Part shown: positions 1-64,000 of the stretch, piece by piece
Layout of the letters: each line of letters opens with the position of its first letter
How positions within the stretch are numbered: the stretch's first letter is position 1
From: Cyanidioschyzon merolae
Taxonomy: Eukaryota
Reading direction: 5' to 3' (one strand)
Assembly (NCBI GenBank): GCA_000091205.1
Contig: AP006494.2
Length of the DNA: 64,000 bases
The notes under the pieces: generated by a model
Database searches by the model: none
Told to the model about the DNA's origin: nothing
The model's input: only the letters and a program-made list of their open reading frames with translations
Position numbers and translations under genes: made by a program

Positions 1-2
1 GA

Positions 3-410
3 AGCTGGCTCTCGTTCCAGCCGAAGCAAAGCTCTCCCGAGGGCGGCGGATTCCTGCCGAGCGACCCGGCTGCCGAGACTCCGCACAGTGCGCGCTTTGG
101 AAAGAAGCTATGGCTACTGCACCAACACTATCGCGAGCAGCTGGCATGTCTGGTCGATCACTCAGCCAGCAGCAGCAGCAGCAGCATCAGCAGCAGCACC
201 AGCACCGGCAGTAGTGCCGGCCCCAGCGTTGCACCGACACTCGACTCGCTTCCCGATCATCTGGAACATTTGCGCATTCGAGTGCAACAGGCCTCTCGTT
301 ATCCGGACGATATCCTCTACGCCTTTTTACCCGTCAAAAAGAAGACTGCGGCAGCGTTCCGGCTCGCAGACCACCCGGTCACGGTACCAGCACCCGACTC
401 GCTATCGTAG
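3..410 (+). CDS. Possible 3' end of an upstream gene that starts before the window. Frame 3 is open from nt 3 to a TAG at about 408-410 and reads ...DDILYAFLPVKKKTAAAFRLADHPVTVPAPDSLS*. No recognisable family.
   Basis: Manual translation of frame 3: the frame is open and the composition is protein-like. Frame 1 is also open here (the 88..414 ORF), so the choice of frame is uncertain. Confidence 0.2.
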   Translation, partial: SWLSFQPKQSSPEGGGFLPSDPAAETPHSARFGKKLWLLHQHYREQLACLVDHSASSSSSSISSSTSTGSSAGPSVAPTLDSLPDHLEHLRIRVQQASRYPDDILYAFLPVKKKTAAAFRLADHPVTVPAPDSLS

Positions 411-945
411 TTGACGGGTATGGGGCTACTTGGGCATCCTGAACGATAGCAACTTTTGCGTACCCTTAAACTTGGTTCAGCTTTGCGTCGCTGTCACTCG
501 CTGTGCAGTATAGTGCGCATGCTTCCCCAGACGCGTTAAATAAGCAAGCAAGCGAGCAAGCAACACTCGAATAGTCACGATCGCACGTGTGCAAGCGGTT
601 GCGTCAACATTCAGAAACCCCAGCTCGGGTTTTTATATGATGTTCGTGCTCGCGTTGAAAGCGCTCGTTTCACGTCAACCGACCTCGGCAGCGAAGCGCG
701 CTTCAGTCCCCAAGCCCACTCGTACTCAGCCATTCATCCAACTCATCGTGTTTGCTAAGGACTACCGACGTAGAAACGACACTGATTCCATAGCGATCCG
801 CATCTTCTGGTCACGAATCGTGGCACTGAGTCAAAGAAAGCACACTCGAGCTGCTGGAAGCGAAACGTACCGGGTGCTGTTGTCCTCAGAGGCTTGGGCG
901 CGTGCGTAGCGACCGCTCAACAACCCCTGTTTCTTCTCCTTCTTC

Positions 946-3900
946 TTGGATGCTGCTGGACAGCCGTTCCACTCAATTCACAATCCGAACTCGTTTGTTC
1001 GTTTGTTGGAGTGCATGAATGACGCGCTTTATTTTCTCTACCAGCATACGAGTAGCTTTGAAAAGTTAACGGACTATGAACCAGCGGTGCTGGTCGAGGC
1101 GTCACCACTGGAGCCGTACCAGACCCTGGCTCCAGCGGACGTCGAGCTGGACTTTGCTGTACTGGTTCCCGAGGCTTGTGCTCGGCTCTGGGGCTGGCCA
1201 CGAAACACCCTTGTCTCGGTAAACGGTAAACACTGGGCGTATGTGGAACTCGTAGAAAGCGAGGTGCAGCATTCGACGCAACCGGCACAGGTCTGGTTGA
1301 CGCAACCGCTCTGGTGGACGCTGCACCACAGCGACGACGACGATGAGGTACCGTGTCCAACGACTCGTCGTTGCTGGTTGAGTCTCCGTCAAGCAGCGCG
1401 TTATGAACCGATCCGCTGGCGACTAGGAAGCGTGCCGGCGACTCGGGTCGTTGCGGAAGCAGTTCCTCGCGCAAAGCGTGTACGCGTGGCGGTCATCAAC
1501 GACGGTAGGATCAGGGACCTCGACGCTGAGGTCGCATCAGCGCTCGTACAAGCGGCATTTCGTCGATTCATAACCGAACGAGCACCTCATAGACCGCTCT
1601 TGCTCAAGGTCGGGGATGTGCTGGCGGTGCCGTTGCCCGCCTTTGCTGAGCCCGAACGGCAAGCGCAGACTCGCGCGGACTCCAGTGAGGTGCCCTGTCG
1701 AGCCGCTGCACCAGGCACGGAATTCGTGCAGCACTCGCTTACCAGCTGGTTCGAGTCCATTCATCGCCCGGTATTCTATACACGGGTTATGGCGGTGGAT
1801 GCTGACGATGACGCTGCTGCCTCGGTATCGACGTCGTCACTGCAGAAGATCGTCAGCGACCTCGGTGCAGCTGTCGATGCCGATCGAACTCGACTGCTGC
1901 AGGAGGCGCACCTTCCCGGACAGACTGTCTATCCGCTGCGGAATCGTTGGCATCTCCGAGCTCGAGCCTGGGAGAGAATGCTCTTCGAGCAGGCACTGGA
2001 GCCGCTGAACAAGTTGAAACAGGTGCTGGACGCGAGCCTCGCATGGATGCGTTCACCGGGTAGCGAGTCGAGCAGCAAGCGGGGTGCCCCAGGCCCACCG
2101 CTCTCCGTTTTGGCGGTGCTCGTGTATGGAAATCGGCCACTTCAGACGTTGTGGACGTGTTTGCAGGAACTGAATGCCTGGGGTATGCATTTATGTGAAA
2201 TCGATTGCGCACTGCTAATGCCGGCAGGTGTCGCAGACCGGACACCCGCGAGCGCTTCCAACTCGAGGGCGACGGCAACGCTGGACCCGTGGCAAACGCT
2301 GTTAGCTCATTTGCGACTGGCAGAGGAGCGGTGGCGAGACGCCTGGCCTGCTGTCCTGTTTCTGTCTCGCTTTGACGTTCTGGTGCGACTTGTATCACCG
2401 GGCGCTTTGGAGCAGGGCGTCAACGTGGAGGTGCAACGCGCACTGCTGGCAACGCTGCGGCGTCTGCTGGGCGATCGCACCTGGTACATAGACACGGCAA
2501 GCGTAGGTAGCAGCTCGACGAAGCCACCGCTGACCCGTTCGGTGTCCGGAGTGGTGCATCACGGAATGCGCTCAGAGACGGTAAGTGGACAGGTTAGGCG
2601 CTGGTTGGTGTTTGTGGATGTTTCAGCGACGACGTTGACGCCGGCGGATTTGCCTGCATCCTTGCGGGGTTTACTGACCGCTGCTTTGGAGACGCCTCCA
2701 GTGACGCGGTTGGAAGTTGTACGGGCGCTTGAGCGTACGCTGGTGCATGAATTGGGCACCAGCATTCCGTTTGGCGACGCTTTCCGCCGCAGACTGGGGG
2801 CAGCGCTTGCCGATATCCAGACCTGGAGAGAGTCGGAAGCGTTGGCCTTGCTTCGGCGTTTGGCGGGTCGTTTGCAGGTGGCCTCTGTGAACGGCACCCC
2901 GGCGCCAGGCGATATCGAGCAGTACATTACGTTGGTTGCTGATAGTGCGCGCTTCTTCCAGCGGATGCGAATGGCGGTTACTGTGGGGATTCCCAGTGTA
3001 CCACAGGTCCGCTGGACCGATATCGGTGGACTCGAGGCCGCCAAGGAGGAAGTCCGCACCCTCTTGGGATCAGGTCCGGGATTCTCGTCGTCGTCGTCGT
3101 CAGCAGCAGCAGCAGCAGCGGGGAGACGGCTACCTCGTCGATCAGGGATTCTGTTTTACGGACCTCCGGGGACGGGTAAAACGCTGTTGGCCAAGGCGAT
3201 AGCAAGCGCGTGCGGATGTGCATTTATTAGTGTCAAGGGACCCGAACTCATGAATATGTATATTGGCGAAAGCGAGCGGAATATTCGGGAGATTTTCACG
3301 AGAGCCCGACAAAGCGCGCCTTGTGTCATTTTCTTTGACGAACTCGATAGCATTGCGCCTCGACGGGGTGCTGGCAGTGACTCGGGAGGCGTCTCTGATC
3401 GCATGGTTGCCCAGCTGCTCGCGGAAATCGATGCTTGTCAGATGAGCAGTCGTCCAGGTCGACTTGCATCCGTGGCAACGGTGCTTGGGGCAGCCGTCGA
3501 TGATGCAGCAGCAGCAGCAGCAGCAGTGGATACGTCGGCTTCGCGGCCCACAGCGGCGGTATTTGTCCTTGGTGCTACCAATCGACCCGATTTGTTGGAT
3601 CCAGCGCTCTTACGACCTGGTCGCTTCGAGCGCTTGGTATATATCGGTGCCCCGTCGACGATGGCGGAGAAGCTTCAGGTCTTGGAAGCGCTCACCTCGA
3701 AGTTTCAGCTCGCACCGGATGTGGATCTCCAGCAGGTTCTTGCTTCTGCACCTCCCGTGCTCACTGGAGCAGACCTGTACGGGCTTGCGGCGCAGGCGTG
3801 GGTACGTGCTGCAAAACGAACCCTTGCTGAAAGCACGCTCGGAAATGCGTACAGGGACCTCATGAAACGACTTGTTGGTGACAGCGACCAGCGCGGTAGT

Positions 3901-4239
3901 TCAGAGGCCGCATCGAATGGTGCTACCACTGCCACTGCTGCTGCTGCTGAAACTACTGGAGATGCTGCGACATCGACCAGGTTGTCTACGACGTCCGCAA
4001 ACGGTAGCGAGCCGGTATCTAGCGTCGCAGACGCCTCCTCGGAGACCGTAACACCGCTGGTGATCGTACGGCAGGAGGATTTGCTGGAAGCAGCGCTTCA
4101 AGCGACCAGCTCAGTGAGTTCCACGGACCTGCAGCGCTACCGGGAGCTGTTTGAGCGCTTTACCACCTCGAATCGAAACGATGTTGCCTCATGGGATGGG
4201 AACCTGGATGCCGTCACCGCCACCGCGACGCAACCCTGA
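946..4239 (+). CDS. PEX6: Peroxisomal biogenesis AAA ATPase of the peroxin 6 type, 1097 aa. The single canonical AAA module (D2) contains GILFYGPPGTGKTLLAKAIA, the Walker B stretch VIFFDELDSIAP, and an SRH region reading GATNRPDLLDPALLRPGRFE. An upstream degenerate D1 reads VLVYGNRPLQT.
   Basis: Walker A, Walker B and SRH motifs are read directly from the ORF translation. The stretch GPELMNMYIGESERNIREIF is close to the PEX6 signature GPELLNMYIGESE. The two-ring layout with a degenerate D1 is typical of PEX6 and PEX1, and PEX1 is not fully excluded. Confidence 0.8.
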   Translation: MDAAGQPFHSIHNPNSFVRLLECMNDALYFLYQHTSSFEKLTDYEPAVLVEASPLEPYQTLAPADVELDFAVLVPEACARLWGWPRNTLVSVNGKHWAYVELVESEVQHSTQPAQVWLTQPLWWTLHHSDDDDEVPCPTTRRCWLSLRQAARYEPIRWRLGSVPATRVVAEAVPRAKRVRVAVINDGRIRDLDAEVASALVQAAFRRFITERAPHRPLLLKVGDVLAVPLPAFAEPERQAQTRADSSEVPCRAAAPGTEFVQHSLTSWFESIHRPVFYTRVMAVDADDDAAASVSTSSLQKIVSDLGAAVDADRTRLLQEAHLPGQTVYPLRNRWHLRARAWERMLFEQALEPLNKLKQVLDASLAWMRSPGSESSSKRGAPGPPLSVLAVLVYGNRPLQTLWTCLQELNAWGMHLCEIDCALLMPAGVADRTPASASNSRATATLDPWQTLLAHLRLAEERWRDAWPAVLFLSRFDVLVRLVSPGALEQGVNVEVQRALLATLRRLLGDRTWYIDTASVGSSSTKPPLTRSVSGVVHHGMRSETVSGQVRRWLVFVDVSATTLTPADLPASLRGLLTAALETPPVTRLEVVRALERTLVHELGTSIPFGDAFRRRLGAALADIQTWRESEALALLRRLAGRLQVASVNGTPAPGDIEQYITLVADSARFFQRMRMAVTVGIPSVPQVRWTDIGGLEAAKEEVRTLLGSGPGFSSSSSSAAAAAAGRRLPRRSGILFYGPPGTGKTLLAKAIASACGCAFISVKGPELMNMYIGESERNIREIFTRARQSAPCVIFFDELDSIAPRRGAGSDSGGVSDRMVAQLLAEIDACQMSSRPGRLASVATVLGAAVDDAAAAAAAVDTSASRPTAAVFVLGATNRPDLLDPALLRPGRFERLVYIGAPSTMAEKLQVLEALTSKFQLAPDVDLQQVLASAPPVLTGADLYGLAAQAWVRAAKRTLAESTLGNAYRDLMKRLVGDSDQRGSSEAASNGATTATAAAAETTGDAATSTRLSTTSANGSEPVSSVADASSETVTPLVIVRQEDLLEAALQATSSVSSTDLQRYRELFERFTTSNRNDVASWDGNLDAVTATATQP

Positions 4240-4599
4240 ATATGCGTCCAGCTGAGAGTCCGGAGCGTTCTGGGCGAACACTCCGGATGACTCAATGCAC
4301 GGCGATGGACGTGGTGCGCTCGCTGCTGACTTGTCGCTCACGCAGCAGCGACAAGTCACGAGAAAACCCTCCATGAACGCACTGCATGATACTCGCGGAA
4401 TCGAGGCCAGCAACTGCGGTCTGGTATCGTTTGGCTAGTGCGCGCTGCTGCCCGCTCTTGCGTCTTCTCCCGTGGGTTACACTCGTATCCGATGAACATG
4501 GGAGAATAAACAGCCCGCCCGGTACCTGCCTAGCCACGGGGTTTTGGGCTTGTGTCGATGTACAGATTGCCTAGTCGAGGTGCAGCGATAATGTATCAC

Positions 4600-4624
4600 G
4601 GATTCACGTGTTTTTCTAGGATTC
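4600..4624. repeat. Copy 1 of a recurring intergenic motif: ggattcacgtgtttttctaggattc, with two GGATTC half-sites about 19 nt apart.
   Basis: Compared by eye with the copies at 12816-12841 and 41277-41302. Confidence 0.4.
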
Positions 4625-6395
4625 TGAATCGACTCTGCATGGTTCCATTGACGTTTTTCTCCATATCTTCGATCGTTCCGTTCGAGAGCAACGCTTAGGC
4701 GCAGTCACAAGCGCTGCTGGATCGTCGAGTATCCATGATCGACGTCATTTTCTGAGGCTTGCTTCATACGATCATGTCAGCGGATCACTGAACATGTTAC
4801 GATGAATCATTGATCCGCCTCGAAAGGCCAATGAATCGGTATTCGTGGCCATGCAGCAGGAGCAGCAGTGGGATACTTTGCATACACCATGCATCCGGAG
4901 GCTCCCGTCTCTTCTGGTTGCATAGAAATGGGCCTTGGAGTTTCATCTTCGCAGCAACGGTGTTTCGTGGAGCGTTCGTCAACGCTCTGGATGACGGGGC
5001 ATAGACGGATCGAATTCGTCGATTGCTTCTCCAATCTGGATTTTACGTGCGGTACTCGTTTCATCGTGGACAACATCGCGTTTCGTGATTGCTTTGTCGA
5101 ATGGAACAGCGTGCACATGCGTCTCCGGTAGACAGCGTACTCGCACTGGGAATCGTCAAGCACGAGCTTGTGATCCCCCGGTGTCTGGCATTGTGTGCAG
5201 CAGCAACGGAAACCAGCATCAAATTGTATCACCTGTATGTGTCAAGGGCATGTACCGAGCGATGAAGCAAGCATGGACGCGCCGCAGTGCTCCAACCGGA
5301 CCAAGAGGTGTGATATTCATTCGGGGAACCGGTAACCGCTGTGAAATGTCACCGCTTTGAGACGCGCGCTAAACCTGCATACAAAGACAGCGTGATCCCC
5401 GGGGAAGCGAAGCGTAGATCGACATGACGCGCTGCGCGTGAAACGCTCGAACAACATCCCAAAGTGGCGACACACGAAGCTGGAGCGCCAAGAGCAACCA
5501 GCACATATAAAGCCGCAGAAACGAGTGAGGACAAGGACGCAGTCTCAGATCAAGCATGCCAACACTGGTGTACACCACGATAATGAACGACGAGACGCAA
5601 TCTTAAGCGTCGACGCTCGAGTCAGAGGAGCATCTCCACGCAACGCGGACACGGGGTGCAGGACTAGGAATCCGATCTACAGTAGAGATCGAGCCAGCGA
5701 ACTGTACCTCGGTAGCGTACCCATATCACCTGATGCTTTCGAGTTGGTACAGCTTACCGAATCACGAGCAATCTCTTAGGATGGTATGCTGCAGCTATGC
5801 GGTGCGTCGACGCCGCGCCCCCGAACGCAGTACCCCGACAGACGGCCAAGCACAGGCGCGTGTTTCTCTCCGGGTAGGTTTGCGTCTTGGCATATAAGAC
5901 GCGATCAGGGCCAAGTCTAGGTAACGGAGCGTACATCCGTTTTCGATGCTATCGAGTACAACGTGTCCAAATGGACACATGATTCCCGCAGATGACGCGC
6001 AACTGGGACACTGATGAATACGAGCGGCCGGCCTGATGCTCCCGCAAGGCGCCACGCTTCCGACAACTCGCTTTCGTATGCGCAAGCACGCGCGCATGCA
6101 CCCTTTCAACACCCTGGAGCGCCATACCCGCCTCCATACGCCCGAGTGATGCTCCAAAGCGCCGCCTTGCCTCATCTCTACTGCACGCTTCGTCATCCGG
6201 TGCAGTGCGCCTCCAATATCGTGCGACGGTAGGCGCAGAGAAAGCGCCAGTGATCGCTGGCAAACACCAGCGCGCCGTTCCCTGTGGACGCACCACACAC
6301 TGCCGCTCGACAACGTTACCTCCATAATGCTGAGCTGCAGCCGCATCGATGGAGGCATCTCGAATCCCGGTGTGCATCCGCGCCTGTACAACGGA

Positions 6396-9300
6396 TCATT
6401 TGCGTCGCTCAGCATCGCGTATGACGTGGAGCGGCGATTCGACGAGAGCGGCAACATGCCAGAGTAACCGATGCGAGACGGTGCTCGCGAGCTCCTGCTT
6501 TGTCCATCCATCGCCGGTACCCGCGCTTGCAGCGGATTCGTCTCCAGGGGATGTTGTGAGCAGGCGCAGGCTCGTGGCACTAGCACGCTGCATAGCGTCG
6601 AGGTTCGCGTCTCGTCCGGTGCCGGACTCGAGAACCTGAACCAGTGCCGCCGACAATACGCCGATAAGGGCCAAAAATTCCGCAGCCCAGGGAATCGCTT
6701 CCTCTGTCGACTGCGACGACTCGGAGTCAGCATCGCGAACGTGCATCATTGCGGCTTCGCGTTCAGTGTACAGCCAGCAGCCCAAACCGTGGAGCAACAC
6801 AAGATCTTGAGCGTTCTCCACTGACAGGACGCGCCAGCGAAGGAAAATATACAGGATCCAAAGCGCCAGCAGTTGCACGCGACTGAACGGCGGTGCGTTC
6901 CAGAGGATTCGCAGCCAGAAACACCACGGCGATGCGGCGGGCTCGCCGCCAGCCACCGCACCCGTCACGACTCGCAGCGCGTGGAGCGTGGACGCACGTC
7001 GGACGGTGCTCGCAGCGCCAATGATCGCTACGAAACCCAGGCAACCGACAAGCACGAGTTCCTGGCACGGCGAGCGAGCATCGTGATCCTGTCCGCTGAC
7101 CTGCTGCAGCCAGGATGCGACACTGCGTCCCATGTGACCTAGATACGCACTGGCGCGTTCTGCAGCATCGCCAGCATCAGCGTCGGTCTGCACCAGCGTC
7201 AACGCCAACGCCTGCATCGCGGAGAGCGCGGATAGCAGGTCTGCAGGTCCGAGTGCGTACTCGCTGGCAGCAAGTTCGCACAGATGCGCAGCAAGATCGC
7301 TTCGAGACGATACCAGTTGAGAAGTGCCCGCCGGGTGTGCAGCGCGGCGAACGCGCTGCCGCAGCTCATCCCAGAGCAGTGCACCAGCAACCCGAACCAG
7401 TGCCATACGCCTCGCGTAATCCTGTCGATGCAGGGTGTCGGGTACCTGCAGCGGTCTCGCGTCCGGTGCTCCCGGTCTATCCAGTGACGCGTGCAACCCA
7501 CTGAGAAGCCAAGGTAGTACTTGGCTTCGATGGATTGCATCCATGAGCGCTTGTGTTTCGGAGGCGTTCGGGCACTGGCCTGGCAGCGACCTGAACCACG
7601 CATCGGCGAACTGAACGAAGCGAGCGCGATCGTTGGTACGCAGCGTCAGCAACAGCACCTGGCGCCAGTGCCGCCATGGCGCCGCTCGCTGACGAATCGC
7701 AGCAGCGATCGCGTGAACGCGCCAGCTTTCCGAGACCGCTTCCGTGGCCTCGGATGACGTTGCCATCATCCATTCGTGCAGCGGCACCTGCTCGAGCAGC
7801 CACGACACAAGGTTCACCGGCAAGCGACTACCTGCCCAATGCATCCACAGAAAAATGACGTTGTCTTTCCAGGTCGTTTGCGCGGACTGTCCGCGCACCT
7901 CTGTACCTGGAAACAGATCTGCGCTGGTCTCTGGCATTCGCGATACGCTGAGCGCATCCAGCCAGTCGAAGAGTTCCGGTTGCCGACCAGCGAAGCATTT
8001 GTGGAAGCGCTGGCTACCTGTTGGCTGCGCGAGGACGGAACGCACAGCTTGGCGAGCGCGCTTCTCCAGAAGCGTCCGCTGAACCTGCGCATACCAGGCA
8101 AGTGGTGTGCACGGAACCGATGGACTCGACGCCGCAGTGTATCCCAGCAAGGTCCGCATCGCTGCCAACGACTCGACCAGCGCCTCGCCGGTCACGAATG
8201 ACGAGGCAGCGTCGCCCGTGGACGCGTCGTCGTCGTCGTCGTCGTGTAGCAGTACACGCCTTGGCGTCCTTGCTTCGTCTTCCGAGCACACCACCGGTAG
8301 CACTGCTTCGTAACGAATGCACGGCAGATTGCAAAGGCATCGCATCAAGGAATGCAGCACGGAAGCAATGGCCGGCAGCAGCTCTGTTCTGGACGGCTCC
8401 GTGTGCAGCGCCAGGAACGAGATGCGCCACAGCAGTATTGGATGCTGGGCAGCGCGAATCAGACGATGGCATTCTTCGAGATTCTTTCCGAGCGGTTGCA
8501 GGATTGGCCAGATCCGGATGAGCCACCAGCACCAGAGCCGCGGCGCGACGCTCGTCTGTGCGCATGAAAATACGTGGTTGTTGTTGTTGTCGTCGTCGTC
8601 GCCGCCGACATCACCACCAGCACCACCATCACCATCATCATCAACAATGTCGTCATGCTGGTCGTCGTCGTCGTCGTCGACTGCTGGCATCCGACCGGTG
8701 GCGTGGCGTTCACGGACTCGACGCTGGTGCTCGCGGTGTCGCGTGCTGGCTGCCGGAGACGGGCCCTGCTCGCCGCTAGCGTCGAGCGCAGTCACGGTAC
8801 CAGTGTCCGCGAATCCACTCGCTTCGACGGCTGCGCGATGGAGCACGCAAGTCGGCAGCGTCTCAACGATAAACGAGCGAGCAAGCGCAGCGCTCCCGGA
8901 AGCAGCGGACGCAACTTGTGCTGCGCTCTCAACCAGGTCGCGGAACTTGTCGCATGCGTACAAGGTCTCCAACAAAGATCTCCCCTGATCAGCACCGATA
9001 CCACGTTGCAGTTGCTGGAGCAGGCACGACGCAAAAACCCTTTCCTGGTCGGCTGCCGGGCACCTGGTGCATTCGGCGATGCGCAGGCGCTGGGCCAAGG
9101 CTCCGAACATCCCGCGCAGCGCGTGCCTGATGGGCGCCGAGCATCCGATGCCGGCGCGCTGCCGCTGTTGGGACAAGTCGCTCACCAGTGCCGCAAACTG
9201 GCGAATGACCTGTTCGTGACAGGGTATGCCTGTAGTCTTGACCAGTTTTCGGAGCACGGTCAGCAGTTCGAGCAGAAATCGCGATTGCTGTTGGTGCACG

Positions 9301-11156
9301 CCCCTGGAAATGCTCCAGCCTGGAGCTCGACAGCCATGCTCGTCAAGAAGTTTGCTCGCATGATGGCAGCACAGTGTGAACAGGAGCGTTGATCGACTAG
9401 AGAGTTCTTCCGACGGGAGTACCGCGCAAACCTGGAAGCAGGCGCGGAGTCGCAACTGACTTGAATCGCTCGTCACGAGACGCCCCGGCTGGGGTGCGTC
9501 TTGCGTCCAGCGTCGCGATGACAGCGGCGATGCCCAGGTTTGCCCGGCGGGTCCGCGCGCTGCGTCACCGTACGCGAGCGAGGCGCCCGGTTGGACCGCG
9601 ATCCCGGCATCCGCTGGTAACTGACGGTCACCGGATTTCTTTTCCAGGACTGCACCGTCACAGCAAATGCATTCTACCACATAGTCCGCGAAGCCGGAAA
9701 TGCGCAACGCCTCTGCGTCTTCCCAAAGGACGGCGTTCTCGTCGGCAGAGCGCACTGCGGCTGCGAGGACGCGCCCCAGCACCTGCAGCATGCCACGCAA
9801 GGAGCGCAACGCGAGGAGATTCAGCTCGAGGAAGTACGGCTGTGCGATGCATCGTTTCAAAAAATCCGACCATGGCGCCGACAAGGCGACCCGTCGCCAC
9901 CCGACGAATAGGTTCTCGGAATGCATTCGAGGTTGCACCTTAGCTATGCGCTGACACATGACGCTCGACATGGAGAGCACATTGGCGGCGTCGGCTGAGC
10001 AGGCACACCGCAGCGCTCGATGTGACACGAGTTGCATCAGTCGAGTGCAACATGAAAGCGCCGTCTCGGGGCTCATATACGCTCCCAGAGCTTGCATGAG
10101 CAGGCGCATGGTGTATAAGACACGCGTCGTCGCATTCGCCGCCTCGATGGCGGTTTCCCGATCTTGGCTACACTGAAGAAGCAGCTCGTGATCGAGGAAG
10201 GCGAGCAGCGCCTCAAACGCATCACGGCAAACGGTTCCGAGACGCTCGCGCCAACTAGCTGAATCAGAGACGGGCCCGGTGACGGCCGCTCGATAACCAA
10301 AACGGCACTGCTGCATTGCGACTAGCGGCTGACCAGCCTTCTCCCGGCACTGGGCGACTGCCACAAAGAATTGCAGAAAAGCACGCATCTCATGCCATAC
10401 GCCGTCCAGGCTGGCACAATGATGAGCAACCCCAACGAGGTATACGGTTTCCAGGGTGGAGGCGTCACCTTCAGGCCGCGCTCTCGAAATCTGCTGTGTG
10501 CATTTGGACGTGACGCAGCATCCGCTCATGGCGTTGTGAAGGTCAAACGCCCGGCTCGTGATCTGACAGAGCACCTGCAGAAGCGACGTGGTCAGGGCCC
10601 TCTGGCGACTGCTCGGTTTCAACGCTCGCTGCGTGGCCTGCTCCATTGGCGGCGGATTTGGTGCAAGCTCGGCACTGCCAGCAGCTACCGCAGTTGCGAT
10701 GCCATGAATCAGATACGCCAGCGCCTCGCCAAGCGCCGTGGCAGTAGCAGCAGCAGCAGCAGCAGCAGCCATGGAACCCTGCGACATCCCCAACGTGCCA
10801 TCCAAACCAGCAGGCGACTCGAGGAGCTCTAACCAGTCCAGGGCATACTGCAGCCTTGTCGCTGCACCCCGGTGATGCTCATCGGCGAGCACACGCACGA
10901 AGCACACAACACAGGGCTGTGCAGGCGCCAACGATCTTGAGCGCGAACGTGCAGCTCTTTCCAAGATCAGCCAACGACTTGGCTCTCCTGGATGCAACTT
11001 TTCGCACTCGTTCGAGTGGCTTTCCATCGAAGAAACCCCAGCGAAGTTTGATGTGTTTGTGAAAGCAACCCGACACAAAGACCTGCAATGACACGAGCGC
11101 GTACACACTCCAGAAATGCGTGCATGGAATACAAAACAAAGTCTGCAGCGCAGCAC
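6396..11156 (-). CDS. Large 1586-aa protein of unknown function. It is rich in Leu, Ala and Cys and probably all alpha-helical-repeat. It has an internal polyacidic stretch (DDDDDDQHDDIVDDDGDGGAGGDVGGDDDDNNNN), a second Asp run, and a poly-Ala/Ser stretch.
   Basis: A single uninterrupted 4.76-kb ORF in GC-rich DNA, which is extremely unlikely by chance. I recognise no catalytic motif. The antisense + ORFs inside it (8317..8988 and 8574..9392) are low-complexity artefacts. Confidence 0.7.
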   Translation of the reverse strand: MLRCRLCFVFHARISGVCTRSCHCRSLCRVAFTNTSNFAGVSSMESHSNECEKLHPGEPSRWLILERAARSRSRSLAPAQPCVVCFVRVLADEHHRGAATRLQYALDWLELLESPAGLDGTLGMSQGSMAAAAAAAATATALGEALAYLIHGIATAVAAGSAELAPNPPPMEQATQRALKPSSRQRALTTSLLQVLCQITSRAFDLHNAMSGCCVTSKCTQQISRARPEGDASTLETVYLVGVAHHCASLDGVWHEMRAFLQFFVAVAQCREKAGQPLVAMQQCRFGYRAAVTGPVSDSASWRERLGTVCRDAFEALLAFLDHELLLQCSQDRETAIEAANATTRVLYTMRLLMQALGAYMSPETALSCCTRLMQLVSHRALRCACSADAANVLSMSSVMCQRIAKVQPRMHSENLFVGWRRVALSAPWSDFLKRCIAQPYFLELNLLALRSLRGMLQVLGRVLAAAVRSADENAVLWEDAEALRISGFADYVVECICCDGAVLEKKSGDRQLPADAGIAVQPGASLAYGDAARGPAGQTWASPLSSRRWTQDAPQPGRLVTSDSSQLRLRACFQVCAVLPSEELSSRSTLLFTLCCHHASKLLDEHGCRAPGWSISRGVHQQQSRFLLELLTVLRKLVKTTGIPCHEQVIRQFAALVSDLSQQRQRAGIGCSAPIRHALRGMFGALAQRLRIAECTRCPAADQERVFASCLLQQLQRGIGADQGRSLLETLYACDKFRDLVESAAQVASAASGSAALARSFIVETLPTCVLHRAAVEASGFADTGTVTALDASGEQGPSPAASTRHREHQRRVRERHATGRMPAVDDDDDDQHDDIVDDDGDGGAGGDVGGDDDDNNNNHVFSCAQTSVAPRLWCWWLIRIWPILQPLGKNLEECHRLIRAAQHPILLWRISFLALHTEPSRTELLPAIASVLHSLMRCLCNLPCIRYEAVLPVVCSEDEARTPRRVLLHDDDDDDASTGDAASSFVTGEALVESLAAMRTLLGYTAASSPSVPCTPLAWYAQVQRTLLEKRARQAVRSVLAQPTGSQRFHKCFAGRQPELFDWLDALSVSRMPETSADLFPGTEVRGQSAQTTWKDNVIFLWMHWAGSRLPVNLVSWLLEQVPLHEWMMATSSEATEAVSESWRVHAIAAAIRQRAAPWRHWRQVLLLTLRTNDRARFVQFADAWFRSLPGQCPNASETQALMDAIHRSQVLPWLLSGLHASLDRPGAPDARPLQVPDTLHRQDYARRMALVRVAGALLWDELRQRVRRAAHPAGTSQLVSSRSDLAAHLCELAASEYALGPADLLSALSAMQALALTLVQTDADAGDAAERASAYLGHMGRSVASWLQQVSGQDHDARSPCQELVLVGCLGFVAIIGAASTVRRASTLHALRVVTGAVAGGEPAASPWCFWLRILWNAPPFSRVQLLALWILYIFLRWRVLSVENAQDLVLLHGLGCWLYTEREAAMMHVRDADSESSQSTEEAIPWAAEFLALIGVLSAALVQVLESGTGRDANLDAMQRASATSLRLLTTSPGDESAASAGTGDGWTKQELASTVSHRLLWHVAALVESPLHVIRDAERRK
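8578..8690 (-). repeat. Coding trinucleotide tract inside the 1586-aa gene. On the + strand it reads (GTT)n(GTC)n(GCC)n...(ATC/ACC)n(GTC)n and encodes the Asp/Asn/Gly-rich acidic insert.
   Basis: Directly visible. A second (GTC)7 tract lies at 8226-8247. Confidence 0.85.
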
Positions 11157-11191
11157 GCATTATAGACGCTGATGCGTGCGCTGATGGAGAC

Positions 11192-11262
11192 ACGTCATTT
11201 AGCGCACGCATGAACGCACGCATGAACGCACGCATGAACGCACGTCATTCAGCGCACGCATG
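11192..11262. repeat. Tandem 12-bp minisatellite: the unit cgcacgcatgaa in 3 perfect copies plus flanking partial copies (acgtcatt[t/c]agcgcacgcatg on both sides). It lies 35-105 bp upstream of the start codon of the 1586-aa gene.
   Basis: The repeat is directly visible at 11204-11239 as gcacgcatgaac x3. The + ORF 11120..11404 translates it as ARMNARMNARMNAR. Confidence 0.8.
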
Positions 11263-12815
11263 CGTAAACTGCGATCGCATGGAATGCGCAACGTGCTCAG
11301 GTGCCAGCCGGATTCACCTTCTGTGTGTGTGTGATCAGCAAAACGACAAACGTTCTACGACCATGACGGGTAAATATAAATACCCTTTCACAGACGCATC
11401 CTAGGCTTATTTGACCCGCCGACTGCTATCGAGTTCAGTTTTTCCTTCTAAACTTCGAGCCTGAGAGGCTGTACCACCAAGTTGGCTCGCGTCAACTCCG
11501 CGGGTCTCTTGTCTTTGGCACCGCGCATCGACTTGTATATTAATCGAGGCGTTGACGTCTCGGCTCACGAACTCTTTCCGTGGATTGACGCAGGTTGAAT
11601 CCATCAGTGCAAGAAATGTTAGAACTCGTGCGCTCTCTGCCACTGCAGTCTCATCGTTATCCTGTCGGGCAAACATCTTTCCTCGCCTATCTATCCTCTA
11701 CTTCTTCTATGTCAATTGCTCTTCTTCGCTCGATAGTCGACGACGCGAACATGTTTCGTTCTTCTCTGGCATCCGGCAATGACGGCCGTTCAGGATCCTC
11801 GACGTGCATCTCCAGACCTGTCTCTTAGATTCTTAATATCTTCAAATGAACGCGCTCGGAGCGCAGCTGCTGTAAACCGCGGAAAAGTATTTGATGACAC
11901 GCACCTAAGCTTGGAACATACTTGAGATGATTGACTAGAAAAGCGCACTGAGCGACTGAGACGCTTCTGCTTGCGGGCTGCTCAGTTGCATGGTGGCATG
12001 TGTGTGCGGGCTTCTCATGCTCGAACAGGGCGCACGTGCGCATCTATACTTCATGGGAGCGACACACGCGCGACGCTGAATCAAGCGAGTCCCGCGGGGC
12101 GCTGCTATGGAAGGGCTGGCGAAGCCGCTCGGCGATAGCTCACTCGTGGCGTTTTAGCAGCGACACCAGCGGCAGCTGCGACAGATACAAGTGCATGTAA
12201 TTGATGCGGGTGGCCATGTGCTCACTCGGACGCCTCTCGAGGCAGGTGTTGCGCGTTGGGACGTCCGGTCCACGGTGCCGCAGGTACCACGAGGGTATCG
12301 TTGCATAGCGTCTGAAAGCACGCGCACTCTTGGAACAAGTCACTGGTGTTGCAGAAGTATTTGCTGCGTGTAAACGCGAACTCTTTTGAAGTCTCGTGTG
12401 CGTGTAAATACCACGGTACTTCTGTAGAGCGGGCAGCGCGACCTCCACGTGACGTCTTTCTCACAGCGCCTGACCTGAACGGCACTGTCCAGGCGGACGA
12501 AAGCTGGAATACCCGTGTGCGGCTTTGCTTCCTTGCGTTAGTCGGGTCTGCTCGAGCTCACGGTTGCACAGGTCCCGTCAATACTGCTCAGTCGTTTCCC
12601 AGCGACCGCGGTATCACCAAGGTCGCAACACGTCGCCCCAGGCGTCAGCATTGTGTGCACGATTGGTCAAATCGACAGATCGATCAGGCACCTCGTCCGG
12701 TGTCCGATGAACGTGGCGTACTGGACTGCTCGCTGAGTTCCTGCTGTTCGATCTCTTTTCTGAACATTTATGAATGCACGTTCGCAGCACTCCATGTACA
12801 GAAGACAGGAATTAC

Positions 12816-12841
12816 GGATTCATACGTGGTTTTAGGATTCG
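12816..12841. repeat. Copy 2 of the recurring intergenic motif: ggattcatacgtggttttaggattcg.
   Basis: It matches the copy at 41277-41302 at 24 of 26 positions. Confidence 0.45.
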
Positions 12842-14495
12842 TGATCATCCTTTGGGTATGCCTATCGACGAAACCGCACGCTATACCCTCTTGATATCTC
12901 GCGCGGGAAACGTACGCAGAGGTGTACATCTCGTCTATTTGCATGAAAACAGGGGTTCTTGGACCCGGAGTTTATTAATCGCAGCGATTGTGTCTAGCGA
13001 GGAACGCATCACGATTGTGCTTAAAGCGAGTTTAGAAAGATCGAGATTTTCGCACTGGTTCTTTAGGTTGGATGCCCTTCCAGTACTTGTCATATCATGG
13101 ACATGCTATTGTTCCACGATTTCTCTATGTGATGTACCAGTGTGCGCGTGGGTTTCCACAGGATACAGTACTCGTCGACGGGCCACTCAGAGCAATTTGG
13201 TTACTGTGGAATACGACACTAGACGCGGGCGCACACGAGGCCATCGCGGGCAGCCTCTCTCCTTGTCACCGGAATGTACCGAGCGATCATGCAAACGTTC
13301 ACGCGTTACAGCGCGACGAGTACCAGGAGGACGAGGACCGGTGATCATGGACATATGGGATGCTGATTACATTCAAGTGTCACTACTGCGAGTGGCGCAC
13401 CGAGAATCTATCGAAAAAAAGACGAAAATGGCAAGCAGAGTGTAGATAACAACTGCCGTCTGTGCATGAAACGCGTTGTCAATAACCGGAAACAGGACAA
13501 AATGTACCTTAACAATGCCATCGACGTTCTTCCACTGCTTCTAGTGAAGCTTGGTACCAGAAGAGACCTGTTTATTTCAAGCCTGACGATATGTAAGAGA
13601 AACGGAAACTGTCGAAGAACAATCCCACAAATCCTAATAGTTATGACAACGAGAAGAACTGAGTTTGAAACGCGTACACCCGAGTTCGATTCCCCGTTCC
13701 ATTTTCTCCTGAAGCAGCTGTCGTGGAACGTGGCAGAGGTCTGGAACGCGACCGCGGGCGCTGCATCATTGATCAGAAGCCTCACTGATAACCAACGCGT
13801 ACTTGGAAATCCCTGGTCAATGTAAAACGCTCTCCAAAACGATGGAAAATGGATCTGGTGCTAGAAGCAAACCTTTCCTGAAACAGTGCAGGCATCGACA
13901 TCTCGTACGCGCTGTACTGTGGAGGTTGCCAGAAGAAAGAAGCGCGCCCCAGTTCGGCGCGACGCAGCGCCAAGCAATGTGAGCGGGCGTTGCGCTCAGC
14001 GTCCAGCATTCTACTTGCCCATGTTAGCGAGGCAGCCAACACGTTTACGTCTAGAGCCATTGGATCTGGAAACCCTCGATAGGGTGATTCAGAGACGGCA
14101 CGAGGAGCGGGCTATTCCGGAGCGAGCGACGCGGGACTTGGCGCCGGCCGAGCAGGACAGGACACTAGCTTCTGGCAGGGCGAGCGTCTCCGCCGGTCCA
14201 CCGGGCGTTGGCGGTAAGCTGCTGCCGCGTGGTGCAGGTCTGACGACGCGTCAGCGCATCGGTCTTGAATAGCGCGCTCTGCAAGCTTTCGGTAGCTCGC
14301 ACTCCGCTCGACGCTTGAAAGGAAACCGCGCGACCTTGTGCAGTGTTGGAGCTCCGCGGAAGCGCCTCCGAAACGGCGCGTCGGGGTGCTCCGGCACAGC
14401 ACCGTTTATGCTCAGGTGCCGCTGAACAAGGCAAGACTAGACTGAACGCACGTGCTTCACGCCGGGATATGATATCTGGGCAGCGCGCTACACCT

Positions 14496-16616
14496 TTATA
14501 CTAGGTCTATCGATGATGCTTGTGACGAGCTTCGGTAGCGACGCTGCGGCCGGCTTGTCCCGGGCCCACGACTAGGGGTCAGTGGCCGCGCAGTGAACGG
14601 CCAAGGTGCCTCGCTCGGTAACCAGCCGCGTCGACTTGCATACGTCGATGCCTGCGGCATTTCCAGCGGTTGGTACGCTCCTTCAGCAGGTGCGTCCGAG
14701 TAGAGCGCCTTGTCAGGGACGGATTCCGACTCAGTGTCCGCTAACCGACCAGCTATGGCATACACCACTTCCACGTAGAGTGCGCCTCCGATGAGGTCCA
14801 ACAAGTAGTGGTGCTGGAGGTAGAGTGCTGCCCACCAAACCCAGAGGGTATAGGCCCAGAGGAACCGGCCTTGCTGGGGCTCGAAACTCGCCATCAGGTA
14901 CGGCCATGCTGCATGGAGACTGGGAAAGGTTCCGAACACAACTTTGCCAGCGGTCGCATACATGGTCCTGTAAAAATGAATCCCAAACGCATCATCAATC
15001 CGATCGAGTAAAGCAGGATCCCCTTTCATCGTATAGTCTGGTGGCCGAAATCCGAACTTTTCATAGTACCATGGCGGAGCAGTTGGCACGAAGAGATGCG
15101 TCAAGACACCAAGTAAGGACACCAGCCCTAGAAGGCGTCCAAACTGCAGAATGCGTCGCGCTGGCGTTCGCCGCAAGATCAACAATGCGATGAATGCGAA
15201 CGGGAGCCCAGCGTGGACGGTATAGGGGAAAGCGGCAAGAAAGTCTAAGAAACTCGCTCCGCGACCGTGATCGTAGCCGAAAAAGAACCATCGATGAGGG
15301 TACAGCAGATATGATTCGAGTATCGGAATCCAGCGTACGTGGATGTACTTTGGTTTCCATGCACTCGGTATCACATCAAAGAAGTTGAACACGGAGAGCC
15401 AGGCGATCACCGGCCATAAGTACCATAGAACGGTGCGTAGCAGAAAAACCGCTTTTGCGGAAAGAGATGAACGCATGGCGAGCTCCTCTCTGAGCGGTGG
15501 CTGTGTACTCACCCCTCTAAATACCGTCTGTAGAAGCCTTGTGCAGTGATCTGCCGCTCGTCCTACCGCTGTCGTACAGCTGTTCCAAGCGCGGTACAGC
15601 CGCGTCTCTCCAGAGGGCGAAAATCGCTCCTCATTGGCATCATAGACACAGAAGCGCGCATTCGATTGCACTGACTCCAAGTCAGGGTTGCCTTCCGTCG
15701 CCGCCGGAAGAAACCTCATTTCCAGCTCTGAATGTCGCGCAGACGAGTGCTCGTTCGCTTCCGCATCCGATGAGCTCGACGCATCATACACAGCTTCAGG
15801 AGTCGAGGATGCGCTGCCCTCGACAAAACTGCTCATCGAGAGCATGCTATCTGCTTTGGACAAGACTAGCGTCCCAGACTGCAACTCTGTTTTTGAGTGC
15901 AACGCCTTGCCGTCATCATCGAAGGAAAACGAACGCCCCGAATGCCCTGAACGTCGCTTACGAGAGCCTCGTTTTCTACTCGGACGTGGCTCGCTATCGC
16001 TACCACTTCCACCGCTAGTCGATGATGTATAAGAAACGCTGCATGGGGAGCGTTCCGGAGGAAAGAATACAAACCTCGCAAGTCGATAACCTAAGAGGCG
16101 GAAGTTGTTCCACACGGAGGACTCGCGGCCTCGCTCCGTGGCGCGGATGCGGCTCTCCGAGCCGTGAACGAAACGCTCGCTCCAGAGCGATTGTGAACGG
16201 CGGCGACCAGTATACAACTCCTGCTCTTTCTCAGGCGCAGTACGCGACGAAAATGACTCGCTGAACGGTTCACCACCAGAAGCCAACAAGTTACCCGTTT
16301 GGACACTCGAGAGTGTGCCAAGCGACGGGTACCTTGTGCGGCCTACCAGCTGTTGTCTCGCTTCAGCGTTTGAGGGATTCCTGTTCCTGCTTGGCGGTCT
16401 CCAGTCCGTCGAAAGGTCAACTATTGTCGAGGGTAGAGATGCGGAGCGGGCGTGTCGGGGTGCCGCCGCCGCCGCCGCCACCGCCACCTCAATGTGTCGG
16501 AACGAGCCCGTTGCTTCGTTTGCAGCTGCGCTCTGCGCTGTTCCGAAAGGCTGCGCGCGCTCGCTGTCATCCAACTGCGTTACTACATAATCATTTTGTG
16601 CTTCCTGAGCGTCCAT
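14496..16616 (-). CDS. AUR1: Inositol phosphorylceramide synthase-like protein of the PAP2 superfamily (AUR1-type). The multi-TM core runs from about 15470 down to about 14770 and contains FPSLHAAWPY and HHYLLDLIGGALY. It is preceded by an in-frame Ser-rich low-complexity N-terminal region of about 380 aa and followed by a C-terminal tail of about 90 aa.
   Basis: The ...SLH... and HHxxxDxxxG motifs correspond to the C2 and C3 boxes of the PAP2/AUR1 family. Hydrophobic segments lie on either side of them. An internal Met (MRSSLSAKAVFLL) immediately precedes the first TM helix, so the true start could be there. Confidence 0.7.
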   Translation of the reverse strand: MDAQEAQNDYVVTQLDDSERAQPFGTAQSAAANEATGSFRHIEVAVAAAAAAPRHARSASLPSTIVDLSTDWRPPSRNRNPSNAEARQQLVGRTRYPSLGTLSSVQTGNLLASGGEPFSESFSSRTAPEKEQELYTGRRRSQSLWSERFVHGSESRIRATERGRESSVWNNFRLLGYRLARFVFFPPERSPCSVSYTSSTSGGSGSDSEPRPSRKRGSRKRRSGHSGRSFSFDDDGKALHSKTELQSGTLVLSKADSMLSMSSFVEGSASSTPEAVYDASSSSDAEANEHSSARHSELEMRFLPAATEGNPDLESVQSNARFCVYDANEERFSPSGETRLYRAWNSCTTAVGRAADHCTRLLQTVFRGVSTQPPLREELAMRSSLSAKAVFLLRTVLWYLWPVIAWLSVFNFFDVIPSAWKPKYIHVRWIPILESYLLYPHRWFFFGYDHGRGASFLDFLAAFPYTVHAGLPFAFIALLILRRTPARRILQFGRLLGLVSLLGVLTHLFVPTAPPWYYEKFGFRPPDYTMKGDPALLDRIDDAFGIHFYRTMYATAGKVVFGTFPSLHAAWPYLMASFEPQQGRFLWAYTLWVWWAALYLQHHYLLDLIGGALYVEVVYAIAGRLADTESESVPDKALYSDAPAEGAYQPLEMPQASTYASRRGWLPSEAPWPFTARPLTPSRGPGTSRPQRRYRSSSQASSIDLV

Positions 16617-19313
16617 TGGGCACCTGACCAGCTCTCAAATGCAAGCGTAGTTCAGCAACACAAACACACACACGTCGTCCTTGTTGACGTCGCTGCACTG
16701 AAGCCTACGCAGCGTCCCCTGTGCGGCCACCTGAGCACCGCTCTGTTTGCACCCTATTGCCCACCTTCAACGCTTAAGTGCGACAAAATCCACAAGAGCA
16801 ACCTTCGCTCCGTAATGGGACAAGGTGCAGTGACAAGGAGGTGGAATACCTCCTGGTACTTGTTTCACCTCCAGTTCGTGCTCGTCAGCAATCGATATCG
16901 AGCAGTGTCAGAGTGGATTTCATCGCGATACCCGTCGAGGCTTCTGTTTGCGGGCTGGCTCGAGTGCGCACGCGCCTTGTGGCTGCAGCGTACTGTGATT
17001 CGAAGCAGCGGCGGCGGCAGGCGGCGGCAGGCGATGCGTAACGCGAACGTTTGAACAACGGCCGCCGATGCACGCTGAGACGGCGGCGCGATCCGGGGGG
17101 AATGCCCGCGCTAGCACGCATGCCTGTGCAGCTGCTGCGCTGGCGCGATGCTACCATGGAATCGCATGCATCCAGCGAGGATGGACCTCTGCTTGTGTCT
17201 ATGTGGATTTGATATCGATGATTGGGATAGCGTCTATCAAGCCGCGTCCAATGTTCAAGTTCCAGACGCGTAGGCTTGGGAGCGTGCGCACCGGCCTTGT
17301 TATTTTCTCTCATCCCGGTTTTGGTTCGCACTCGGTGCAATAGATAGCAGGTGATCGACATCACAGTGCAATGTACCGTATAGATCGTAGATGAATTGCC
17401 TGTAGGCTATATATGCTTTCGTGAACAGTGCAAGGCGGACTGCATTCCTCCTGCGGGTAAGTCGTACCACAGTAGTCAGATGGTTGAAGAACGCTGAAAG
17501 AAACAAGTAGATGCGCTCAGCGCCGCATACTGGTATTGTAAAAGACCACTTGCGGTCAGCGGCAGAAGAGCGTCTTTTTGATCACCTTACGGCAAGCGAA
17601 AAGCGACGATCGTATCAACCAACGGCGTCTCTGTTTCTAAGTAGCTTGTTCGTGTAGCTCTAAAAACAATGCGATACGATCGCGGAAAAGAGTTCAGTTT
17701 CATACACGGCCATCTTCCACGCAAAACGCAACTATACGAATAGTTCCTGGAACTCAACGATCGGTATGATGCACAGCAAGAACGAAAATAGGCATTCACG
17801 AAGCTCATCGGATGCACTAGAACAAACTTGCACCATTGTCTTCGCGGACGAACATATGCGTATTCTGATATGCGAGTGCACGAGCAGCGCGTCTCTCTTG
17901 TTGGCTACATGCATACATTCATACATGCATGCAAGTAGTAGTTCTCTAGTGGCATCGACCATGTGCGTATGTTCACCAGTCAGGCATTTTTAGGGAACGC
18001 AAACCCGTATCGCAACTCCGCCAGGATCACCTGTCTACCGCTACCTTACCGCGCGATGCAGTATACCACGGTGCTTGGGCCACTTGCAGTGCGTTCGTCC
18101 ACACAGTATGGGCCAAGTCTGGGCATACACGCCATCAGGATATCCGTCCGGCGATATGGAGGGAAAGTTTCAGCGTGCGCGCTTCTACCGCCCAGTCGAA
18201 AGGCACGGGGAACCAGAGTCGCTCGCTGCCCGGATCCCGAGGCCCTGGCGTATTGAAAGACTGCTTAAACTTCGGCACTGAGAACATAGCAGTTGGACTT
18301 TGGCATGGATACGCCAAATTTTAACCGCGATGTTCATAGGGAGCAGGGAAGGCGCCTTGCGAAGAGCCTCACTGGCGAAGCGGCAACATATCCGGCTTGG
18401 TACGAGCACGGGCTACAAGCGCAGCTGGTCGGTTCATCAGGCCCCAAATACAGCGAGGGTAGTCTGCATATCGCCATAAAATCGTTCTCGCCTTGCTCTT
18501 GAAAAAATACCCCTGAAGCTGATCCATTCACTACGTCACATGCATGATATGAGGAGGAACAAATGCGCTTCCCGTTAAACTGCGTGGGCGCGTGCTTGAA
18601 CGGCTTACTGCCTGGGTATCTGCTCGAGTTTCCGCGTGTATGCTTGCGTAGCGGCAATTTGATCAACATTCATGCACCTTGTATTCGGTATTGCGGTGCC
18701 TTGAACGCATTTTCGCTTCTCGAGAAGAATCATTTGGAATCGGTCAGGCGTTTCGCAAGTACTCCTGTTTTGACGCACGACAAAACATGAACGTGGTTCA
18801 ACACGCCTCTTCACCAAAGCTCCCAGGCAAGCTCCAGATTTCAGCTGGGTTTCCAGTTTCAACCCAGGCGCCTTGACGATCGTGAACATGCGGCCTGCAT
18901 CGATAAACAGCAGGAAAAAGGCATAGCGCTCAGATCATCGGCGCGTTCTCGATCGTATCGTTTTTGTGTAGTTCGACGCTCAGTGCTCATGAATGCAACT
19001 TTAGCAAGAGATAGAGATGGGGCTGTTTCAAAGCAGACACGCTTGCGCCATTTTCGTCACCATAACATCCAAAGCGTATCGCCATGGGTAGCGCTCTGAA
19101 ATCACCGCTCGGTCCCTACACACGAACAACAGCTTGCGCCCTTGTTGTAAAACGAGCCATACGAGCCCCGCTGCGTGTCGTTAGTGCGTTCGTACGCGCC
19201 CAGAACCGCTATTCTGTCGGTGCGCTCGTCGACCTGTCGCTTGAGCAAGAACACCAGCAACTGTGCATACCGCGCCACTGCAGTTGTGCTCTCAATCCTG
19301 ACCTGTGCACTGT

Positions 19314-20435
19314 TCATCCCCGAGATGGAGCCTCAGACTCTGTGTAGTTCAAGATGAGAATGCGAGCTGTCGCTGATCGCCACAGTTTGAACTGGCGGTA
19401 CAGAAAACGCACATCAACGGCGAGAAAAATGAGATAATGTGCGATGAGCGCCGTACGCAGCGCTACCAACGCGTTCGCTTCGACCACAGAGCGAACCGCA
19501 TGACTCCCGCGATACAACGCTCGCGATAAGGGTTCCAAGGCGGCAGTTTGCTTCACCAAATGCGCCAGTTCCTGACCCTGACGAAAAATGTGCCGCGAGA
19601 ACAGTCCAATGTAGATAATGTGGAGCCAATGAAGCCATCGACTGGCAATTGCTGGATCTTGGCGCTGTGCTTGGGTCAGCGCCTGCCAGCCCCGCAGAAT
19701 CCACACCATAAATGAGGGCGTCTGATTTTCCTGGTTTGCTGCCAGGTACTCCCAGTCTGCATTGTTTGCAGATGCCTGCAGAGAGGGAGCATCCCAGTCG
19801 GATGATGCCACGAACCAGTCGTCCTCGGCGGCATCATCGAGGTCGCTTCCGGCGCTCTTATCTCGGCGCAGCGGCCACTGAAACAGGAACTCATATGCCG
19901 GACGGAACTGTACCTGCGATGCGTACCGAAGGCCACAGATTTCACAACGCCAGCAGTTCGGGTCTGGCTGACGACGCAACCACTTTCGCAGGCACCCCTG
20001 GTGGACGTACTTGAGGGTTCCTGTGCACCGACACGGAGCTATGAGCGTCTTGGGATCACTCAAAGACTCCATATCGACTTGAGGACTGTTCTCAACGGTG
20101 CCGCGTACGTCGTCGAGCGCCTCCTTCTCGTAGGGCCGTAACTCGTCCTTGGTCTCGACCTCGCCGCAGGTAGCACCGAACCCCAGCTTGCGACGCAACC
20201 GACGCAGTTGGCGAACGAGCTTCAGAAGCAAACGCAAAGCACCACAGTGAACACGCCTGGTAAACTGGACGAAACCTCGAACGAGAATAAAGCTCCACGT
20301 CCTGAGAAGCTGCTGCTTCGTTTCCTCTGCTTTGCTCGCAAGGGGTGCAGCGTCGCCTCCGGGGAGGACCTGCTCCTCATGACAGATGCGACAGAAGCGC
20401 AAGTTCGTCGAGACTGCGCTCTCAACCCCCGCCAT
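19314..20435 (-). CDS. RING-CH (MARCH-type) zinc-finger E3 ubiquitin ligase-like membrane protein. It reads CRICHEE ... APCRCTGTLKYVHQGCLRKWL ... CEICGLRY, followed by hydrophobic helices.
   Basis: The C4HC3 RING-variant consensus (CxxC ... PCxC.G....VH..CL..W ... CxxC) is read from the translation. About 110 residues sit between the first Cys pair and the PCRC box, where RING-CH domains normally have about 10 (see findings). Confidence 0.65.
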   Translation of the reverse strand: MAGVESAVSTNLRFCRICHEEQVLPGGDAAPLASKAEETKQQLLRTWSFILVRGFVQFTRRVHCGALRLLLKLVRQLRRLRRKLGFGATCGEVETKDELRPYEKEALDDVRGTVENSPQVDMESLSDPKTLIAPCRCTGTLKYVHQGCLRKWLRRQPDPNCWRCEICGLRYASQVQFRPAYEFLFQWPLRRDKSAGSDLDDAAEDDWFVASSDWDAPSLQASANNADWEYLAANQENQTPSFMVWILRGWQALTQAQRQDPAIASRWLHWLHIIYIGLFSRHIFRQGQELAHLVKQTAALEPLSRALYRGSHAVRSVVEANALVALRTALIAHYLIFLAVDVRFLYRQFKLWRSATARILILNYTESEAPSRG

Positions 20436-20813
20436 AAACTCCGAACCTAGTCCAGTATAGGCGCTATCCAGTTTCCTCGGGGAGCTCTGAACAAACAGTC
20501 TTCCACGGAATGGAGATGAAGAATTTGCCGGCGGTACGGATGCTGCGACGCTACCGCGATGGCCTCTGGCTGGCGCAGTGGCCGTAAACTGCTCTGCTGT
20601 GCTCTGCTCTGCATCTGGTTTGCGTTATCTTTGTATCATACTGGAGACAAGGAGCGCTTGTGGGCACCGTGAACACGTCTGAGAGACGGTGTTTTCATTG
20701 TGGGATAGCCCGAGCCGAACCGGGTACTATTTTGCGATCTCTTGGGAAACATCGCTTCAAACTTCTCATCTTTTAAAAGAGCAAGCTCGAAACAGTCCTT
20801 ATACTGAAACGCT
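20436..20813. promoter_or_regulatory. Divergent intergenic region shared by the head-to-head RING-CH (-) and LIM (+) genes. It is a candidate bidirectional promoter.
   Basis: The call rests on gene arrangement only. I identified no motif. Confidence 0.25.
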
Positions 20814-23123
20814 TTGCGCACTCGACCTGGTTGTGGGGCAGTTGCCGAACTCAAGCGTTCTGTGGAGTTGAAGTCGCACTTCCGGGAGGAAACTGTTGCA
20901 TGCCTTGCACAGCTTCTGTTTCCTGGTAACGGACACGACGTTCGGCGTCAGCATCGTCAGAGTCGTTCGCGCTGCGCGTGCGCAACATCCGAAATGTCGT
21001 TCAGACCGGACCAGCTGAACCCAAACGACGAGTGGGTTCAGGCCCTGCAAGCACTGCTGCTTCGTAGTCACCGTGGCGTGGTTGTCCGCTTCCATGACGC
21101 TGACCAAGAGCAGCGTCGCTTGTTCGTGCACATCGAGTCCGGCAGGGCATGGCTCGCTGAAAACGCCGCTGCGGTCACCGGGGAACTAGACGCAACAGCA
21201 AACGAATCGGAAACCTTTCTGCGTGATCAGTTCCACCTGATATGCACTTCAGTTGCCGAAGAAGACTCCTTGGATTTACTCGTACATGTGCGAACCGCAG
21301 ACCATCTGGCGACGCTGGGTATCGCCTGCCAGCATGAAAACGCAACCCCGTTCGTGGTTGCACCGCCGCGACAGAAACTGGAGCAGTTCGCCGAGAACGC
21401 AGCGGTGCGGCTTCGGGTTCGTCGGGAGCAGAAGTCCCAGCCGCAAATCCTGTTTTCATTGACGAGTCTCGATGGGAGATACGCTCTCGCAAAGGCACCG
21501 TCGAAAGCAGATCCAACGCGGAGCAAAGGTTGCATTGGCCTCGAGCGCGTCTCGCTCGGCGGCGTCGTTATCGATGCTGCGGGCAGCCAAGCGCGCACAA
21601 GTGAAGCACGCTCGATGGCCCTGGGTTTTACCGTGAAAATGGACACGTATTGGATAGAGCGCGAGTGCTATCGCACGGTTTGGAAACGCTCCCAATTGGT
21701 GTGGCTCAGCAAGCATGCGGCGCACTGCCTCTCAGCTGACGCCGCAAAGACAAGCTGGGTGGACGTCGCACCGGCCCAAGTTGCCTGGATACGCGTTGCG
21801 GTAATGCTGCGGTACTGGCCTCAGCGGGTGCCGATCATGCTCCGCAATGGAGCCGTTGGAGGAAAGCCACTCGAGGGCGCCTGGTATGGCGTCGGCACGA
21901 ACCATTCATTAAGCCTCTGGCTGGACGCGAGTCCCGTAGTTTGCCTCAGAGACGAGTCGAGCGCATCGAAACCTCACTCGTGCTGGCAGGTTGGCGTCGG
22001 TCACGAAACAGTGTCCGCACCCGCCGTTTTTCGCATCGTATGGCGAGAGCGTCAGCAACGAGGATCGTGCTTTTTCGAACTTTGTTGCGTATCCGATGGA
22101 GCGCGCCCTGCAAACGACGGCATCGCATTGTACTTGGGAATCGACAAGCGCACCAAGCGGCTAGTGCTGAAACATCGTCCCCGGCAATGGGAAGCTTTTG
22201 AACTAGATACCGTCCAACGCGAGGAGCCGCAAGCAGGATCTGATGCGGATACCACGATAACACCAGGCGCTGCACCAGCATCTGGCGCTCGAGGCCTCGA
22301 GGAGGCATACTTTGCCGGCGCGCGACGCACGCTGCAGCGCGAGCGCACGCAGCACGCATCGTCTCCCGCGGATGCCGTGCAACGGCGGGAAAAGGCGCGC
22401 ACGCTGGCGCAGCGGCGCGCGCGCATTATGGACAGCGTTGCGCAGGCGCTCGCAGCGCGCGAAGCAGCGCGTTCAGTCGCTGCGCCCGCAGATCATACCG
22501 CAGCTGGCGCTCGCCGCAGAGGCGTCGTAGCCGATGATCGTTCCGCTGCAGCAGCGCCAGCGATGCCATCCGAGGAAACGAGCATCGAGGCACCGCATGA
22601 ATCAGGTGCGCAGCCTCAAACAGTGCAGGGCGCTATGTCATCGGGTCCAGCTCCATCACAGGTACGTTGTGCAGCGTGCCACGGGGCCATTGTTGGGCAG
22701 TACGTGCGCGCCTTATCGCAGAGCTATCATCCAGGATGCTTCGCGTGCAGCATCTGTCGACGGGCGTTGGCGCCAGAAACCAAATTCCGTACCAGCATCG
22801 GTAATCCGCTGTGTGAGGCATGCTACGCGGAGCATGTTGCTCCGCGCTGTGCCCGTTGCAAGGCACCGATTACCGATGTCGTGGTGACTGCCCTGGAACG
22901 CAAATGGCATCGCGGCTGTTTGTGGTGTGTGCGCTGCGGGCAACCGCTGTGTCACGAAGGCTCATCTGGCTCCAATACCTTCTACTTGTATCCCGGGCAA
23001 CCGGATCAGCCGCACTGCGAGTCATGTGTCCGCGGGAAAGATCGCGAACAGAGCGGTCGTCGCACGTTGCCGAGCCTTGGAGGCGGCATGCCCTCCGGTA
23101 CGGGCAGCTTCCGACTTGGCTGA
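20814..23123 (+). CDS. LIM-domain protein of 769 aa. Two C-terminal LIM zinc fingers (CAACHGAIVGQYVRALSQSYHPGCFACSICRRAL... and CARCKAPITDVVVTALERKWHRGCLWCVRCGQPL...HCESC) follow a globular N-terminal region of about 550 aa with unknown function.
   Basis: The Cx2Cx17Hx2Cx2Cx2Cx17-21Cx2(C/H) spacing is read directly and is present twice. The first plausible ATG after the GC-rich leader is at about 20994 (MSFRPDQLNP). Confidence 0.75.
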   Translation: MRTRPGCGAVAELKRSVELKSHFREETVACLAQLLFPGNGHDVRRQHRQSRSRCACATSEMSFRPDQLNPNDEWVQALQALLLRSHRGVVVRFHDADQEQRRLFVHIESGRAWLAENAAAVTGELDATANESETFLRDQFHLICTSVAEEDSLDLLVHVRTADHLATLGIACQHENATPFVVAPPRQKLEQFAENAAVRLRVRREQKSQPQILFSLTSLDGRYALAKAPSKADPTRSKGCIGLERVSLGGVVIDAAGSQARTSEARSMALGFTVKMDTYWIERECYRTVWKRSQLVWLSKHAAHCLSADAAKTSWVDVAPAQVAWIRVAVMLRYWPQRVPIMLRNGAVGGKPLEGAWYGVGTNHSLSLWLDASPVVCLRDESSASKPHSCWQVGVGHETVSAPAVFRIVWRERQQRGSCFFELCCVSDGARPANDGIALYLGIDKRTKRLVLKHRPRQWEAFELDTVQREEPQAGSDADTTITPGAAPASGARGLEEAYFAGARRTLQRERTQHASSPADAVQRREKARTLAQRRARIMDSVAQALAAREAARSVAAPADHTAAGARRRGVVADDRSAAAAPAMPSEETSIEAPHESGAQPQTVQGAMSSGPAPSQVRCAACHGAIVGQYVRALSQSYHPGCFACSICRRALAPETKFRTSIGNPLCEACYAEHVAPRCARCKAPITDVVVTALERKWHRGCLWCVRCGQPLCHEGSSGSNTFYLYPGQPDQPHCESCVRGKDREQSGRRTLPSLGGGMPSGTGSFRLG

Positions 23124-24188
23124 GAGCGCTTGCGGCCGTATGCTTTCTGTAGACGAGAGCACGTCGGCGGATCGTAGAGATCGGTTCCTGCCGAAAACCC
23201 GGTTTATGTGCAAGCCTGTACGAGGAAAAGTAGTTTGCGCAGCGGCGGCTTTGCTACTTGCGCAGCCTCTGCGTACGGTGCGCGCCCCCCGCAGGCTTTG
23301 ATGGCGGAGACCGGGCGATGACCGGGCCGCTCAGGGACCACCGCCCGCCCGCCCGCCCGTGCAAGGGAGCACCTGTTCTGTCCCGTGTCCACTGGTGCTG
23401 TGCAGAGAACACCCCATCACTGGATGCCTTCACGACGGTACTCACAACCTTTCCCGCATAGATTGTACATACAGGGTTGGCCACGTCCCGAGTCCCGCAT
23501 CGGGTGGCGGTTACTCTGCAGGGCGATGTGCATCGATGCGGTGCTTCCAGTTTGGAAATCCTTCGCGCGTCTCCATAGGCACCATTGTTGGCGGAGTGAG
23601 GCGGGCGCGGGTCGTGTCCCAACACAACACGCATCACCAGCCGTAGCTGCTGACAGTTAGCGGAAAGCAGTGCGCGATCACTGGTGCCCAGCGCATGCAA
23701 CAGAGCGTACCGGAGATGGCAAAGCAACGAGGTTCAGGTCAGCGGATCGAGACTCGCGCGTCGAACGAAGCAGCAGTATAACGGGAACGCGCGCGGCTGC
23801 TCATGAACAGCGAAGATGGCGACGTCACTCACGCAAATGTTCGGAGCCGCAAGCAGGACAGCACTGCCTGGCACAGCGTTGTCGTGGTCAGTGCGATGCT
23901 GCACCCTCGCGAATGACAACGGTGATGTTGCCGGTACTTGCGACTAGTCCAATACCCGCCGCATCGATAGAAACTAGTGCCTTGTGCCGGCATCAGACAA
24001 GCCCGCAGTGCTTCCGGAAGCGTGTCCGCTGCTTCTGCTCAGACGCTGCGGAATCTACTGTTATCATCCGAGGTGGTTTTGGAATCATTCTGTTCCCCGG
24101 TGTTAGTCTCGAGGTTTCGCAGCGTTCACGAGCCTATTCTCGTTTTGAGCCGGAGTAAAGCAGAGCGGACTGGTTTCCTGCGAATAAG

Positions 24189-25109
24189 TCATGATTTTCT
24201 GCGACTCCGATGACGTGTCCCCCCGAGCCCAGCGGCTCGTGCCAGCGCTTTCGCTCTCCGTTCTCGCTCTTTCTGTTTGGCTCTCAGGCCGCAAAGAATC
24301 TTCCGAGGGATCATCGGTCCACGATACGCAAACCAATCGATTCGTTTACGGCTGTGACGGCCATGCTTCACCAGTTCACCAATGTCTTTTCGAGTCTCAG
24401 CGAGCAGCTCGGCGATAGAGTCGTAGGTTCGTGCGGTCTCCTGCCGAGACGCAGCGCGGTGCGTTCCAGCGCGCGCTGCTCGCCGCCCAGGTACTCCATA
24501 TGACTCTTGCTCGCATTTTATCGTTTGACTGGTGCTCCAAATGCTGATTTCAGGTGAACACTTTGGCGAGCTCGCGGATCTGTCCTTGGCGGCGCGTTTG
24601 TCGAATCTTCCCTGCGTGGAAAGCGCTCCGCGATTACAAACCGCTGGCTTGGGCAGCCCCGCTCGAGTGTGTTTGTCGGACCCTAGACCCATTGCCGTAG
24701 CGTTCCCTGATGGTGAACTCGAGTGCTTTGGTTCGCGTCCAGTGCGCGCGTGCGGTTGCAGCTCGTTGGCCCTGGTGGGGCTTCCGACGGTTGCTTTCGT
24801 ACGAAGGCGTTTAGCTTCACGCTGAGGTGCTTCCGCGACCACCAGACTTTCAAGCTGATCGCTGTGTCTCCAGTCATCGAGACGAGCAGCGACTGCATCC
24901 TCGATGTCAAACGCCATGGAAACTCGCTGTCCCTTGCAGAAGAGAGCAACGTCGACTCTGGGCAATGTGGAACGCACCGGCGCGGGGGTCACGCTGCCGC
25001 TGGGTCGATGCCAACGGCAGCAGCGGGCGGAATGCCGGTGTTGGACGCAGTTGGAGCAGCGGGATCCGCGACCGTGGGTTACCTGGATTGACCAACGCTG
25101 TATTATCAA
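24189..25109 (-). CDS. Hypothetical ORF of 306 aa. It is basic and Ser/Arg-rich. I recognise no domain and it may be spurious.
   Basis: It is the longest ORF in a 5-kb gene-poor interval. Several + strand ORFs overlap it and the composition is ambiguous. Confidence 0.15.
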   Translation of the reverse strand: MIIQRWSIQVTHGRGSRCSNCVQHRHSARCCRWHRPSGSVTPAPVRSTLPRVDVALFCKGQRVSMAFDIEDAVAARLDDWRHSDQLESLVVAEAPQREAKRLRTKATVGSPTRANELQPHARTGREPKHSSSPSGNATAMGLGSDKHTRAGLPKPAVCNRGALSTQGRFDKRAAKDRSASSPKCSPEISIWSTSQTIKCEQESYGVPGRRAARAGTHRAASRQETARTYDSIAELLAETRKDIGELVKHGRHSRKRIDWFAYRGPMIPRKILCGLRAKQKERERRAKALARAAGLGGTRHRSRRKS

Positions 25110-26553
25110 GAAAACAAGCTGCCCTGGGGCCTGCGGAACCTAGATGCGTCAGCGGCGGTGCTAGAGCTCGTTTGCTGGTTACTAGCAGGAGTTGCGCCCC
25201 TTTGCGGGGGTCTGGTAGGATGCAGCGGTACAACTCATGAAATTGGCTACAGGCATGAGCTTGCCCAAAGGCAACACCCTCGATCAGCTAGGAACATTAG
25301 GTTGGGATTGTCAGGAACTATGACGACCCAGTAACTGTTCGGGTATACAGAGCACGGTTTCCAGCGACGGCAGCCGTGCTGGGAATCGCGCACTGAGCGT
25401 GGGAAAGCTTCAGCGCTCGCTTTGAGGCGGCGCCACTTGCGTGAAGGGCGCGTCGCTCTCGCACATATCTGTATCCGATCAAATACGCAGAGCAAACTTT
25501 TCTCTCGCGACTTTCAGAGAAAGACAAGCCGTGCAGCGAGCAAGTGCTTGCACTGGGTCCTGCTGTGGCGTTGGATCCATACTGGGTCTTGTGCTGCTCA
25601 GAAAAGCCGTGAGGAAAGGGAACAGCGCCGTTCGCGATAGACGACCTGCACGAAGAACGCCGGAGACTCGAGACCTCCGTTGAACGACCGAAGTGGATGG
25701 GAGGCATTCACCAAAAGAGTTCTTCGAGAGTCGTCTACTTGCGGACCTGCATAGACGCACAGTGCCCACTGTGAAGCTCAGCGTCTTGTCCATGCGCCAT
25801 GCAAGTTGTTCATGTGGGGGCGCTTGAAACCCATAAAAGTACAGCTTTCAAGCGGTTGGGTCGGTTCTGCAACTTTCGATGGTTATGGTCCTGCAATATC
25901 GCTGAATCGAGTCCAGTACCCGAATGCCAACCGACATGTGAAAATAGAGAGAATACGCGAGTCATCGCGGTAGCAGAGTGCATAGACCACGGATCTCCTG
26001 GGTCATGATCATGAGACCCTACACCTAGTTCATTGGGTCGCAAAGTTCCAGCGGATGCGTCCAGCTAACCGCGCCCGCAAAGTCAACCACGCTGTACTCG
26101 CCTAGCCGCGAACCCTTCATGAAAGCTCTCGTTGTCTATTCGCTTTGAATGAGGGCGTGCTGCTTCAAACAGTATCCGGTTTCTCTACGAGTCGGTCACT
26201 TGACCGAATCACTGAACGTGTGCTATGCTCAGGCCGCTGTGTCCGCTCTTGGACACTATGCAGGATGCAGCGTACTTGTGAGTATGTGTTCATAGGAGCG
26301 ATAAACATTTCACAACCATGGGGTGTACATCTACATCCACTCTCAGACGCCTCCCAGGCTTTATTGAGCGGCGGCCTGCAAGCGGTCCCAGTGTACCCCG
26401 GCACACACTCCGCGCCTGAGAGGCTATCCGACAATGTTGGCGAGCATCAGCGTCGCGGGTCTGGTCTTCAGCATCACACGTTTTCTGAGCTCGATGCCGG
26501 CGTTGTAGTCTCGGTTCAAGAACTCATTTGCTTATTGCATCAGGTGGAACATG

Positions 26554-27027
26554 TCAATGCAAGGGTTCCTCGAACTCGTCCTCTCTGTGCCTCAATAGTC
26601 TCGTCATCGTTCCGTATGGCAGACGCGTTTTCTCGACCAATTGCCCGATTCTCCTTGTTCTTCGCAACTTGCTCTTCTTCTCTCGATGGTAGACGAGAAG
26701 CAGAGATTTTCGTTGTTTTTCGGCAGCTGGCGGCACCAGGTGTCCATGATCCTCGACTTGAATGTCCACACACATTCCTCTTGGATTTTTTATTTCCTTA
26801 AATAAAGGCACCTCTTTATGACCGTAGGTAGCGACCTTCCCGGACAGGGAAGAACTTGCGCAAGCACCACGAAATGTGCCCCAGTGCCACCATGTACTAT
26901 ACGCTTCAGCGATTCGCCCACTGGGGCACTCGTTCCGTTTCCCGATGAAGAACACTCCTTCAATGAGATTGAGCCACGGGGCGTACAGAGTACTGAAATG
27001 CAGCTCTAGCCCCGATACAACCCGCAA
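26554..27027 (-). mobile_element. Decayed fragment of a Tc1/mariner-type DDE transposase. The minus-strand translation reads LYAPWLNLIEGVFFIGKRNE, which resembles the conserved C-terminal transposase block (L)PxYSPDLNPIENxWxxLKRK. Frame interruptions lie upstream.
   Basis: The motif is at about 26929-26988 on the minus strand. No intact transposase ORF surrounds it, and terminal inverted repeats were not identified by eye. Confidence 0.4.
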
Positions 27028-28184
27028 AACCTCGAACGAAACGTGAATGGCGAAATGCCATGCTGATCAATACAAGGACGTTGCCATACATCAGGGAAAA
27101 GTCTTCAGCGATTCGACAAAGTGCTTGGTGCTGTTGTATGAGGCTTCCCTACAAGCCAAACTGAGGCCGCAGACTGAACCCACTGCAGTTCGAAAAGAAG
27201 ACGCCGTCGTTGTCTTCGAGTTCAATCGGACCTACAACGAACGCCCGCTTCGCAAATACCCACGTGGGATACGACCGCATCATCCGATGAATGCCTCATC
27301 GTCTGGAGAAAGAAACCGACGACCCCGTGCTTCACACCGATAACGGCCTTCTAGGAATGAAGTGCTTGCAATTTCAGGGGAAGATGGCCGTGTGTGAAAC
27401 TGGATTCTTTTTTATGATTGTAGCCCAGTGGTTTGGGGACCACACGAACGAGCTGCTGAGAAACAGAGACACCTGTTGTGGCTGCTATGGTCTCTTTTGC
27501 CGTAGGTAATGTGCTGAACGTGTTGTTTTCAACCCTGGGCCGCTGACAGTCTTGGAGAATAGCAGTTTTTGAATCGCATACTGCATATACTTGTTTCTTT
27601 CGGTGGTCCTCAACCATCTGAGTACTGTGACACGACTGACCTGGAGTAGGAATACAGTCCCGCTTGCACTGTTCAGGAAATAAAATATATCCTGCATTCA
27701 TAATGTCGACAATCTATAGGCAACATTGCATAGTCATGTCGTTTTCCTTCTACTCATCGAAGCTGCGGTGGTGGAACAGAATTGAGTCTACAGACAAGCA
27801 GCGGCTACATCTGTTGCTGGAAGCGTACCCGAACGGCCTTCGGCGGCGACTGCCTTCGGCCAACGACGACGCCCTGGGGTTTTCCAAGTCTTGGACTTGT
27901 TAGCGCTTCGCGCTGCTACGGAAACGACGACTTCTGTGGTACTCGAAGCGCAGGACTGGCTGCTTGGTTTTCATACGAAGGTTCTCGCGAGGCCTCCAGA
28001 ACTCCAGCGATAGGTTGACGCTCGCGTCACTCTTTGCGTGTTCGTTTGAGGCAGCACCTGCGGACAGTGCTTTTGCGTTCAAACCCGTACTACACGTCGC
28101 ATTTGTAGCTCTCTAAAACACTCTTCTATTTACAATAGACGAAAATTCCGTGCTTAGAAGTTTAAGCATTCCTCGCCTCGCGTC

Positions 28185-29753
28185 GTGCCCGGACACTCTT
28201 CCGTGCAGCGAAGGAAGAGAACGTGGTCGGACCACAGAGCAGCGCTCGTACGGATAGCGCTCGGGAATCTCATTTTGACTGTTCGACTAGAGCATCTTTG
28301 TTCAAAGGCACTATCTATGGCAGCGTCTCAAGTTGCGGAGCGTGTGCAGGAGCTGCACCTCGACGACAACGGCAGAGGACCAGGATCCGAGTCACCAGAA
28401 CGGGTCCGAAACTTGAACATTGTGTTCATCGGACACGTAGACGCCGGCAAGTCGACACTGTGCGGCCACCTGCTCTACCTGACTGGCAACCTCGACGAGC
28501 GCACGTTGGAGAAATACGAAAAGGAGGCGAAGAGCAAAGGTCGCGAGTCATGGAAGTTCGCTTGGGCGCTCGATCTCACCGAACAGGAACGAAGCAAGGG
28601 AAAAACCACGGATTATGGCGTAGCTTCATTCCGAACCGCAACGAAACATATCACGATTATTGATGCGCCTGGCCACAAGGCCTATGTGCCGGCGATGATC
28701 TCAGGCACCGGACAAGCTGATGTGGCTATACTGGTGATTTCGGCCCGCAAGGGAGAGTTCGAGGCCGGCTTCGAACGAGGCGGACAGACCCGCGAGCACG
28801 CTATGCTCGCAAAAACGGCTGGTGTGCGACAACTCATCGTCGTCATCAACAAGATGGATGAACCTACCGTGCAGTGGAGCGAGGAGCGCTTTCGGGAGAT
28901 CTGCGACAAACTGGCACCCTTCCTGAAGCAGATTGGATATCGGCCGCAGGAGGTCAGCTGGGTACCTGTCAGTGGCTTCACAGGTGAGAATTTGCGCGAA
29001 CCGGTTCATCCAAGCACGTGTGCATGGTACAAAGGCGGATCGCTGCTCCAAGTGCTCGATGCACTGAAACTACCACCGCGGCCGCTGGATATGCCGGTGC
29101 GCATGACTGTCGTGGACAGATTTCGAGATATGGGCGTTTGTATCCTAGGCCGAGTCGAAGCCGGTACGATTCGCAGCGGTGATCGGCTACTGCTCATGCC
29201 ACCGCGACTTGTCGTGCATGTCACGAGCATCACAATGGATGCCGAGGAGGTGCCGCTCGCTGAGCCCGGAGACAACGTCAAGCTGCTTGTGAAAGGCGTC
29301 GAGGAAGACGATATTCATTCGGGTCAGGTGCTCTGTGCAGAGAACGATCCCGTTGAAGCGACAACGACCTTCGATGGCCAAGTGATGCTGGTCGAGCACA
29401 AGTCCATTCTGACTGCGGGGTACCGCTGTATTGCGCATATTCAAGCAGCGGCCGTTGAGGTTGTTTTCGAGCGTCTCCTCGCTGAGGTTGATCGCCGCAC
29501 AAACCAGATCGTCAAGAAACATCCCAAGTTTGTGCGACCCGGAAGTACCTTTATTGCGCGGTTAAGCGTCGCGCAGCCGGTCTGCGTTACCGCGTTCAAA
29601 GAGTTTGCGCCTCTGGGTCGTTTCATGCTGCGGGATGAGGGCACCACCATAGGAGCCGGGGTGGTGCTACGCATTCCCAGTCAACGAGCGAAATCGGAAA
29701 CAAATGCCGTTGTTTACCCTGATACGAACAAAACCGGAGCCGATGGACCCTAA
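28185..29753 (+). CDS. ERF3: Eukaryotic release factor 3 (eRF3/SUP35/GSPT family) translational GTPase. The G domain (NIVFIGHVDAGKSTL, DAPGH, NKMD) is followed by the EF-Tu-like domains II and III. The probable start is the ATG at 28319 (MAASQVAERV...).
   Basis: The G1, G3 and G4 motifs are read directly. GFERGGQTREHAMLAKTAGV and INKMDEPTVQWSEERF match eRF3 (GFEKGGQTREHAMLAKTAGV and INKMDDPTVNWS) better than HBS1, which lacks the PT insertion. Only about 35 residues precede the G domain, where eRF3 usually has a long N-terminal region. Confidence 0.85.
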   Translation: MPGHSSVQRRKRTWSDHRAALVRIALGNLILTVRLEHLCSKALSMAASQVAERVQELHLDDNGRGPGSESPERVRNLNIVFIGHVDAGKSTLCGHLLYLTGNLDERTLEKYEKEAKSKGRESWKFAWALDLTEQERSKGKTTDYGVASFRTATKHITIIDAPGHKAYVPAMISGTGQADVAILVISARKGEFEAGFERGGQTREHAMLAKTAGVRQLIVVINKMDEPTVQWSEERFREICDKLAPFLKQIGYRPQEVSWVPVSGFTGENLREPVHPSTCAWYKGGSLLQVLDALKLPPRPLDMPVRMTVVDRFRDMGVCILGRVEAGTIRSGDRLLLMPPRLVVHVTSITMDAEEVPLAEPGDNVKLLVKGVEEDDIHSGQVLCAENDPVEATTTFDGQVMLVEHKSILTAGYRCIAHIQAAAVEVVFERLLAEVDRRTNQIVKKHPKFVRPGSTFIARLSVAQPVCVTAFKEFAPLGRFMLRDEGTTIGAGVVLRIPSQRAKSETNAVVYPDTNKTGADGP

Positions 29754-31209
29754 AATCCCTCGCACAGACCCGGGTGCAGACAACCTAGTCACTAGTGGGT
29801 GTACCATCCGAGATCGCAGCATGTGCGGCATCGCTGCGCCGTCTGACGCGGGGCTTGATCCATGGATCATCGCCGGTGACACCGTTCCCGGGAACACGCA
29901 CGCGCAGGACACGTTGCGGCGTCGTGTCAAGTGCAATCGAATGGCGGGATTCGAGCTGCGCAGGCCCGGCGTCCGAGTGTCGCATGCGTGCGGATCCGAA
30001 TGGACACACCCCAGGCAGCTGTGGATGCCTGACCTGCGGGGTCACGGTGCGCACACGAGGGCCGAGAGGCGCGGTGTGCGGCGCGCGCGAGCCGAGGTCA
30101 CTCCTGGCTTCCAGGGCATGCGACATCGAAGGAGGAATCCCGACTCCAGCAAGCCCAGGTGTCTCTGTGTGTCACTTTCTTGCACTTGGGGATATCTGCA
30201 GGGCGTGCTATGCCCCGTATTTGAACTCTTCACTGGTATTCATGGGGAATGGTGTGTGCGTTAGCGCCAAAGGCGGACGGTATCCGGTATATCGCATGCA
30301 GGCTGCGGCCTGATGCGTCATCACCCGCAGCACGATCTCGATGCGTATACGCGTTGTTTGCTTTTCAGGCGGCACAGAATCGTTTCCAGGAACGAGAGAT
30401 ACGTCACTGCTTGATGGTTATCGGCATCCGGGAGAGGCGTACTCGCAATGCGGATACGAATCCCGCCCCCTGTGTGTGCTCGGTAGCGCGGGGCTGCCCA
30501 GTTCCATCCCAGAGCCGAAAATCGCCATCCCATGTGCGTCGTCCGGGCGCCATCGGTGGCTCGCAGCGGCAGCGAAGTGCAGGGCGACAGGCACCTTTGT
30601 TCCGTGCATGCAAGCTCGATAGGCGTACCGGTTGACCGCATACCTCCGACGACGCCTACCTGCTGCAGTTTTGCGAGTCCCGTCAGCGCTCCGGCACCTG
30701 TTTCGAACACGTAACAGATCCGAATACCAGCAGAAGATTGGATTGCAGCGCTTGGTGGAGGCCGCTGGAAGCACCCGGCGCTCCGTGCTTCACTTGGAAG
30801 TTACCCAGCGCTCTGCTGTAAAGAACACACGACGCACCACACTCGAGTTATCGAGGACAGCACCCGAAATATGAAATCAGCAGGATCACGTCTGCTTATT
30901 GCGTCTCTTACCATGAAACAGCGCGCCTGTCAAATTACCCGCTACGGTACGGTTATACCAGCTGCAGACGAGCCAGTAAAGCCTACCTCACGGAATCGAC
31001 GCGACAGCGACTGCAGCTGCGTGACTGGCGGCCTCATCGAGCGTAAGTGGCGACATCGCGCACGGCCCTGAACTGCCGTCGAGTTCGGAGAGCGCCTGGG
31101 TATCGTGCTTCAGAAGAGCGGAAAGGTGGTTGCTGCTCTTTGCTCAGACGTTTTTTGTTCGTGTCATTGCTCCCTGTTTGGGGCATACACTTCCTCTCTG
31201 ATCTCCTGA

Positions 31210-34200
31210 ATGCTTAGTAGATTAGGAACGAGTCGGGGAGGATCATCTGGGGCCGGGGCGAGAACGCTGCCTAAGCTGTCGCCGTCGCCACAAGCGCTGC
31301 CGCGTCACTCGGTGCAGCGCTGCGGCTGCAGCTGCTGCGGTGAACAGCACTACTCCCCGGAACTCATGCTGGTGGACGTGAATGTCGCCGCGTTAGGTTC
31401 TCGGGAACGTTCCCAAGGGTGGCTCCCCAAGGAGCACAGTAGCGCTTGCCTCGGTGGCTTCGTTGGACCCTGTTGGAACGTCAAGGGGGCGCCTCGGGGC
31501 GCCAGCAACTCCACCGGCGCTCAGTACACCTGCACGGGGCAACTGCGGAGTAGCTTGTGCGCACATGCATTGCACGCTTCCCGAGAGCAATGCATGGGTG
31601 GCAGAGGGCGCGCGAGCCTCTCTTGTGCGTCTCTAGTTGGCGGACGATCACGACGTGCGGAGCTCTTCACTCGATGCCCTGGAGCTGCAGGCAGGCTGAG
31701 GTCAACCGGCCGTTTTCCGCCCCGACTGTTGCCTGCTGGACAACTCATGGACAGTGGAGCGCGCAGCATGTATGCACAGGCCACAGGCGGTGCAAAAGGT
31801 CATCCCATGAATGGCGATGTTCCGCGAGAACCAGCGAGCCCCAACGACAAACGAATAGAAAGCGAGGGTGAGTTGAACACGGACGCGATTGCCAAAGCAG
31901 ATGCCGCAAATGAGCACAAACGCGGACGACCAGCGACGCCTCAGCGGAGTCCAAAGGCTCCCGAGAACGCCACTGGTAAAGGCGGAAAGCGCAAAGATCG
32001 GGAGGTCTTCACCGCGCTTGAGGCTTTCGGGCTAGTTCCGAGCAGGCGTCGTGATGATCAGCCTCAGATGCGTAGAGGACGCAAAACTAAGAGCGGGTGG
32101 ATTTTTACGATCATCTCAGAAGCGCTTCTGGGTTCTAAGGGCGCACCCTTGAAACGAGAAGAGAAACAGCAGCTCGTCGCGCTCGAGAGCAGACTCGTGA
32201 GCATGGTTCGCGAACTCTCGGCCTCGCCTCCGCTATCGCAACCAGCGGAAGATATTCGACAGGCATGGTTGATTCTGGATCGCATTCGGAGCCTCGTTTT
32301 CTATGCGGATGTGCTGAACGATACGTACGTGGCCAGCTTTATTCTTGCGCTGAAAGGCGTCGTCAGCTCAGCGCTGCTTCTTGGAATGGGCACAGATTTT
32401 CTGGAGCAGTCGGCCTCAGAGCATCACGGAATGAATGCAGAACGAGACGCTCCGGGAGGACGTCTGCTTTCGTCGGTTGCGACGCGGGCACGAAACACAC
32501 GCAAGCGCCGCAGCCAGCGAAACGATGACCCACGGCGACCGGAGCTTGTCTCGCGTATGAATGATCAGCTCGTTGAAGAGATCTTGGCTTCTGGAGATAC
32601 TATCGACAATCATTGGCTAGCTCCATTAGACAGCAAATGGGCCTCGGCTCCGTGGAAGACGCCCTTCATGCAGTTCTATCGGAATCTAACGGAGCTGCGC
32701 GTTAAGCAGGGACAGACCTGGGAGGGTCACATTCTGGACCTGACGCTTCACCCCACGAACATATTTGCCCAGAGTTTGCAGCGTTCGCGTGGCCTCAATA
32801 ATGCTGCAAGTAGCACCGATCCGAATATGGATGCTGAGAATGCTTCGTTGAACGATCAAGAAATGATTCCTGGGCTGCAGGTCGTACCCAGCGGCGATGC
32901 TGTGTCTGAGGCGGAGCTCACGGAACAAAGTACGGCTTCGGAAGCCAGTTGGTACGATCTGGACGGGCGCACGATAGCGGCCATGGTGCGTCAAGACCTG
33001 GATATCTTGCAGAGTCTCTGTGCTTGGTCGCTTCATCGCCTCGCGAGATGTATTGCCTTGAGTCTCATGGGACTTACTGAAGACGAACTCGAGCATTTGT
33101 ACCAGCAACTGACTTTCAATAGCAAACAGTCGGCACAAGGTGAATCCAGCGAGCATACTGCCTTCGACGCAGCTGAGTCGCTGGTCGTTCTCCTGGCCAG
33201 GGAGGCGCCCTCTACCATTTCCCTGCTGGAAAATGGCCTCGTTGCACATCATCCTGTTCCGCGAGCGGTCGTTGCGGATGCGCTGGAACAGAGCCTCCGG
33301 TCGCTGCTCTTCAAGAGCGCGCTCTCCGCTGTGGGCGCTGCTGGAATACCGCAGCACCGCTGGAGCCAATTCTATCCACTGATCGCGAAAAGAATCCGTC
33401 TTCGAGGAGACGGTATACTTGGGCAATACTTCATGCTCTATTACTCGAATCGCGAACAATGTTTCAGACCCGTGGAGTCTGCCGACACGGTGCGTCTCGA
33501 CGATTTAGTCGGGTACGATGAAATCAAGCAAGCATTTATCCAGAATATCAAGTACTTTATCGCCGGTCATTATGCGCACCATACGCTTTTGATTGGTGCT
33601 CACGGCACCGGCAAGTCGGCGCTCGTCAAAGCTGCGGCAGCCGAATTCTATCGAATGGGTCTGCGTCTCGTGCAGTTGGATAGTGGATACTTTGGAGCTG
33701 CCCAGGGCCTGGGAACCCTCCCCATTGTGCGAATTCAGAAGAGCAGAGCCAAGAGCCGCCTAACCGAGCAGGACATTCCGTTCGGGACATTGGGCCTTAT
33801 GCACGACATGCAGGGCATCGCCAAGGAGGCCGTCAATCACCCACATTTGCGCTTTCTGCTATTCATTGACGATGTGCCCTTGGATGAGAGAGATCCTCGG
33901 CTCGTTGCTTTGCGAGGTATCATGAGCGGTGGCCTGCTCACGCTGCCGAAGAATCTGATTATTGTGGCCACATGCAGCTCCAGCGTCTCTGGTCCTGATC
34001 TGTTCGCCCTGAGCGTCACGTCCACAGAGGAGGACTTTATTCAGTCGGGAAAATATCGTTTCCGGCGACGCCTGCGGGTCGTGCCCTATGTGGATCTCTA
34101 CGAATTCTTCTCAGGTCTATCGGATGAAACCATTATTTTTTTGGATCGGTTTGGAATGGTGCTGACCTTCAATTCGCCGAGCAAGTCAAAGTACTTGGAC

Positions 34201-34611
34201 TTTGTCCGAAGTGCGTTGGAGCGATACGGGAGCACGGCGCGACGCATTCCCTGGCAAACGCTGCGTCGCCGTGCGCTAGTCTATGCCCGAATGCGTTGTT
34301 CGTTTTCGGCGAGAACTGCTCGTCACTTTATTGCCGCGGTCGAGGACGAGCAGCGGTTTATGCATGCGAGCGCGCCAATGATGCCGTCTGCGGACTCGCT
34401 TGCTACCATGAGAATATCTGATCCAGATAACGATGATGACGATGAAGAAGAGGAAGATGACGACGAAGACGAGGAAGAGGAGGAGGATTTTGAGGATGAA
34501 GCGCTGTACGATGATGACGACGATGATGATGATGACGATGATGATGATGACGACGATGATGATGACGACGATGATGACGATGATGATGATGACGGCAAGC
34601 GCGGTGCCTAA
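31210..34611 (+). CDS. P-loop ATPase of the DUF815 type (AAA+-like). The ATPase core reads LDDLVGYDEIKQAFIQNIKYFIAGHYAHHTLLIGAHGTGKSALVKAAAAEFYRMGLRLVQL. An N-terminal extension of at least 500 aa and a C-terminal polyacidic tail of about 60 residues (D/E) flank it. The likely true start is an internal ATG at about 31747-31807.
   Basis: The block D-LiG-e-k..l..N...F..G.pa.nvLLwGarGtGKSslvkA...e....gLrlvev is characteristic of the DUF815 family found in bacteria, archaea and plants. The first ~200 codons of the maximal ORF are Cys/Gly/Arg-rich and are overlapped by other open frames. They are therefore probably 5' leader rather than coding sequence. Confidence 0.7.
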   Translation: MLSRLGTSRGGSSGAGARTLPKLSPSPQALPRHSVQRCGCSCCGEQHYSPELMLVDVNVAALGSRERSQGWLPKEHSSACLGGFVGPCWNVKGAPRGASNSTGAQYTCTGQLRSSLCAHALHASREQCMGGRGRASLSCASLVGGRSRRAELFTRCPGAAGRLRSTGRFPPRLLPAGQLMDSGARSMYAQATGGAKGHPMNGDVPREPASPNDKRIESEGELNTDAIAKADAANEHKRGRPATPQRSPKAPENATGKGGKRKDREVFTALEAFGLVPSRRRDDQPQMRRGRKTKSGWIFTIISEALLGSKGAPLKREEKQQLVALESRLVSMVRELSASPPLSQPAEDIRQAWLILDRIRSLVFYADVLNDTYVASFILALKGVVSSALLLGMGTDFLEQSASEHHGMNAERDAPGGRLLSSVATRARNTRKRRSQRNDDPRRPELVSRMNDQLVEEILASGDTIDNHWLAPLDSKWASAPWKTPFMQFYRNLTELRVKQGQTWEGHILDLTLHPTNIFAQSLQRSRGLNNAASSTDPNMDAENASLNDQEMIPGLQVVPSGDAVSEAELTEQSTASEASWYDLDGRTIAAMVRQDLDILQSLCAWSLHRLARCIALSLMGLTEDELEHLYQQLTFNSKQSAQGESSEHTAFDAAESLVVLLAREAPSTISLLENGLVAHHPVPRAVVADALEQSLRSLLFKSALSAVGAAGIPQHRWSQFYPLIAKRIRLRGDGILGQYFMLYYSNREQCFRPVESADTVRLDDLVGYDEIKQAFIQNIKYFIAGHYAHHTLLIGAHGTGKSALVKAAAAEFYRMGLRLVQLDSGYFGAAQGLGTLPIVRIQKSRAKSRLTEQDIPFGTLGLMHDMQGIAKEAVNHPHLRFLLFIDDVPLDERDPRLVALRGIMSGGLLTLPKNLIIVATCSSSVSGPDLFALSVTSTEEDFIQSGKYRFRRRLRVVPYVDLYEFFSGLSDETIIFLDRFGMVLTFNSPSKSKYLDFVRSALERYGSTARRIPWQTLRRRALVYARMRCSFSARTARHFIAAVEDEQRFMHASAPMMPSADSLATMRISDPDNDDDDEEEEDDDEDEEEEEDFEDEALYDDDDDDDDDDDDDDDDDDDDDDDDDDDDGKRGA
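34425..34600 (+). repeat. In-frame (GAT/GAC/GAA/GAG)n trinucleotide tract encoding the polyacidic tail of the DUF815 ATPase.
   Basis: Directly visible as gatgatgacgatgaagaagaggaagatgacgac...gatgatgatgacgacgatgat. Confidence 0.9.
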
Positions 34612-37264
34612 CGTGCATGCGTCTTCGTTGGTGGTTCCGCCTTACGAGCAGCTTGCCTCAGTAAGCGCTTACAATCGCCTCGCACTCGAGCGACTGCACG
34701 TTCAACGACAGCTTCTGGTTTCGGACCATCTCGATGATCATCGATGGAGGTCGAATACGGTATCCGTAGCAATCGGAAATCGTTCAACTAAAGGTACAGA
34801 ATCTCTGTGAAGGCAACTCGTTGCGTACGCTGTATGTGCGGCGTGCACTTGTTCACTTATGCTGCGGCGGGGTCAAGCGGCAAACCGCGAATGTAGGTGT
34901 CCATGAGCGCTGTGCGTTTCCCATGCAGCGGCGCATGGTCTGTTCGAAACCTCTCGCCAGTGTCGGCAAGGCGACGCATCCAACGAAGATACCACATCAG
35001 TCGCCTCGAGCGCTCATCCTGACTCGTGGATGGGTTGCATTGCTCCGCTGTGGCGGTGTTACGTGAGGACGACTTTAATGCGCTCGTTTCGAGCCGGAGC
35101 TACCAACGGTATACGTCGTGCGATGGCCGGTTTTCCATCGAGAAGCCGCACGCGTGGCTGGTTCGTGATGCTCATGGAGGCGAAGAGTCGGCTTTGGAAG
35201 CTTTAGGAGTTTTCGATACACCTCTTGCTACGTATCTAAGAGTGCTCTTTTCGTTGCTGCAGGGGAAATGGAGAATGTGTCCGGCGGGAACGGTGCCTAG
35301 CGTCTTACGCCAGCGTTCGAGGTTGGATGGCGAACCGAATAATTGCTGCTTGCGCGATTCATTCATCATGCGAAACGCAATCGAATGAGCAGCATGAGAA
35401 AACCCCCGATTGAAAGTGGTACACTTACACGAGAATTAGAATGGAGCGCGTTGACAGAGCCAGGTCATAAGTGGACGCTCATAATTCAAGTTATTTCGCT
35501 TGTCGTGACCAGTAGACTTTTTGGGGATATGGATGTGACGGCATGCTTTTCCGCTCCTGTATCTCCAGTTTTCACACGCTGATCTCGGATTTCAATCGCG
35601 TTGTCTTGTCATGAGTCGAAGGATGCTGATAGCAGCGTGCAAGTCGCGATTTCGCAGATTCCAGCTGTTGCCGACAAGTTTCATGCCTGACGACCGTTGC
35701 ATCTGTAGATCGTGTTCCATTTTCATCCTGATTGTATACGACCCTGGTGCGCGCTTGCCAGCTGTAAAGCACCTGGTTGTCGTCGGGTGTGCTCGGATGT
35801 CGCGCACATTTCCTCCGTTAAGCGCTGCCCAATGGAGCGTAGACGCGTGCATCATCTTTCGGTACATTCCCTCGAATAGCACAGAAGGCTCTGCTCAATA
35901 TCCCTCTCCGTTTTCCATGCTCCGTAATGTACCATATGATGACGGACTTGTTTCAGGGCGATGCCCACAGCGAGTACGGTGTCCGCTGCATGCAAAATCG
36001 CACGCTGCTCTATTCGAAAGCGGATTCCTGGAACGCGACGCTGTCCATGATGAATGCGGACGGAAAGGAAATATCCAGATTAGAGAAGAGATAAAGATGA
36101 TTGGGTCCCTTCGTGCGAAGCGGTGACGCGCTCACCACTCGACGCGATCGCTGCGATGACTATCATCGAAGCCCACGACGCTCTTGCATGCAAACACAAG
36201 CGACCGCAGCCTCTGGGAGCGCATACCCTTATAAGTACGATGACAGAGTCGAACGCCGTTTCTTCAATAGCCATAAACAGGGTGCGATTTGTTTCTCGAA
36301 CGAAATCAATGATTTGACGTGAGGGTTTCTGTGAACGTTGGGCACGGACCTGCCCACAAGTCATCATCATCGGAGAATGTCGAGTTCTCTCTGGTCCATA
36401 TAGTGATACGACTTTCTGCATCCACGCGTTGCCTTGGAACAGCAACATCGAAACCCTGAAAACCCGTGATTCTAGTATGCTCCACGTAAGGAAATCAATA
36501 GACTGGAGGCTTGCACGTACGCGTTGCATCCTGGCATTGGTTATTGTACGAGCCCTTTCCCGAGCGCGTCGCGAAACACGTCGATTCCGGTAACCTGACG
36601 CACTCCAGCAGCGTAGCGCCGAGTGCGCTATGTCGCAAACACAACCGAGAAACCTATAACGACATACGTATCCATAACCCCTGATTCCTACTTTTCAAAC
36701 GTCGAGAGCGTCCCTCTAGGAAACGCTCGGAAGGAAATCCCACAACGCGGGAACAGTGCACGCATACGCGTACCCAATCTGCGCTCGACGCGGGTGTCTC
36801 GCAATTCGCAGCCCGCAGCGGATCGCGAGATCGAGCGCGCGGGGCGCGGGTGATCAGCGCACGGCCGCCGCCGTTTCGAGCAGAAACACCAGGCGCTGCG
36901 GCTGCGCGATGCAGCAATCCGCGCGGCTGCAGCTGCAGATCCGTGAGCGAATTTGCCGATGAGGCGGCATGCGTCTGGCGCGTGTCCGACGCGTGCACGC
37001 GGAGCGGCACGTGTCAGGCAGCAGCGCCCCGAGGTGTACCGGGTACAACTCGCAGTGGGCGCATGTCGAGCAGCGGAGTTGCGTCACCAGGCGCGTGTCG
37101 ACTGGCGTTGGGTCTTAGGAGGCTCTGCTCGACGCCAGCAGGTGCTCCCCAGGAGTTGATTTACACGCTTCTAGGCTTTAGGGCTGACGTCAGTTGCGGG
37201 TAGGTGTATGGCGCGTGTGTCAAAGTGTGCAGTGTTGACTGTGGCTTGAACGCGTTCAGGCTGC

Positions 37265-39067
37265 GTGACTCTCGGACCCAGTATGTCGGGTGAAACGATC
37301 GAGTGTATGCCGAGTGCAGAGCTTCAACAGTTGCCTGGGTCGGTGACTTGCTCTGATAGTCCAGTCAAGGCTCCCGACAGTGATGATTCGGAGATCGGCC
37401 AGACACCAGCTGATATGGTGCCGAAATCGAAGCCTCTCGCGAAAGCAGACCCTAGCCCGGTGCAGCACAGCTTCCGAGCGCGCTGCAAAGCGTGGCTGAA
37501 AGAGCTCCTTCGTTTTGCTGGTCCAGGATGGCTGATATGTATTGCACTTATTGACCCCGGTAACTACGAGGGTGACATTCAAGCCGGAGCCGGGTACCAA
37601 TACGCGCTCATTTGGATCATCTGGTGGGCGACCATCGCCGAGATCTGCATTCAGGCGCTCACCATTCGACTTGGGCTGTATGCACGCCGCGATCTCGGGC
37701 AAGCGTGCCGGGAAACCTACCCACGCTGGGTTACGATCGCGCTGTGGATCCTGTCGGAGATCGGGATGATGGCCACGGATCTGCTGCAGGTCATCGGCTT
37801 TGGGGTCGCAACAGAGATTTTGTTTGGAATTCCGCTCTATGCAGGTGTCCTGCTCTCGTTTGCGACGACGTTGTTGCTCTTGTCCACACAGTATGTTTCG
37901 TTTCGGCTGCTCGAGATAATTGTCATCGTGTTGGTGTTCATCATGTCGATTACTTTTTTCATTCAGTGGGGCATGGTCGACACCGACGGTGCGGCGCTTT
38001 TGCGCGGATGGGTTGTGCCCAGCATCCCCAGCGGCTCCGCGTTGATCTTACTATCGCAAATCGGTGCATCCGTGAGCCCGCACAATGTTTTCCTGCAGTC
38101 GGCCCTGGTCCAGACTCGGACAGTGGACCGCACCAAAAAGGCGCTCCGATCAGCGACGATGTTCAACATCATCGAAATGACGATTCCGATGATGTTGGCT
38201 TTCGTGGTGAATCTGGCAGTCATAGCGCTCGCTGCTCAAGGCTTCTACAATAGTCCAGCTGTCGACGTGAATCCGAATGACATTACCCTGCGCGACACAT
38301 GCAAACTCATTCACCGAGTATACGCCAACTCAGGCGCTGGATGCATCTTGTTTGGCATCTCATTGCTCGCGTCTGCGCAGAGTGCGACGATCTCTGCCAC
38401 GTACGCGGGTCAGATTGTGATGGAGGGCTTTCTGAATATCAGGCTCCCGTTGTGGTTGAGGAACCTGACAACGCGCACAATCACCATTGTACCCGGTTTG
38501 TTTATCGCAATATTTGCGGGAAACAATGGCTCGGGGCTCGCGCTTCTGATTTCATCATCGATACTGTCGGGGGTGATCCCTTTTCTCATAGTGCCGCTGC
38601 TCAAGTTCACGAACAGTGCTGCCTGCATGGGTCCGTATCGCAACTCGTGGTACGTGCGATGGCCCATGTGGACGCTTACGCTCGCGATTATCGCAGCAAA
38701 CTTATACCTGATCGCGGGTGCTGGTGGTAATCGAACGTTGCGCCAAGCGCTTTCCAGTGGTGGCCCCGGAAGCACCGCGGGTATTGTGTTCACGGTGATT
38801 ATCGGGCTACTGTACGTTGGGTTTCTGGTCTACTTGATGCTCAGGCCCGTTGGCATCGTCGGCGACGCGTACGACATCGACGACGGGGTTATGGGGCTTG
38901 TCGAGTCGGGTTTCGAGACGCACGTTCGCATGGAACCGAAACCTGTACCGAATGAACCGACTCGGCCCGAGCCCGCATTTTTGCCTCCCGATGCGCACAG
39001 TGCAGAGGATGCTCCACTGGGGAAGAATTTTTCGGAGCAATCTTTGAGTGAGGACGCCAGTTCTTGA
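37265..39067 (+). CDS. NRAMP: NRAMP-family divalent metal (Mn2+/Fe2+) transporter, 600 aa.
   Basis: The NRAMP signature region LIDPGNYEGDIQAGAGYQYALIWIIWWAT corresponds to the consensus DPGN...D.QAGA..GY.LLW. The translation shows 11-12 hydrophobic segments. A conserved block reads GQIVMEGFLNIRLPLWLRNLTTR. Confidence 0.9.
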   Translation: MTLGPSMSGETIECMPSAELQQLPGSVTCSDSPVKAPDSDDSEIGQTPADMVPKSKPLAKADPSPVQHSFRARCKAWLKELLRFAGPGWLICIALIDPGNYEGDIQAGAGYQYALIWIIWWATIAEICIQALTIRLGLYARRDLGQACRETYPRWVTIALWILSEIGMMATDLLQVIGFGVATEILFGIPLYAGVLLSFATTLLLLSTQYVSFRLLEIIVIVLVFIMSITFFIQWGMVDTDGAALLRGWVVPSIPSGSALILLSQIGASVSPHNVFLQSALVQTRTVDRTKKALRSATMFNIIEMTIPMMLAFVVNLAVIALAAQGFYNSPAVDVNPNDITLRDTCKLIHRVYANSGAGCILFGISLLASAQSATISATYAGQIVMEGFLNIRLPLWLRNLTTRTITIVPGLFIAIFAGNNGSGLALLISSSILSGVIPFLIVPLLKFTNSAACMGPYRNSWYVRWPMWTLTLAIIAANLYLIAGAGGNRTLRQALSSGGPGSTAGIVFTVIIGLLYVGFLVYLMLRPVGIVGDAYDIDDGVMGLVESGFETHVRMEPKPVPNEPTRPEPAFLPPDAHSAEDAPLGKNFSEQSLSEDASS

Positions 39068-41276
39068 CGTGGACCCCTGCTTCAGAGGGTAAGCATTCAT
39101 GGGAGCTTGGTGACGAGTCCAATGCGCGTACCTCCAATGAGTAGGTTGCGATGCAGTGACCGAGTTGCCGCGTATGCTTTTGAAGGGCTGGATAGGACCT
39201 GGTTTAGCTATCGGCGTTTCAGGCCGGCCAGCGTCATCGATGTTCCTTCTTAGACCCCCTCGATACCTTTGAGAGAGACAGTCAGGGCTTTGAAGCGCGC
39301 GCGAAGCGGTGAGCTCTAATGCGAGGTTTCCTGACGATAGCTCTGGGCATTTGTTGATGGAGCATGGAAACGTTTTGCTGAGATGCCAGGGTCGCTTTCC
39401 CGGCGCCTGGTAGCGTTCCTATATCCAGATGCATCTGATAAGATGCATCTGTTCGGCGCCGTGCTTCGCTTTTTTGAATGCGTTTGCGTATACATAGCGC
39501 ACAGTTGGCGGTTTAGTGCTTCATGGCTCGGATTTAGTGTTATAATCAGCTGCTGTGCTGCGAGAGAGGGGCCTGTTGCGCTCTGGAGACTCCATAGGCT
39601 CTGATGGAGCATGCTGTCAGTTTTCCAGTATCCAAACGCAACCGATCGTGTGCATCCGAATCCATTCCGCAGAACGCTGCAGTTTGACTGCCTCCGCTGC
39701 ATACGCTGGAGTGGCCGAAGTTGCCACTCTCTTCCGTTCGGGCACTGTGTGAGACATTCCAAGAGGAGGCTTCACATAGTGTGGGCGCGGTGGCCCCGCG
39801 TGTACACCTCAGGTTTTCCAGATGGAAGAGATGACTCGGACGCATCACGTTCTTGAGATGACCTCCCCTGACCTTGATCCTCTTTGTGAAGCGATTATGG
39901 TGCCGAGAATCGCGGTGAAATCTGCACACTCTACCGCTTTGTGGGATGCTCTTTCAATTCGTCTTAGATAGGATGCTAGGCAACTGCTCTCATCAAGATA
40001 AACAGGGCTCTGGATTTACCCAAGCTGAGCAGATTGTACGTATGCGTCGACACCAACGGCGTGAGACGCACTGCTGACTATTTCTTGGACGGAAAGCGCT
40101 GTTCGACAATGCGCAGCAACCACCAACTGCGCGATGCGCTCAGACGCCTACCCGTTTGCCACGACGCTCTGGAATTGAGACCTGTCGCTTTCAGACGAGG
40201 CAGCGAAGTGTCGTGTTGGATACACGGCACATTCTTTGCCGTGCTTCGTGCGATAGACTTTGGGACCTCAATGCCCGCCATTCGCCTGTCTGGTAGCGTC
40301 CAGGGAGGCTGACTCTCGGACTTTGCCATGATTGCTGGTCTGTGGTGGCATCATTGCGTGTCAGGTTGAGGCCTGCTCGCGTCCTCCAGGACGCGAGCAT
40401 ATAGAATACCCGTGATCCGGATACTGCGTGGTACAACGGCATCCAATGCTTGAGATTGCCTACCGTGCGGTGCGCATGCTCCGCTGCTGCGTACGGAAAC
40501 GGCAAGCATCACCGTGACCCTGAGGCGCTTTCTCATTCCAGGAATCCTCGATCATCAAGAATATATGAATATCGTGTATGGAGCCGCCGCTTACCAGCAA
40601 ATGGCAACACTGCCTCCGCTCCGTTCGGTGTCGGCAGCTAGGTCAGCGTCCGCAACGTCGGCAAAGCGATCCAGCAACGATACCTGTAGGGCGTCGTTTC
40701 CTCTAGTCGGCAGCGTGTGCAAGCGTTCATAGAAGAGTTGTTTCTCTGTGGCCCCATATAAACAGCAGTGTTCGTGCATCCAGGAAGCCTGTATTCCAGG
40801 CAGCGATCCTAAGTAGGATGAGGCAGCTGGTGTGCGGGCTTCAGGTTTGACGATGTCACGACTCAGCGACGTCCGAGTACTTTGCGACGCTGCCCCTGCT
40901 TGCCCGCGATCGAAGAAAACGCGTTGTGCCAGTGTCAATCTGCGTCAAAACATCAGTCTCTTGACGACACCTGGCGAGGCCGAGCGCTGCCCATCCGAAT
41001 GCAATGCTGTGCAAGGCCTCTTGAAGGTAGCGGGGCAATCGAGGACGCTCGGTAATTCCGTAGCTCTCTGGGGAACGCTCGGATGCGAAATGACTTGCGA
41101 CCCTGGTGACGCTGCAGGGCACAGGCACGAAGCATCGACAGCGCTCGCAGCGATTCATTGCTGGTCACATGAAAATAGAACACGCAAGTGCATGCTCTGT
41201 TCCCGCACTTGGATTTTTTTGAACTTTTTTTCCGATATATAGCCTTGGTATTCAACGTGAATGGACGTATGCTTAG

Positions 41277-41302
41277 GGATTTATACGTGGTTTTGGGATT
41301 CG
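41277..41302. repeat. Copy 3 of the recurring intergenic motif: ggatttatacgtggttttgggattcg.
   Basis: It matches the copy at 12816-12841 at 24 of 26 positions. Confidence 0.45.
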
Positions 41303-42681
41303 CGGGCGGGTTTTCGGAGTGTCTTCTTCGACGCTATGTCGACGCCATTCGATACGTCACCGGAATCTGGATGATTCACGATGACCTCGAACGCGGGTAT
41401 GTTAATCAGTCGATAGTATCATCCAAGTCTAATGCGGAAGCCTTCACTGTTCTCCTTTTCTTACGTATCGCATGCTCAAATCACGCACGCTTCGAGTGTT
41501 CGACGTTTCTGTGCCAACGCAATTTGTGGGCACAGAAGCTCCTGCCACTCAGTTCACTGTGAAAAACAACTCGACGTCGATCCTTGACGTTTTCTCCACC
41601 AGATCACGCCAGTATAGTTCACTGAACTTGTCACGTCAAATCATCGAATTCGTTCGAAAGCCGAATCCTCCTTACATCATGATCATCGACACGATGACAT
41701 TCCACAGCAACATGATACCTGTCACAGGATATGCCCCAAGGAGCCCCCGTTTCTTCTTTTTTTACATGGGAAAAGGTCTTGGACCCGAGCTTGAGTTATC
41801 GCAGCGAGCACTCTCTGTGGAGCGCGCATCACCGCTTTGCACGAAGCGAGCGTAAACGGATCGAAATTCCACGACTTGTGATCCAGACTGCATGTTCCTT
41901 CCGGTGCATTTTTGATCATGAAGACCAACGTATTCCGCGAATCTTTTATCTAGTAGAATAGTGTGCGCATGCAGCGGACTCCGTACTCGCCTAGAGCATC
42001 GTCCAGAACGAAATGCCAGTAATCGTGGAGCACGTCATCGGGCGCGAAAATAAAGGAGAGCGCCCACGCGATCCGTCTGTATCCGGATTTGCGGACACTC
42101 AATGATAGTACAAGCCTTGTTGGGCCACAAGGTGTCACTTTAATGAGGAAAAGTGATGGAAAGAGGCTGAAACCTCACCACAGCCACGTGTGTCATATTG
42201 GGAAATGCGTACTGCGGCTGTGCGCAAAGGACACGATGAAAGTGGCGCTCATTGCGTAGATTTCAACGATCGCCGGTGCATGAAATGTGTATAGAATAGC
42301 CGAAAGGTGGAAGTCGGGACTTGAACCTCGCCATTTATATCCTTGAACAGCTGACAACGAAGCACCTGGGAACGCAATGATCTGCGCACTTAAAACCGGA
42401 GATAAAGCAGATGTAAAGGAAGCAGTCGCAGGAACAGCCCGCAAAGGCTAGTTTTCATGAAACCAGGCGCGCATCCAACCCTAAGCATGTGCGAACAAGT
42501 TAGAGGAACAGCTCCATTTTTTCTGTGATCAGCGGAAACGAACGTTCCCGAGAGCACCCGAGGCACCCGCTCAGCCGACGCGGGACATGCCCGTCGTGCA
42601 GATGCGTACAGTGCCGCCGATCGCGGGCATCGATGCATATGTGCCCCTTTTATCTATTAAATACATAAAAGTATCACTTTT

Positions 42682-43281
42682 GTGTCCACGTACAGGTCGA
42701 CCGCCCCGCACGTGCAGCGATCTGCGATCCGCGCCTGCCGGCTGGCGCCAAAAGGGTACAGCGCTGCGGCTCCGACTGTTTCTGCCGCTCGGGAGCGTCT
42801 GGCGGGCACCTCCAACGCCATGGACGACGCCCAGCGAACCGAATATGCCAGACGCATGCGTCGCTTGTTGAGTCCACCCGAGATCCTCATGCCGGACGGA
42901 GAAATTGATCAGGAATTTTTCCTTCCAGCGCGTTTCCGACCAAGCAAGGAGCGGTACTTTGCGCACGAGGACCGAGAGGCGCTGGCGCAGGCGCTTGTGT
43001 GTCACGGTTTTGGCAACTGGGAGGCGATGCGCGTTGATTCTAGACCCTTTGGACTACGGTTGCGCCAGTGGACTGTTGAGGATCTGGAGAACGCGGCAAA
43101 GCAACTCGTTGGCTGTGCAGACATAGGGCGCTATCTTGGATGGCAACCAGCGAACGCCGCTGCAATCGTCCAGGAACTGGAGCAGAACCGGGCGAACGGC
43201 CTCGCGAGAGGCACTTGGGATTCAGTTCGCCACTGGCTGAACCCCGCACTGGCTGCTTCAAACGCGGAACAGCCGTCCTAA
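42682..43281 (+). CDS. Small hypothetical protein with a SANT/Myb-like helix segment (DREALAQALVCHGFGNWEAMRV). The probable start is the internal Met MDDAQRTEYARRMRRL at about 42820.
   Basis: ORF with protein-like composition. The SANT assignment is only a weak pattern match. Confidence 0.4.
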   Translation: MSTYRSTAPHVQRSAIRACRLAPKGYSAAAPTVSAARERLAGTSNAMDDAQRTEYARRMRRLLSPPEILMPDGEIDQEFFLPARFRPSKERYFAHEDREALAQALVCHGFGNWEAMRVDSRPFGLRLRQWTVEDLENAAKQLVGCADIGRYLGWQPANAAAIVQELEQNRANGLARGTWDSVRHWLNPALAASNAEQPS

Positions 43282-43721
43282 CGTGACCGGTTGCGAGAAA
43301 CGCAGCTCTAGCACAATCTGGGTACGAGCGTGGACGGCGCACATGCTCCTGTTCTGTGCCAGTGCGTTTTGCTGAGCGGCTCTCGTTGCGAATACCGATT
43401 GATACGAGCTTGTGAGCTTTACGCGCAGCATCCTGATTATCCAGCGTGAAAGCATAGATGCGGTTGCCGGATCACAGAGGCAGTCTGCGGAACGCAGCAA
43501 CTGCGGTCTGCCACGAGCGCAGGCCGAACACCAAACGCGCATTCAATGTTCATCTTGGGCTATGCATGAGTGGCGCGACGTCGCGGTCCCTAGCGAATGC
43601 CGATACGGATTTTGCATTGAATCGTGCAGCAAGTGGTACGGGACAGCCTTCAGAGCGTAAGCAAGCTTGCCACGAAGCGGAGCGATCCACCAGCAACGCC
43701 GCCGCACTAGAACGCCAACCA

Positions 43722-44816
43722 TCAACTCGTAACCAGCTCCAGCGGCTTGCACATGAGCAAGTGTTCCCGTTCCCCAGTTCGCTTCTTCCACAGTTGAGCG
43801 ATCTCTCGTTCTTGAACGGGTCGGAAGCCAAAGGTTTCGTAAAGTCTCACCCCTGCAACATTATGACGTTCGACATGGAGATACATGGCTTCGCAATATC
43901 TCCTCTGCGTCCATCGTTCGATTTCCCAGAGAACGAAGCGCCCGAGTCCGCGACGTCGGAACCCCGGCGCAATCGCCAGACCCGAGATGTAAACCGAGCC
44001 GGGCTTCCTGGTCTCCTCCAGAGCCTCTCCAGCCGTGCTCTCTTTGGCGACACGTCGTGTCTTCGTCCGATCCGCCGAGAGCAAAAACGGGAACAGGTAG
44101 CCGGGGCCAAACCAGAGTCCATCATCCTCGCATGGGTTTGGATACTCGGTCACATCCGCAGTACCGATGATTCCCTTCGCTGGCAGATCTGCGCCTGCAT
44201 CCGTCCAGGCGTTAGGATCCCGAGGTACCAGGACAAATGTGTGGTTGCGGCCGGGGTTGATCTCCAGCCGACTGCGCATACAGTTGTAGAGTTCTTCCTT
44301 GCGCCGAGCGAAAAACCATGGATCTGCAGCATACGGTGAAAAAACAAGCGTTCGTAACTCAGCAACCGCGGCAAGCTCCTTCCAGCCGTCATGGCGAAGC
44401 ACTTGCCGGAAGAGCACCGACTGGGGCGGTACCCCGCGAGCGCATTTGCTGTTATTCGCGGACTCGGTTGCCGTTGCGCCACCATGCTCGCCGGTGCCGG
44501 CCCCAGTGCCGGCACCTTGGCGCTCCGAGGATAGCGACACCACAAGCGCACCGCGTTCGCCACTGTCTGGGTCCAGGTGCCACAAGAGGGCGTTCCGTTG
44601 CAGACCCCGTCGTGGAGGACACGAAATATTCCGGTTCTGTGGACACGAGCGTCGAATCGTTTGCACCGACTGACACACCCCGGAAGCAGACAGGCGCTGG
44701 TGACTCGTGATGAAGAGCCTCGTAGCTTGCTGCACGAAAGACAACGATAAATGCAGTGCCATTGATACAGGGGCTGCCACCATCTCCCGAGAACTCGACA
44801 TCAACCGCGCGCACAA
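43722..44816 (-). CDS. GNAT-family N-acetyltransferase. Motif A reads VYISGLAIAPGFRRRGLGRFVLWEIERW and motif B reads EAMYLHVERHNVAGVRLYETFGFRP, both near the C-terminus. The true start is probably an internal Met (maximum ORF given).
   Basis: The acetyl-CoA-binding motif (Q/R)xxGxG/A is read as R-R-G-L-G-R. The + ORF 43458..44339 is antisense to this gene and I reject it. Confidence 0.6.
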   Translation of the reverse strand: MCARLMSSSREMVAAPVSMALHLSLSFVQQATRLFITSHQRLSASGVCQSVQTIRRSCPQNRNISCPPRRGLQRNALLWHLDPDSGERGALVVSLSSERQGAGTGAGTGEHGGATATESANNSKCARGVPPQSVLFRQVLRHDGWKELAAVAELRTLVFSPYAADPWFFARRKEELYNCMRSRLEINPGRNHTFVLVPRDPNAWTDAGADLPAKGIIGTADVTEYPNPCEDDGLWFGPGYLFPFLLSADRTKTRRVAKESTAGEALEETRKPGSVYISGLAIAPGFRRRGLGRFVLWEIERWTQRRYCEAMYLHVERHNVAGVRLYETFGFRPVQEREIAQLWKKRTGEREHLLMCKPLELVTS

Positions 44817-45379
44817 GAGAAGGAATTGAAGTGTCTATTGCTTTTCTACTTGGAGAATTGGTTGCTGGTCAAACCGTGTACAGGTGCAAATCCACACGCG
44901 CAGCAGGGACTGGTTGGGCAGTGCGCTGCACGCGCTCAGTGCCGGCAGCGTAGGCTGCGTGTCGCGCTCCGCCCTGGTTGCGAGCGCCGGTTTCCCCGAA
45001 ATCTCGCTCACGTGGCGCTGTTCCTCACCGAGCACAACAGCTGCACCTGACTTGTCAATCGTCTGAGACGTGAATGAGACCCCTGGTCCGGTCTCTTGGA
45101 ACCGTACGGCTCCCGTCTGGATACCAGGGACAGGTACCCGCGCCCGCACCACTGCACAACGGATTGCGTAAGACGGCTTGTGCACGAAATCACGCTGCGG
45201 GTGCGTGCGGCGGCGATCGCCTCGCACGCAGATCGCAGCGTTCATGTGCGCGTGGGATCGCGTGCAGGTCGACTTTGCGAACTTGGATATCGGTGCTCAG
45301 GTTGTGATTGTTTGCTAATGTTATGAGGAGCTGGATATCAAGGGGTATATGTATGCGATTGATTTGCTGTACGCTCTCT

Positions 45380-45590
45380 CTTCTCCGTTTGCAAGTAGGT
45401 TGATCGTTACGTATTCCTGGGGCTTCGTGCCACTGGTAGCAGATGCCTCGGTTTTCATCGCTTCCCTATTTTTATGAACTAGAGGATATCACGGATACGT
45501 ATGCCACTGATGTGTTTCCTTCTGTTTTTCTTCTCCGTTTTTCAATACGTTAGTGTTTCCTGATGCCTCGAGTGCCATCTGCAGGCGTCG
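45380..45590. repeat. Degenerate direct duplication of about 60 bp. tcttctccgttt...tacgt...ttcctg...gatgcctcg occurs at about 45380-45445 and again at about 45523-45580.
   Basis: Read by eye in the GNAT/UPRT divergent spacer. The copies are imperfect. Confidence 0.3.
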
Positions 45591-46894
45591 GGGGATCTTG
45601 ATGGAAGCGGCCAAGTTGCGACTTTGCGGTTTCCGGCCGGCCTCGACGCATATCATGCATAGACGATCGGTGGAATCGACGCATGGAATGCGATTTTGAT
45701 CCTTTTTTCGTATACCGCCTGAGTGCGCTTTTCACAGCGGTGACACGCGGCTGCGGTCAGGTGGACCTATGTACGCACCGCACCTCCGCTTATGCATACC
45801 ATCGATCGGGCGTTAGCGCTTGGTTTGCCGCGCTCTACGCATTATGGACGGATGCGGAAGGCTCGTCTCGATGCTCGCTTCCGTTTTCGCACCCGGTGTT
45901 GTACCCGACGATCACGGGCTTTCTCGGGGCGGTTTCCTCGGTGAGTACGTAATCTGCTGCATACGATGCTTGAGCTGTTCGATGCTGGGAAGGATTTGTC
46001 GAAGGCGATGTTTTCTATGATGAGAAAAGATTCGGAAGAAAACCCGTAATGCTGAGCAAGTCGAGAGATTTCGATCCGTTCGCGCTCGCTCCGCATAAAA
46101 AGCGGAGACCTGCGCTCCTCTGCTAGCGACCTCTGGCGTGACTCGGGCACGAGTCCAAGTGTCGCTTCCATGCGAACAGAAGAGACAGGAGCCAACCGGA
46201 GCACGCCCCATGAGACGTGTCATGGTGGTGCCGTTGAATGACATTTCGTCGATCGCCACAAAAGAGAGAAGGATTTGTATTTCGCACGCACAGGAGTGTT
46301 TGCATTGACATTTTCAGGGAACGTTTGGTATGAGCCAGCGAAGAAATCCTCAAGGATCGACATCGACGTTTTTCTCTCTTCAATGCTGCGGCGCGTATTC
46401 CAGTACCCATGAGGTGCCCTGAGGCAGCAACACCGAGAACTTGAAGAATGCATGATTTTCGTACGCTGAAGATGAGGAACGGAGAAGCGTGGCGTCTTGT
46501 GCGTGTGGGCGTTGCATCATGATATCGCATAGTTTACGAGCCCGTGTTCGAAAGCTTCGAGGATCATCGTGATTCCGGTGACGTAATGAATTCCTTCGAC
46601 AAAGCTTCGAATTCGCTAAGTCAACAGGACAAACGAGATGCTAAAAATAATTCGTATGAATTCGAAAGCCATTATTGCTGCCTATCGAACTTCATGGCTC
46701 TCCATCAAAAAACGTTTGAAGAGAGAATCTCACATCAGCAGCAGGGCGCGCAGCGCACGATTCCGTTCATCGGAGACCAGCATACAGAATCGCAAGTTCT
46801 AGCCAGCTGGTCGCGTCCTCGCTCCAGCGGCTGCAACGGCCGCTGCCCTACATTTCGGTGAGGACTTCTCGTAAATACGCTGTCGCTGGCTGGG

Positions 46895-47620
46895 ATGCTG
46901 AGCGGCGGCACCGAGACGCGCGTAGACCTGGTGCCGCAGACGCCGCAGCTCATCGCTCTGTACACGGTAATAAGGGATCGCCGCACCAGTCGTGGTGAGT
47001 TTGTGTTCTACGCGGATCGAATCATTCGACTCCTGCTCGAGCACGCTTTGAACCACATCCCGCTGGTACCGCGTTCCGTTGTGACCCGTCTGGGTGTCAA
47101 GTTCGACGGACTCGCATACCACGAGAAGATCTGCGGAGTATCTATCGTGAGAGCGGGAGAGGCGTTCGAGAACGGGCTGCGGCAGATAGCGCGAGCCGTT
47201 CGGGTCGGTAAGATCCTGATTCAGAAGCGTGAATCGGGGCAAGCACGTCTCATTTCCGTTCGCTTGCCACGAGATGTGTCGCAGCGATGGATCCTGGTCA
47301 TGGATCCGATGCTGGCGACCGGAGACACAGCGAAAACAGCCATTCAAGTTTTAGTTAAAGCCGGGGTTCCACTGGAGCGTATACTATTCGTGAGCATGTT
47401 CGCCTGTCCGGAAGGCATCCAAGCAGTTCTGGATGCCTTTCCGCGAGTCACGCTGGTGACCGGTGCTATCGATGCTGGTCTCACGGCGGACAAATTTATA
47501 ACGCCGGGTCTCGGCGACTTTGGCGATCTCTATTTCGGAACATGTGAGGATGATCGTGAACCGAGTTTTACGGACTCAGAGCGAGGAAGTTTTGACTGGC
47601 TGGCGCATGCAGAGGTGTGA
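46895..47620 (+). CDS. FUR1: Uracil phosphoribosyltransferase (UPRT/FUR1 family), 241 aa.
   Basis: FVFYADRIIRLLLEHAL matches the UPRT N-terminal signature FxFYADRLIRLLVE. The PRPP-binding loop reads VMDPMLATGDTA and the C-terminal uracil-binding block reads ITPGLGDFGDLYFGT. The length fits the family. Confidence 0.9.
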   Translation: MLSGGTETRVDLVPQTPQLIALYTVIRDRRTSRGEFVFYADRIIRLLLEHALNHIPLVPRSVVTRLGVKFDGLAYHEKICGVSIVRAGEAFENGLRQIARAVRVGKILIQKRESGQARLISVRLPRDVSQRWILVMDPMLATGDTAKTAIQVLVKAGVPLERILFVSMFACPEGIQAVLDAFPRVTLVTGAIDAGLTADKFITPGLGDFGDLYFGTCEDDREPSFTDSERGSFDWLAHAEV

Positions 47621-49286
47621 ACGGACCGCACGGGGCGCGATACCCACCGCGACTGCAGTCCATGGCAGCAGCGCCGCTTCAGGCAGCTTCCCGGATCATG
47701 TTGGCAGAATGGCTTGCAATATTGGGCAAAAGCGCTGCTCATGAGTACGGGCTCGTTTCTGTTACGGATGGTGTGAAAGAAGATTTCCCTGGTACTGTTG
47801 ATGATCATCAGTTGGTGCCAAAAAAGGCGCAGACGCATGGTTGAAAGGGCAAAAAGCTTCAAATTTGTTGACCCAGGCAGAAAGCGCATCTCTTCGAATG
47901 CGTCCATGGATGCATGAGGCGTGCCTGCCATTTTTTGGCTGCACAACAAAGCGATTGAGGTGTGACATATTTGGGTATAGAGATCGTTGGCGTTGATTGC
48001 GGAAGCACCTCTTGCATGATTTCGTGGCTAGGAGAGACGCGTATACAGAATGCAGCCGCCAATGTTCTTTCTGCATGGGCTGGGACCGTTTACACGAATA
48101 TCGCAATCCCCGAATGTACATGGATTATCGGCTTTGGGGAGTGGGTCGACCGCTCCGCTCCAGATCCCCAACGTCCCAATGGCTACCGCCTAGTCTAGCC
48201 TCCATGAGTTATGGTTGGTTCATCGAGTTCTAGGGGTATCGAGCATTCTGTGACTGTCTCTAAAGCGAGCACGAACGCAGCACGGTATCGCCTCGTGCCT
48301 GTGGGCGCCGGCTCGAGGCGTCGTTCGCCCGAAGCAGGATCGATTCTCGTCATCAGTTTGTGCTCCGATTGGTTGCGTATGCAGACCTGCCTTCGCTGCT
48401 GGTCACCCTGGAGAAACTCCGCAGAACAGACGAATCCTGGGGTACCGAGTCTCCCGGCTGCGTGCGTGTACAGAATGTGTCGTCATTTCGTGACTTCGGC
48501 CTTGGCTCGAAATCCACCAGTTTGGAGGCGCGCGAAACGTTGCAGTTGCGTGCTCTTGCGGACGCCCCGGCCTGGAAAGCAGCCTCCAAAGTACTGCTTG
48601 ACATGGGCGTCGGCGCGAACGACAACTTGTGCGGTTTATCGCGCCAGCATGCAACGTGCCCCTAGCAGATACATCCCTACAGATCTCTTGATTGCCATCT
48701 CTAGGCTAAGAAAGACGTGCCTCACGAATGCGCTCACATTATGAGCATAGAATGCGCGGGAAGATGCGAGCAGATACGCGTGTATCGAGTGCACTGCTCG
48801 CCAAGCATGCGACTTGCACGACGTGCATAGCCGCCTCTGCACTGAGCACCTACGTGTTTGCGACGCTGGATATATGCACGAGATGCTTGACCCTGACAGA
48901 GATCAACGTTCACTTTACTTGCCGCCACAGCGATCCCGTGAACCTATTCGATGTTGCAGCGCGTATTGAGCTGACGTTCACCGTAGTTCAATGAAGGATA
49001 TATGCTCTGCACCAATATCTGCTTTTGAAACGGATCGTATGGTCGCACTTTGAATGAACACTTTGAACGATCTACCAGTTGACCCAGAAATAACATCTAG
49101 CGGTACTTGCTTGACGAGGTGCATCAAAGCGAGGGAAGCGAGGCGAGCCTTCCGCGATAAATATGCTACGCGATCCGCTTTGGCGTCCTGCATCTTTCGA
49201 TGCTACGGATGACAGCAATGCGTCTATTGATCGGTGAGCGTAAAACGACGTTTGACAATCGCAAAGACGCCTTCGTCTGGATTTAA

Positions 49287-49709
49287 TCATCGCAAATAGG
49301 CCAGCGCCGAGAGCAGCTCGACACCAAGCCCAGAGGCGCACTCCTCGCCCGGATTTGAGTCATCGAAAACGACGTTGTCATCGCGCAGGACCGGAGAGGC
49401 ATTCGAGAACGAGAAGCCGTGAAGTTCCTCAAAAAGGACGAGGTGTCGAGCAATCCAGTCCGTTTCGCAGCTTGTACTCGACATCAAGACGGAATCGCCA
49501 TTTGGCAGATGTCGTCGGAATGCTCGTGCGTCTGCACAGTGTGAACATGGGTGATAAGCAGTACCTCTTCGAGTACCCATGTATATGTCGATCATTGTTT
49601 CCGCATAAAGTCCCATCGAGTGAGATGAACGTCCGCATCTCGCGTAACGAGCGATCACATCTGCGTCGTCGTTGTGCAGTGCATTGTTCAAGGCGGGAGC
49701 GTTCCCCAT
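49287..49709 (-). CDS. Hypothetical 140-aa ORF (MGNAPALNNALHNDDADVIARYARCGR...YHPCSHCADARAFRRH...). The family is unrecognised. It may be a fragment of a gene with additional exons.
   Basis: The composition is protein-like compared with the surrounding junk frames. I recognise no motif. Confidence 0.2.
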   Translation of the reverse strand: MGNAPALNNALHNDDADVIARYARCGRSSHSMGLYAETMIDIYMGTRRGTAYHPCSHCADARAFRRHLPNGDSVLMSSTSCETDWIARHLVLFEELHGFSFSNASPVLRDDNVVFDDSNPGEECASGLGVELLSALAYLR

Positions 49710-50509
49710 ACAGGAGCGCTGATTTCTCTGTCCATAGGTGTCTCTTCCATACCGATTGTGTCAAAAGTACGGAACCTTGTCATTTTGTGGCATCCTGGCC
49801 GGTATTTCTGATAGAATGTATAGAGTGGGCTTGATTGATGAGGCGGGAGTGGCGTAGAAAAAGTCTTACAGGTTCTGATTCACTTGCAGAATGTCTCGTG
49901 TAGGCTTCAAGAGACGGTTGGCTCATGCGGATCCTGCTTCTGCAAGGACATTGGTGCAGAAGCAGGATCGTTTCTCGCATACTTGCATTGATGGCATAAA
50001 GTGTGTACGCGACCTTTTCCCAATCCACGGGACACATTCTTTTTCCTGAATACTTTCGAGAGAAGCGCGCAAGAACGAAGCGACAAGCTGGTGCAGGTGC
50101 TCAAGAATTCCCTGTTGCCATGATGACGCTCATTGCTGGGGGTGCAAGGACCACTGCGCGGCTAGCTCTTGTCCACAGGCGGTGTTCTATTCCCAGGAGA
50201 TACCTTTCCTGGCTGCAAATGGCCCTGTTCAAAACACAGCTGTTATGAACTAAACAAACACGAGGTTGTCACTGGCGATGTCTGACTGCGCGACGCGCGG
50301 CTCCCTGAACGCGTAGCCCGCCGAGGTACCTCTGGTCGAACGTGGCATAGCGACAGTACTCAGGGCTGCGGGTGCCGATCAAACTCCGTACATCGGAGTG
50401 GCGACTGAAGACCCTCTGAAGAGTACGACTACGCGGCGTTGCGCACGAGATTCGCGAGCTTTTTCAGCTGCCGTTCTTCGGTGGAAACCCCCGTGAGCGA
50501 CACCCGCTT

Positions 50510-51301
50510 GTGCAGCAAACGGAACCACAAAGTTGCCTGGCCTTGTGCGTCTTTGACACCAAGCCCGCTGCTCAGACTCTGCAGTGGATGCCCGAGCTAT
50601 CGCCAGCTTCCATAATCAATTCAGTGGAGCGTGTGCCACTGTGTCCTCCCGGCCTAACGCTGGTTCCAGAGTACCTGTCACCGTCCGTGGAGAGTCGTTT
50701 GGCGACCTATTTTCGAGAGGAGGCGAGTCAGCATTGGATACGCTTATCCAATCGGCGTGTTATTCTGTACGGTCTGCATTTCGTCTCCAATGGGTCGGGT
50801 CATCGTTGTTATACGCGCGTGATTCCGGACCTCATCAGGCAGCTCGCGGAACAACTAGTGGCTGACGGTTACCAGAACCAGGTTGCGAACCACATTCTCG
50901 TGAACGAATACCGTGTTGGTCAGGGTATCATGCCCCATGAGGATGGACCTGCATTTCTGCCGAACGCCGCTATTATTAGTCTTCTATCTGGCACAGTGCT
51001 GGACTTTTACTCGAAAGAGCTCACAGCTCGAAGCAAACCAGTGGCGAGCGTTTACCTACCACCTCGTTCACTCTGCATGATAACCGAGGAGGCCTATACT
51101 TCGTATCTGCACGGCATAGCCGAAAGGAATGCCGATGAGGGTGTCCCTCGGAGTGATCGTATCTCGCTGACATTTCGCTACACAGCCCAGCTGCCGGAGG
51201 CTACCAGAGAGGCCGCAGCGAACCAGGCGCCCCAGGCTGAGGCTCTCTCGCACTCGTCCAAGGAAAAACGTATCCTTCAATTTCTGCAGCGTCGCAAATA
51301 G
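50510..51301 (+). CDS. ALKBH6: AlkB-homologue Fe(II)/2-oxoglutarate dioxygenase of the ALKBH6-like type, 263 aa.
   Basis: NEYRVGQGIMPHEDGPAFLPNAAIISLLSGTVLDFY matches the ALKBH6 core NEYxPGQGIMPHEDGP...ISLGSHTVLDFY and carries the HxD iron ligands. RISLTFR supplies the RxSxTxR 2-oxoglutarate-binding arginines. Confidence 0.85.
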   Translation: MQQTEPQSCLALCVFDTKPAAQTLQWMPELSPASIINSVERVPLCPPGLTLVPEYLSPSVESRLATYFREEASQHWIRLSNRRVILYGLHFVSNGSGHRCYTRVIPDLIRQLAEQLVADGYQNQVANHILVNEYRVGQGIMPHEDGPAFLPNAAIISLLSGTVLDFYSKELTARSKPVASVYLPPRSLCMITEEAYTSYLHGIAERNADEGVPRSDRISLTFRYTAQLPEATREAAANQAPQAEALSHSSKEKRILQFLQRRK

Positions 51302-52889
51302 GCAGGAATGGTTACGCAAGCGCTTGGACGGTTTTGAACTCATGCCCAACGAAAGACATATTGTTCGTGTTCTGCAGCGCTGCAAACTGGTTCGAATGGA
51401 TTCGCAAGAGCTTGCGAGGTCGAGGTCTCCCGCTCGTACGGGTGCAAGTATGCACTGCAAGCATGGCGATCCAGTTGGATTTACAGGCTTCATAGGTCCT
51501 CTGCGTGGTCGGTTTGACCGCTCAATGCCGCCACCGCTTTAGAACGGAGCCCGGCGCTCTGCCTGCAGCGGTGCCAGCAGTGCACTCCTGGTCATTACAG
51601 GGCGTCTCGCGCAGCGACTGGGTTGGTACGGTGCATCTCGTAAAGCATCCGCGACGAAGTTTATCGTTGTGTGACGTTTTCTAGAGCGAAATGCGCAGAG
51701 CGCTGATGTATTTTCTGCTTCGGAAGCATGCACCATATGCATCCTTTTTAATCGGTGGGCGCTGCCACTGGCACGCGGCCGATGGCCTCAGCAACTCAGG
51801 TCAGAGGCTCTGGCATTGTAGGTTGTTATTCAACGACCGCCATCACGAACCAAACCATCACTGTTGCAACCCAAGTCGGCATCGTAACGAGTGCTACCTT
51901 CAGGGAACCGGGTTCGTCCCTTGAACACGCACGAAAACAGCACCAAGGCACGGTAGGGTGCAAGGTGTCGGGTTAGCGTTCCATTCCGAGTACACCCGGA
52001 TACGTGATCGTTGTCGACAACCAGAGAAGGGACCTTCACCCTTCCCTCTACAGATGTTTCTGGATTCCATTCGTTCCCGACTAGCCTTCTCGTTGAGCGT
52101 AGAGCTCAGATCGATCTGGCGACCGTGCAGATATTGGACTACGCTCCACTGCTTACTCATCATTGAAGCGCACCTTGGACAACGTTTCGAGTTTCGAGGC
52201 GCTGGAGCCCCCGAACATCTAGAATCGTGATGCTTGCATGCAACTCGGGTTATATTCAGGCCAGGTTTGTGCATTTTGGACCCAGATTTGTCCACCTGCG
52301 CCAATCGTGTGCATGCAGGTCCAGCCAGCGTCGACTCAGATTGATACGTGAAGCGACGAACGAACCAAATGCGATCCCGTCACCAAGTACCCATAGCTTG
52401 TAGCTACGCATTCAAGAGTCGTACTAGATTTGCATCGGGCTAGAGGTGTCCGCATACGGTATGATATGCTCGTTCCACTCGTGGACTGCAGCACAGCAAT
52501 GTCGAGCATCGACGCTGCGACCATTCATGGCCGGTTGGAGCAGATAGATCCAATTTCACTACCAGTGCCATCATCCTACGTGTCCGAGATTTACAGATCT
52601 ATTCCGTTTCATCGAAGACATGAACACCGCAACTGACCAGTTTAGAAAGATATATCCAATTTCACCGGCAACACCATCGGGCACACTGGATCACACACCA
52701 TCCCTATCCCGCTTGCCGACAACGGTGTTGCAGCGACAAGTCTTTGCGCGGAGCTTGCAAACGTCTGCCTGTTCGCTTGCCAGCTGCTTGAGGCGAGCGC
52801 TGCGGGGCACTCGCAGTACGGCAAAGCGGCAGCGTTTGTCGTCGTTCGCTGAGGCACCGTCCAGGGCACAGCGACGCCGCCGGTGATGC

Positions 52890-55049
52890 ATGCTGCCTCC
52901 GGTGGCGTTTCTGCCCCAGCCGGTACGGCCTGGGACCCGTTCCAAACGCAAGCCAGAAGCCAGAGTCAAACGGCAGAAACGCGCACTTCGCCGTCGAGTG
53001 CCTTGCCAGAGTTCCTTGACGCCCAGCCGCAGTCAGGCCCCGAAAGCACTGTTTCCGGGTGACGTCGAGGCGTGGTTACGCGCTGCCGCCAAACGCCGTC
53101 AAAGGCTACAGTCTCCAGACAGCGGTGTTTTGCTGGTGCTCGCGGCGCTCGTCGGCGCAGGTACTGGCCTTGGTGTGACACTCTTCAAGACCGCGATTCG
53201 TGGCGTCTCGGATTTTGGGTACGGTGACACGGTGGCCGGCGCACTGCTACCGTTCGTCGGGTCCTTGAACTTGATCGCGGTGCCTACCATGGGTGGTGCT
53301 TGTGTCAGCTTCCTGAAACTAAGATTCGGAGCGCTAGACGGAGGTATTGAGGCCATGCTTCGATCCATGGAGAAGAATGAACGGTTCCAGAGCGCCGGTG
53401 CAATTGTTAAAGCCATAGCAGCTGTGTTCACGCTCGGGAGCGGATGTTCGCTGGGTCCAGAAGGCCCCTCTGTGGAAATCGGGGCATCAGTGGCGCGTCT
53501 CATTCCGCAATGGGCGAGTGAAAGACTACAATGGCGGCTCTCTAGTGAGCGACTGCGTCAGCTTTTCGCTTGTGGATGTGCAGCGGGCGTTGCGGCAGGT
53601 TTCAACGCTCCGTTCGCCGGGGTACTCTTCGCGAACGAAATCGCGCAGCGAGCGGGCGGGAATCACACTGAATCTGGCACTGGGGCAAGTACAACGCCGG
53701 CTTTGCTCGTGGCGTCGGCGTTGAGCTCGCTCGTTGCGAGACTGGGTCTCGGCGAGCGCCCGGCTTTCTCGATACCGAACTATGACCTGCGGAATCCGTT
53801 GCTCGAGCTTCCACTTTATCTGGGATTGGGATTCTTGGCGGGGCTGGCGAGCCTCGGGTTTCGGAAAGCGCTCCTGCTGGGTCAAAACCTTTACCAATGC
53901 ACAGGATTGCGACGGATTCCCGTTGCCTGGCGACCGCTTTGTGGTGGTCTCCTCAACGGCATGGTTGGCTTCGTCTTTCCGCAGATTCTCTTTTTTGGCT
54001 ACGACATGCTGGACGCTCTGTTAGCGGATACGAATTTCAGCATTCCGCTCCTGGCTGGCTTGCTGTTCCTGAAGCCCCTCATGACTGCCGCGAGTCTCGG
54101 CAGTGGCCTTGTGGGCGGGACTTTTGCGCCCGCTCTCTTCGTTGGTGCGAATCTGGGGGCCCTCTACTGCAAATCCATCGAATGCGCGGGCAACGCGCTC
54201 CTTGCGATTGTCTTCAAGACTTTGGGTGCAACAACGGCCACTGCACTGTCCGGTTCGATCCCGATTGCGGGGCCTCCAGCGTATGCCATGGTTGGCATGG
54301 CGGCAGTCCTAGCGGGAATGTTTCGTGCACCACTCACCGGGTGCTTGCTGCTGTTCGAGATGACCCGAGACTATCGTATCATTCTGCCTTTAATGGCGGG
54401 TGTCGGCGTCAGCACCTGGATCGCGGATGACACCAGGCAACAGGTCCGAGCTTCTCCATCCGCCTATGCAACGAAGCGAAACGAAGGCCCTTCGCCGCTC
54501 TACCTGGGGCTGCGTCCAGATGCCGAGTTTCGCTCCGTGGCAGCTTGCCTCAGCGTGCGCGATGGACTCTCACCGCTCAAACCGGTCTTCCTCGATGCGC
54601 AATGCAGCGTGTCGGTTGCACTGGAACGCTTCCGACCGCTGGAGCACGGGTGCATTCTAGTGACGACCACAATGCCGGTGGAACAGATTCAGGGGCTCGT
54701 TACCGTTCGGGATTTACTTCGGGCCAAGAGCGAGTTCGGCGCTCTGCAGGGCATCACTCTGGGTGAGATTTGCTCGACTGATTTCGAAAGCATCTCGCTA
54801 GAGGAACCACTTGTGCGGGCTCTGGAAATTCTTGAATCCAATTCAGCGCCGCTTCTGCCAGTTGTGGTCGGCACGACTACCGAGGAACGCGGGAGAAGCG
54901 AGCAACCTAATGGCGCCTATGAAAGTCCAAGTCGAATGAAGATTTCACCCTCGATGGTTTGTGGTTTTGTAGATCTGACCAGCATTGAGCGAGCGGTGCA
55001 GTTTTCTCGTCTGCAGATGGCGGCTCGCGAACCCGATGGACCAAGTTAA
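52890..55049 (+). CDS. CLC: CLC-family chloride channel / Cl-/H+ antiporter with a C-terminal CBS-domain pair, 719 aa.
   Basis: The selectivity-filter motifs are GSGCSLGPEGPSVEIG (GSGIP / GxEGP) and GGTFAPALFVG (GxFxP). There are many hydrophobic helices. The C-terminal VTVRDLLRA region is CBS-like. Confidence 0.9.
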   Translation: MLPPVAFLPQPVRPGTRSKRKPEARVKRQKRALRRRVPCQSSLTPSRSQAPKALFPGDVEAWLRAAAKRRQRLQSPDSGVLLVLAALVGAGTGLGVTLFKTAIRGVSDFGYGDTVAGALLPFVGSLNLIAVPTMGGACVSFLKLRFGALDGGIEAMLRSMEKNERFQSAGAIVKAIAAVFTLGSGCSLGPEGPSVEIGASVARLIPQWASERLQWRLSSERLRQLFACGCAAGVAAGFNAPFAGVLFANEIAQRAGGNHTESGTGASTTPALLVASALSSLVARLGLGERPAFSIPNYDLRNPLLELPLYLGLGFLAGLASLGFRKALLLGQNLYQCTGLRRIPVAWRPLCGGLLNGMVGFVFPQILFFGYDMLDALLADTNFSIPLLAGLLFLKPLMTAASLGSGLVGGTFAPALFVGANLGALYCKSIECAGNALLAIVFKTLGATTATALSGSIPIAGPPAYAMVGMAAVLAGMFRAPLTGCLLLFEMTRDYRIILPLMAGVGVSTWIADDTRQQVRASPSAYATKRNEGPSPLYLGLRPDAEFRSVAACLSVRDGLSPLKPVFLDAQCSVSVALERFRPLEHGCILVTTTMPVEQIQGLVTVRDLLRAKSEFGALQGITLGEICSTDFESISLEEPLVRALEILESNSAPLLPVVVGTTTEERGRSEQPNGAYESPSRMKISPSMVCGFVDLTSIERAVQFSRLQMAAREPDGPS

Positions 55050-56115
55050 TTACTTAGAGGCAATGCACAGGCAAACCGCGCTAGTTCGCTTGCTGGGGTA
55101 GCAAGCGATGAAGCGCTCCCGCCCCGCGACTGCCGCGTGCTGTACGCTATCGATAGCTGACTTTGGCACCAGGGGTGTCCGCCGCGCCTCTCGAGGCGGA
55201 CGCTACCGCTACTGCGATAAGAACACAGATTACCGTGATGATGCACTCTGTCGTGCGGTGGTTTGATCGGTATCGCATATTGGCGGAAACCAGCAGTCGT
55301 GGCTGCAGTGCTCGTTCCCGCGCATACATAGGCATGAGGCTGGATCTTGCGGCACAAACAGAGCGGCGGAAACTGAGCGTTCCGTGCCGAATACACCATG
55401 CCAGGATCCCTGTATCGATGACGGTTGCTCCATGAAGGCAATTTGTCATGATGGAATCACAAACACTAGGATCGATTTCTTGCGCCAACTATGAATTCCG
55501 TGACTGGATAGACTGGGGCAAACCCGGATCGATCGCGTAGGACACCCGATTCGTTCGTTGTTGTGACGTTGTCATGCTTTCTTCCTGGATTTGCGTGTGT
55601 GAGAGAGAGAGGGCACTCACCCATGAGCACGCTCTTGCTCTGCACTGAGCACGAGTACGGACCAGTGTTTGCGATGATTTAGGCTATGCCAACATTCGCA
55701 TCTATATCGACGGCAGCATCAGTTGGTCCCAGTTGCGCCTATCTACCCAGGGCATGCCGAAGAAAAGCCGCTATGGAGTGCGAAACGCCCTGATGACGTC
55801 ACCAGTGAGGCGGATGGTCTACGCGAATCCGCCGCACGGGTAGGTGATCGTGTTCACGAGCATCACATTGACCTCTGTGATCAAGTCAATCCATTTGTTG
55901 GCGGTTCCTGGAAAAACTTTTGCATGATTCAAAATCTCCAGATGCAAAAGAGCTTGGAAAGCGCACGCTCGTGATGCGAGCAGCATGTGCAGAGCACGCC
56001 TCGACGAAGAGCATCCACGGGCGCTAACCTGAAATCGCGCAGTAAACTCTCTGGGGAACGTTCACAAACAGACACGTACACACAGGTGTCAGTAGAAGCT
56101 CGCATACCCATTGCT

Positions 56116-57816
56116 TCACGAAGACTGCAGTGCACCGTGCAAACGTGCTGCCCGTTCGTTCGTGTTCACGAGTTCGGCAAGCTGCGATGCATGTGCTTTC
56201 AAGGGCGGAAATATCTGCTCGGGAAACAGTTTCGAGAGCACCAGTACCTGGTGCAGAAACTCGTGTCGTTGCCGCTGGGTATGGGCATCGCTCGCGTGCC
56301 ACGGAGCCTCGCGTAGTATATGCTGGAACCATTCTCGAATCCGTTCCGTTTCACCGTGCTGTTGCCAATGCTTGCACACTTCTATACACAGCGCGCCCAT
56401 GCGGGGTGAGTTCCTATAGTCACAGAGCAGACTCAAGCCGTGCGTGTGAACCAGTTGGAATAGCGCCGGGGCGATGACCGCCAACATCTCTTCTCGTCGG
56501 GTTTGCGGGTCCTTCTTTGGGCGGTGTACCTCTTGATCGCTTCTATATGGATTCCAAACCATCCTATAGAATACGGGATGGAAATAGCGAGTGGTTTCAC
56601 CGGCTAAAAGAAAAAGCAAAGCTACATGTGCGTAAATCAAAGCCGGAGTGCCGCTGTTTTGCGCGGCAGCAAAAAGCGCATCGAAATAGGGTATCATTGG
56701 GCGAACGAGTGTCTTGCTCAACATGACCGTATCATCTGTCCAGGCCAAGAGCGTCAGAATAACCCTATGGCCGTACTTGTTGGTCCAGACCTCGGATAGA
56801 ACTTCGCGAAATGATTTCGCACACTCTTTCCGCAACTTCGCGTCGCCCAGTTGAACCATTTGCATGAGCGCAAGACTCCCGTTATTGGTGTGATATAGAT
56901 AGAGCGCCCGTGTGGCGAGTTCCTGGCCCAGCTCCTGTTTCTCCGAAAATGGCACTCGCGACGAAGAGAGCATCGTCCATATTAAATCATGGACGAGGGC
57001 ATTGGATAGTGCCCGTGGCTTGTCCAGTATTTGTTCCACCTGCCGACGACAGCACGCCACAAGTCTCTGATGGAACGGCTCTTCCACGAACCCAAGAAGT
57101 TGATCAAGGGCGTTATCCCCGCTGCGCACTTCTTGATCGCGGGATCCGACCAAAAGTTGGTGCAATCCCCGGTCCCGTTCAAGCAGCATGTGCATGAGCA
57201 TAGAGGTTCTTTCGCGTCCATTGGCTATGGTTTGGTAGACGTGGTCCACCCAGTCTGCGCCGTCCTGCGTCATGGCCAGCCGAACAAGTGTCTCGCGCAG
57301 GGCAGCGATCAACGCTCGTCGCTGCTCCCCAGTCGCATACTGGAACAGCGCCTGGACAACGTGCCGACCGTATCGTGTTTCGGGTAGGCGTTGCAGGCTG
57401 GGCTCTAGTGCGTTCCAGATGCGACTCCGCTGCTCGCTCGATCCGTGCTTGAGGGCAATCTCCACCACTCGGGAGATATCGTGTCGACGTGCATACAGGC
57501 CCAGTTTCGGCTCAAGCTGAGCAAGCACTTGGTCGATCAGGTGCTGCTTCCGTTCCAGCGGCGTTGCCTTTTGCCGAAGCTCCTCGAACAGCAGCATGAC
57601 GTTGGCGCTGGGGTCATCCAACGCGTCCCTCTGCACTTTCGCTGAGCTCTGCACAGCTTGAGCCTGCTTTAATTTGCTCATAGCAGCGCCAAGCTTGCGC
57701 TTCTGCGATTTTTTCAGGACAGTTGCAGCATCCTGCTGCCTAACATGTCGTGTCGGACTGGCGACTCTCGTCATTGACCTGGATGAGCACTGAACAGACT
57801 CCAGATGCAGCGCCAA
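56116..57816 (-). CDS. Pumilio-family RNA-binding protein of the Puf-A/PUM3 (Puf6-like, nucleolar) type, 566 aa.
   Basis: The translation shows repeated helical units containing YGRHVVQALFQ and YGHRVILTLL. These match the pumilio repeat core (FGNYVIQKFFE-like) and the long-spacing repeats of Puf-A. The N-terminal region is basic. Confidence 0.6.
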   Translation of the reverse strand: MALHLESVQCSSRSMTRVASPTRHVRQQDAATVLKKSQKRKLGAAMSKLKQAQAVQSSAKVQRDALDDPSANVMLLFEELRQKATPLERKQHLIDQVLAQLEPKLGLYARRHDISRVVEIALKHGSSEQRSRIWNALEPSLQRLPETRYGRHVVQALFQYATGEQRRALIAALRETLVRLAMTQDGADWVDHVYQTIANGRERTSMLMHMLLERDRGLHQLLVGSRDQEVRSGDNALDQLLGFVEEPFHQRLVACCRRQVEQILDKPRALSNALVHDLIWTMLSSSRVPFSEKQELGQELATRALYLYHTNNGSLALMQMVQLGDAKLRKECAKSFREVLSEVWTNKYGHRVILTLLAWTDDTVMLSKTLVRPMIPYFDALFAAAQNSGTPALIYAHVALLFLLAGETTRYFHPVFYRMVWNPYRSDQEVHRPKKDPQTRREEMLAVIAPALFQLVHTHGLSLLCDYRNSPRMGALCIEVCKHWQQHGETERIREWFQHILREAPWHASDAHTQRQRHEFLHQVLVLSKLFPEQIFPPLKAHASQLAELVNTNERAARLHGALQSS

Positions 57817-58840
57817 GCTCTGGGTACTCTAGAGCCGCGCTCCGCTACGTTCAGAGTGAGTCTGAGACCACTGAAACTGACCAGACCACTACGCGTGTAC
57901 GACTGATCTCAGAAACAAGGGAAGAGATAGCGGATCCTCACGAAATATAACGCTGCCCCAACGCTGGAGTTTACGCCTTTCCTACGTAGTCCTGGAATAG
58001 CACGCTCGCACGTCTACCCAAGCCTGGACTCGATACGCTGCGACAGCGTCATGCGACGCCGAATGTGCCGCACGCTGCTGCGCACCGCAGCGTCAAAGCC
58101 CGAAGGGTTCCCCGGCAAACACCAGTGGCAGGGCAATGATAGGTTATGTATTTCAATCAAGTGCTGCAGGTTGCGCTTTGATGCGATAGAGCAGCGTCTG
58201 AAGCTGCAGTATATGGAAGAGTCCTCGTCTTGGGTGTGACGCAAGTTTGGGATTGTACGGCAGGTCAGGGTACGGGAAACTGTACCTTCCACGTGACGCA
58301 TGCACTGCGTGACGACCTCATGACCACTTGACACTCAAGGTCTGCCTCGAATGCGTGGCGAGCGCTGTGAACCTGCTTCCAGGCTTGCACCTTGTCTAGC
58401 AGGCTGTTCGTCGAGGAGCTGTTGCGCTGAGCAGTACCAGCGGGCACAGTTGCAGCGTTTTCGGTGCTATCTGGTCTGTGAGCGAGCGCAGGCCTTGGAA
58501 GAATAGCCGCTAGCCGCAAAAGAGTAACGTGATGGGTTTGTCGAAGCCTCACTGGCACGTGGATGCTATTCGGGCGGTAACGTGCACCCGAGTATCTTTT
58601 TTCGCGTTTTACAACAACGCATGATAGTGCGTGTGCTGGTGTCATGTGCAGACTTCCCAGAGGTCTACGCATCCAGCAACCTCGGTGGCATCGGGCGCTT
58701 GTATTCTTCAGCGGAGCACGAGATTCGTTTGCCTATTCATGAGCGCGACGCTGCGTCGAAGACAGCTTCGGTCGCTGAAAACGCATATGGAGAACGCGTT
58801 CTCTATCGCTCCACACACTGCCGCTGTCGGGGGACACCCA

Positions 58841-58857
58841 GAGAGAGAGAGAGAGAG
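58841..58857. repeat. (GA)8-9 microsatellite in the spacer between the Puf and MED14 genes. A shorter (GA)5 lies at 55601-55611.
   Basis: Directly visible as gagagagagagagagag. Confidence 0.9.
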
Positions 58858-58999
58858 CGTCGGCCAACGCGCCTTGTGCACTCGATATTCCGCGCAGGTT
58901 TGCTACCGAGCACGAGTCACCCGAGAGCGACATCTCGCCAAGGAAAACGGATCTGTCGCATGTTCGCATCCAGACGAAAGCGTTTTGCGCCGACGATCC

Positions 59000-61900
59000 T
59001 CACACTAGGGTGCTTGTTGGTAGCAGCATCCTAAGCACTTGCTCTAGCTCACCGAGCGGCACCCTGAAGCTGGAGTCATCAGAGCTTGTTCCTGTACGCT
59101 GCGTCCAGGTATCGGAGACGTGCCGCCAGTGCGGTAACGGGGCAACAGGCGCTGCGCCTGAGCTTCGGGCGGCCTGCGCTCCAACATCGGTGATCCGAAC
59201 AAGGCCGTTGCCCTCTTTTGCGTCGAGCTCTAACACATAATGGGCCGTTGACGCTGGCCGACTCGAAGCGTTACCAGCAACAAAGGCCACCCGGAGTCGC
59301 AAGGCCGACAGAAACCGATAGCGTGCCGCGAGTCCGTGAAAAGCTGCCGCTGCCGCCAGCGCTAGCGGCAGGGTTCGCTCCAACAGCCCATAGAGCACGG
59401 TATAGCAAGGCTGCGCGTTCAACACCTGCTCCACAATGCGAATCGCAAACTCTGGTGCACTGCGCGAGTGACGAAACGCTACCATGTAACCGTGTGGTTG
59501 GGTATCACAGCGGTACGTTATGACAAGTTGCACCTCAGTGCCGAGCCGAACCAAAAACCGTGCCGGACATAAGCGCTCCAGACGGGAGAAGCTCCCAGTT
59601 CGGCGGATCGGCATGCGCTGGAGACTCGAGTCTCGCAACAGCATCGCCATCTTTGCGGCTCGAGTTAGGTCCCAGCGTGAGCGCTGCACATATGCTGCAG
59701 TTGCCTGTGGATACTGCAAGATCAGGTGACGTCTTCGTTCTGGATCTGCCACTGCTGCCGAGCGCTGTGCCTGTGCAGGCACCTGAGCGGAGGACCCAGC
59801 ACCAGGCGAGCTGACCGGCGACTCCGTCACGATCATCCGCACATCGAGGTATTCGCCGTCAACGGCCGAGGTATCAAGACAACAATCAAACAAATCGGGG
59901 GCAATATCGACCTCCAGACTCCAGGGAGATCGTTTCAGGGAAGCTACCTCGAGATGTAACCAGCTCGCTTGGATTTCCAGGACATCCAATGACTTGAGCG
60001 AAACCGGTACGGAGAGACGGTCAACGTGACCTCGAACCAAGGCCAACGCCCCAGACCAGGTCGTGCTGTCTATAGCGACGGTATTGGCTAGTACTCCTTG
60101 CTCTAGCAGCGTTGTGGTTAGGAACTCTAAGCGTCGAAGCGTATCGACAACGTAAGCCATTATTCGGATGCTTTTCGCACGCACCGTTTCTGCAGTGTCG
60201 TGCTCGAGCAGCGCTGCAAGCACCCTATGGACCGGGACAAAATAGGATCCGGAAGTGAGTTTGAGAGCCAGTTGTGAACGAGTCGCCTCGGGCAAGAGAT
60301 ACACGAGAAATGGCACCTGCTTATGTAGCTGCGCGACAACCCACACCTGATCGTGCAGCGCAGCATGATACAGGGCCTCGAGTCGACTGTGCACTCGACG
60401 ACGCTGTTCGGGGATCGGCAACCACACGGGCCAGGTTTCCGGACGTAACCAGGCCGGCATCGCCGGCTCCATAAAACTTCTCAGATTGCGAATCTGTTCC
60501 AGAACAGATCCACCGTCTATGCTCAGCGCCACGAGACCGTCCGGCTCATGGACTTGTAACCGGAGGGCAATCCCGCTGTCTCCACGAGGAACAAGGCGCA
60601 CGACAGTGGGATGCAGGTGATGCACGACTCCAAAGATGGATCGTTCGGAAACAAGCGCCTGCAAAAGTGCCGTTGAACGCGCTCGACGCGCCGCAGCCAC
60701 AAGCGCAACACCATCGCCTTCGGAGCATACCTCGTGAGGTATGCATTTGTGCACTGGCAACGGCGGTTGATGTTCGACGCGCACATAGCCATAGAGCGGT
60801 ACCTGGAGACGGAGGCTTGGATCCCAGAGCCACTCCGGCGTCGGCGGTACCGTCAGGTGCGTACATTGCAGGGTGATTCCGTACCACCAGCGATTCTCCG
60901 CCATAACGAAAGCATCCGCATTCGGCGGTTTGACGGCGCTAGGCCAGTACAGGATTCGAAAGCGGCCCGGTGAAGCGTCCAGTCTCTGGACCCTAATCGT
61001 CGCAGATGTCGACGAGGTTGCTGTACCCCCCAATGGTGACGCTTTCTGTCTCGAGTTCGTGTTAGAAAGCACCTCTACAGACTTTGCCAATGATGCGATG
61101 CGCAACGGTTCATACAGTTCAACTGAGATGCACGAAACCAAGCACCCGATAAAGTAGCGCGTCTTTGATAGCATATCTGAAAGTTGCTGCTTCCGGCACA
61201 ACAGCTGATAGCGTTCTTCCAGAATACGTGCTGCCAGAGCAGCATACGCTGTACCTTGATCCAGGGTTAGCTTCCAGATGAACCAGTCCCAGTCCGTTGA
61301 CTGCGGAGCGTTGGCGCTCCAGGTCGGCAACGCCACCGTCATACGCTGGGGTCGAAGCCCGACCAGCGCCTCCCACCCCGGCATGGATTGATCCGAAATC
61401 CGTACCAGTGCTTGACGATTATTCCGTTCAAAGTCACGATGGAAACGTAAACGCACATGCATGGTTGCGGATGCCGTTCGGAGCAGCAGGTACGTCCGGT
61501 AGCCTAGGACTTGAATGGCAGGCGCAGCTAGTGCTTGCACATTGCCCGTCCGTAGCCTATGGAGCACCAACGGCAGACGATCATAGCTGCTTGTCGTCGA
61601 AACTGTAGCTGCTGCGTGTATGTCCAGAGCAGAGGCGAAAAGCGGCTCCGAGCGGGTTTGTTGATAGAGTGACCAGAGTACGTCGGCACCGGCACGTTCG
61701 TAGCGGTTAGCGAGCCACTCCGCTGTTATCACACAACGCTGTGCAGTACGCATCGTTGCAAAGTTGTGGTGAAGCCAGCGGCAAAGCGTCAGGAGGCGAA
61801 GAAGACGGTGTCGCTCGCGTTGGGACGTCTCTATAACGAGCACGTTGTTCGCAGCGGCGTCTGTTTCGTTCGGACGCCTTTCTGTGAGGAACTCCACCAG

Positions 61901-62020
61901 ATCTCGCAACGCAACATAGCCAAACTCTGCCACGGACTCACAGAGGGCGAGGAAAGAGACGCTCGGAAAAGCGCCGTCCACCGCTTCGTCAGAGCCGGCA
62001 GGCCCAGCCGAGCTACTCAT
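59000..62020 (-). CDS. MED14: Mediator complex subunit 14 (MED14/RGR1)-like protein, 1006 aa.
   Basis: The N-terminal block VSFLALCESVAEFGYVALRDLVEFLTERRPNETDAAANNVLVIETSQRERHRLLRLLTLCRWLHH follows the MED14 N-terminal pattern (L..li....y..L..l...l........kK..ll.f....r..f.KLLVLvKW). The rest of the protein is not independently recognised. Confidence 0.55.
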   Translation of the reverse strand: MSSSAGPAGSDEAVDGAFPSVSFLALCESVAEFGYVALRDLVEFLTERRPNETDAAANNVLVIETSQRERHRLLRLLTLCRWLHHNFATMRTAQRCVITAEWLANRYERAGADVLWSLYQQTRSEPLFASALDIHAAATVSTTSSYDRLPLVLHRLRTGNVQALAAPAIQVLGYRTYLLLRTASATMHVRLRFHRDFERNNRQALVRISDQSMPGWEALVGLRPQRMTVALPTWSANAPQSTDWDWFIWKLTLDQGTAYAALAARILEERYQLLCRKQQLSDMLSKTRYFIGCLVSCISVELYEPLRIASLAKSVEVLSNTNSRQKASPLGGTATSSTSATIRVQRLDASPGRFRILYWPSAVKPPNADAFVMAENRWWYGITLQCTHLTVPPTPEWLWDPSLRLQVPLYGYVRVEHQPPLPVHKCIPHEVCSEGDGVALVAAARRARSTALLQALVSERSIFGVVHHLHPTVVRLVPRGDSGIALRLQVHEPDGLVALSIDGGSVLEQIRNLRSFMEPAMPAWLRPETWPVWLPIPEQRRRVHSRLEALYHAALHDQVWVVAQLHKQVPFLVYLLPEATRSQLALKLTSGSYFVPVHRVLAALLEHDTAETVRAKSIRIMAYVVDTLRRLEFLTTTLLEQGVLANTVAIDSTTWSGALALVRGHVDRLSVPVSLKSLDVLEIQASWLHLEVASLKRSPWSLEVDIAPDLFDCCLDTSAVDGEYLDVRMIVTESPVSSPGAGSSAQVPAQAQRSAAVADPERRRHLILQYPQATAAYVQRSRWDLTRAAKMAMLLRDSSLQRMPIRRTGSFSRLERLCPARFLVRLGTEVQLVITYRCDTQPHGYMVAFRHSRSAPEFAIRIVEQVLNAQPCYTVLYGLLERTLPLALAAAAAFHGLAARYRFLSALRLRVAFVAGNASSRPASTAHYVLELDAKEGNGLVRITDVGAQAARSSGAAPVAPLPHWRHVSDTWTQRTGTSSDDSSFRVPLGELEQVLRMLLPTSTLV

Positions 62021-64000
62021 GGTCCAGTGATTCCGCAGTGTACTGTAGCGCTCGCTCGTGGTACGTTAGGGGTCCCAGAATGGACTCTGAGACCATTGAT
62101 CAGAGAGTATCCAAGAGATTAATTGAGCACAGAGCGAGCGAGAGCGTTGTGAGCGTGCTGCAGCCCAAACGGCCTCTGATCAGTGCAGTCAGCGACGCTC
62201 TGTTTCGGACTGAAATGGAGCGCTGAACAGCTCGGCCAGTTCGTGGCTGTCGACTTGTTTTCCGAACTTTTTTTATCTAGATAGCTTGGAAATTCAATGG
62301 ATAGCCATGAGTACTTACGCTTTCAGAAGCACATGTCTCTACGCTTCTCGTTTCTGTACATAAAGCATACTAGAATCGGGTATTCTTCAAGGTTCCTCTC
62401 TATCCGTTTCGAGGCAAGTCTTGGTCGCCACATGTCGTAAAGCGGAATGGACTGCGAAACATACTCGATAGCGCTCATTGGCTTCTTGTTCAAGATGTCA
62501 TACCGAGAGTTTGCTGAACCTGTCACGTCATCCTATCGATTCCGTTAGAAAGAAAGAACCCCCCCTTTTCTGTCGCGATCGACGAAACGGCGTTGCACTG
62601 GAGCATCACACTTGTCACTGGAAATGCTCCCAGAAGCTACCGTATCTTCTGTTTGCATGACAAATTCTCCTGAACTAGGACTTGAGTGATCGCATCGATC
62701 GACCAAAGTGGCGCGTGTGGCTCTGTTTTGCACAAACGGAGCATCAATGGATCCAAAGTTCTCGACTTGTTCTCCGGTCTGCGGATTTCCTCCCGGTTCA
62801 TTTCTCATTATGAACAATTTGACGTTTTACAAACCCTCTGTCGAATCGCTGGACGTGCGCTTGCACCTTCATCAGCAGCTCGTGATCATAGCGTACGGTA
62901 CTAGGCACGACAATGAAGCATGGCATCTACGGGAGACTTGTGTGGCAGTCACTGGCATACCCTACGCAATGAAGCATGCGTTCACGCGCCTCTGGGCTGC
63001 GCTTGGAAACGGATATATGGTGGAGATACGCAAAGACCTGACTCCAGTCAAGGCTCGCTGCTACGGAGCGCGCTCCGTGACCGCATACAAAAACGGTGGA
63101 AATGGCACATGAAGCGTCGGTAGAGGCTTCAGCATCTGCATGCAATGCGTAGGAAACAGCGGGATGCAGCGAGCTCGGGACGCGAAGGACATTGTTGATA
63201 TCCTTCCACTGCCGCCAACTGACTTGGAGGGACAGCAGAGCCCGCCCACATTCATAGCCGGATCCACGAGAAGCAAAAGAAAACGTTCACGGGTACGGGC
63301 CGCGCAGTTTGCTGTTCATGATGCTGTGAAGCGACGATGTGTTTAGCGTGTAGGTCCAAGTTAGCGGACTCGTTCTATTTTATTCTTATACGGGTATAGG
63401 GTCCGTATCTTGGCTGTAGAAGCAGCTGCCCGTCTGCAGCAGAACGAAAGCGACTTGTCCACGCGCGCCCAAGACACACAACACGTCTGGAGTATCGTCG
63501 TTGCAGTCGCAAACGGTGTCGTGCCCTGTACACAGTATGCAGGGTGCGCATAAGACGAACTATGGACAAGTGGGACTCAGACCTGCGTGGTTTGCTTCTT
63601 CAGTAGAAAGTGTTGCAGGACTTGGGATCTGCCTGCGTCGAGATTGCAAACGTTTGCACAGAGGCGTCCGGTAGATGCCCTGTTCATACCCAGAAAGGGT
63701 GCCCCTGTACGAGTATACAATGCTTTCGAAAAAATATTTTTATGGACTTGTATGATCTGAGTGCCTCAGATCTAGTTCCGACAGCAGCATTGGAAAAGCT
63801 ACCGCATGTTCCACTGACGCTTGCGTCTTGCAAAGTGGCGTTTGCGGGCGACTCCAGGAGAAACCGCTGGAGCAGCCGCATTCCAGGAACGCCTATCCGT
63901 AACGCTACCGCGCCAGCTGCTGTACTCTCTGGTGAAGATGCAGCGCTGACTGCCTCGTGCAATTTCGAATGAGGGCGCTGCATCGAATACAGTGCCTCAG

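Follow-up and report, generated by a model that had tools for sequence, protein, structure and literature searches.

A 25-26-nt motif that recurs in three gene-poor spacers of Cyanidioschyzon merolae 10D is very probably the remnant of codons 15-22 of a transposase, carried by a ~1.37-kb DNA transposon of which six decayed copies lie within the 64-kb stretch of DNA analysed here (the window). It is an ordinary transposon fossil and not a regulatory signal. Our findings establish the repeat family itself, its homology to transposases and to Fanzor1, the codon position of the motif, a transposase/Fanzor junction common to the copies, and a terminal inverted repeat (TIR) at the family level. The common junction points to an internally deleted, non-autonomous element of the Mariner-Fanzor1 type, which later decayed.

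A Decayed Repeat Family in the Spacers

The sequence-only reading that drew attention to this DNA had quoted three sites, all on the plus strand (4600-4624, 12816-12841, and 41277-41302). They are present, letters exactly as given, and the second and third are identical at 24 of 26 positions. The surrounding spacers are not featureless, each holding a decayed repeat of ~1.37 kb. With a family profile, nhmmer detects six diverged copies that make up 11.9% of the window, at 4.5, 12.7, 41.1, and 62.2 kb on the plus strand and at 36.8 and 46.8 kb on the minus strand, with a pairwise identity of ~50-59%. Landmark mapping places the element termini to within ~10-40 nt. Copy c1 (4472-5663, +; E = 3.7e-291) has an internal deletion of ~170 nt 3' of the motif; c2 (12687-13742, +; two nhmmer segments) has an in-frame deletion of ~360 nt between the helix-turn-helix (HTH) region and the first catalytic Asp; c3 (41149-42539, +; score 1082.6) has the best preserved ends; in c4 (62188-63404, +; score 1063.3) the alignment of copies reveals a deletion of the motif region; c5 (35433-36804, -; E = 1.9e-305) is also matched in tblastn by the transposase P0145, described below (E = 9e-9); and c6 (45427-46790, -) scores 1033.6.

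No single copy in the window has an intact ORF, all of them carrying stops and frameshifts; the ORF at 12774-13445 in c2, which reads MHVRSTPCTEDRNYGFIRGFRI...IDETARY, keeps the ancestral frame. Between raw copies no coding signal was found: piecewise six-frame blastp gave matches in all frames, and the codon periodicity of substitutions was flat. A noncoding repeat, as these raw-copy tests would have it, was overturned by translation of the majority consensus, and the coding assignment rests on that consensus and on external homologues.

The Motif Lies in the Transposase Part

The consensus translation matches Pfam DDE_3 (37.8 bits, cutoff 28.6, E = 2e-9) and NCBIfam IS630 (NF033545, E = 1e-6), and aligns Met1 to Met1 with P0145 over 261 aa (35% identity, E = 1e-32); its first 36 aa alone align with residues 1-36 of P0145 at 44% identity (E = 1e-8). 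P0145 is a better-preserved transposase of the IS630 family (NCBIfam 127 bits, above the cutoff of 100; DDE_3 95 bits). In tblastn it matches c2 (E = 1e-4), c3 (E = 7e-5), c4, and c5 directly, with E values from 9e-9 to 3e-4; raw c3 sequence gives E = 8e-4. Residues 6-40 of P0145 produce a sub-threshold match to HTH_28 (E = 7e-4, 20 bits vs. a cutoff of 25), while Pfam HTH models have no match on the consensus itself. Searches of solved structures with the consensus core, a 9-sequence profile, and the Fanzor tail returned no meaningful match.

Transposase-derived segments were delimited by tblastn and mapping in every copy: 4558-5086 (+) in c1, from start codon to junction, with the consensus transposase; 12774-13117 (+) in c2, with P0145 and the consensus; 41235-41938 (+) in c3, with the consensus at 56-67% identity and with P0145; 62277-62830 (+) in c4; 36028-36715 (-) in c5; and 45998-46705 (-) in c6. 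The c3 segment comprises the HTH region, the first Asp block (IDTM) at 41685, and the second at 41918; the two catalytic Asp are ~76 residues apart. By the IS630/Tc1/mariner criterion, a third D/E is expected ~31-41 residues after the second D. No complete triad is present: after "...IMDNIAFH" all copies are Fanzor1-derived, with neither a third D/E nor a YSP.LNPIE block. A "...TPYSP..." string considered as that block lies beyond the Fanzor junction and is coincidental. Given the incomplete triad, the copies are non-autonomous relics, as expected of a deletion derivative.

In c1, c2, and c3, 42 nt (14 codons) separate the first letter of the former start codon from that of the motif. The motif of c1 spans codons 15-23 (GFTCFSRIL), counted from the ATG at 4558; in c2, codons 15-22 (GFIRGFRI) from the ATG at 12774, in a frame that is still open; and in c3, codons 15-22 (GFIRGFGI) from a degenerate start, ATA, at 41235, the codon just before the motif being now a stop (TAG). 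On sequence homology, the motif is predicted to encode residues ~15-22 within the N-terminal HTH region of an IS630/Tc1/mariner-type transposase. Two other assignments were discarded on the Met1-to-Met1 alignment with P0145: an ATG 9 nt 5' of the motif as start codon, which is codon 12, and another frame, "RYVDGIRYVTGI...", as the HTH. In the transposase frame, GGA TTC ATA CGT GGT TTT AGG ATT reads G-F-I-R-G-F-R-I. The "paired GGATTC half-sites" that had been proposed are a coding coincidence, since the two hexamers sit in different codon phases (GGA-TTC vs. aGG-ATT-C). Nor is the conservation purely at the nucleotide level, as had been argued: the motif was once coding, and stands in different frames today only because the copies are frameshifted pseudogenes.

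A motif scan finds one site per element, at the homologous place, in six of the seven copies that span the region. In c5 (36649-36673, -; GGATACGTATGTCGTTATAGGTTTC) and c6 (46637-46663, -; GAATTCATACGAATTATTTTTAGCATC) the site is degenerate, so that the six copies in the window comprise three clean motifs, two degenerate ones, and one deletion. The 24/26 identity is not unique inside the repeat: among 26-nt blocks in all 15 copy pairs, it is equalled by one other block, with two more at 23/26 and eight at 22/26. The motif would be conspicuous only because chance left this patch the least decayed between c2 and c3.

A Fanzor1 Tail and a Common Junction

The 3' third of the element stems from a Fanzor1/TnpB C-terminus of ~150 residues (hhalign 96.9%, E = 1.5e-10 against published Fanzor1 C-termini). 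A Fanzor1 HMM matches consensus nt 1013-1471 (E = 9e-16), PF07282 matches the tail (E = 2.4e-5), and the Pfam TNB match falls just under its cutoff (24.8 vs. 26.3). Fanzor1/TnpB C-termini are recognized by a RuvC-II Glu, a [TS][TS]-x-x-zinc finger, and the RD of RuvC-III; the tail has the RuvC-II Glu, the zinc finger, and RuvC-III RD.NAA.N, and the signature is present in the consensus ("...VVEICEHLTTVKCHCCE...C...NRDLNAAINIL"). Absent are the Fanzor1 N-terminal half with the RuvC-I Asp and an intact ORF of ~600-800 aa, transposase sequence preceding the ~150 C-terminal residues. Fanzor1-derived segments, from tblastn and mapping, lie at 5087-5515 (+) in c1 (tail consensus, E = 1e-14), 13118-13584 (+) in c2 (...CRLCMKRVVNNRKQ...LNNAIDVL...), 41939-42398 (+) in c3 (...SRDLNLAIYILEQL..., also by HMM), 62831-63259 (+) in c4 (VIIAYGT...MVEIRKDLTPVKARC..., E = 8e-27), 35566-36027 (-) in c5 (...NRDLHAAISILRL..., also by HMM), and 45536-45997 (-) in c6. 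In every copy the junction falls right after the second catalytic Asp, and the two parts are in different frames of the consensus.

The layout of the element would be a 5' TIR of ~32 nt or more, a ~55-nt leader (which puts the start codon ~87 nt into the element), the transposase up to residue ~233 with two HTH regions and the first two catalytic Asp, ~150 C-terminal Fanzor1/TnpB-like residues, ~115 nt, and the 3' TIR. We suggest that the ancestor was an autonomous Mariner-type element with transposase and Fanzor1, in the architecture of PUl-1/PGv-1. An internal deletion may then have given rise to a non-autonomous derivative, presumably mobilised in trans into intergenic DNA; all copies would have decayed neutrally afterwards and probably have no present-day function. 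No autonomous full-length partner was found. We regard the family as an addition, new or so far unreported, to a known kind of transposon. More tentatively, and at less than even odds, it could represent an undescribed ancient non-autonomous family of C. merolae in which the N-terminal two-thirds of an IS630/mariner transposase are fused to a Fanzor1 C-terminus.

Element Ends and Alternative Roles of the Motif

The family-consensus ends show a 32-nt inverted match (score 28 vs. a null of 14.5±3.1, p = 0.003). Among single copies, c3 reaches p = 0.03 (41157-41180 vs. the reverse complement of the 3' end) and the others are not significant; the c3 repeats map to 41149-41180 (+) and 42512-42539 (+). 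Of the two transposon hallmarks to be sought around the sites, the TIR is thus found at the family level, whereas the TA duplication is not clean: with termini placed to several nt, exact TA is seen by eye at c1-5', c6-5', c4-3', and c7-3', and one-substitution variants (GA, TG) at five other flanks.

Besides its coding role, the motif of the active element might also have served the transposase as a subterminal binding site, in the manner of the inner repeats of IR/DR-type Tc1 elements, and this we consider unlikely, if the most credible of the alternatives. The distribution of GGATW fits such a role: in the 5' subterminal zone it occurs at 11.4/kb/copy on the plus strand vs. 0 on the minus strand, and in the 3' zone at 9.4 on the minus strand vs. 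1.6 on the plus strand, each zone ~125-130 nt from its own end and the interior at 1-2.5; yet these counts are non-independent, the copies having common ancestry. The terminal TIR core of c7, TTTCGGATTCAAATGGAG, is similar to the first half of the motif, but a comparison of the 5' terminal core with the interior does not place the motif among its top matches. A shorter related piece, reported at 4594 and 45487, is exact at 4595-4609 only; at 45487 the sequence is ATCACGGATACGTAT, with 9-10 nt in common, a chance-level match. That piece does lie in the 3' subterminal region of c6, on the opposite strand relative to the copy, a point in favor of an inner site. Compared directly, the zone around the motif and the 3' subterminal zone nevertheless show no significant inverted similarity (p = 0.82 for the consensus, p = 0.055 summed over copies), and the motif scan gives only one site per element. 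The motif as an inner TIR copy or a mirrored inner site has no statistical support.

A host cis-regulatory element, original or exapted (a transcription factor site, for instance, in which directly repeated GGATTC half-sites accompany an ACGTG core), is highly improbable. Three clean copies do stand amid surroundings ~54% identical, but the repeat contains other blocks as well conserved as the motif, and in the remaining copies the motif is degenerate or deleted. GGATTC is somewhat over-represented in the window (44 observed vs. 29.7 expected), and 6 of the 44 are supplied by the three motif sites themselves. Nothing supports the cis-element options raised at the outset (transcription factor site, insulator or terminator, origin or centromere motif): the motif is confined to the repeat, where its codon offset is fixed, and it has no consistent placement with respect to host genes. 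Copy c1 is set between a convergent pair of 3' ends, and for c2 and c3 the nearest start codon is 1.4-1.7 kb away. A metagenome scan with a degenerate pattern recovered the orthologous c2 and c3 sites only, plus five unrelated low-GC chance matches. Divergence between strains is 0.66% in coding sequence, 0.95% in the units, and 1.50% in other spacer, the differences being sparse and heterogeneous; that of c2 is lower than in its surrounding spacer, which leaves a small opening for constraint. No structured RNA or tRNA was detected in the window (Rfam at gathering thresholds; ARAGORN).

The transposase-codon reading also accommodates the proposal of a decayed dispersed repeat, which was right in kind, a six-copy family of ~1.37 kb, and wrong in its details (MITE, terminus). 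Homology of the flanks over 1.3 kb makes the motif part of one ordinary repeat family, the outcome that the sequence-only reading had itself named as speaking against a separate motif. A MITE terminus or TIR is very improbable indeed: the family is a dispersed, non-autonomous DNA transposon with TIRs, but the mapped ends refute this reading, placing the motif ~128 nt inward from the 5' terminus and 42 nt into the ORF of a 1.37-kb element with transposase and Fanzor coding remnants, and C. merolae yielded no MITEs in a de novo survey (PMC3964958). Chance similarity of the three sites, favored only by their short length, is refuted and can be set aside almost entirely, given the homologous flanks and the absence of any match in 100 dinucleotide shuffles of the window, against two sites in the window for the 26-mer consensus (up to three mismatches) and three for the gapped pattern GGATTYA-N4-8-TTTT-N0-4-GGATTC.

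Comparison with Known Elements

The unit resembles IS630/Tc1/mariner (ITm) elements in its 5' two-thirds, with a predicted HTH region and two catalytic Asp, in its short TIRs and length of ~1.4 kb, and in its full-length alignment with the IS630-family transposase P0145; it differs in a catalytic domain cut after the second Asp, in the pseudogene state of all copies, and in the unclean TA duplication. Mariner elements carrying Fanzor1 (PUl-1, PGv-1) have been described together with old, diverged transposable element families of C. merolae (Bao & Jurka 2013, PMC3627910). In PUl-1/PGv-1, transposase and then Fanzor1 lie in the same orientation between TIRs, and the unit keeps remnants in that order, but it lacks the last ~100 residues of the transposase and the first ~3/4 of Fanzor1, and its copies are much older. 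Neither the unit nor any other part of the window is significantly similar to the PUl-1 transposase. Eight class II elements, "bacterial-like" with weak E values (0.071 to 6e-7), were reported in C. merolae (Nozaki et al. 2007, PMC1955436). Compared by description, their weak kinship with bacterial transposases fits an IS630/DDE_3-type remnant, yet the present family, with six members in 64 kb and at least eight others elsewhere, already outnumbers them. MITEs are likewise non-autonomous, TIR-bearing, intergenic derivatives of DNA transposons; unlike these (<~800 bp, no coding capacity), the unit is longer, keeps coding remnants, and has the motif internally.

CMe-1A / TE-N2_CMe, the Fanzor1 repeat family published for C. 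merolae (Bao & Jurka 2013), shares with the unit the genome, a comparable age and divergence, and a Fanzor1-type C-terminus; in contrast to the unit, with its IS630-type transposase part and TIRs, CMe-1A was reported without TIRs or classification. We equate it with the 253-copy, 3.2-kb interspersed element of Nozaki et al. (2007), because of the similarity of the ORF to a protein of white spot syndrome virus, for which a Fanzor is listed by Bao & Jurka. Between CMe-1 and the tail of the unit there is only a 12-residue RuvC-III match (E = 0.002). CMe-1 matches instead another family, FamB, at 11391-11652 (-) and 26415-26769 (-), true CMe-1A-type fossils in the window.

Spacer Debris and Rearrangement

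That a striking "paired half-site" motif in gene-poor spacers proves to be a codon-level transposase relic is a warning for the search for motifs in compact genomes. The model alga C. merolae is cited as nearly transposon-free ("0.7% transposons"). A sizeable share of its intergenic DNA in the window is old transposon debris, missed by single-copy similarity searches because only the family consensus revealed protein homology. Fanzors are of current interest as eukaryotic RNA-guided nucleases, and the transposase-Fanzor1 composite is a data point on the carriage of their genes by ITm elements. If the fused family is real, red-algal Fanzor1 genes would once have travelled on ITm transposons, elements left unclassified by Bao & Jurka (2013) would gain a classification, and transposon-derived spacer DNA would lie far above 0.7% of the genome (~12% of the window for one family); the inverted copies c3 and c6 would then have mediated or accompanied a gene-order inversion with respect to sister lineages.

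Outside the window, at least eight further copies occur elsewhere in C. merolae-type DNA, adjoining unrelated genes. In Cyanidiococcus and in a third lineage, the orthologous spacers lack the unit and are 1.3-2 kb shorter. Copies c3 and c6 form an inverted pair that flanks a gene-order inversion relative to the sister lineages, an example of repeat-associated rearrangement in a very compact genome.

Results and Discussion

The motif-bearing unit is an ordinary transposon fossil, six diverged copies of which lie in the window, and the suggestion of a decayed dispersed repeat was thus right in kind. Repeat finding and sensitive self-comparison revealed that the sequence both upstream and downstream of each motif site is also common to the others, and revealed additional copies; a search of the window with a profile made from these copies gave six units and no more. 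These are c1 (4.47-5.66 kb, +), with an internal deletion of ~170 nt, c2 (12.69-13.74 kb, +), with one of ~360 nt, c3 (41.15-42.54 kb, +), whose ends are best preserved, c4 (62.19-63.40 kb, +), in which the motif region is deleted, and c5 (36.80-35.43 kb, -) and c6 (46.79-45.43 kb, -), both with degenerate versions of the motif at the homologous position. Together they occupy ~7.6 kb (11.9% of the window) at pairwise identities of 49-59%. Elsewhere, at least eight more copies turned up as ORF fragments adjoining unrelated genes when the consensus and a 9-sequence profile were used for homology searches. In an eight-copy alignment, conservation rises at consensus ~225-250 and falls at ~1605-1616; between them, the element ends show an inverted match of 32 nt (score 28, null 14.5±3.1; p=0.003), best kept in c3. 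Next to most scorable ends the dinucleotide reads TA or differs from it by a single base, a possible TA duplication blurred by erosion of the termini. A short extra match to the element 3' region (profile positions 1156-1308) at 45270-45427 (-), abutting the end of c6, is a piece of the element tail duplicated locally, also carried by environmental contigs L013 and L015.

The three motif sites (4600-4624, 12816-12841, and 41277-41302, all +) carry exactly the sequences quoted by the sequence-only reading. The 26-mer consensus with up to three mismatches retrieves two sites in the window and the gapped architecture GGATTYA-N4-8-TTTT-N0-4-GGATTC all three; 100 dinucleotide-preserving shuffles gave no match, so the motif is non-random. 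The GGATTC hexamer occurs 44 times in the whole window, against 29.7±4.9 expected, a count that no shuffle reached; 6 of the 44 belong to the motif sites. The 24/26 match of c2 with c3 ranks near the top for the family without being the only one of its kind: among pairwise comparisons of repeat copies, 26-nt blocks agree at 24/26 in one other case, 23/26 in two, and 22/26 in eight, and when all copies are considered, several blocks show better conservation. A related shorter piece is exact at 4595, but at 45487 the sequence reads ATCACGGATACGTAT, a 9-10-nt likeness within chance expectation.

What does the unit encode? No credible ORF is present in individual copies, and pairwise six-frame and codon-periodicity tests for a coding signal in them were negative. 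We translated the majority consensus, which strips copy-specific damage. It reads '...LFVAIDETAF...(76 aa)...FFIMDNIAFH...', and matches Pfam DDE_3 (37.8 bits, curated cutoff 28.6; E=2e-9) and the NCBIfam IS630 transposase (E=1e-6). The consensus and 9-sequence profile searches also found a much better preserved relative, P0145, in a metagenome (contig L020, 3511-4296; ENA ERZ27266011, contig k141_719607, GC 48%), scoring 127 bits to IS630 (cutoff 100) and 95 bits to DDE_3, with a sub-threshold match of residues 6-40 to HTH_28. An alignment of the consensus with P0145 starts at Met1 in both and spans 261 residues (35% identity, E=1e-32). Since P0145 also matches c2, c3, c4, and c5 directly, the transposase assignment is independent of the consensus. 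The called ORF of P0145 stops after '...YSPWFNPIKNVL', with Lys at the place of the third catalytic Glu in IS630/Tc1 transposases; thus, P0145 itself may be inactive or truncated.

The transposase start codon lies exactly 42 nt 5' of the motif (c1 4558; c2 12774; c3 41235, now ATA), and in the transposase frame GGA TTC ATA CGT GGT TTT AGG ATT reads G-F-I-R-G-F-R-I. The N-terminus of the family consensus, 'MDSLDIRCAAIRAYGFIRCFRILGRVFDVAYSTLCR', is 44% identical to that of P0145, 'MYEFPFRVAVVKAYSYIQSFRELSRIFQVAPSTISR' (E=1e-8), which the raw c3 sequence also matches (E=8e-4). By homology, the motif is code for part of the predicted first helix-turn-helix of the transposase. As for the earlier proposals, the repeat is not a MITE and the motif neither its terminus nor a cis-element. 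The direct-repeat look of the paired half-sites is coincidental: the first GGATTC hexamer is read in one codon phase (GGA-TTC, Gly-Phe), the second in another (aGG-ATT-C, Arg-Ile). Present copies hold the motif in different frames because they are frameshifted pseudogenes; in c2, ORF 12774-13445 keeps the ancestral frame, shortened by an in-frame deletion.

Nothing indicates a present function for the motif: it has no consistent placement with respect to host genes, and a metagenome scan with the degenerate pattern returned just the orthologous c2 and c3 sites, besides unrelated chance hits. Divergence between strains (0.66% in CDS, 0.95% in the units, 1.50% in other spacer) is sparse and heterogeneous. 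The motif might once have been a subterminal site for binding of the transposase. GGATW half-sites are distributed mirror-symmetrically in the element, the motif pair lying ~128 nt from the 5' end and GGAT(T/A) pairs, on the strand opposite to the element, ~125 nt from the 3' end (e.g. 13626-13637 in c2, 45487-45500 in c6, 35523-35534 in c5); however, these mirrored pairs are suggestive without statistical support, and direct inverted-similarity tests give none.

Downstream of '...IMDNIAFH', in another frame, the consensus reads '...RILYRMEQRALAHAADSVLAEGIAQNKPVIVEYGTG...VVEICEHLTTVKCHCCE...NRDLNAAINILRLL...'. This 3' third matches Pfam PF07282 (Cas12f1-like TNB / OrfB zinc ribbon) slightly below cutoff (E=2.4e-5). 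A profile of per-copy translations aligns with published Fanzor1 C-termini (hhalign probability 96.9%, E=1.5e-10), and consensus nt 1013-1471 are matched by an HMM of Fanzor1 C-termini (E=9e-16). The Fanzor-like block is detectable in individual copies, and the transposase/Fanzor junction is identical in all. Mariner-type elements in which Fanzor1 comes after the transposase, among them PUl-1 and PGv-1, have been described (Bao & Jurka, PMC3627910); the unit has a transposase remnant and then a Fanzor1 C-terminus. Most simply, it would be a non-autonomous derivative of such an element, produced by internal deletion. Identity with the published C. merolae Fanzor1 family CMe-1A was rejected, the overlap being limited to the RuvC-III motif.

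For C. merolae, Nozaki et al. (2007, PMC1955436) counted no more than 26 class I and eight class II elements, 0.7% of the genome in total, and noted a weak resemblance of the class II elements to bacterial transposases; they also reported a 253-copy 3.2-kb element. The P-MITE survey detected no MITEs in this species (PMC3964958). The bacterial-like description suits an IS630-type fossil, yet six units in 64 kb and at least eight elsewhere exceed the reported class II count; the family is probably new or unreported. Its setting is eukaryotic, with flanking ORFs for AAA ATPase, PAP2, RINGv, LIM, eEF1A-like GTPase, DUF815, and Nramp proteins, the last identical (594/594) to XP_005536883.1 of C. 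merolae 10D. The same copies are present in environmental contigs of 98-99% identity. Cyanidiococcus (L001) and a third lineage (L002-L004) keep the gene order, but their spacers at these places are shorter by 1.3-2 kb, and a profile search found no repeat copies in them. Segment 42682-44816, with a 199-aa gene (42682-43281, +) and an acetyltransferase gene (43722-44816, -), is inverted relative to both lineages. It is bordered by c3 (41149-42539, +) and c6 (45427-46790, -), oppositely oriented and mutual closest relatives (59% identity), which suggests a repeat-mediated or duplication-associated inversion. The composite transposase-Fanzor family and this repeat-flanked inversion are of modest value, the motif itself of little.

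A second diverged family, FamB, forms a direct pair (11322-11853, 26277-26809) and an inverted pair (17345-17731 vs. 27366-27752). The CMe-1 Fanzor1 protein matches it at 11391-11652(-) (aa 640-726, E=6e-9) and 26415-26769(-), identifying both as Fanzor fossils of the CMe-1A type. ORF 26554-27027(-), immediately upstream on that strand, contains 'LYAPWLNLIEGVF' and weakly matches the C-terminal part of DDE_3 (E=0.06), a hint that an IS630/mariner transposase may once have been linked to elements of the CMe-1A type as well. A 69-nt direct repeat (51258-51326 / 51346-51414; 74% identity, spacing 88 nt) overlaps the 3' end of a 2OG-Fe(II) oxygenase ORF (50510-51301) and extends into the adjoining spacer. 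Low-complexity coding repeats, acidic or poly-Gln, are typical of the C. merolae genome; here, the DUF815 protein has a long acidic GAT/GAC/GAA codon tract at its C-terminus (34409-34616), and several CAG/CAA (poly-Gln) tracts lie within large ORFs at 156-222, 3093-3540, and 10728-10785.

Follow-up and report, generated by a model that had tools for sequence, protein, structure and literature searches.

The open reading frame at positions 31210..34611 (+ strand) of the window, the 64,000-nucleotide stretch of DNA under analysis, comprises 1133 codons plus a stop, with no internal stop codon. The gene is genuine, belongs to the nuclear genome of the red alga Cyanidioschyzon merolae and encodes a bacterial-type AAA+ ATPase of the DUF815/COG2607 family. 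We rate as somewhat better than an even bet the account in which this ATPase derives from an endosymbiont, was enlarged without acquiring a new fold, carries an acidic electrostatic tail and leans towards an organellar location. The family is bacterial, its members having two domains (a helical N-domain and a AAA+ module) in about 430 aa. A single red-algal clade would most likely have come from the cyanobacterial endosymbiont and been plastid-targeted originally, a history in part visible in the data below and in part conjectural. In the Cyanidium/Cyanidioschyzon lineage, the protein would have grown to about 900-1130 aa with no new folded domain, gaining a basic presequence that is not conserved, a leader rich in charge, disordered inserts (three in the N-domain), two ATPase inserts and a polyacidic tract. 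The C. merolae protein elaborates a known family with low-complexity sequence specific to its lineage, in a genome already published, and is not a new kind of system.

A DUF815 ATPase of twice the usual length

A Pfam search bore out the family assignment of the initial annotation: PF05673 (DUF815) matches with E = 4e-43 and 147.8 bits (cutoff 23.8). The match covers ORF residues ~745-1040 and is broken into three stretches because of inserts. The AAA+ module lies at 33442..34410 (+) and shows the alpha/beta core (large subdomain) plus helical lid of a AAA+ fold. The annotation was also right in placing the protein far above the family norm in length. It exceeds the typical member (437 aa) by ~500-700 aa, and insertions, all predicted to be disordered, have roughly doubled its size. 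Comparison between strains counts 14-15 synonymous against 5 nonsynonymous differences over the coding sequence, which is under purifying selection. The gene lies directly upstream of an Nramp gene (37265-39067), probably CmNRAMP2 (CML262C). Elsewhere in the window, a CLC gene (52890-55049) has a product with 100% identity to BAM80852.1 of C. merolae 10D, which identifies the window as DNA of that strain.

The DUF815/COG2607 family is widespread, with members in Clostridia, cyanobacteria, Chloroflexota and Rubrobacter as well as in red algae. Searches turned up neither a solved structure nor an experimental function for it; since the literature searched yielded no experiment on any member, functional statements about the family are inferences. 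The one functional lead found comes from Synechocystis, whose slr0930 protein is purified together with YlxR/RnpM, an RNA-binding protein (PMC11622646). Bacterial and cyanobacterial members (slr0930; Caldanaerobius WP_073341132) follow the same plan, a helical N-domain and then the AAA+ module, with the same invariant motifs (GxxGTGKS, hhhhDD, DRFG and R-T-A). They measure ~430 aa, however, against 934-1133 aa in C. merolae, have no inserts, acidic tract or presequence, and keep the sensor-1 Asn and the NRRH motif.

The close relatives returned by an exhaustive search are Cyanidiophyceae proteins only. These homologs (the metagenomic ortholog P0001/P0151, Cyanidium caldarium KAK4536450.1 and Galdieria partita GJQ12049.1) each contain an acidic tract and share the expanded architecture and the insert positions, except that in Galdieria only the N-domain is expanded. 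Mesophilic red-algal members (Bangiopsis, Purpureofilum and two MMETSP transcripts; ~555 aa) fall within the same red-algal clade (bootstrap 100) and share its domains, yet their length is near that of the bacterial proteins and they lack both large inserts and a polyacidic tract (at most 9-11 Asp/Glu in 20 residues). Their N-terminus of ~80 aa resembles a plastid transit peptide: it begins with M-x-x-F, and the first 60 residues include 1-2 acidic, 12-13 basic and 15-19 Ser/Thr. In a neighbour-joining tree (393 columns), red algae were monophyletic in 100/100 bootstraps and joined cyanobacteria in 57/100; the red-algal clade thus appears to group, weakly, with the cyanobacterial sequences.

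The N-terminal half is largely the family's own helical domain

The initial annotation had described an N-terminal extension of ~500 aa. The surplus length is real, but it is not a single novel block. A 191-position profile built from 51 bacterial N-domains, a part of the protein that the Pfam model does not cover, matches residues 156-537, numbered from ATG 31807, with E = 2e-8; inserts split the match into four pieces, and the lowest E among 1000 shuffles was 0.03. The N-terminal all-helical domain of the family is accordingly placed at 32212..33360 (+), where conserved blocks (32212-32391, 32656-32796 and 32959-33066) are followed by lineage-specific inserts, the first containing the cluster TRKRRSQR (32392-32655), the second acidic and free of Lys and Arg (32797-32958), the third at 33067-33360. 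To judge from this profile, the N-terminal region is largely the helical domain of the family expanded by disordered inserts.

The remaining surplus consists of a charged leader with an unconserved presequence ahead of it, and of two more inserts within the ATPase. The leader (31807..32211, +; 135 aa, pI 10.3) is disordered, with pLDDT below 50 over residues 1-98 of the predicted structure, and has two basic clusters, KGGKRKDR and RRGRKTK, the latter conserved in the ortholog. Insert 4 (33682..33792, +; 37 aa) separates strand beta-2 from helix alpha-2 at the canonical position of pore loop 1, where substrate-threading AAA+ unfoldases (classical and Clp-type) have an aromatic-hydrophobic-Gly motif, and is modelled with low confidence. 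It opens with GYFG (33685-33696), a motif that reads GYFG in the ortholog P0001 and GFLG in Cyanidium; Galdieria, the remaining red algae and all bacterial members lack the insert. Insert 5 (33979..34116, +) comes after sensor 1 and includes the basic cluster RFRRRLR (34057-34077); the corresponding position reads RRSRSRRRLR in the ortholog, and in Cyanidium it is the site of the polyacidic tract.

The polyacidic tail is translated and maintained

The C-terminal acidic run of about 60 residues noted at the outset maps to 34420..34593 (+), where a GAT/GAC/GAA/GAG tract specifies 52 Asp/Glu in 58 residues, 28 of them consecutive Asp; after the tail come GKRGA and then the stop codon (34609-34611). 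The tail is predicted to be disordered (pLDDT below 50) and is the sole such tract among ORFs of at least 150 aa in the window. The tract is flagged by Tandem Repeats Finder, and its suspected proneness to slippage is borne out by two environmental contigs, L003 and L086 (99% identical), both of which have an identical insertion of +15 nt, in frame, at 34509. Substitutions between strains turn GAT into GAC, hence are mostly synonymous, or exchange Asp for Glu. The nearest ortholog (P0001, 56% identical) has a shorter tail of ~35 residues, C-terminal like that of C. merolae. These comparisons indicate that the tail is translated and maintained.

Tail and inserts might nonetheless be neutral replication-slippage expansions, of no specific role, in a GC-rich, intron-poor genome, decorating what is functionally an ordinary DUF815 ATPase. 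We hold this to be rather unlikely. Tail length is polymorphic among near-identical strains, every insert is predicted to be disordered, and the nonsynonymous strain differences fall in the lineage-specific N-domain inserts (ORF residues 582-637). Moreover, the acidic tract is at the C-terminus in Cyanidioschyzon, in insert 5 in Cyanidium and in an N-domain insert in Galdieria, a shifting position that would also fit neutral low-complexity growth. On the other hand, a tract of at least 15 Asp/Glu in 20 residues is confined to Cyanidiophyceae, where it occurs in four of four lineages and in none of ~150 other family members (at most 11/20); two lineages at just 56% identity both retain the C-terminal tail, its indels are in frame, and basic clusters within the inserts are conserved. 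In the preferred account, the tail would be a translated, selected and length-labile electrostatic module. Most likely, it would either bind basic partners, for instance nucleic-acid-binding or ribosomal-type proteins, or gate the ATPase by folding onto the conserved basic clusters of the same protein.

Translation probably starts upstream of ATG 31807

The start codons initially proposed (ATG 31747, 31768 or 31807) are all probably too far downstream, as the coding signal continues 5′ of them. The stretch immediately before ATG 31807 (31696..31806, +) is weakly conserved (LRSTG..RF..SG..A.A..GA.G), with an in-frame local score of 38 that was attained in 36/2000 shuffles, against 19 and 28 in the other two frames; where its residues are conserved, the differences are mostly at third codon positions. 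Because 31696..31806 is conserved as coding, translation should begin further upstream, and the interval matching it in the ortholog locus L001 contains no in-frame ATG. ATG 31807 itself is conserved in the ortholog (context ATGAATGGCG) and, unless it simply encodes an internal Met, would be an alternative start.

Upstream of this stretch, ~160 codons (31210..31695, +) form an in-frame, unconserved extension, rich in Gly, Ser, Ala and Arg, with a net charge of ~+17 and its first acidic residue only at position 45. Candidate start codons are at 31210, 31366 and 31594; there is no ATG between 31100 and 31210. The upstream frame is free of stops both in the window and in L001, where every one of the remaining five frames has 4-6; Markov simulations give P values of about 0.01 and 0.007, respectively. 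The extension is probably translated as a presequence.

Conversely, the 199 upstream codons could be non-coding, with a start at 31807 (or 31747/31768) producing a cytosolic or nuclear protein of 934-954 aa devoid of a targeting sequence, an arrangement to which we assign a limited likelihood. Besides the conservation of ATG 31807 and its context in L001, it would account for the lack of amino-acid similarity between the two species (window and L001) throughout 31210..31695 and farther than ~45 codons upstream. Codon usage scores lower in the upstream region, which has a GC2 of 0.65 and 5.5% Cys, and adjoining intergenic DNA also contains open stretches of 150 codons or more (6/218). Strain substitutions in the extension are neutral-like (4 nonsynonymous to 1 synonymous) and differ from the coding sequence with a Fisher P of 0.08, which counts against translation of the presequence. 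Against a downstream start, similarity in this frame, with synonymous changes at third positions, can be followed for at least 43 codons before 31807, and the only in-frame ATG that L001 offers there is the one opening its 184-codon extension. The stop-free frame in both species argues likewise. Finally, Cyanidium gene models have a long open N-terminal extension too, and an in-frame indel distinguishes two strains.

Organelle or nucleus

A nuclear or chromatin-linked role had been proposed from the analogy of the acidic tail, and this analogy is its whole basis. Nucleoplasmin, HMGB1, NAP1/SET and Yta7/ATAD2 likewise join a long disordered Asp/Glu tract to a folded body, which in Yta7/ATAD2 is a AAA+ motor; their homology to the C. 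merolae protein, however, is limited to the generic AAA+ fold. Neither the whole ORF nor its N-terminal 538 aa gave a Pfam match, at E up to 1, to a nucleoplasmin core, HMG box, NAP domain or bromodomain. Acidic tails are also found in non-nuclear proteins. That the ATPase was recruited to the nucleus as a chromatin-linked factor or as a chaperone for histones or other basic proteins therefore strikes us as distinctly unlikely, even though the tail is as acidic as described and the disordered parts contain NLS-like basic clusters (KGGKRKDR, RRGRKTK, TRKRRSQR and RFRRRLR), with basic clusters conserved between two orthologs. Initiation at the conserved ATG 31807 would also yield an acidic N-terminus unlike a presequence. 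The coding signal upstream of 31807, however, makes a basic, acid-poor presequence probable, and the mesophilic red-algal relatives look plastid-targeted.

Because the red-algal clade groups weakly with cyanobacteria and its mesophilic members have transit-peptide-like starts, we regard an organellar location as at least as likely as a nuclear one, and on balance as somewhat likelier. The N-terminus of the C. merolae ORF fits a presequence in being basic and poor in acidic residues. Plastid targeting in this lineage is a tentative reading, as the presequences of C. merolae, its metagenomic relative and Cyanidium are mutually dissimilar and do not start with M-x-x-F; that of the relative has acidic residues from position 8 on.

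Intact Walker motifs with a divergent sensor 1

Motif invariance was counted over 92 aligned sequences. Residues invariant in 92/92 comprise the Lys of Walker A (GAHGTGKS, 33595..33618, +), the DD pair of Walker B (FLLFIDD, 33853..33873, +), the Arg, Phe and Gly of DRFG (34144..34155, +), and the Arg and Ala of the sensor-2 region (SARTAR, 34306..34323, +). The DRFG Arg is likely to be the arginine finger, by comparison with RPGRFD/DRFG in other AAA+ proteins. With Walker A, Walker B, the DRFG Arg and sensor 2 intact, the protein would be expected to bind ATP and to work as an oligomer.

The sensor-1 region departs from the family. Its ATSNRRH motif (Asn in 89/92, first Arg in 89/92, second Arg in 84/92) is replaced by ATCSSSV (33967..33987, +), also present in strain L003, with Ser in place of Asn and SSSV in place of NRRH. 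Ser at this position is peculiar to the C. merolae protein among the 92 sequences; the P0001, Cyanidium and Galdieria homologs keep the Asn. Decay of the motif extends to related red-algal sequences (N-PGAL in P0001, V in P0005, G in P0163), marking divergence within DUF815 rather than exclusion from it. Loss of the sensor-1 Asn and of NRRH suggests altered, possibly slower, hydrolysis. Taken further, these changes would describe a degenerate pseudo-ATPase that still binds nucleotide, no longer hydrolyses it and serves as a scaffold or switch. This we consider improbable, given the invariant residues listed above and the purifying selection on the coding sequence. Other AAA+ proteins use Ser or Thr at sensor 1, and the substitution may thus leave hydrolysis intact.

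A very unlikely further proposal makes the cyanobacterium-derived ATPase, as remodelled in the Cyanidium/Cyanidioschyzon lineage, a substrate-engaging machine for basic nucleic-acid-binding proteins, with the gained GYFG insert acting like a pore loop and the polyacidic tract binding clients, and start codons 31210 and 31807 perhaps giving organellar and nuclear isoforms.

Significance for the family

C. merolae is genetically tractable and apparently possesses an unusually decorated copy of the gene; it may therefore provide the first localisation and phenotype for a DUF815 protein. The recurrent acidic tracts of Cyanidiophyceae, which shift in position from lineage to lineage, would in turn offer a small, clean case in which to ask whether such tracts are selected or neutral.

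The DUF815 ATPase gene and its surroundings

The ATPase is encoded by a + strand ORF of 1133 codons (31210-34611). The C-terminal third of this ORF matches PF05673 (DUF815) in three stretches; the match scores 147.8 bits (E = 4e-43), the gathering threshold being 23.8. This confirms the family membership proposed in the initial annotation. The window carries long intron-free ORFs on both strands (~56% GC) and encodes eukaryotic domains (LIM, Med14, PUF, eEF1A-like GTPase, CLC channel and Nramp). Six start-codon variants of the ATPase ORF (31210-34608) were looked up in a collection of 15 billion proteins and none had an exact match, yet the neighbouring CLC protein (52890-55049) is identical at every residue to Cyanidioschyzon merolae 10D BAM80852.1 / XP_005536888.1. 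The annotated 10D model of the ATPase must therefore differ in its start, tail length or assembly version.

The gene directly downstream (37265-39067) encodes an Nramp protein and is probably CmNRAMP2, cited as CML262C (bioRxiv 10.1101/2024.12.23.630115). A 171-aa ORF between the two genes (35611-36126) gave no BLASTP alignment to the ORF at the same place in L001, the ortholog locus (window 34612-37264 compared with L001 5475-7203). The 2.6-kb spacer seems to contain no coding sequence. Elsewhere in the window, the largest ORF (6396-11156, - strand; 1586 aa) has no Pfam match at E values up to 0.001, and an unrelated second AAA ATPase gene (946-4239, + strand; 1097 aa) combines a classical PF00004 domain (E = 5e-43) with a region of ~720 aa N-terminal to it. 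Two ORFs antisense to the DUF815 gene were rejected as genes and ascribed to composition: one of 91 aa within 34323-34598 (-), a poly-Ser mirror of the GAT/GAC tract, and one of 257 aa within 32686-33459 (-), opposite the N-terminal domain.

Relatives and possible origin of the protein

When the query kept its tail, homology searching was overrun by poly-Asp candidates and gave one match; two repeats without the tail, limited by the word index, gave few. Exhaustive HMMER searching of 1.84 billion representatives yielded 1338 matches, only four of them close: a metagenomic ortholog, P0001 (56% identity, 896 aa; 1079 aa in its NCBI model, P0151), a 100% identical fragment, Cyanidium caldarium KAK4536450.1 and Galdieria partita GJQ12049.1. 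The remaining matches are ordinary DUF815 proteins of ~400-470 aa. The ortholog locus is syntenic with the window, with Nramp again downstream. A genome scan found DUF815 to be common in Clostridia, cyanobacteria, Chloroflexota and Rubrobacter, and mesophilic red algae (Bangiopsis, Purpureofilum and two MMETSP transcripts) have DUF815 proteins of ~555 aa. Neighbour joining over 393 well-aligned columns placed the red-algal sequences in a single clade in 100/100 replicates and grouped them with cyanobacteria in 57/100. This topology is compatible with, and does not prove, an endosymbiotic origin of red-algal DUF815.

A two-domain plan with disordered insertions

In a 437-aa bacterial member, the Pfam DUF815 model covers residues 192-431, that is, the ATPase alone, leaving a 190-aa N-terminal domain outside it. 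Protein alignments (A1 and A2) place this same domain in the N-terminal region of the window protein. A profile built from 51 bacterial N-domains matched the region in four pieces (E = 2e-8; best of 1000 shuffles, 0.03) and the Bangiopsis protein in one (E = 1.5e-29). Counting residues from ATG 31807, a charged leader (1-135) is followed by the three N-domain blocks (136-195, 284-330 and 385-420), separated by insert 1 (196-283) and insert 2 (331-384) and followed by insert 3 (421-518). The linker and AAA+ module begin at residue 519; inserts 4 (626-662) and 5 (725-770) lie inside the module, and the tail occupies residues 869-934. In AlphaFold2 models the conserved blocks have pLDDT values above 90; leader, inserts and tail score below 50. 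Taken together, the profile, alignment and AlphaFold2 results indicate that the ~500-aa N-terminal extension described initially is real as surplus length, yet amounts to disordered decoration of a standard two-domain plan, with no added domain.

Several contigs carrying the locus are rearranged within this region. A 13-nt deletion (TCATGCAGTTCTA) at 32666-32678 in L005 and L086 shifts the frame in N-domain block 2, so that gene callers break the gene up into fragments of 302/436 aa and 624/658 aa. The carriers are a Logan contig (SRR29605861) and a JGI contig (3300053660), and the gene is intact in a third copy, L003; the deletion might be a null allele present in nature, or might have arisen as an artefact of sibling samples. 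Contig L004 lacks 305 nt within 32425-32729, and L087 is chimeric, 32668 being joined back to 32426. Both sets of breakpoints cluster around insert 1, close to short CGGAAT repeats, and may reflect template switching or structural polymorphism. The 305-nt gap was rejected as an intron: it has no GT-AG boundaries, shows junction microhomology and shifts the frame.

The polyacidic tail is translated and maintained

The final 66 residues include 52 Asp/Glu, all inside the 58 residues encoded by 34420-34593. There are 28 Asp in an unbroken run, and the tract is followed by GKRGA and the stop codon. Tandem Repeats Finder resolves the underlying DNA as a period-3/9/15 GAT/GAC array. No comparable acidic tract is found in other window ORFs of at least 150 aa. 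The metagenomic ortholog ends in an acidic tail of ~35 residues, and two environmental contigs that are 99% identical to the window (L003 and L086) share the same in-frame insertion of +15 nt in the tail. Within the tail, substitutions replace GAT by GAC or Asp by Glu. Comparing window and L003 over the CDS downstream of 31807 gave 14-15 synonymous and 5 nonsynonymous differences. The ortholog tail, the in-frame length variant, the type of substitution and the synonymous excess all indicate that the tail claimed in the initial annotation is translated and maintained.

Each of the four Cyanidiophyceae lineages has stretches with at least 15 Asp/Glu per 20 residues, in one of three positions: at the C-terminus in C. 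merolae and P0001, in insert 5 in Cyanidium, and in an N-domain insert in Galdieria. None is present in ~150 other family members, where the maximum is 11/20. The protein would be mildly basic without its tail (pI 8.55), and has a pI of 4.9 with it. Basic clusters in the disordered parts (RRGRKTK, TRKRRSQR and RFRRRLR) are kept between both orthologs.

Position of the translation start

Three start codons had been proposed: 31747, 31768 and 31807. The first two are not conserved in the ortholog, unlike 31807 with its ATGAATGGCG context. ATG 31807, where the ortholog model also starts, was initially favoured and then dropped after a stop-free test and codon-level alignment. The 199 codons from 31210 contain no stop, against 4-6 stops in each of the five other frames, and 184 upstream codons of L001 are likewise stop-free when set against other frames; first-order Markov simulations put the probability of such frames at ~0.01 (window) and ~0.007 (L001). 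In-frame similarity between the two loci (LRSTG..RF..SG..GA.G) extends at least 43 codons upstream of 31807, with differences in the conserved residues mostly at third positions. The upstream in-frame local score of 38 was attained in 36 of 2000 shuffles, and other frames scored 19 and 28. Finally, L001 has no in-frame ATG from the head of the extension to the MNG motif. The stop-free frame, the in-frame similarity and the lack of an intermediate ATG in L001 argue that translation starts upstream of 31807, the coding signal reaching beyond all three proposed codons.

Four results argue against a start upstream of 31807. Similarity between window and L001 ceases beyond the conserved stretch; strain substitutions upstream are neutral-like (4 nonsynonymous and 1 synonymous; compared with the CDS, Fisher P = 0.08); the upstream ORF has an unusual composition (GC2 0.65, 11 Cys); and open stretches of at least 150 codons are also present nearby. 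A fast-evolving presequence fits both sets of observations. For a start upstream of 31807 the candidates are 31210, 31366 and 31594, there being no ATG between 31100 and 31210. Scores based on codon usage were uninformative for the upstream ORF.

The 5′ ends of four contigs, each from a different sample, fall inside a 25-nt interval located 50-75 nt before ATG 31210: L004 and L086 start exactly at 31135, L005 at 31149, and L087, in its main block, at 31159. This shared position could be a transcription start, provided that the samples are RNA. However, L086 runs 2.1 kb past the stop codon, to 36741, and these Logan/JGI contig ends were set aside as evidence for transcript 5′ ends because DNA and RNA origins of the contigs are indistinguishable.

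Sequence clues to localisation

Mesophilic red-algal homologs start with M-x-x-F-[VL] and have 1-2 acidic, 12-13 basic and 15-19 Ser/Thr residues among their first 60. Red-algal plastid transit peptides have this appearance. Read from 31210, the C. merolae ORF has a presequence-like N-terminus: it opens with MLSRLGTSRGG, and its first 44 residues include no acidic one. The N-termini of the Cyanidium and P0001 lineages are less convincing as presequences, and the three, that of C. merolae included, are dissimilar. On these sequence features, weakened by the Cyanidium and P0001 mismatch, we lean towards an organellar location; the protein may instead be nuclear or dually located. The chromatin-linked role suggested initially is an analogy without direct support.

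ATPase motifs

Conservation was scored over 92 aligned sequences. The Walker A Lys, the Walker B Asp-Asp, the R-F-G of DRFG and the sensor-2 Arg and Ala are invariant across all 92 and present in the window protein. By analogy with the RPGRFD/DRFG of other AAA+ proteins, the DRFG Arg is likely an arginine finger. The family motif ATSNRRH reads ATCSSSV here: sensor-1, Asn in 89/92, is Ser in this protein alone, and the two Arg (conserved in 89/92 and 84/92) are lost. The motif is partly decayed in other red-algal members. Insert 4 sits between beta-2 and alpha-2 and opens with GYFG, as in P0001 (GFLG in Cyanidium); it is absent elsewhere. In threading AAA+ motors, pore loop 1 lies between beta-2 and alpha-2, so that insert 4 occupies the same position, a putative resemblance. 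No solved DUF815 structure emerged when PDB sequences were searched with a profile.

Functional leads

A search of the literature on DUF815, COG2607, PF05673, slr0930, At1g73170 and CML260-264C found no functional study of any DUF815 protein, and CML260C-CML264C are mentioned in no paper found. The sole functional lead found for the family comes from Synechocystis, where slr0930 belongs to the set of proteins most enriched with RNA-binding YlxR/RnpM, beside the RNase P protein (PMC11622646). PADLOC defence models returned nothing more than P-loop noise. We surveyed 74 bacterial DUF815 loci (among L006-L085), apparently mostly Clostridia/Lachnospiraceae, pooling neighbours across taxa. PheA (chorismate mutase/prephenate dehydratase) lies upstream in 21/74; downstream are Ppx/GppA phosphatase (14/74), RuvA and NFACT (3 loci each) and, once, polyphosphate kinase. 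The PheA and Ppx/GppA neighbours are read as coming mainly from related Clostridia. No partner is shared across phyla among the 74 loci, so the neighbourhood provides no functional clue.

Our best guess is that the protein would be an oligomeric ATP-dependent remodeller, whose acidic tract might engage basic partners or its own basic clusters. The finding itself is real: within a family that is known but uncharacterised, it is an elaboration specific to one lineage, in a genome already published.
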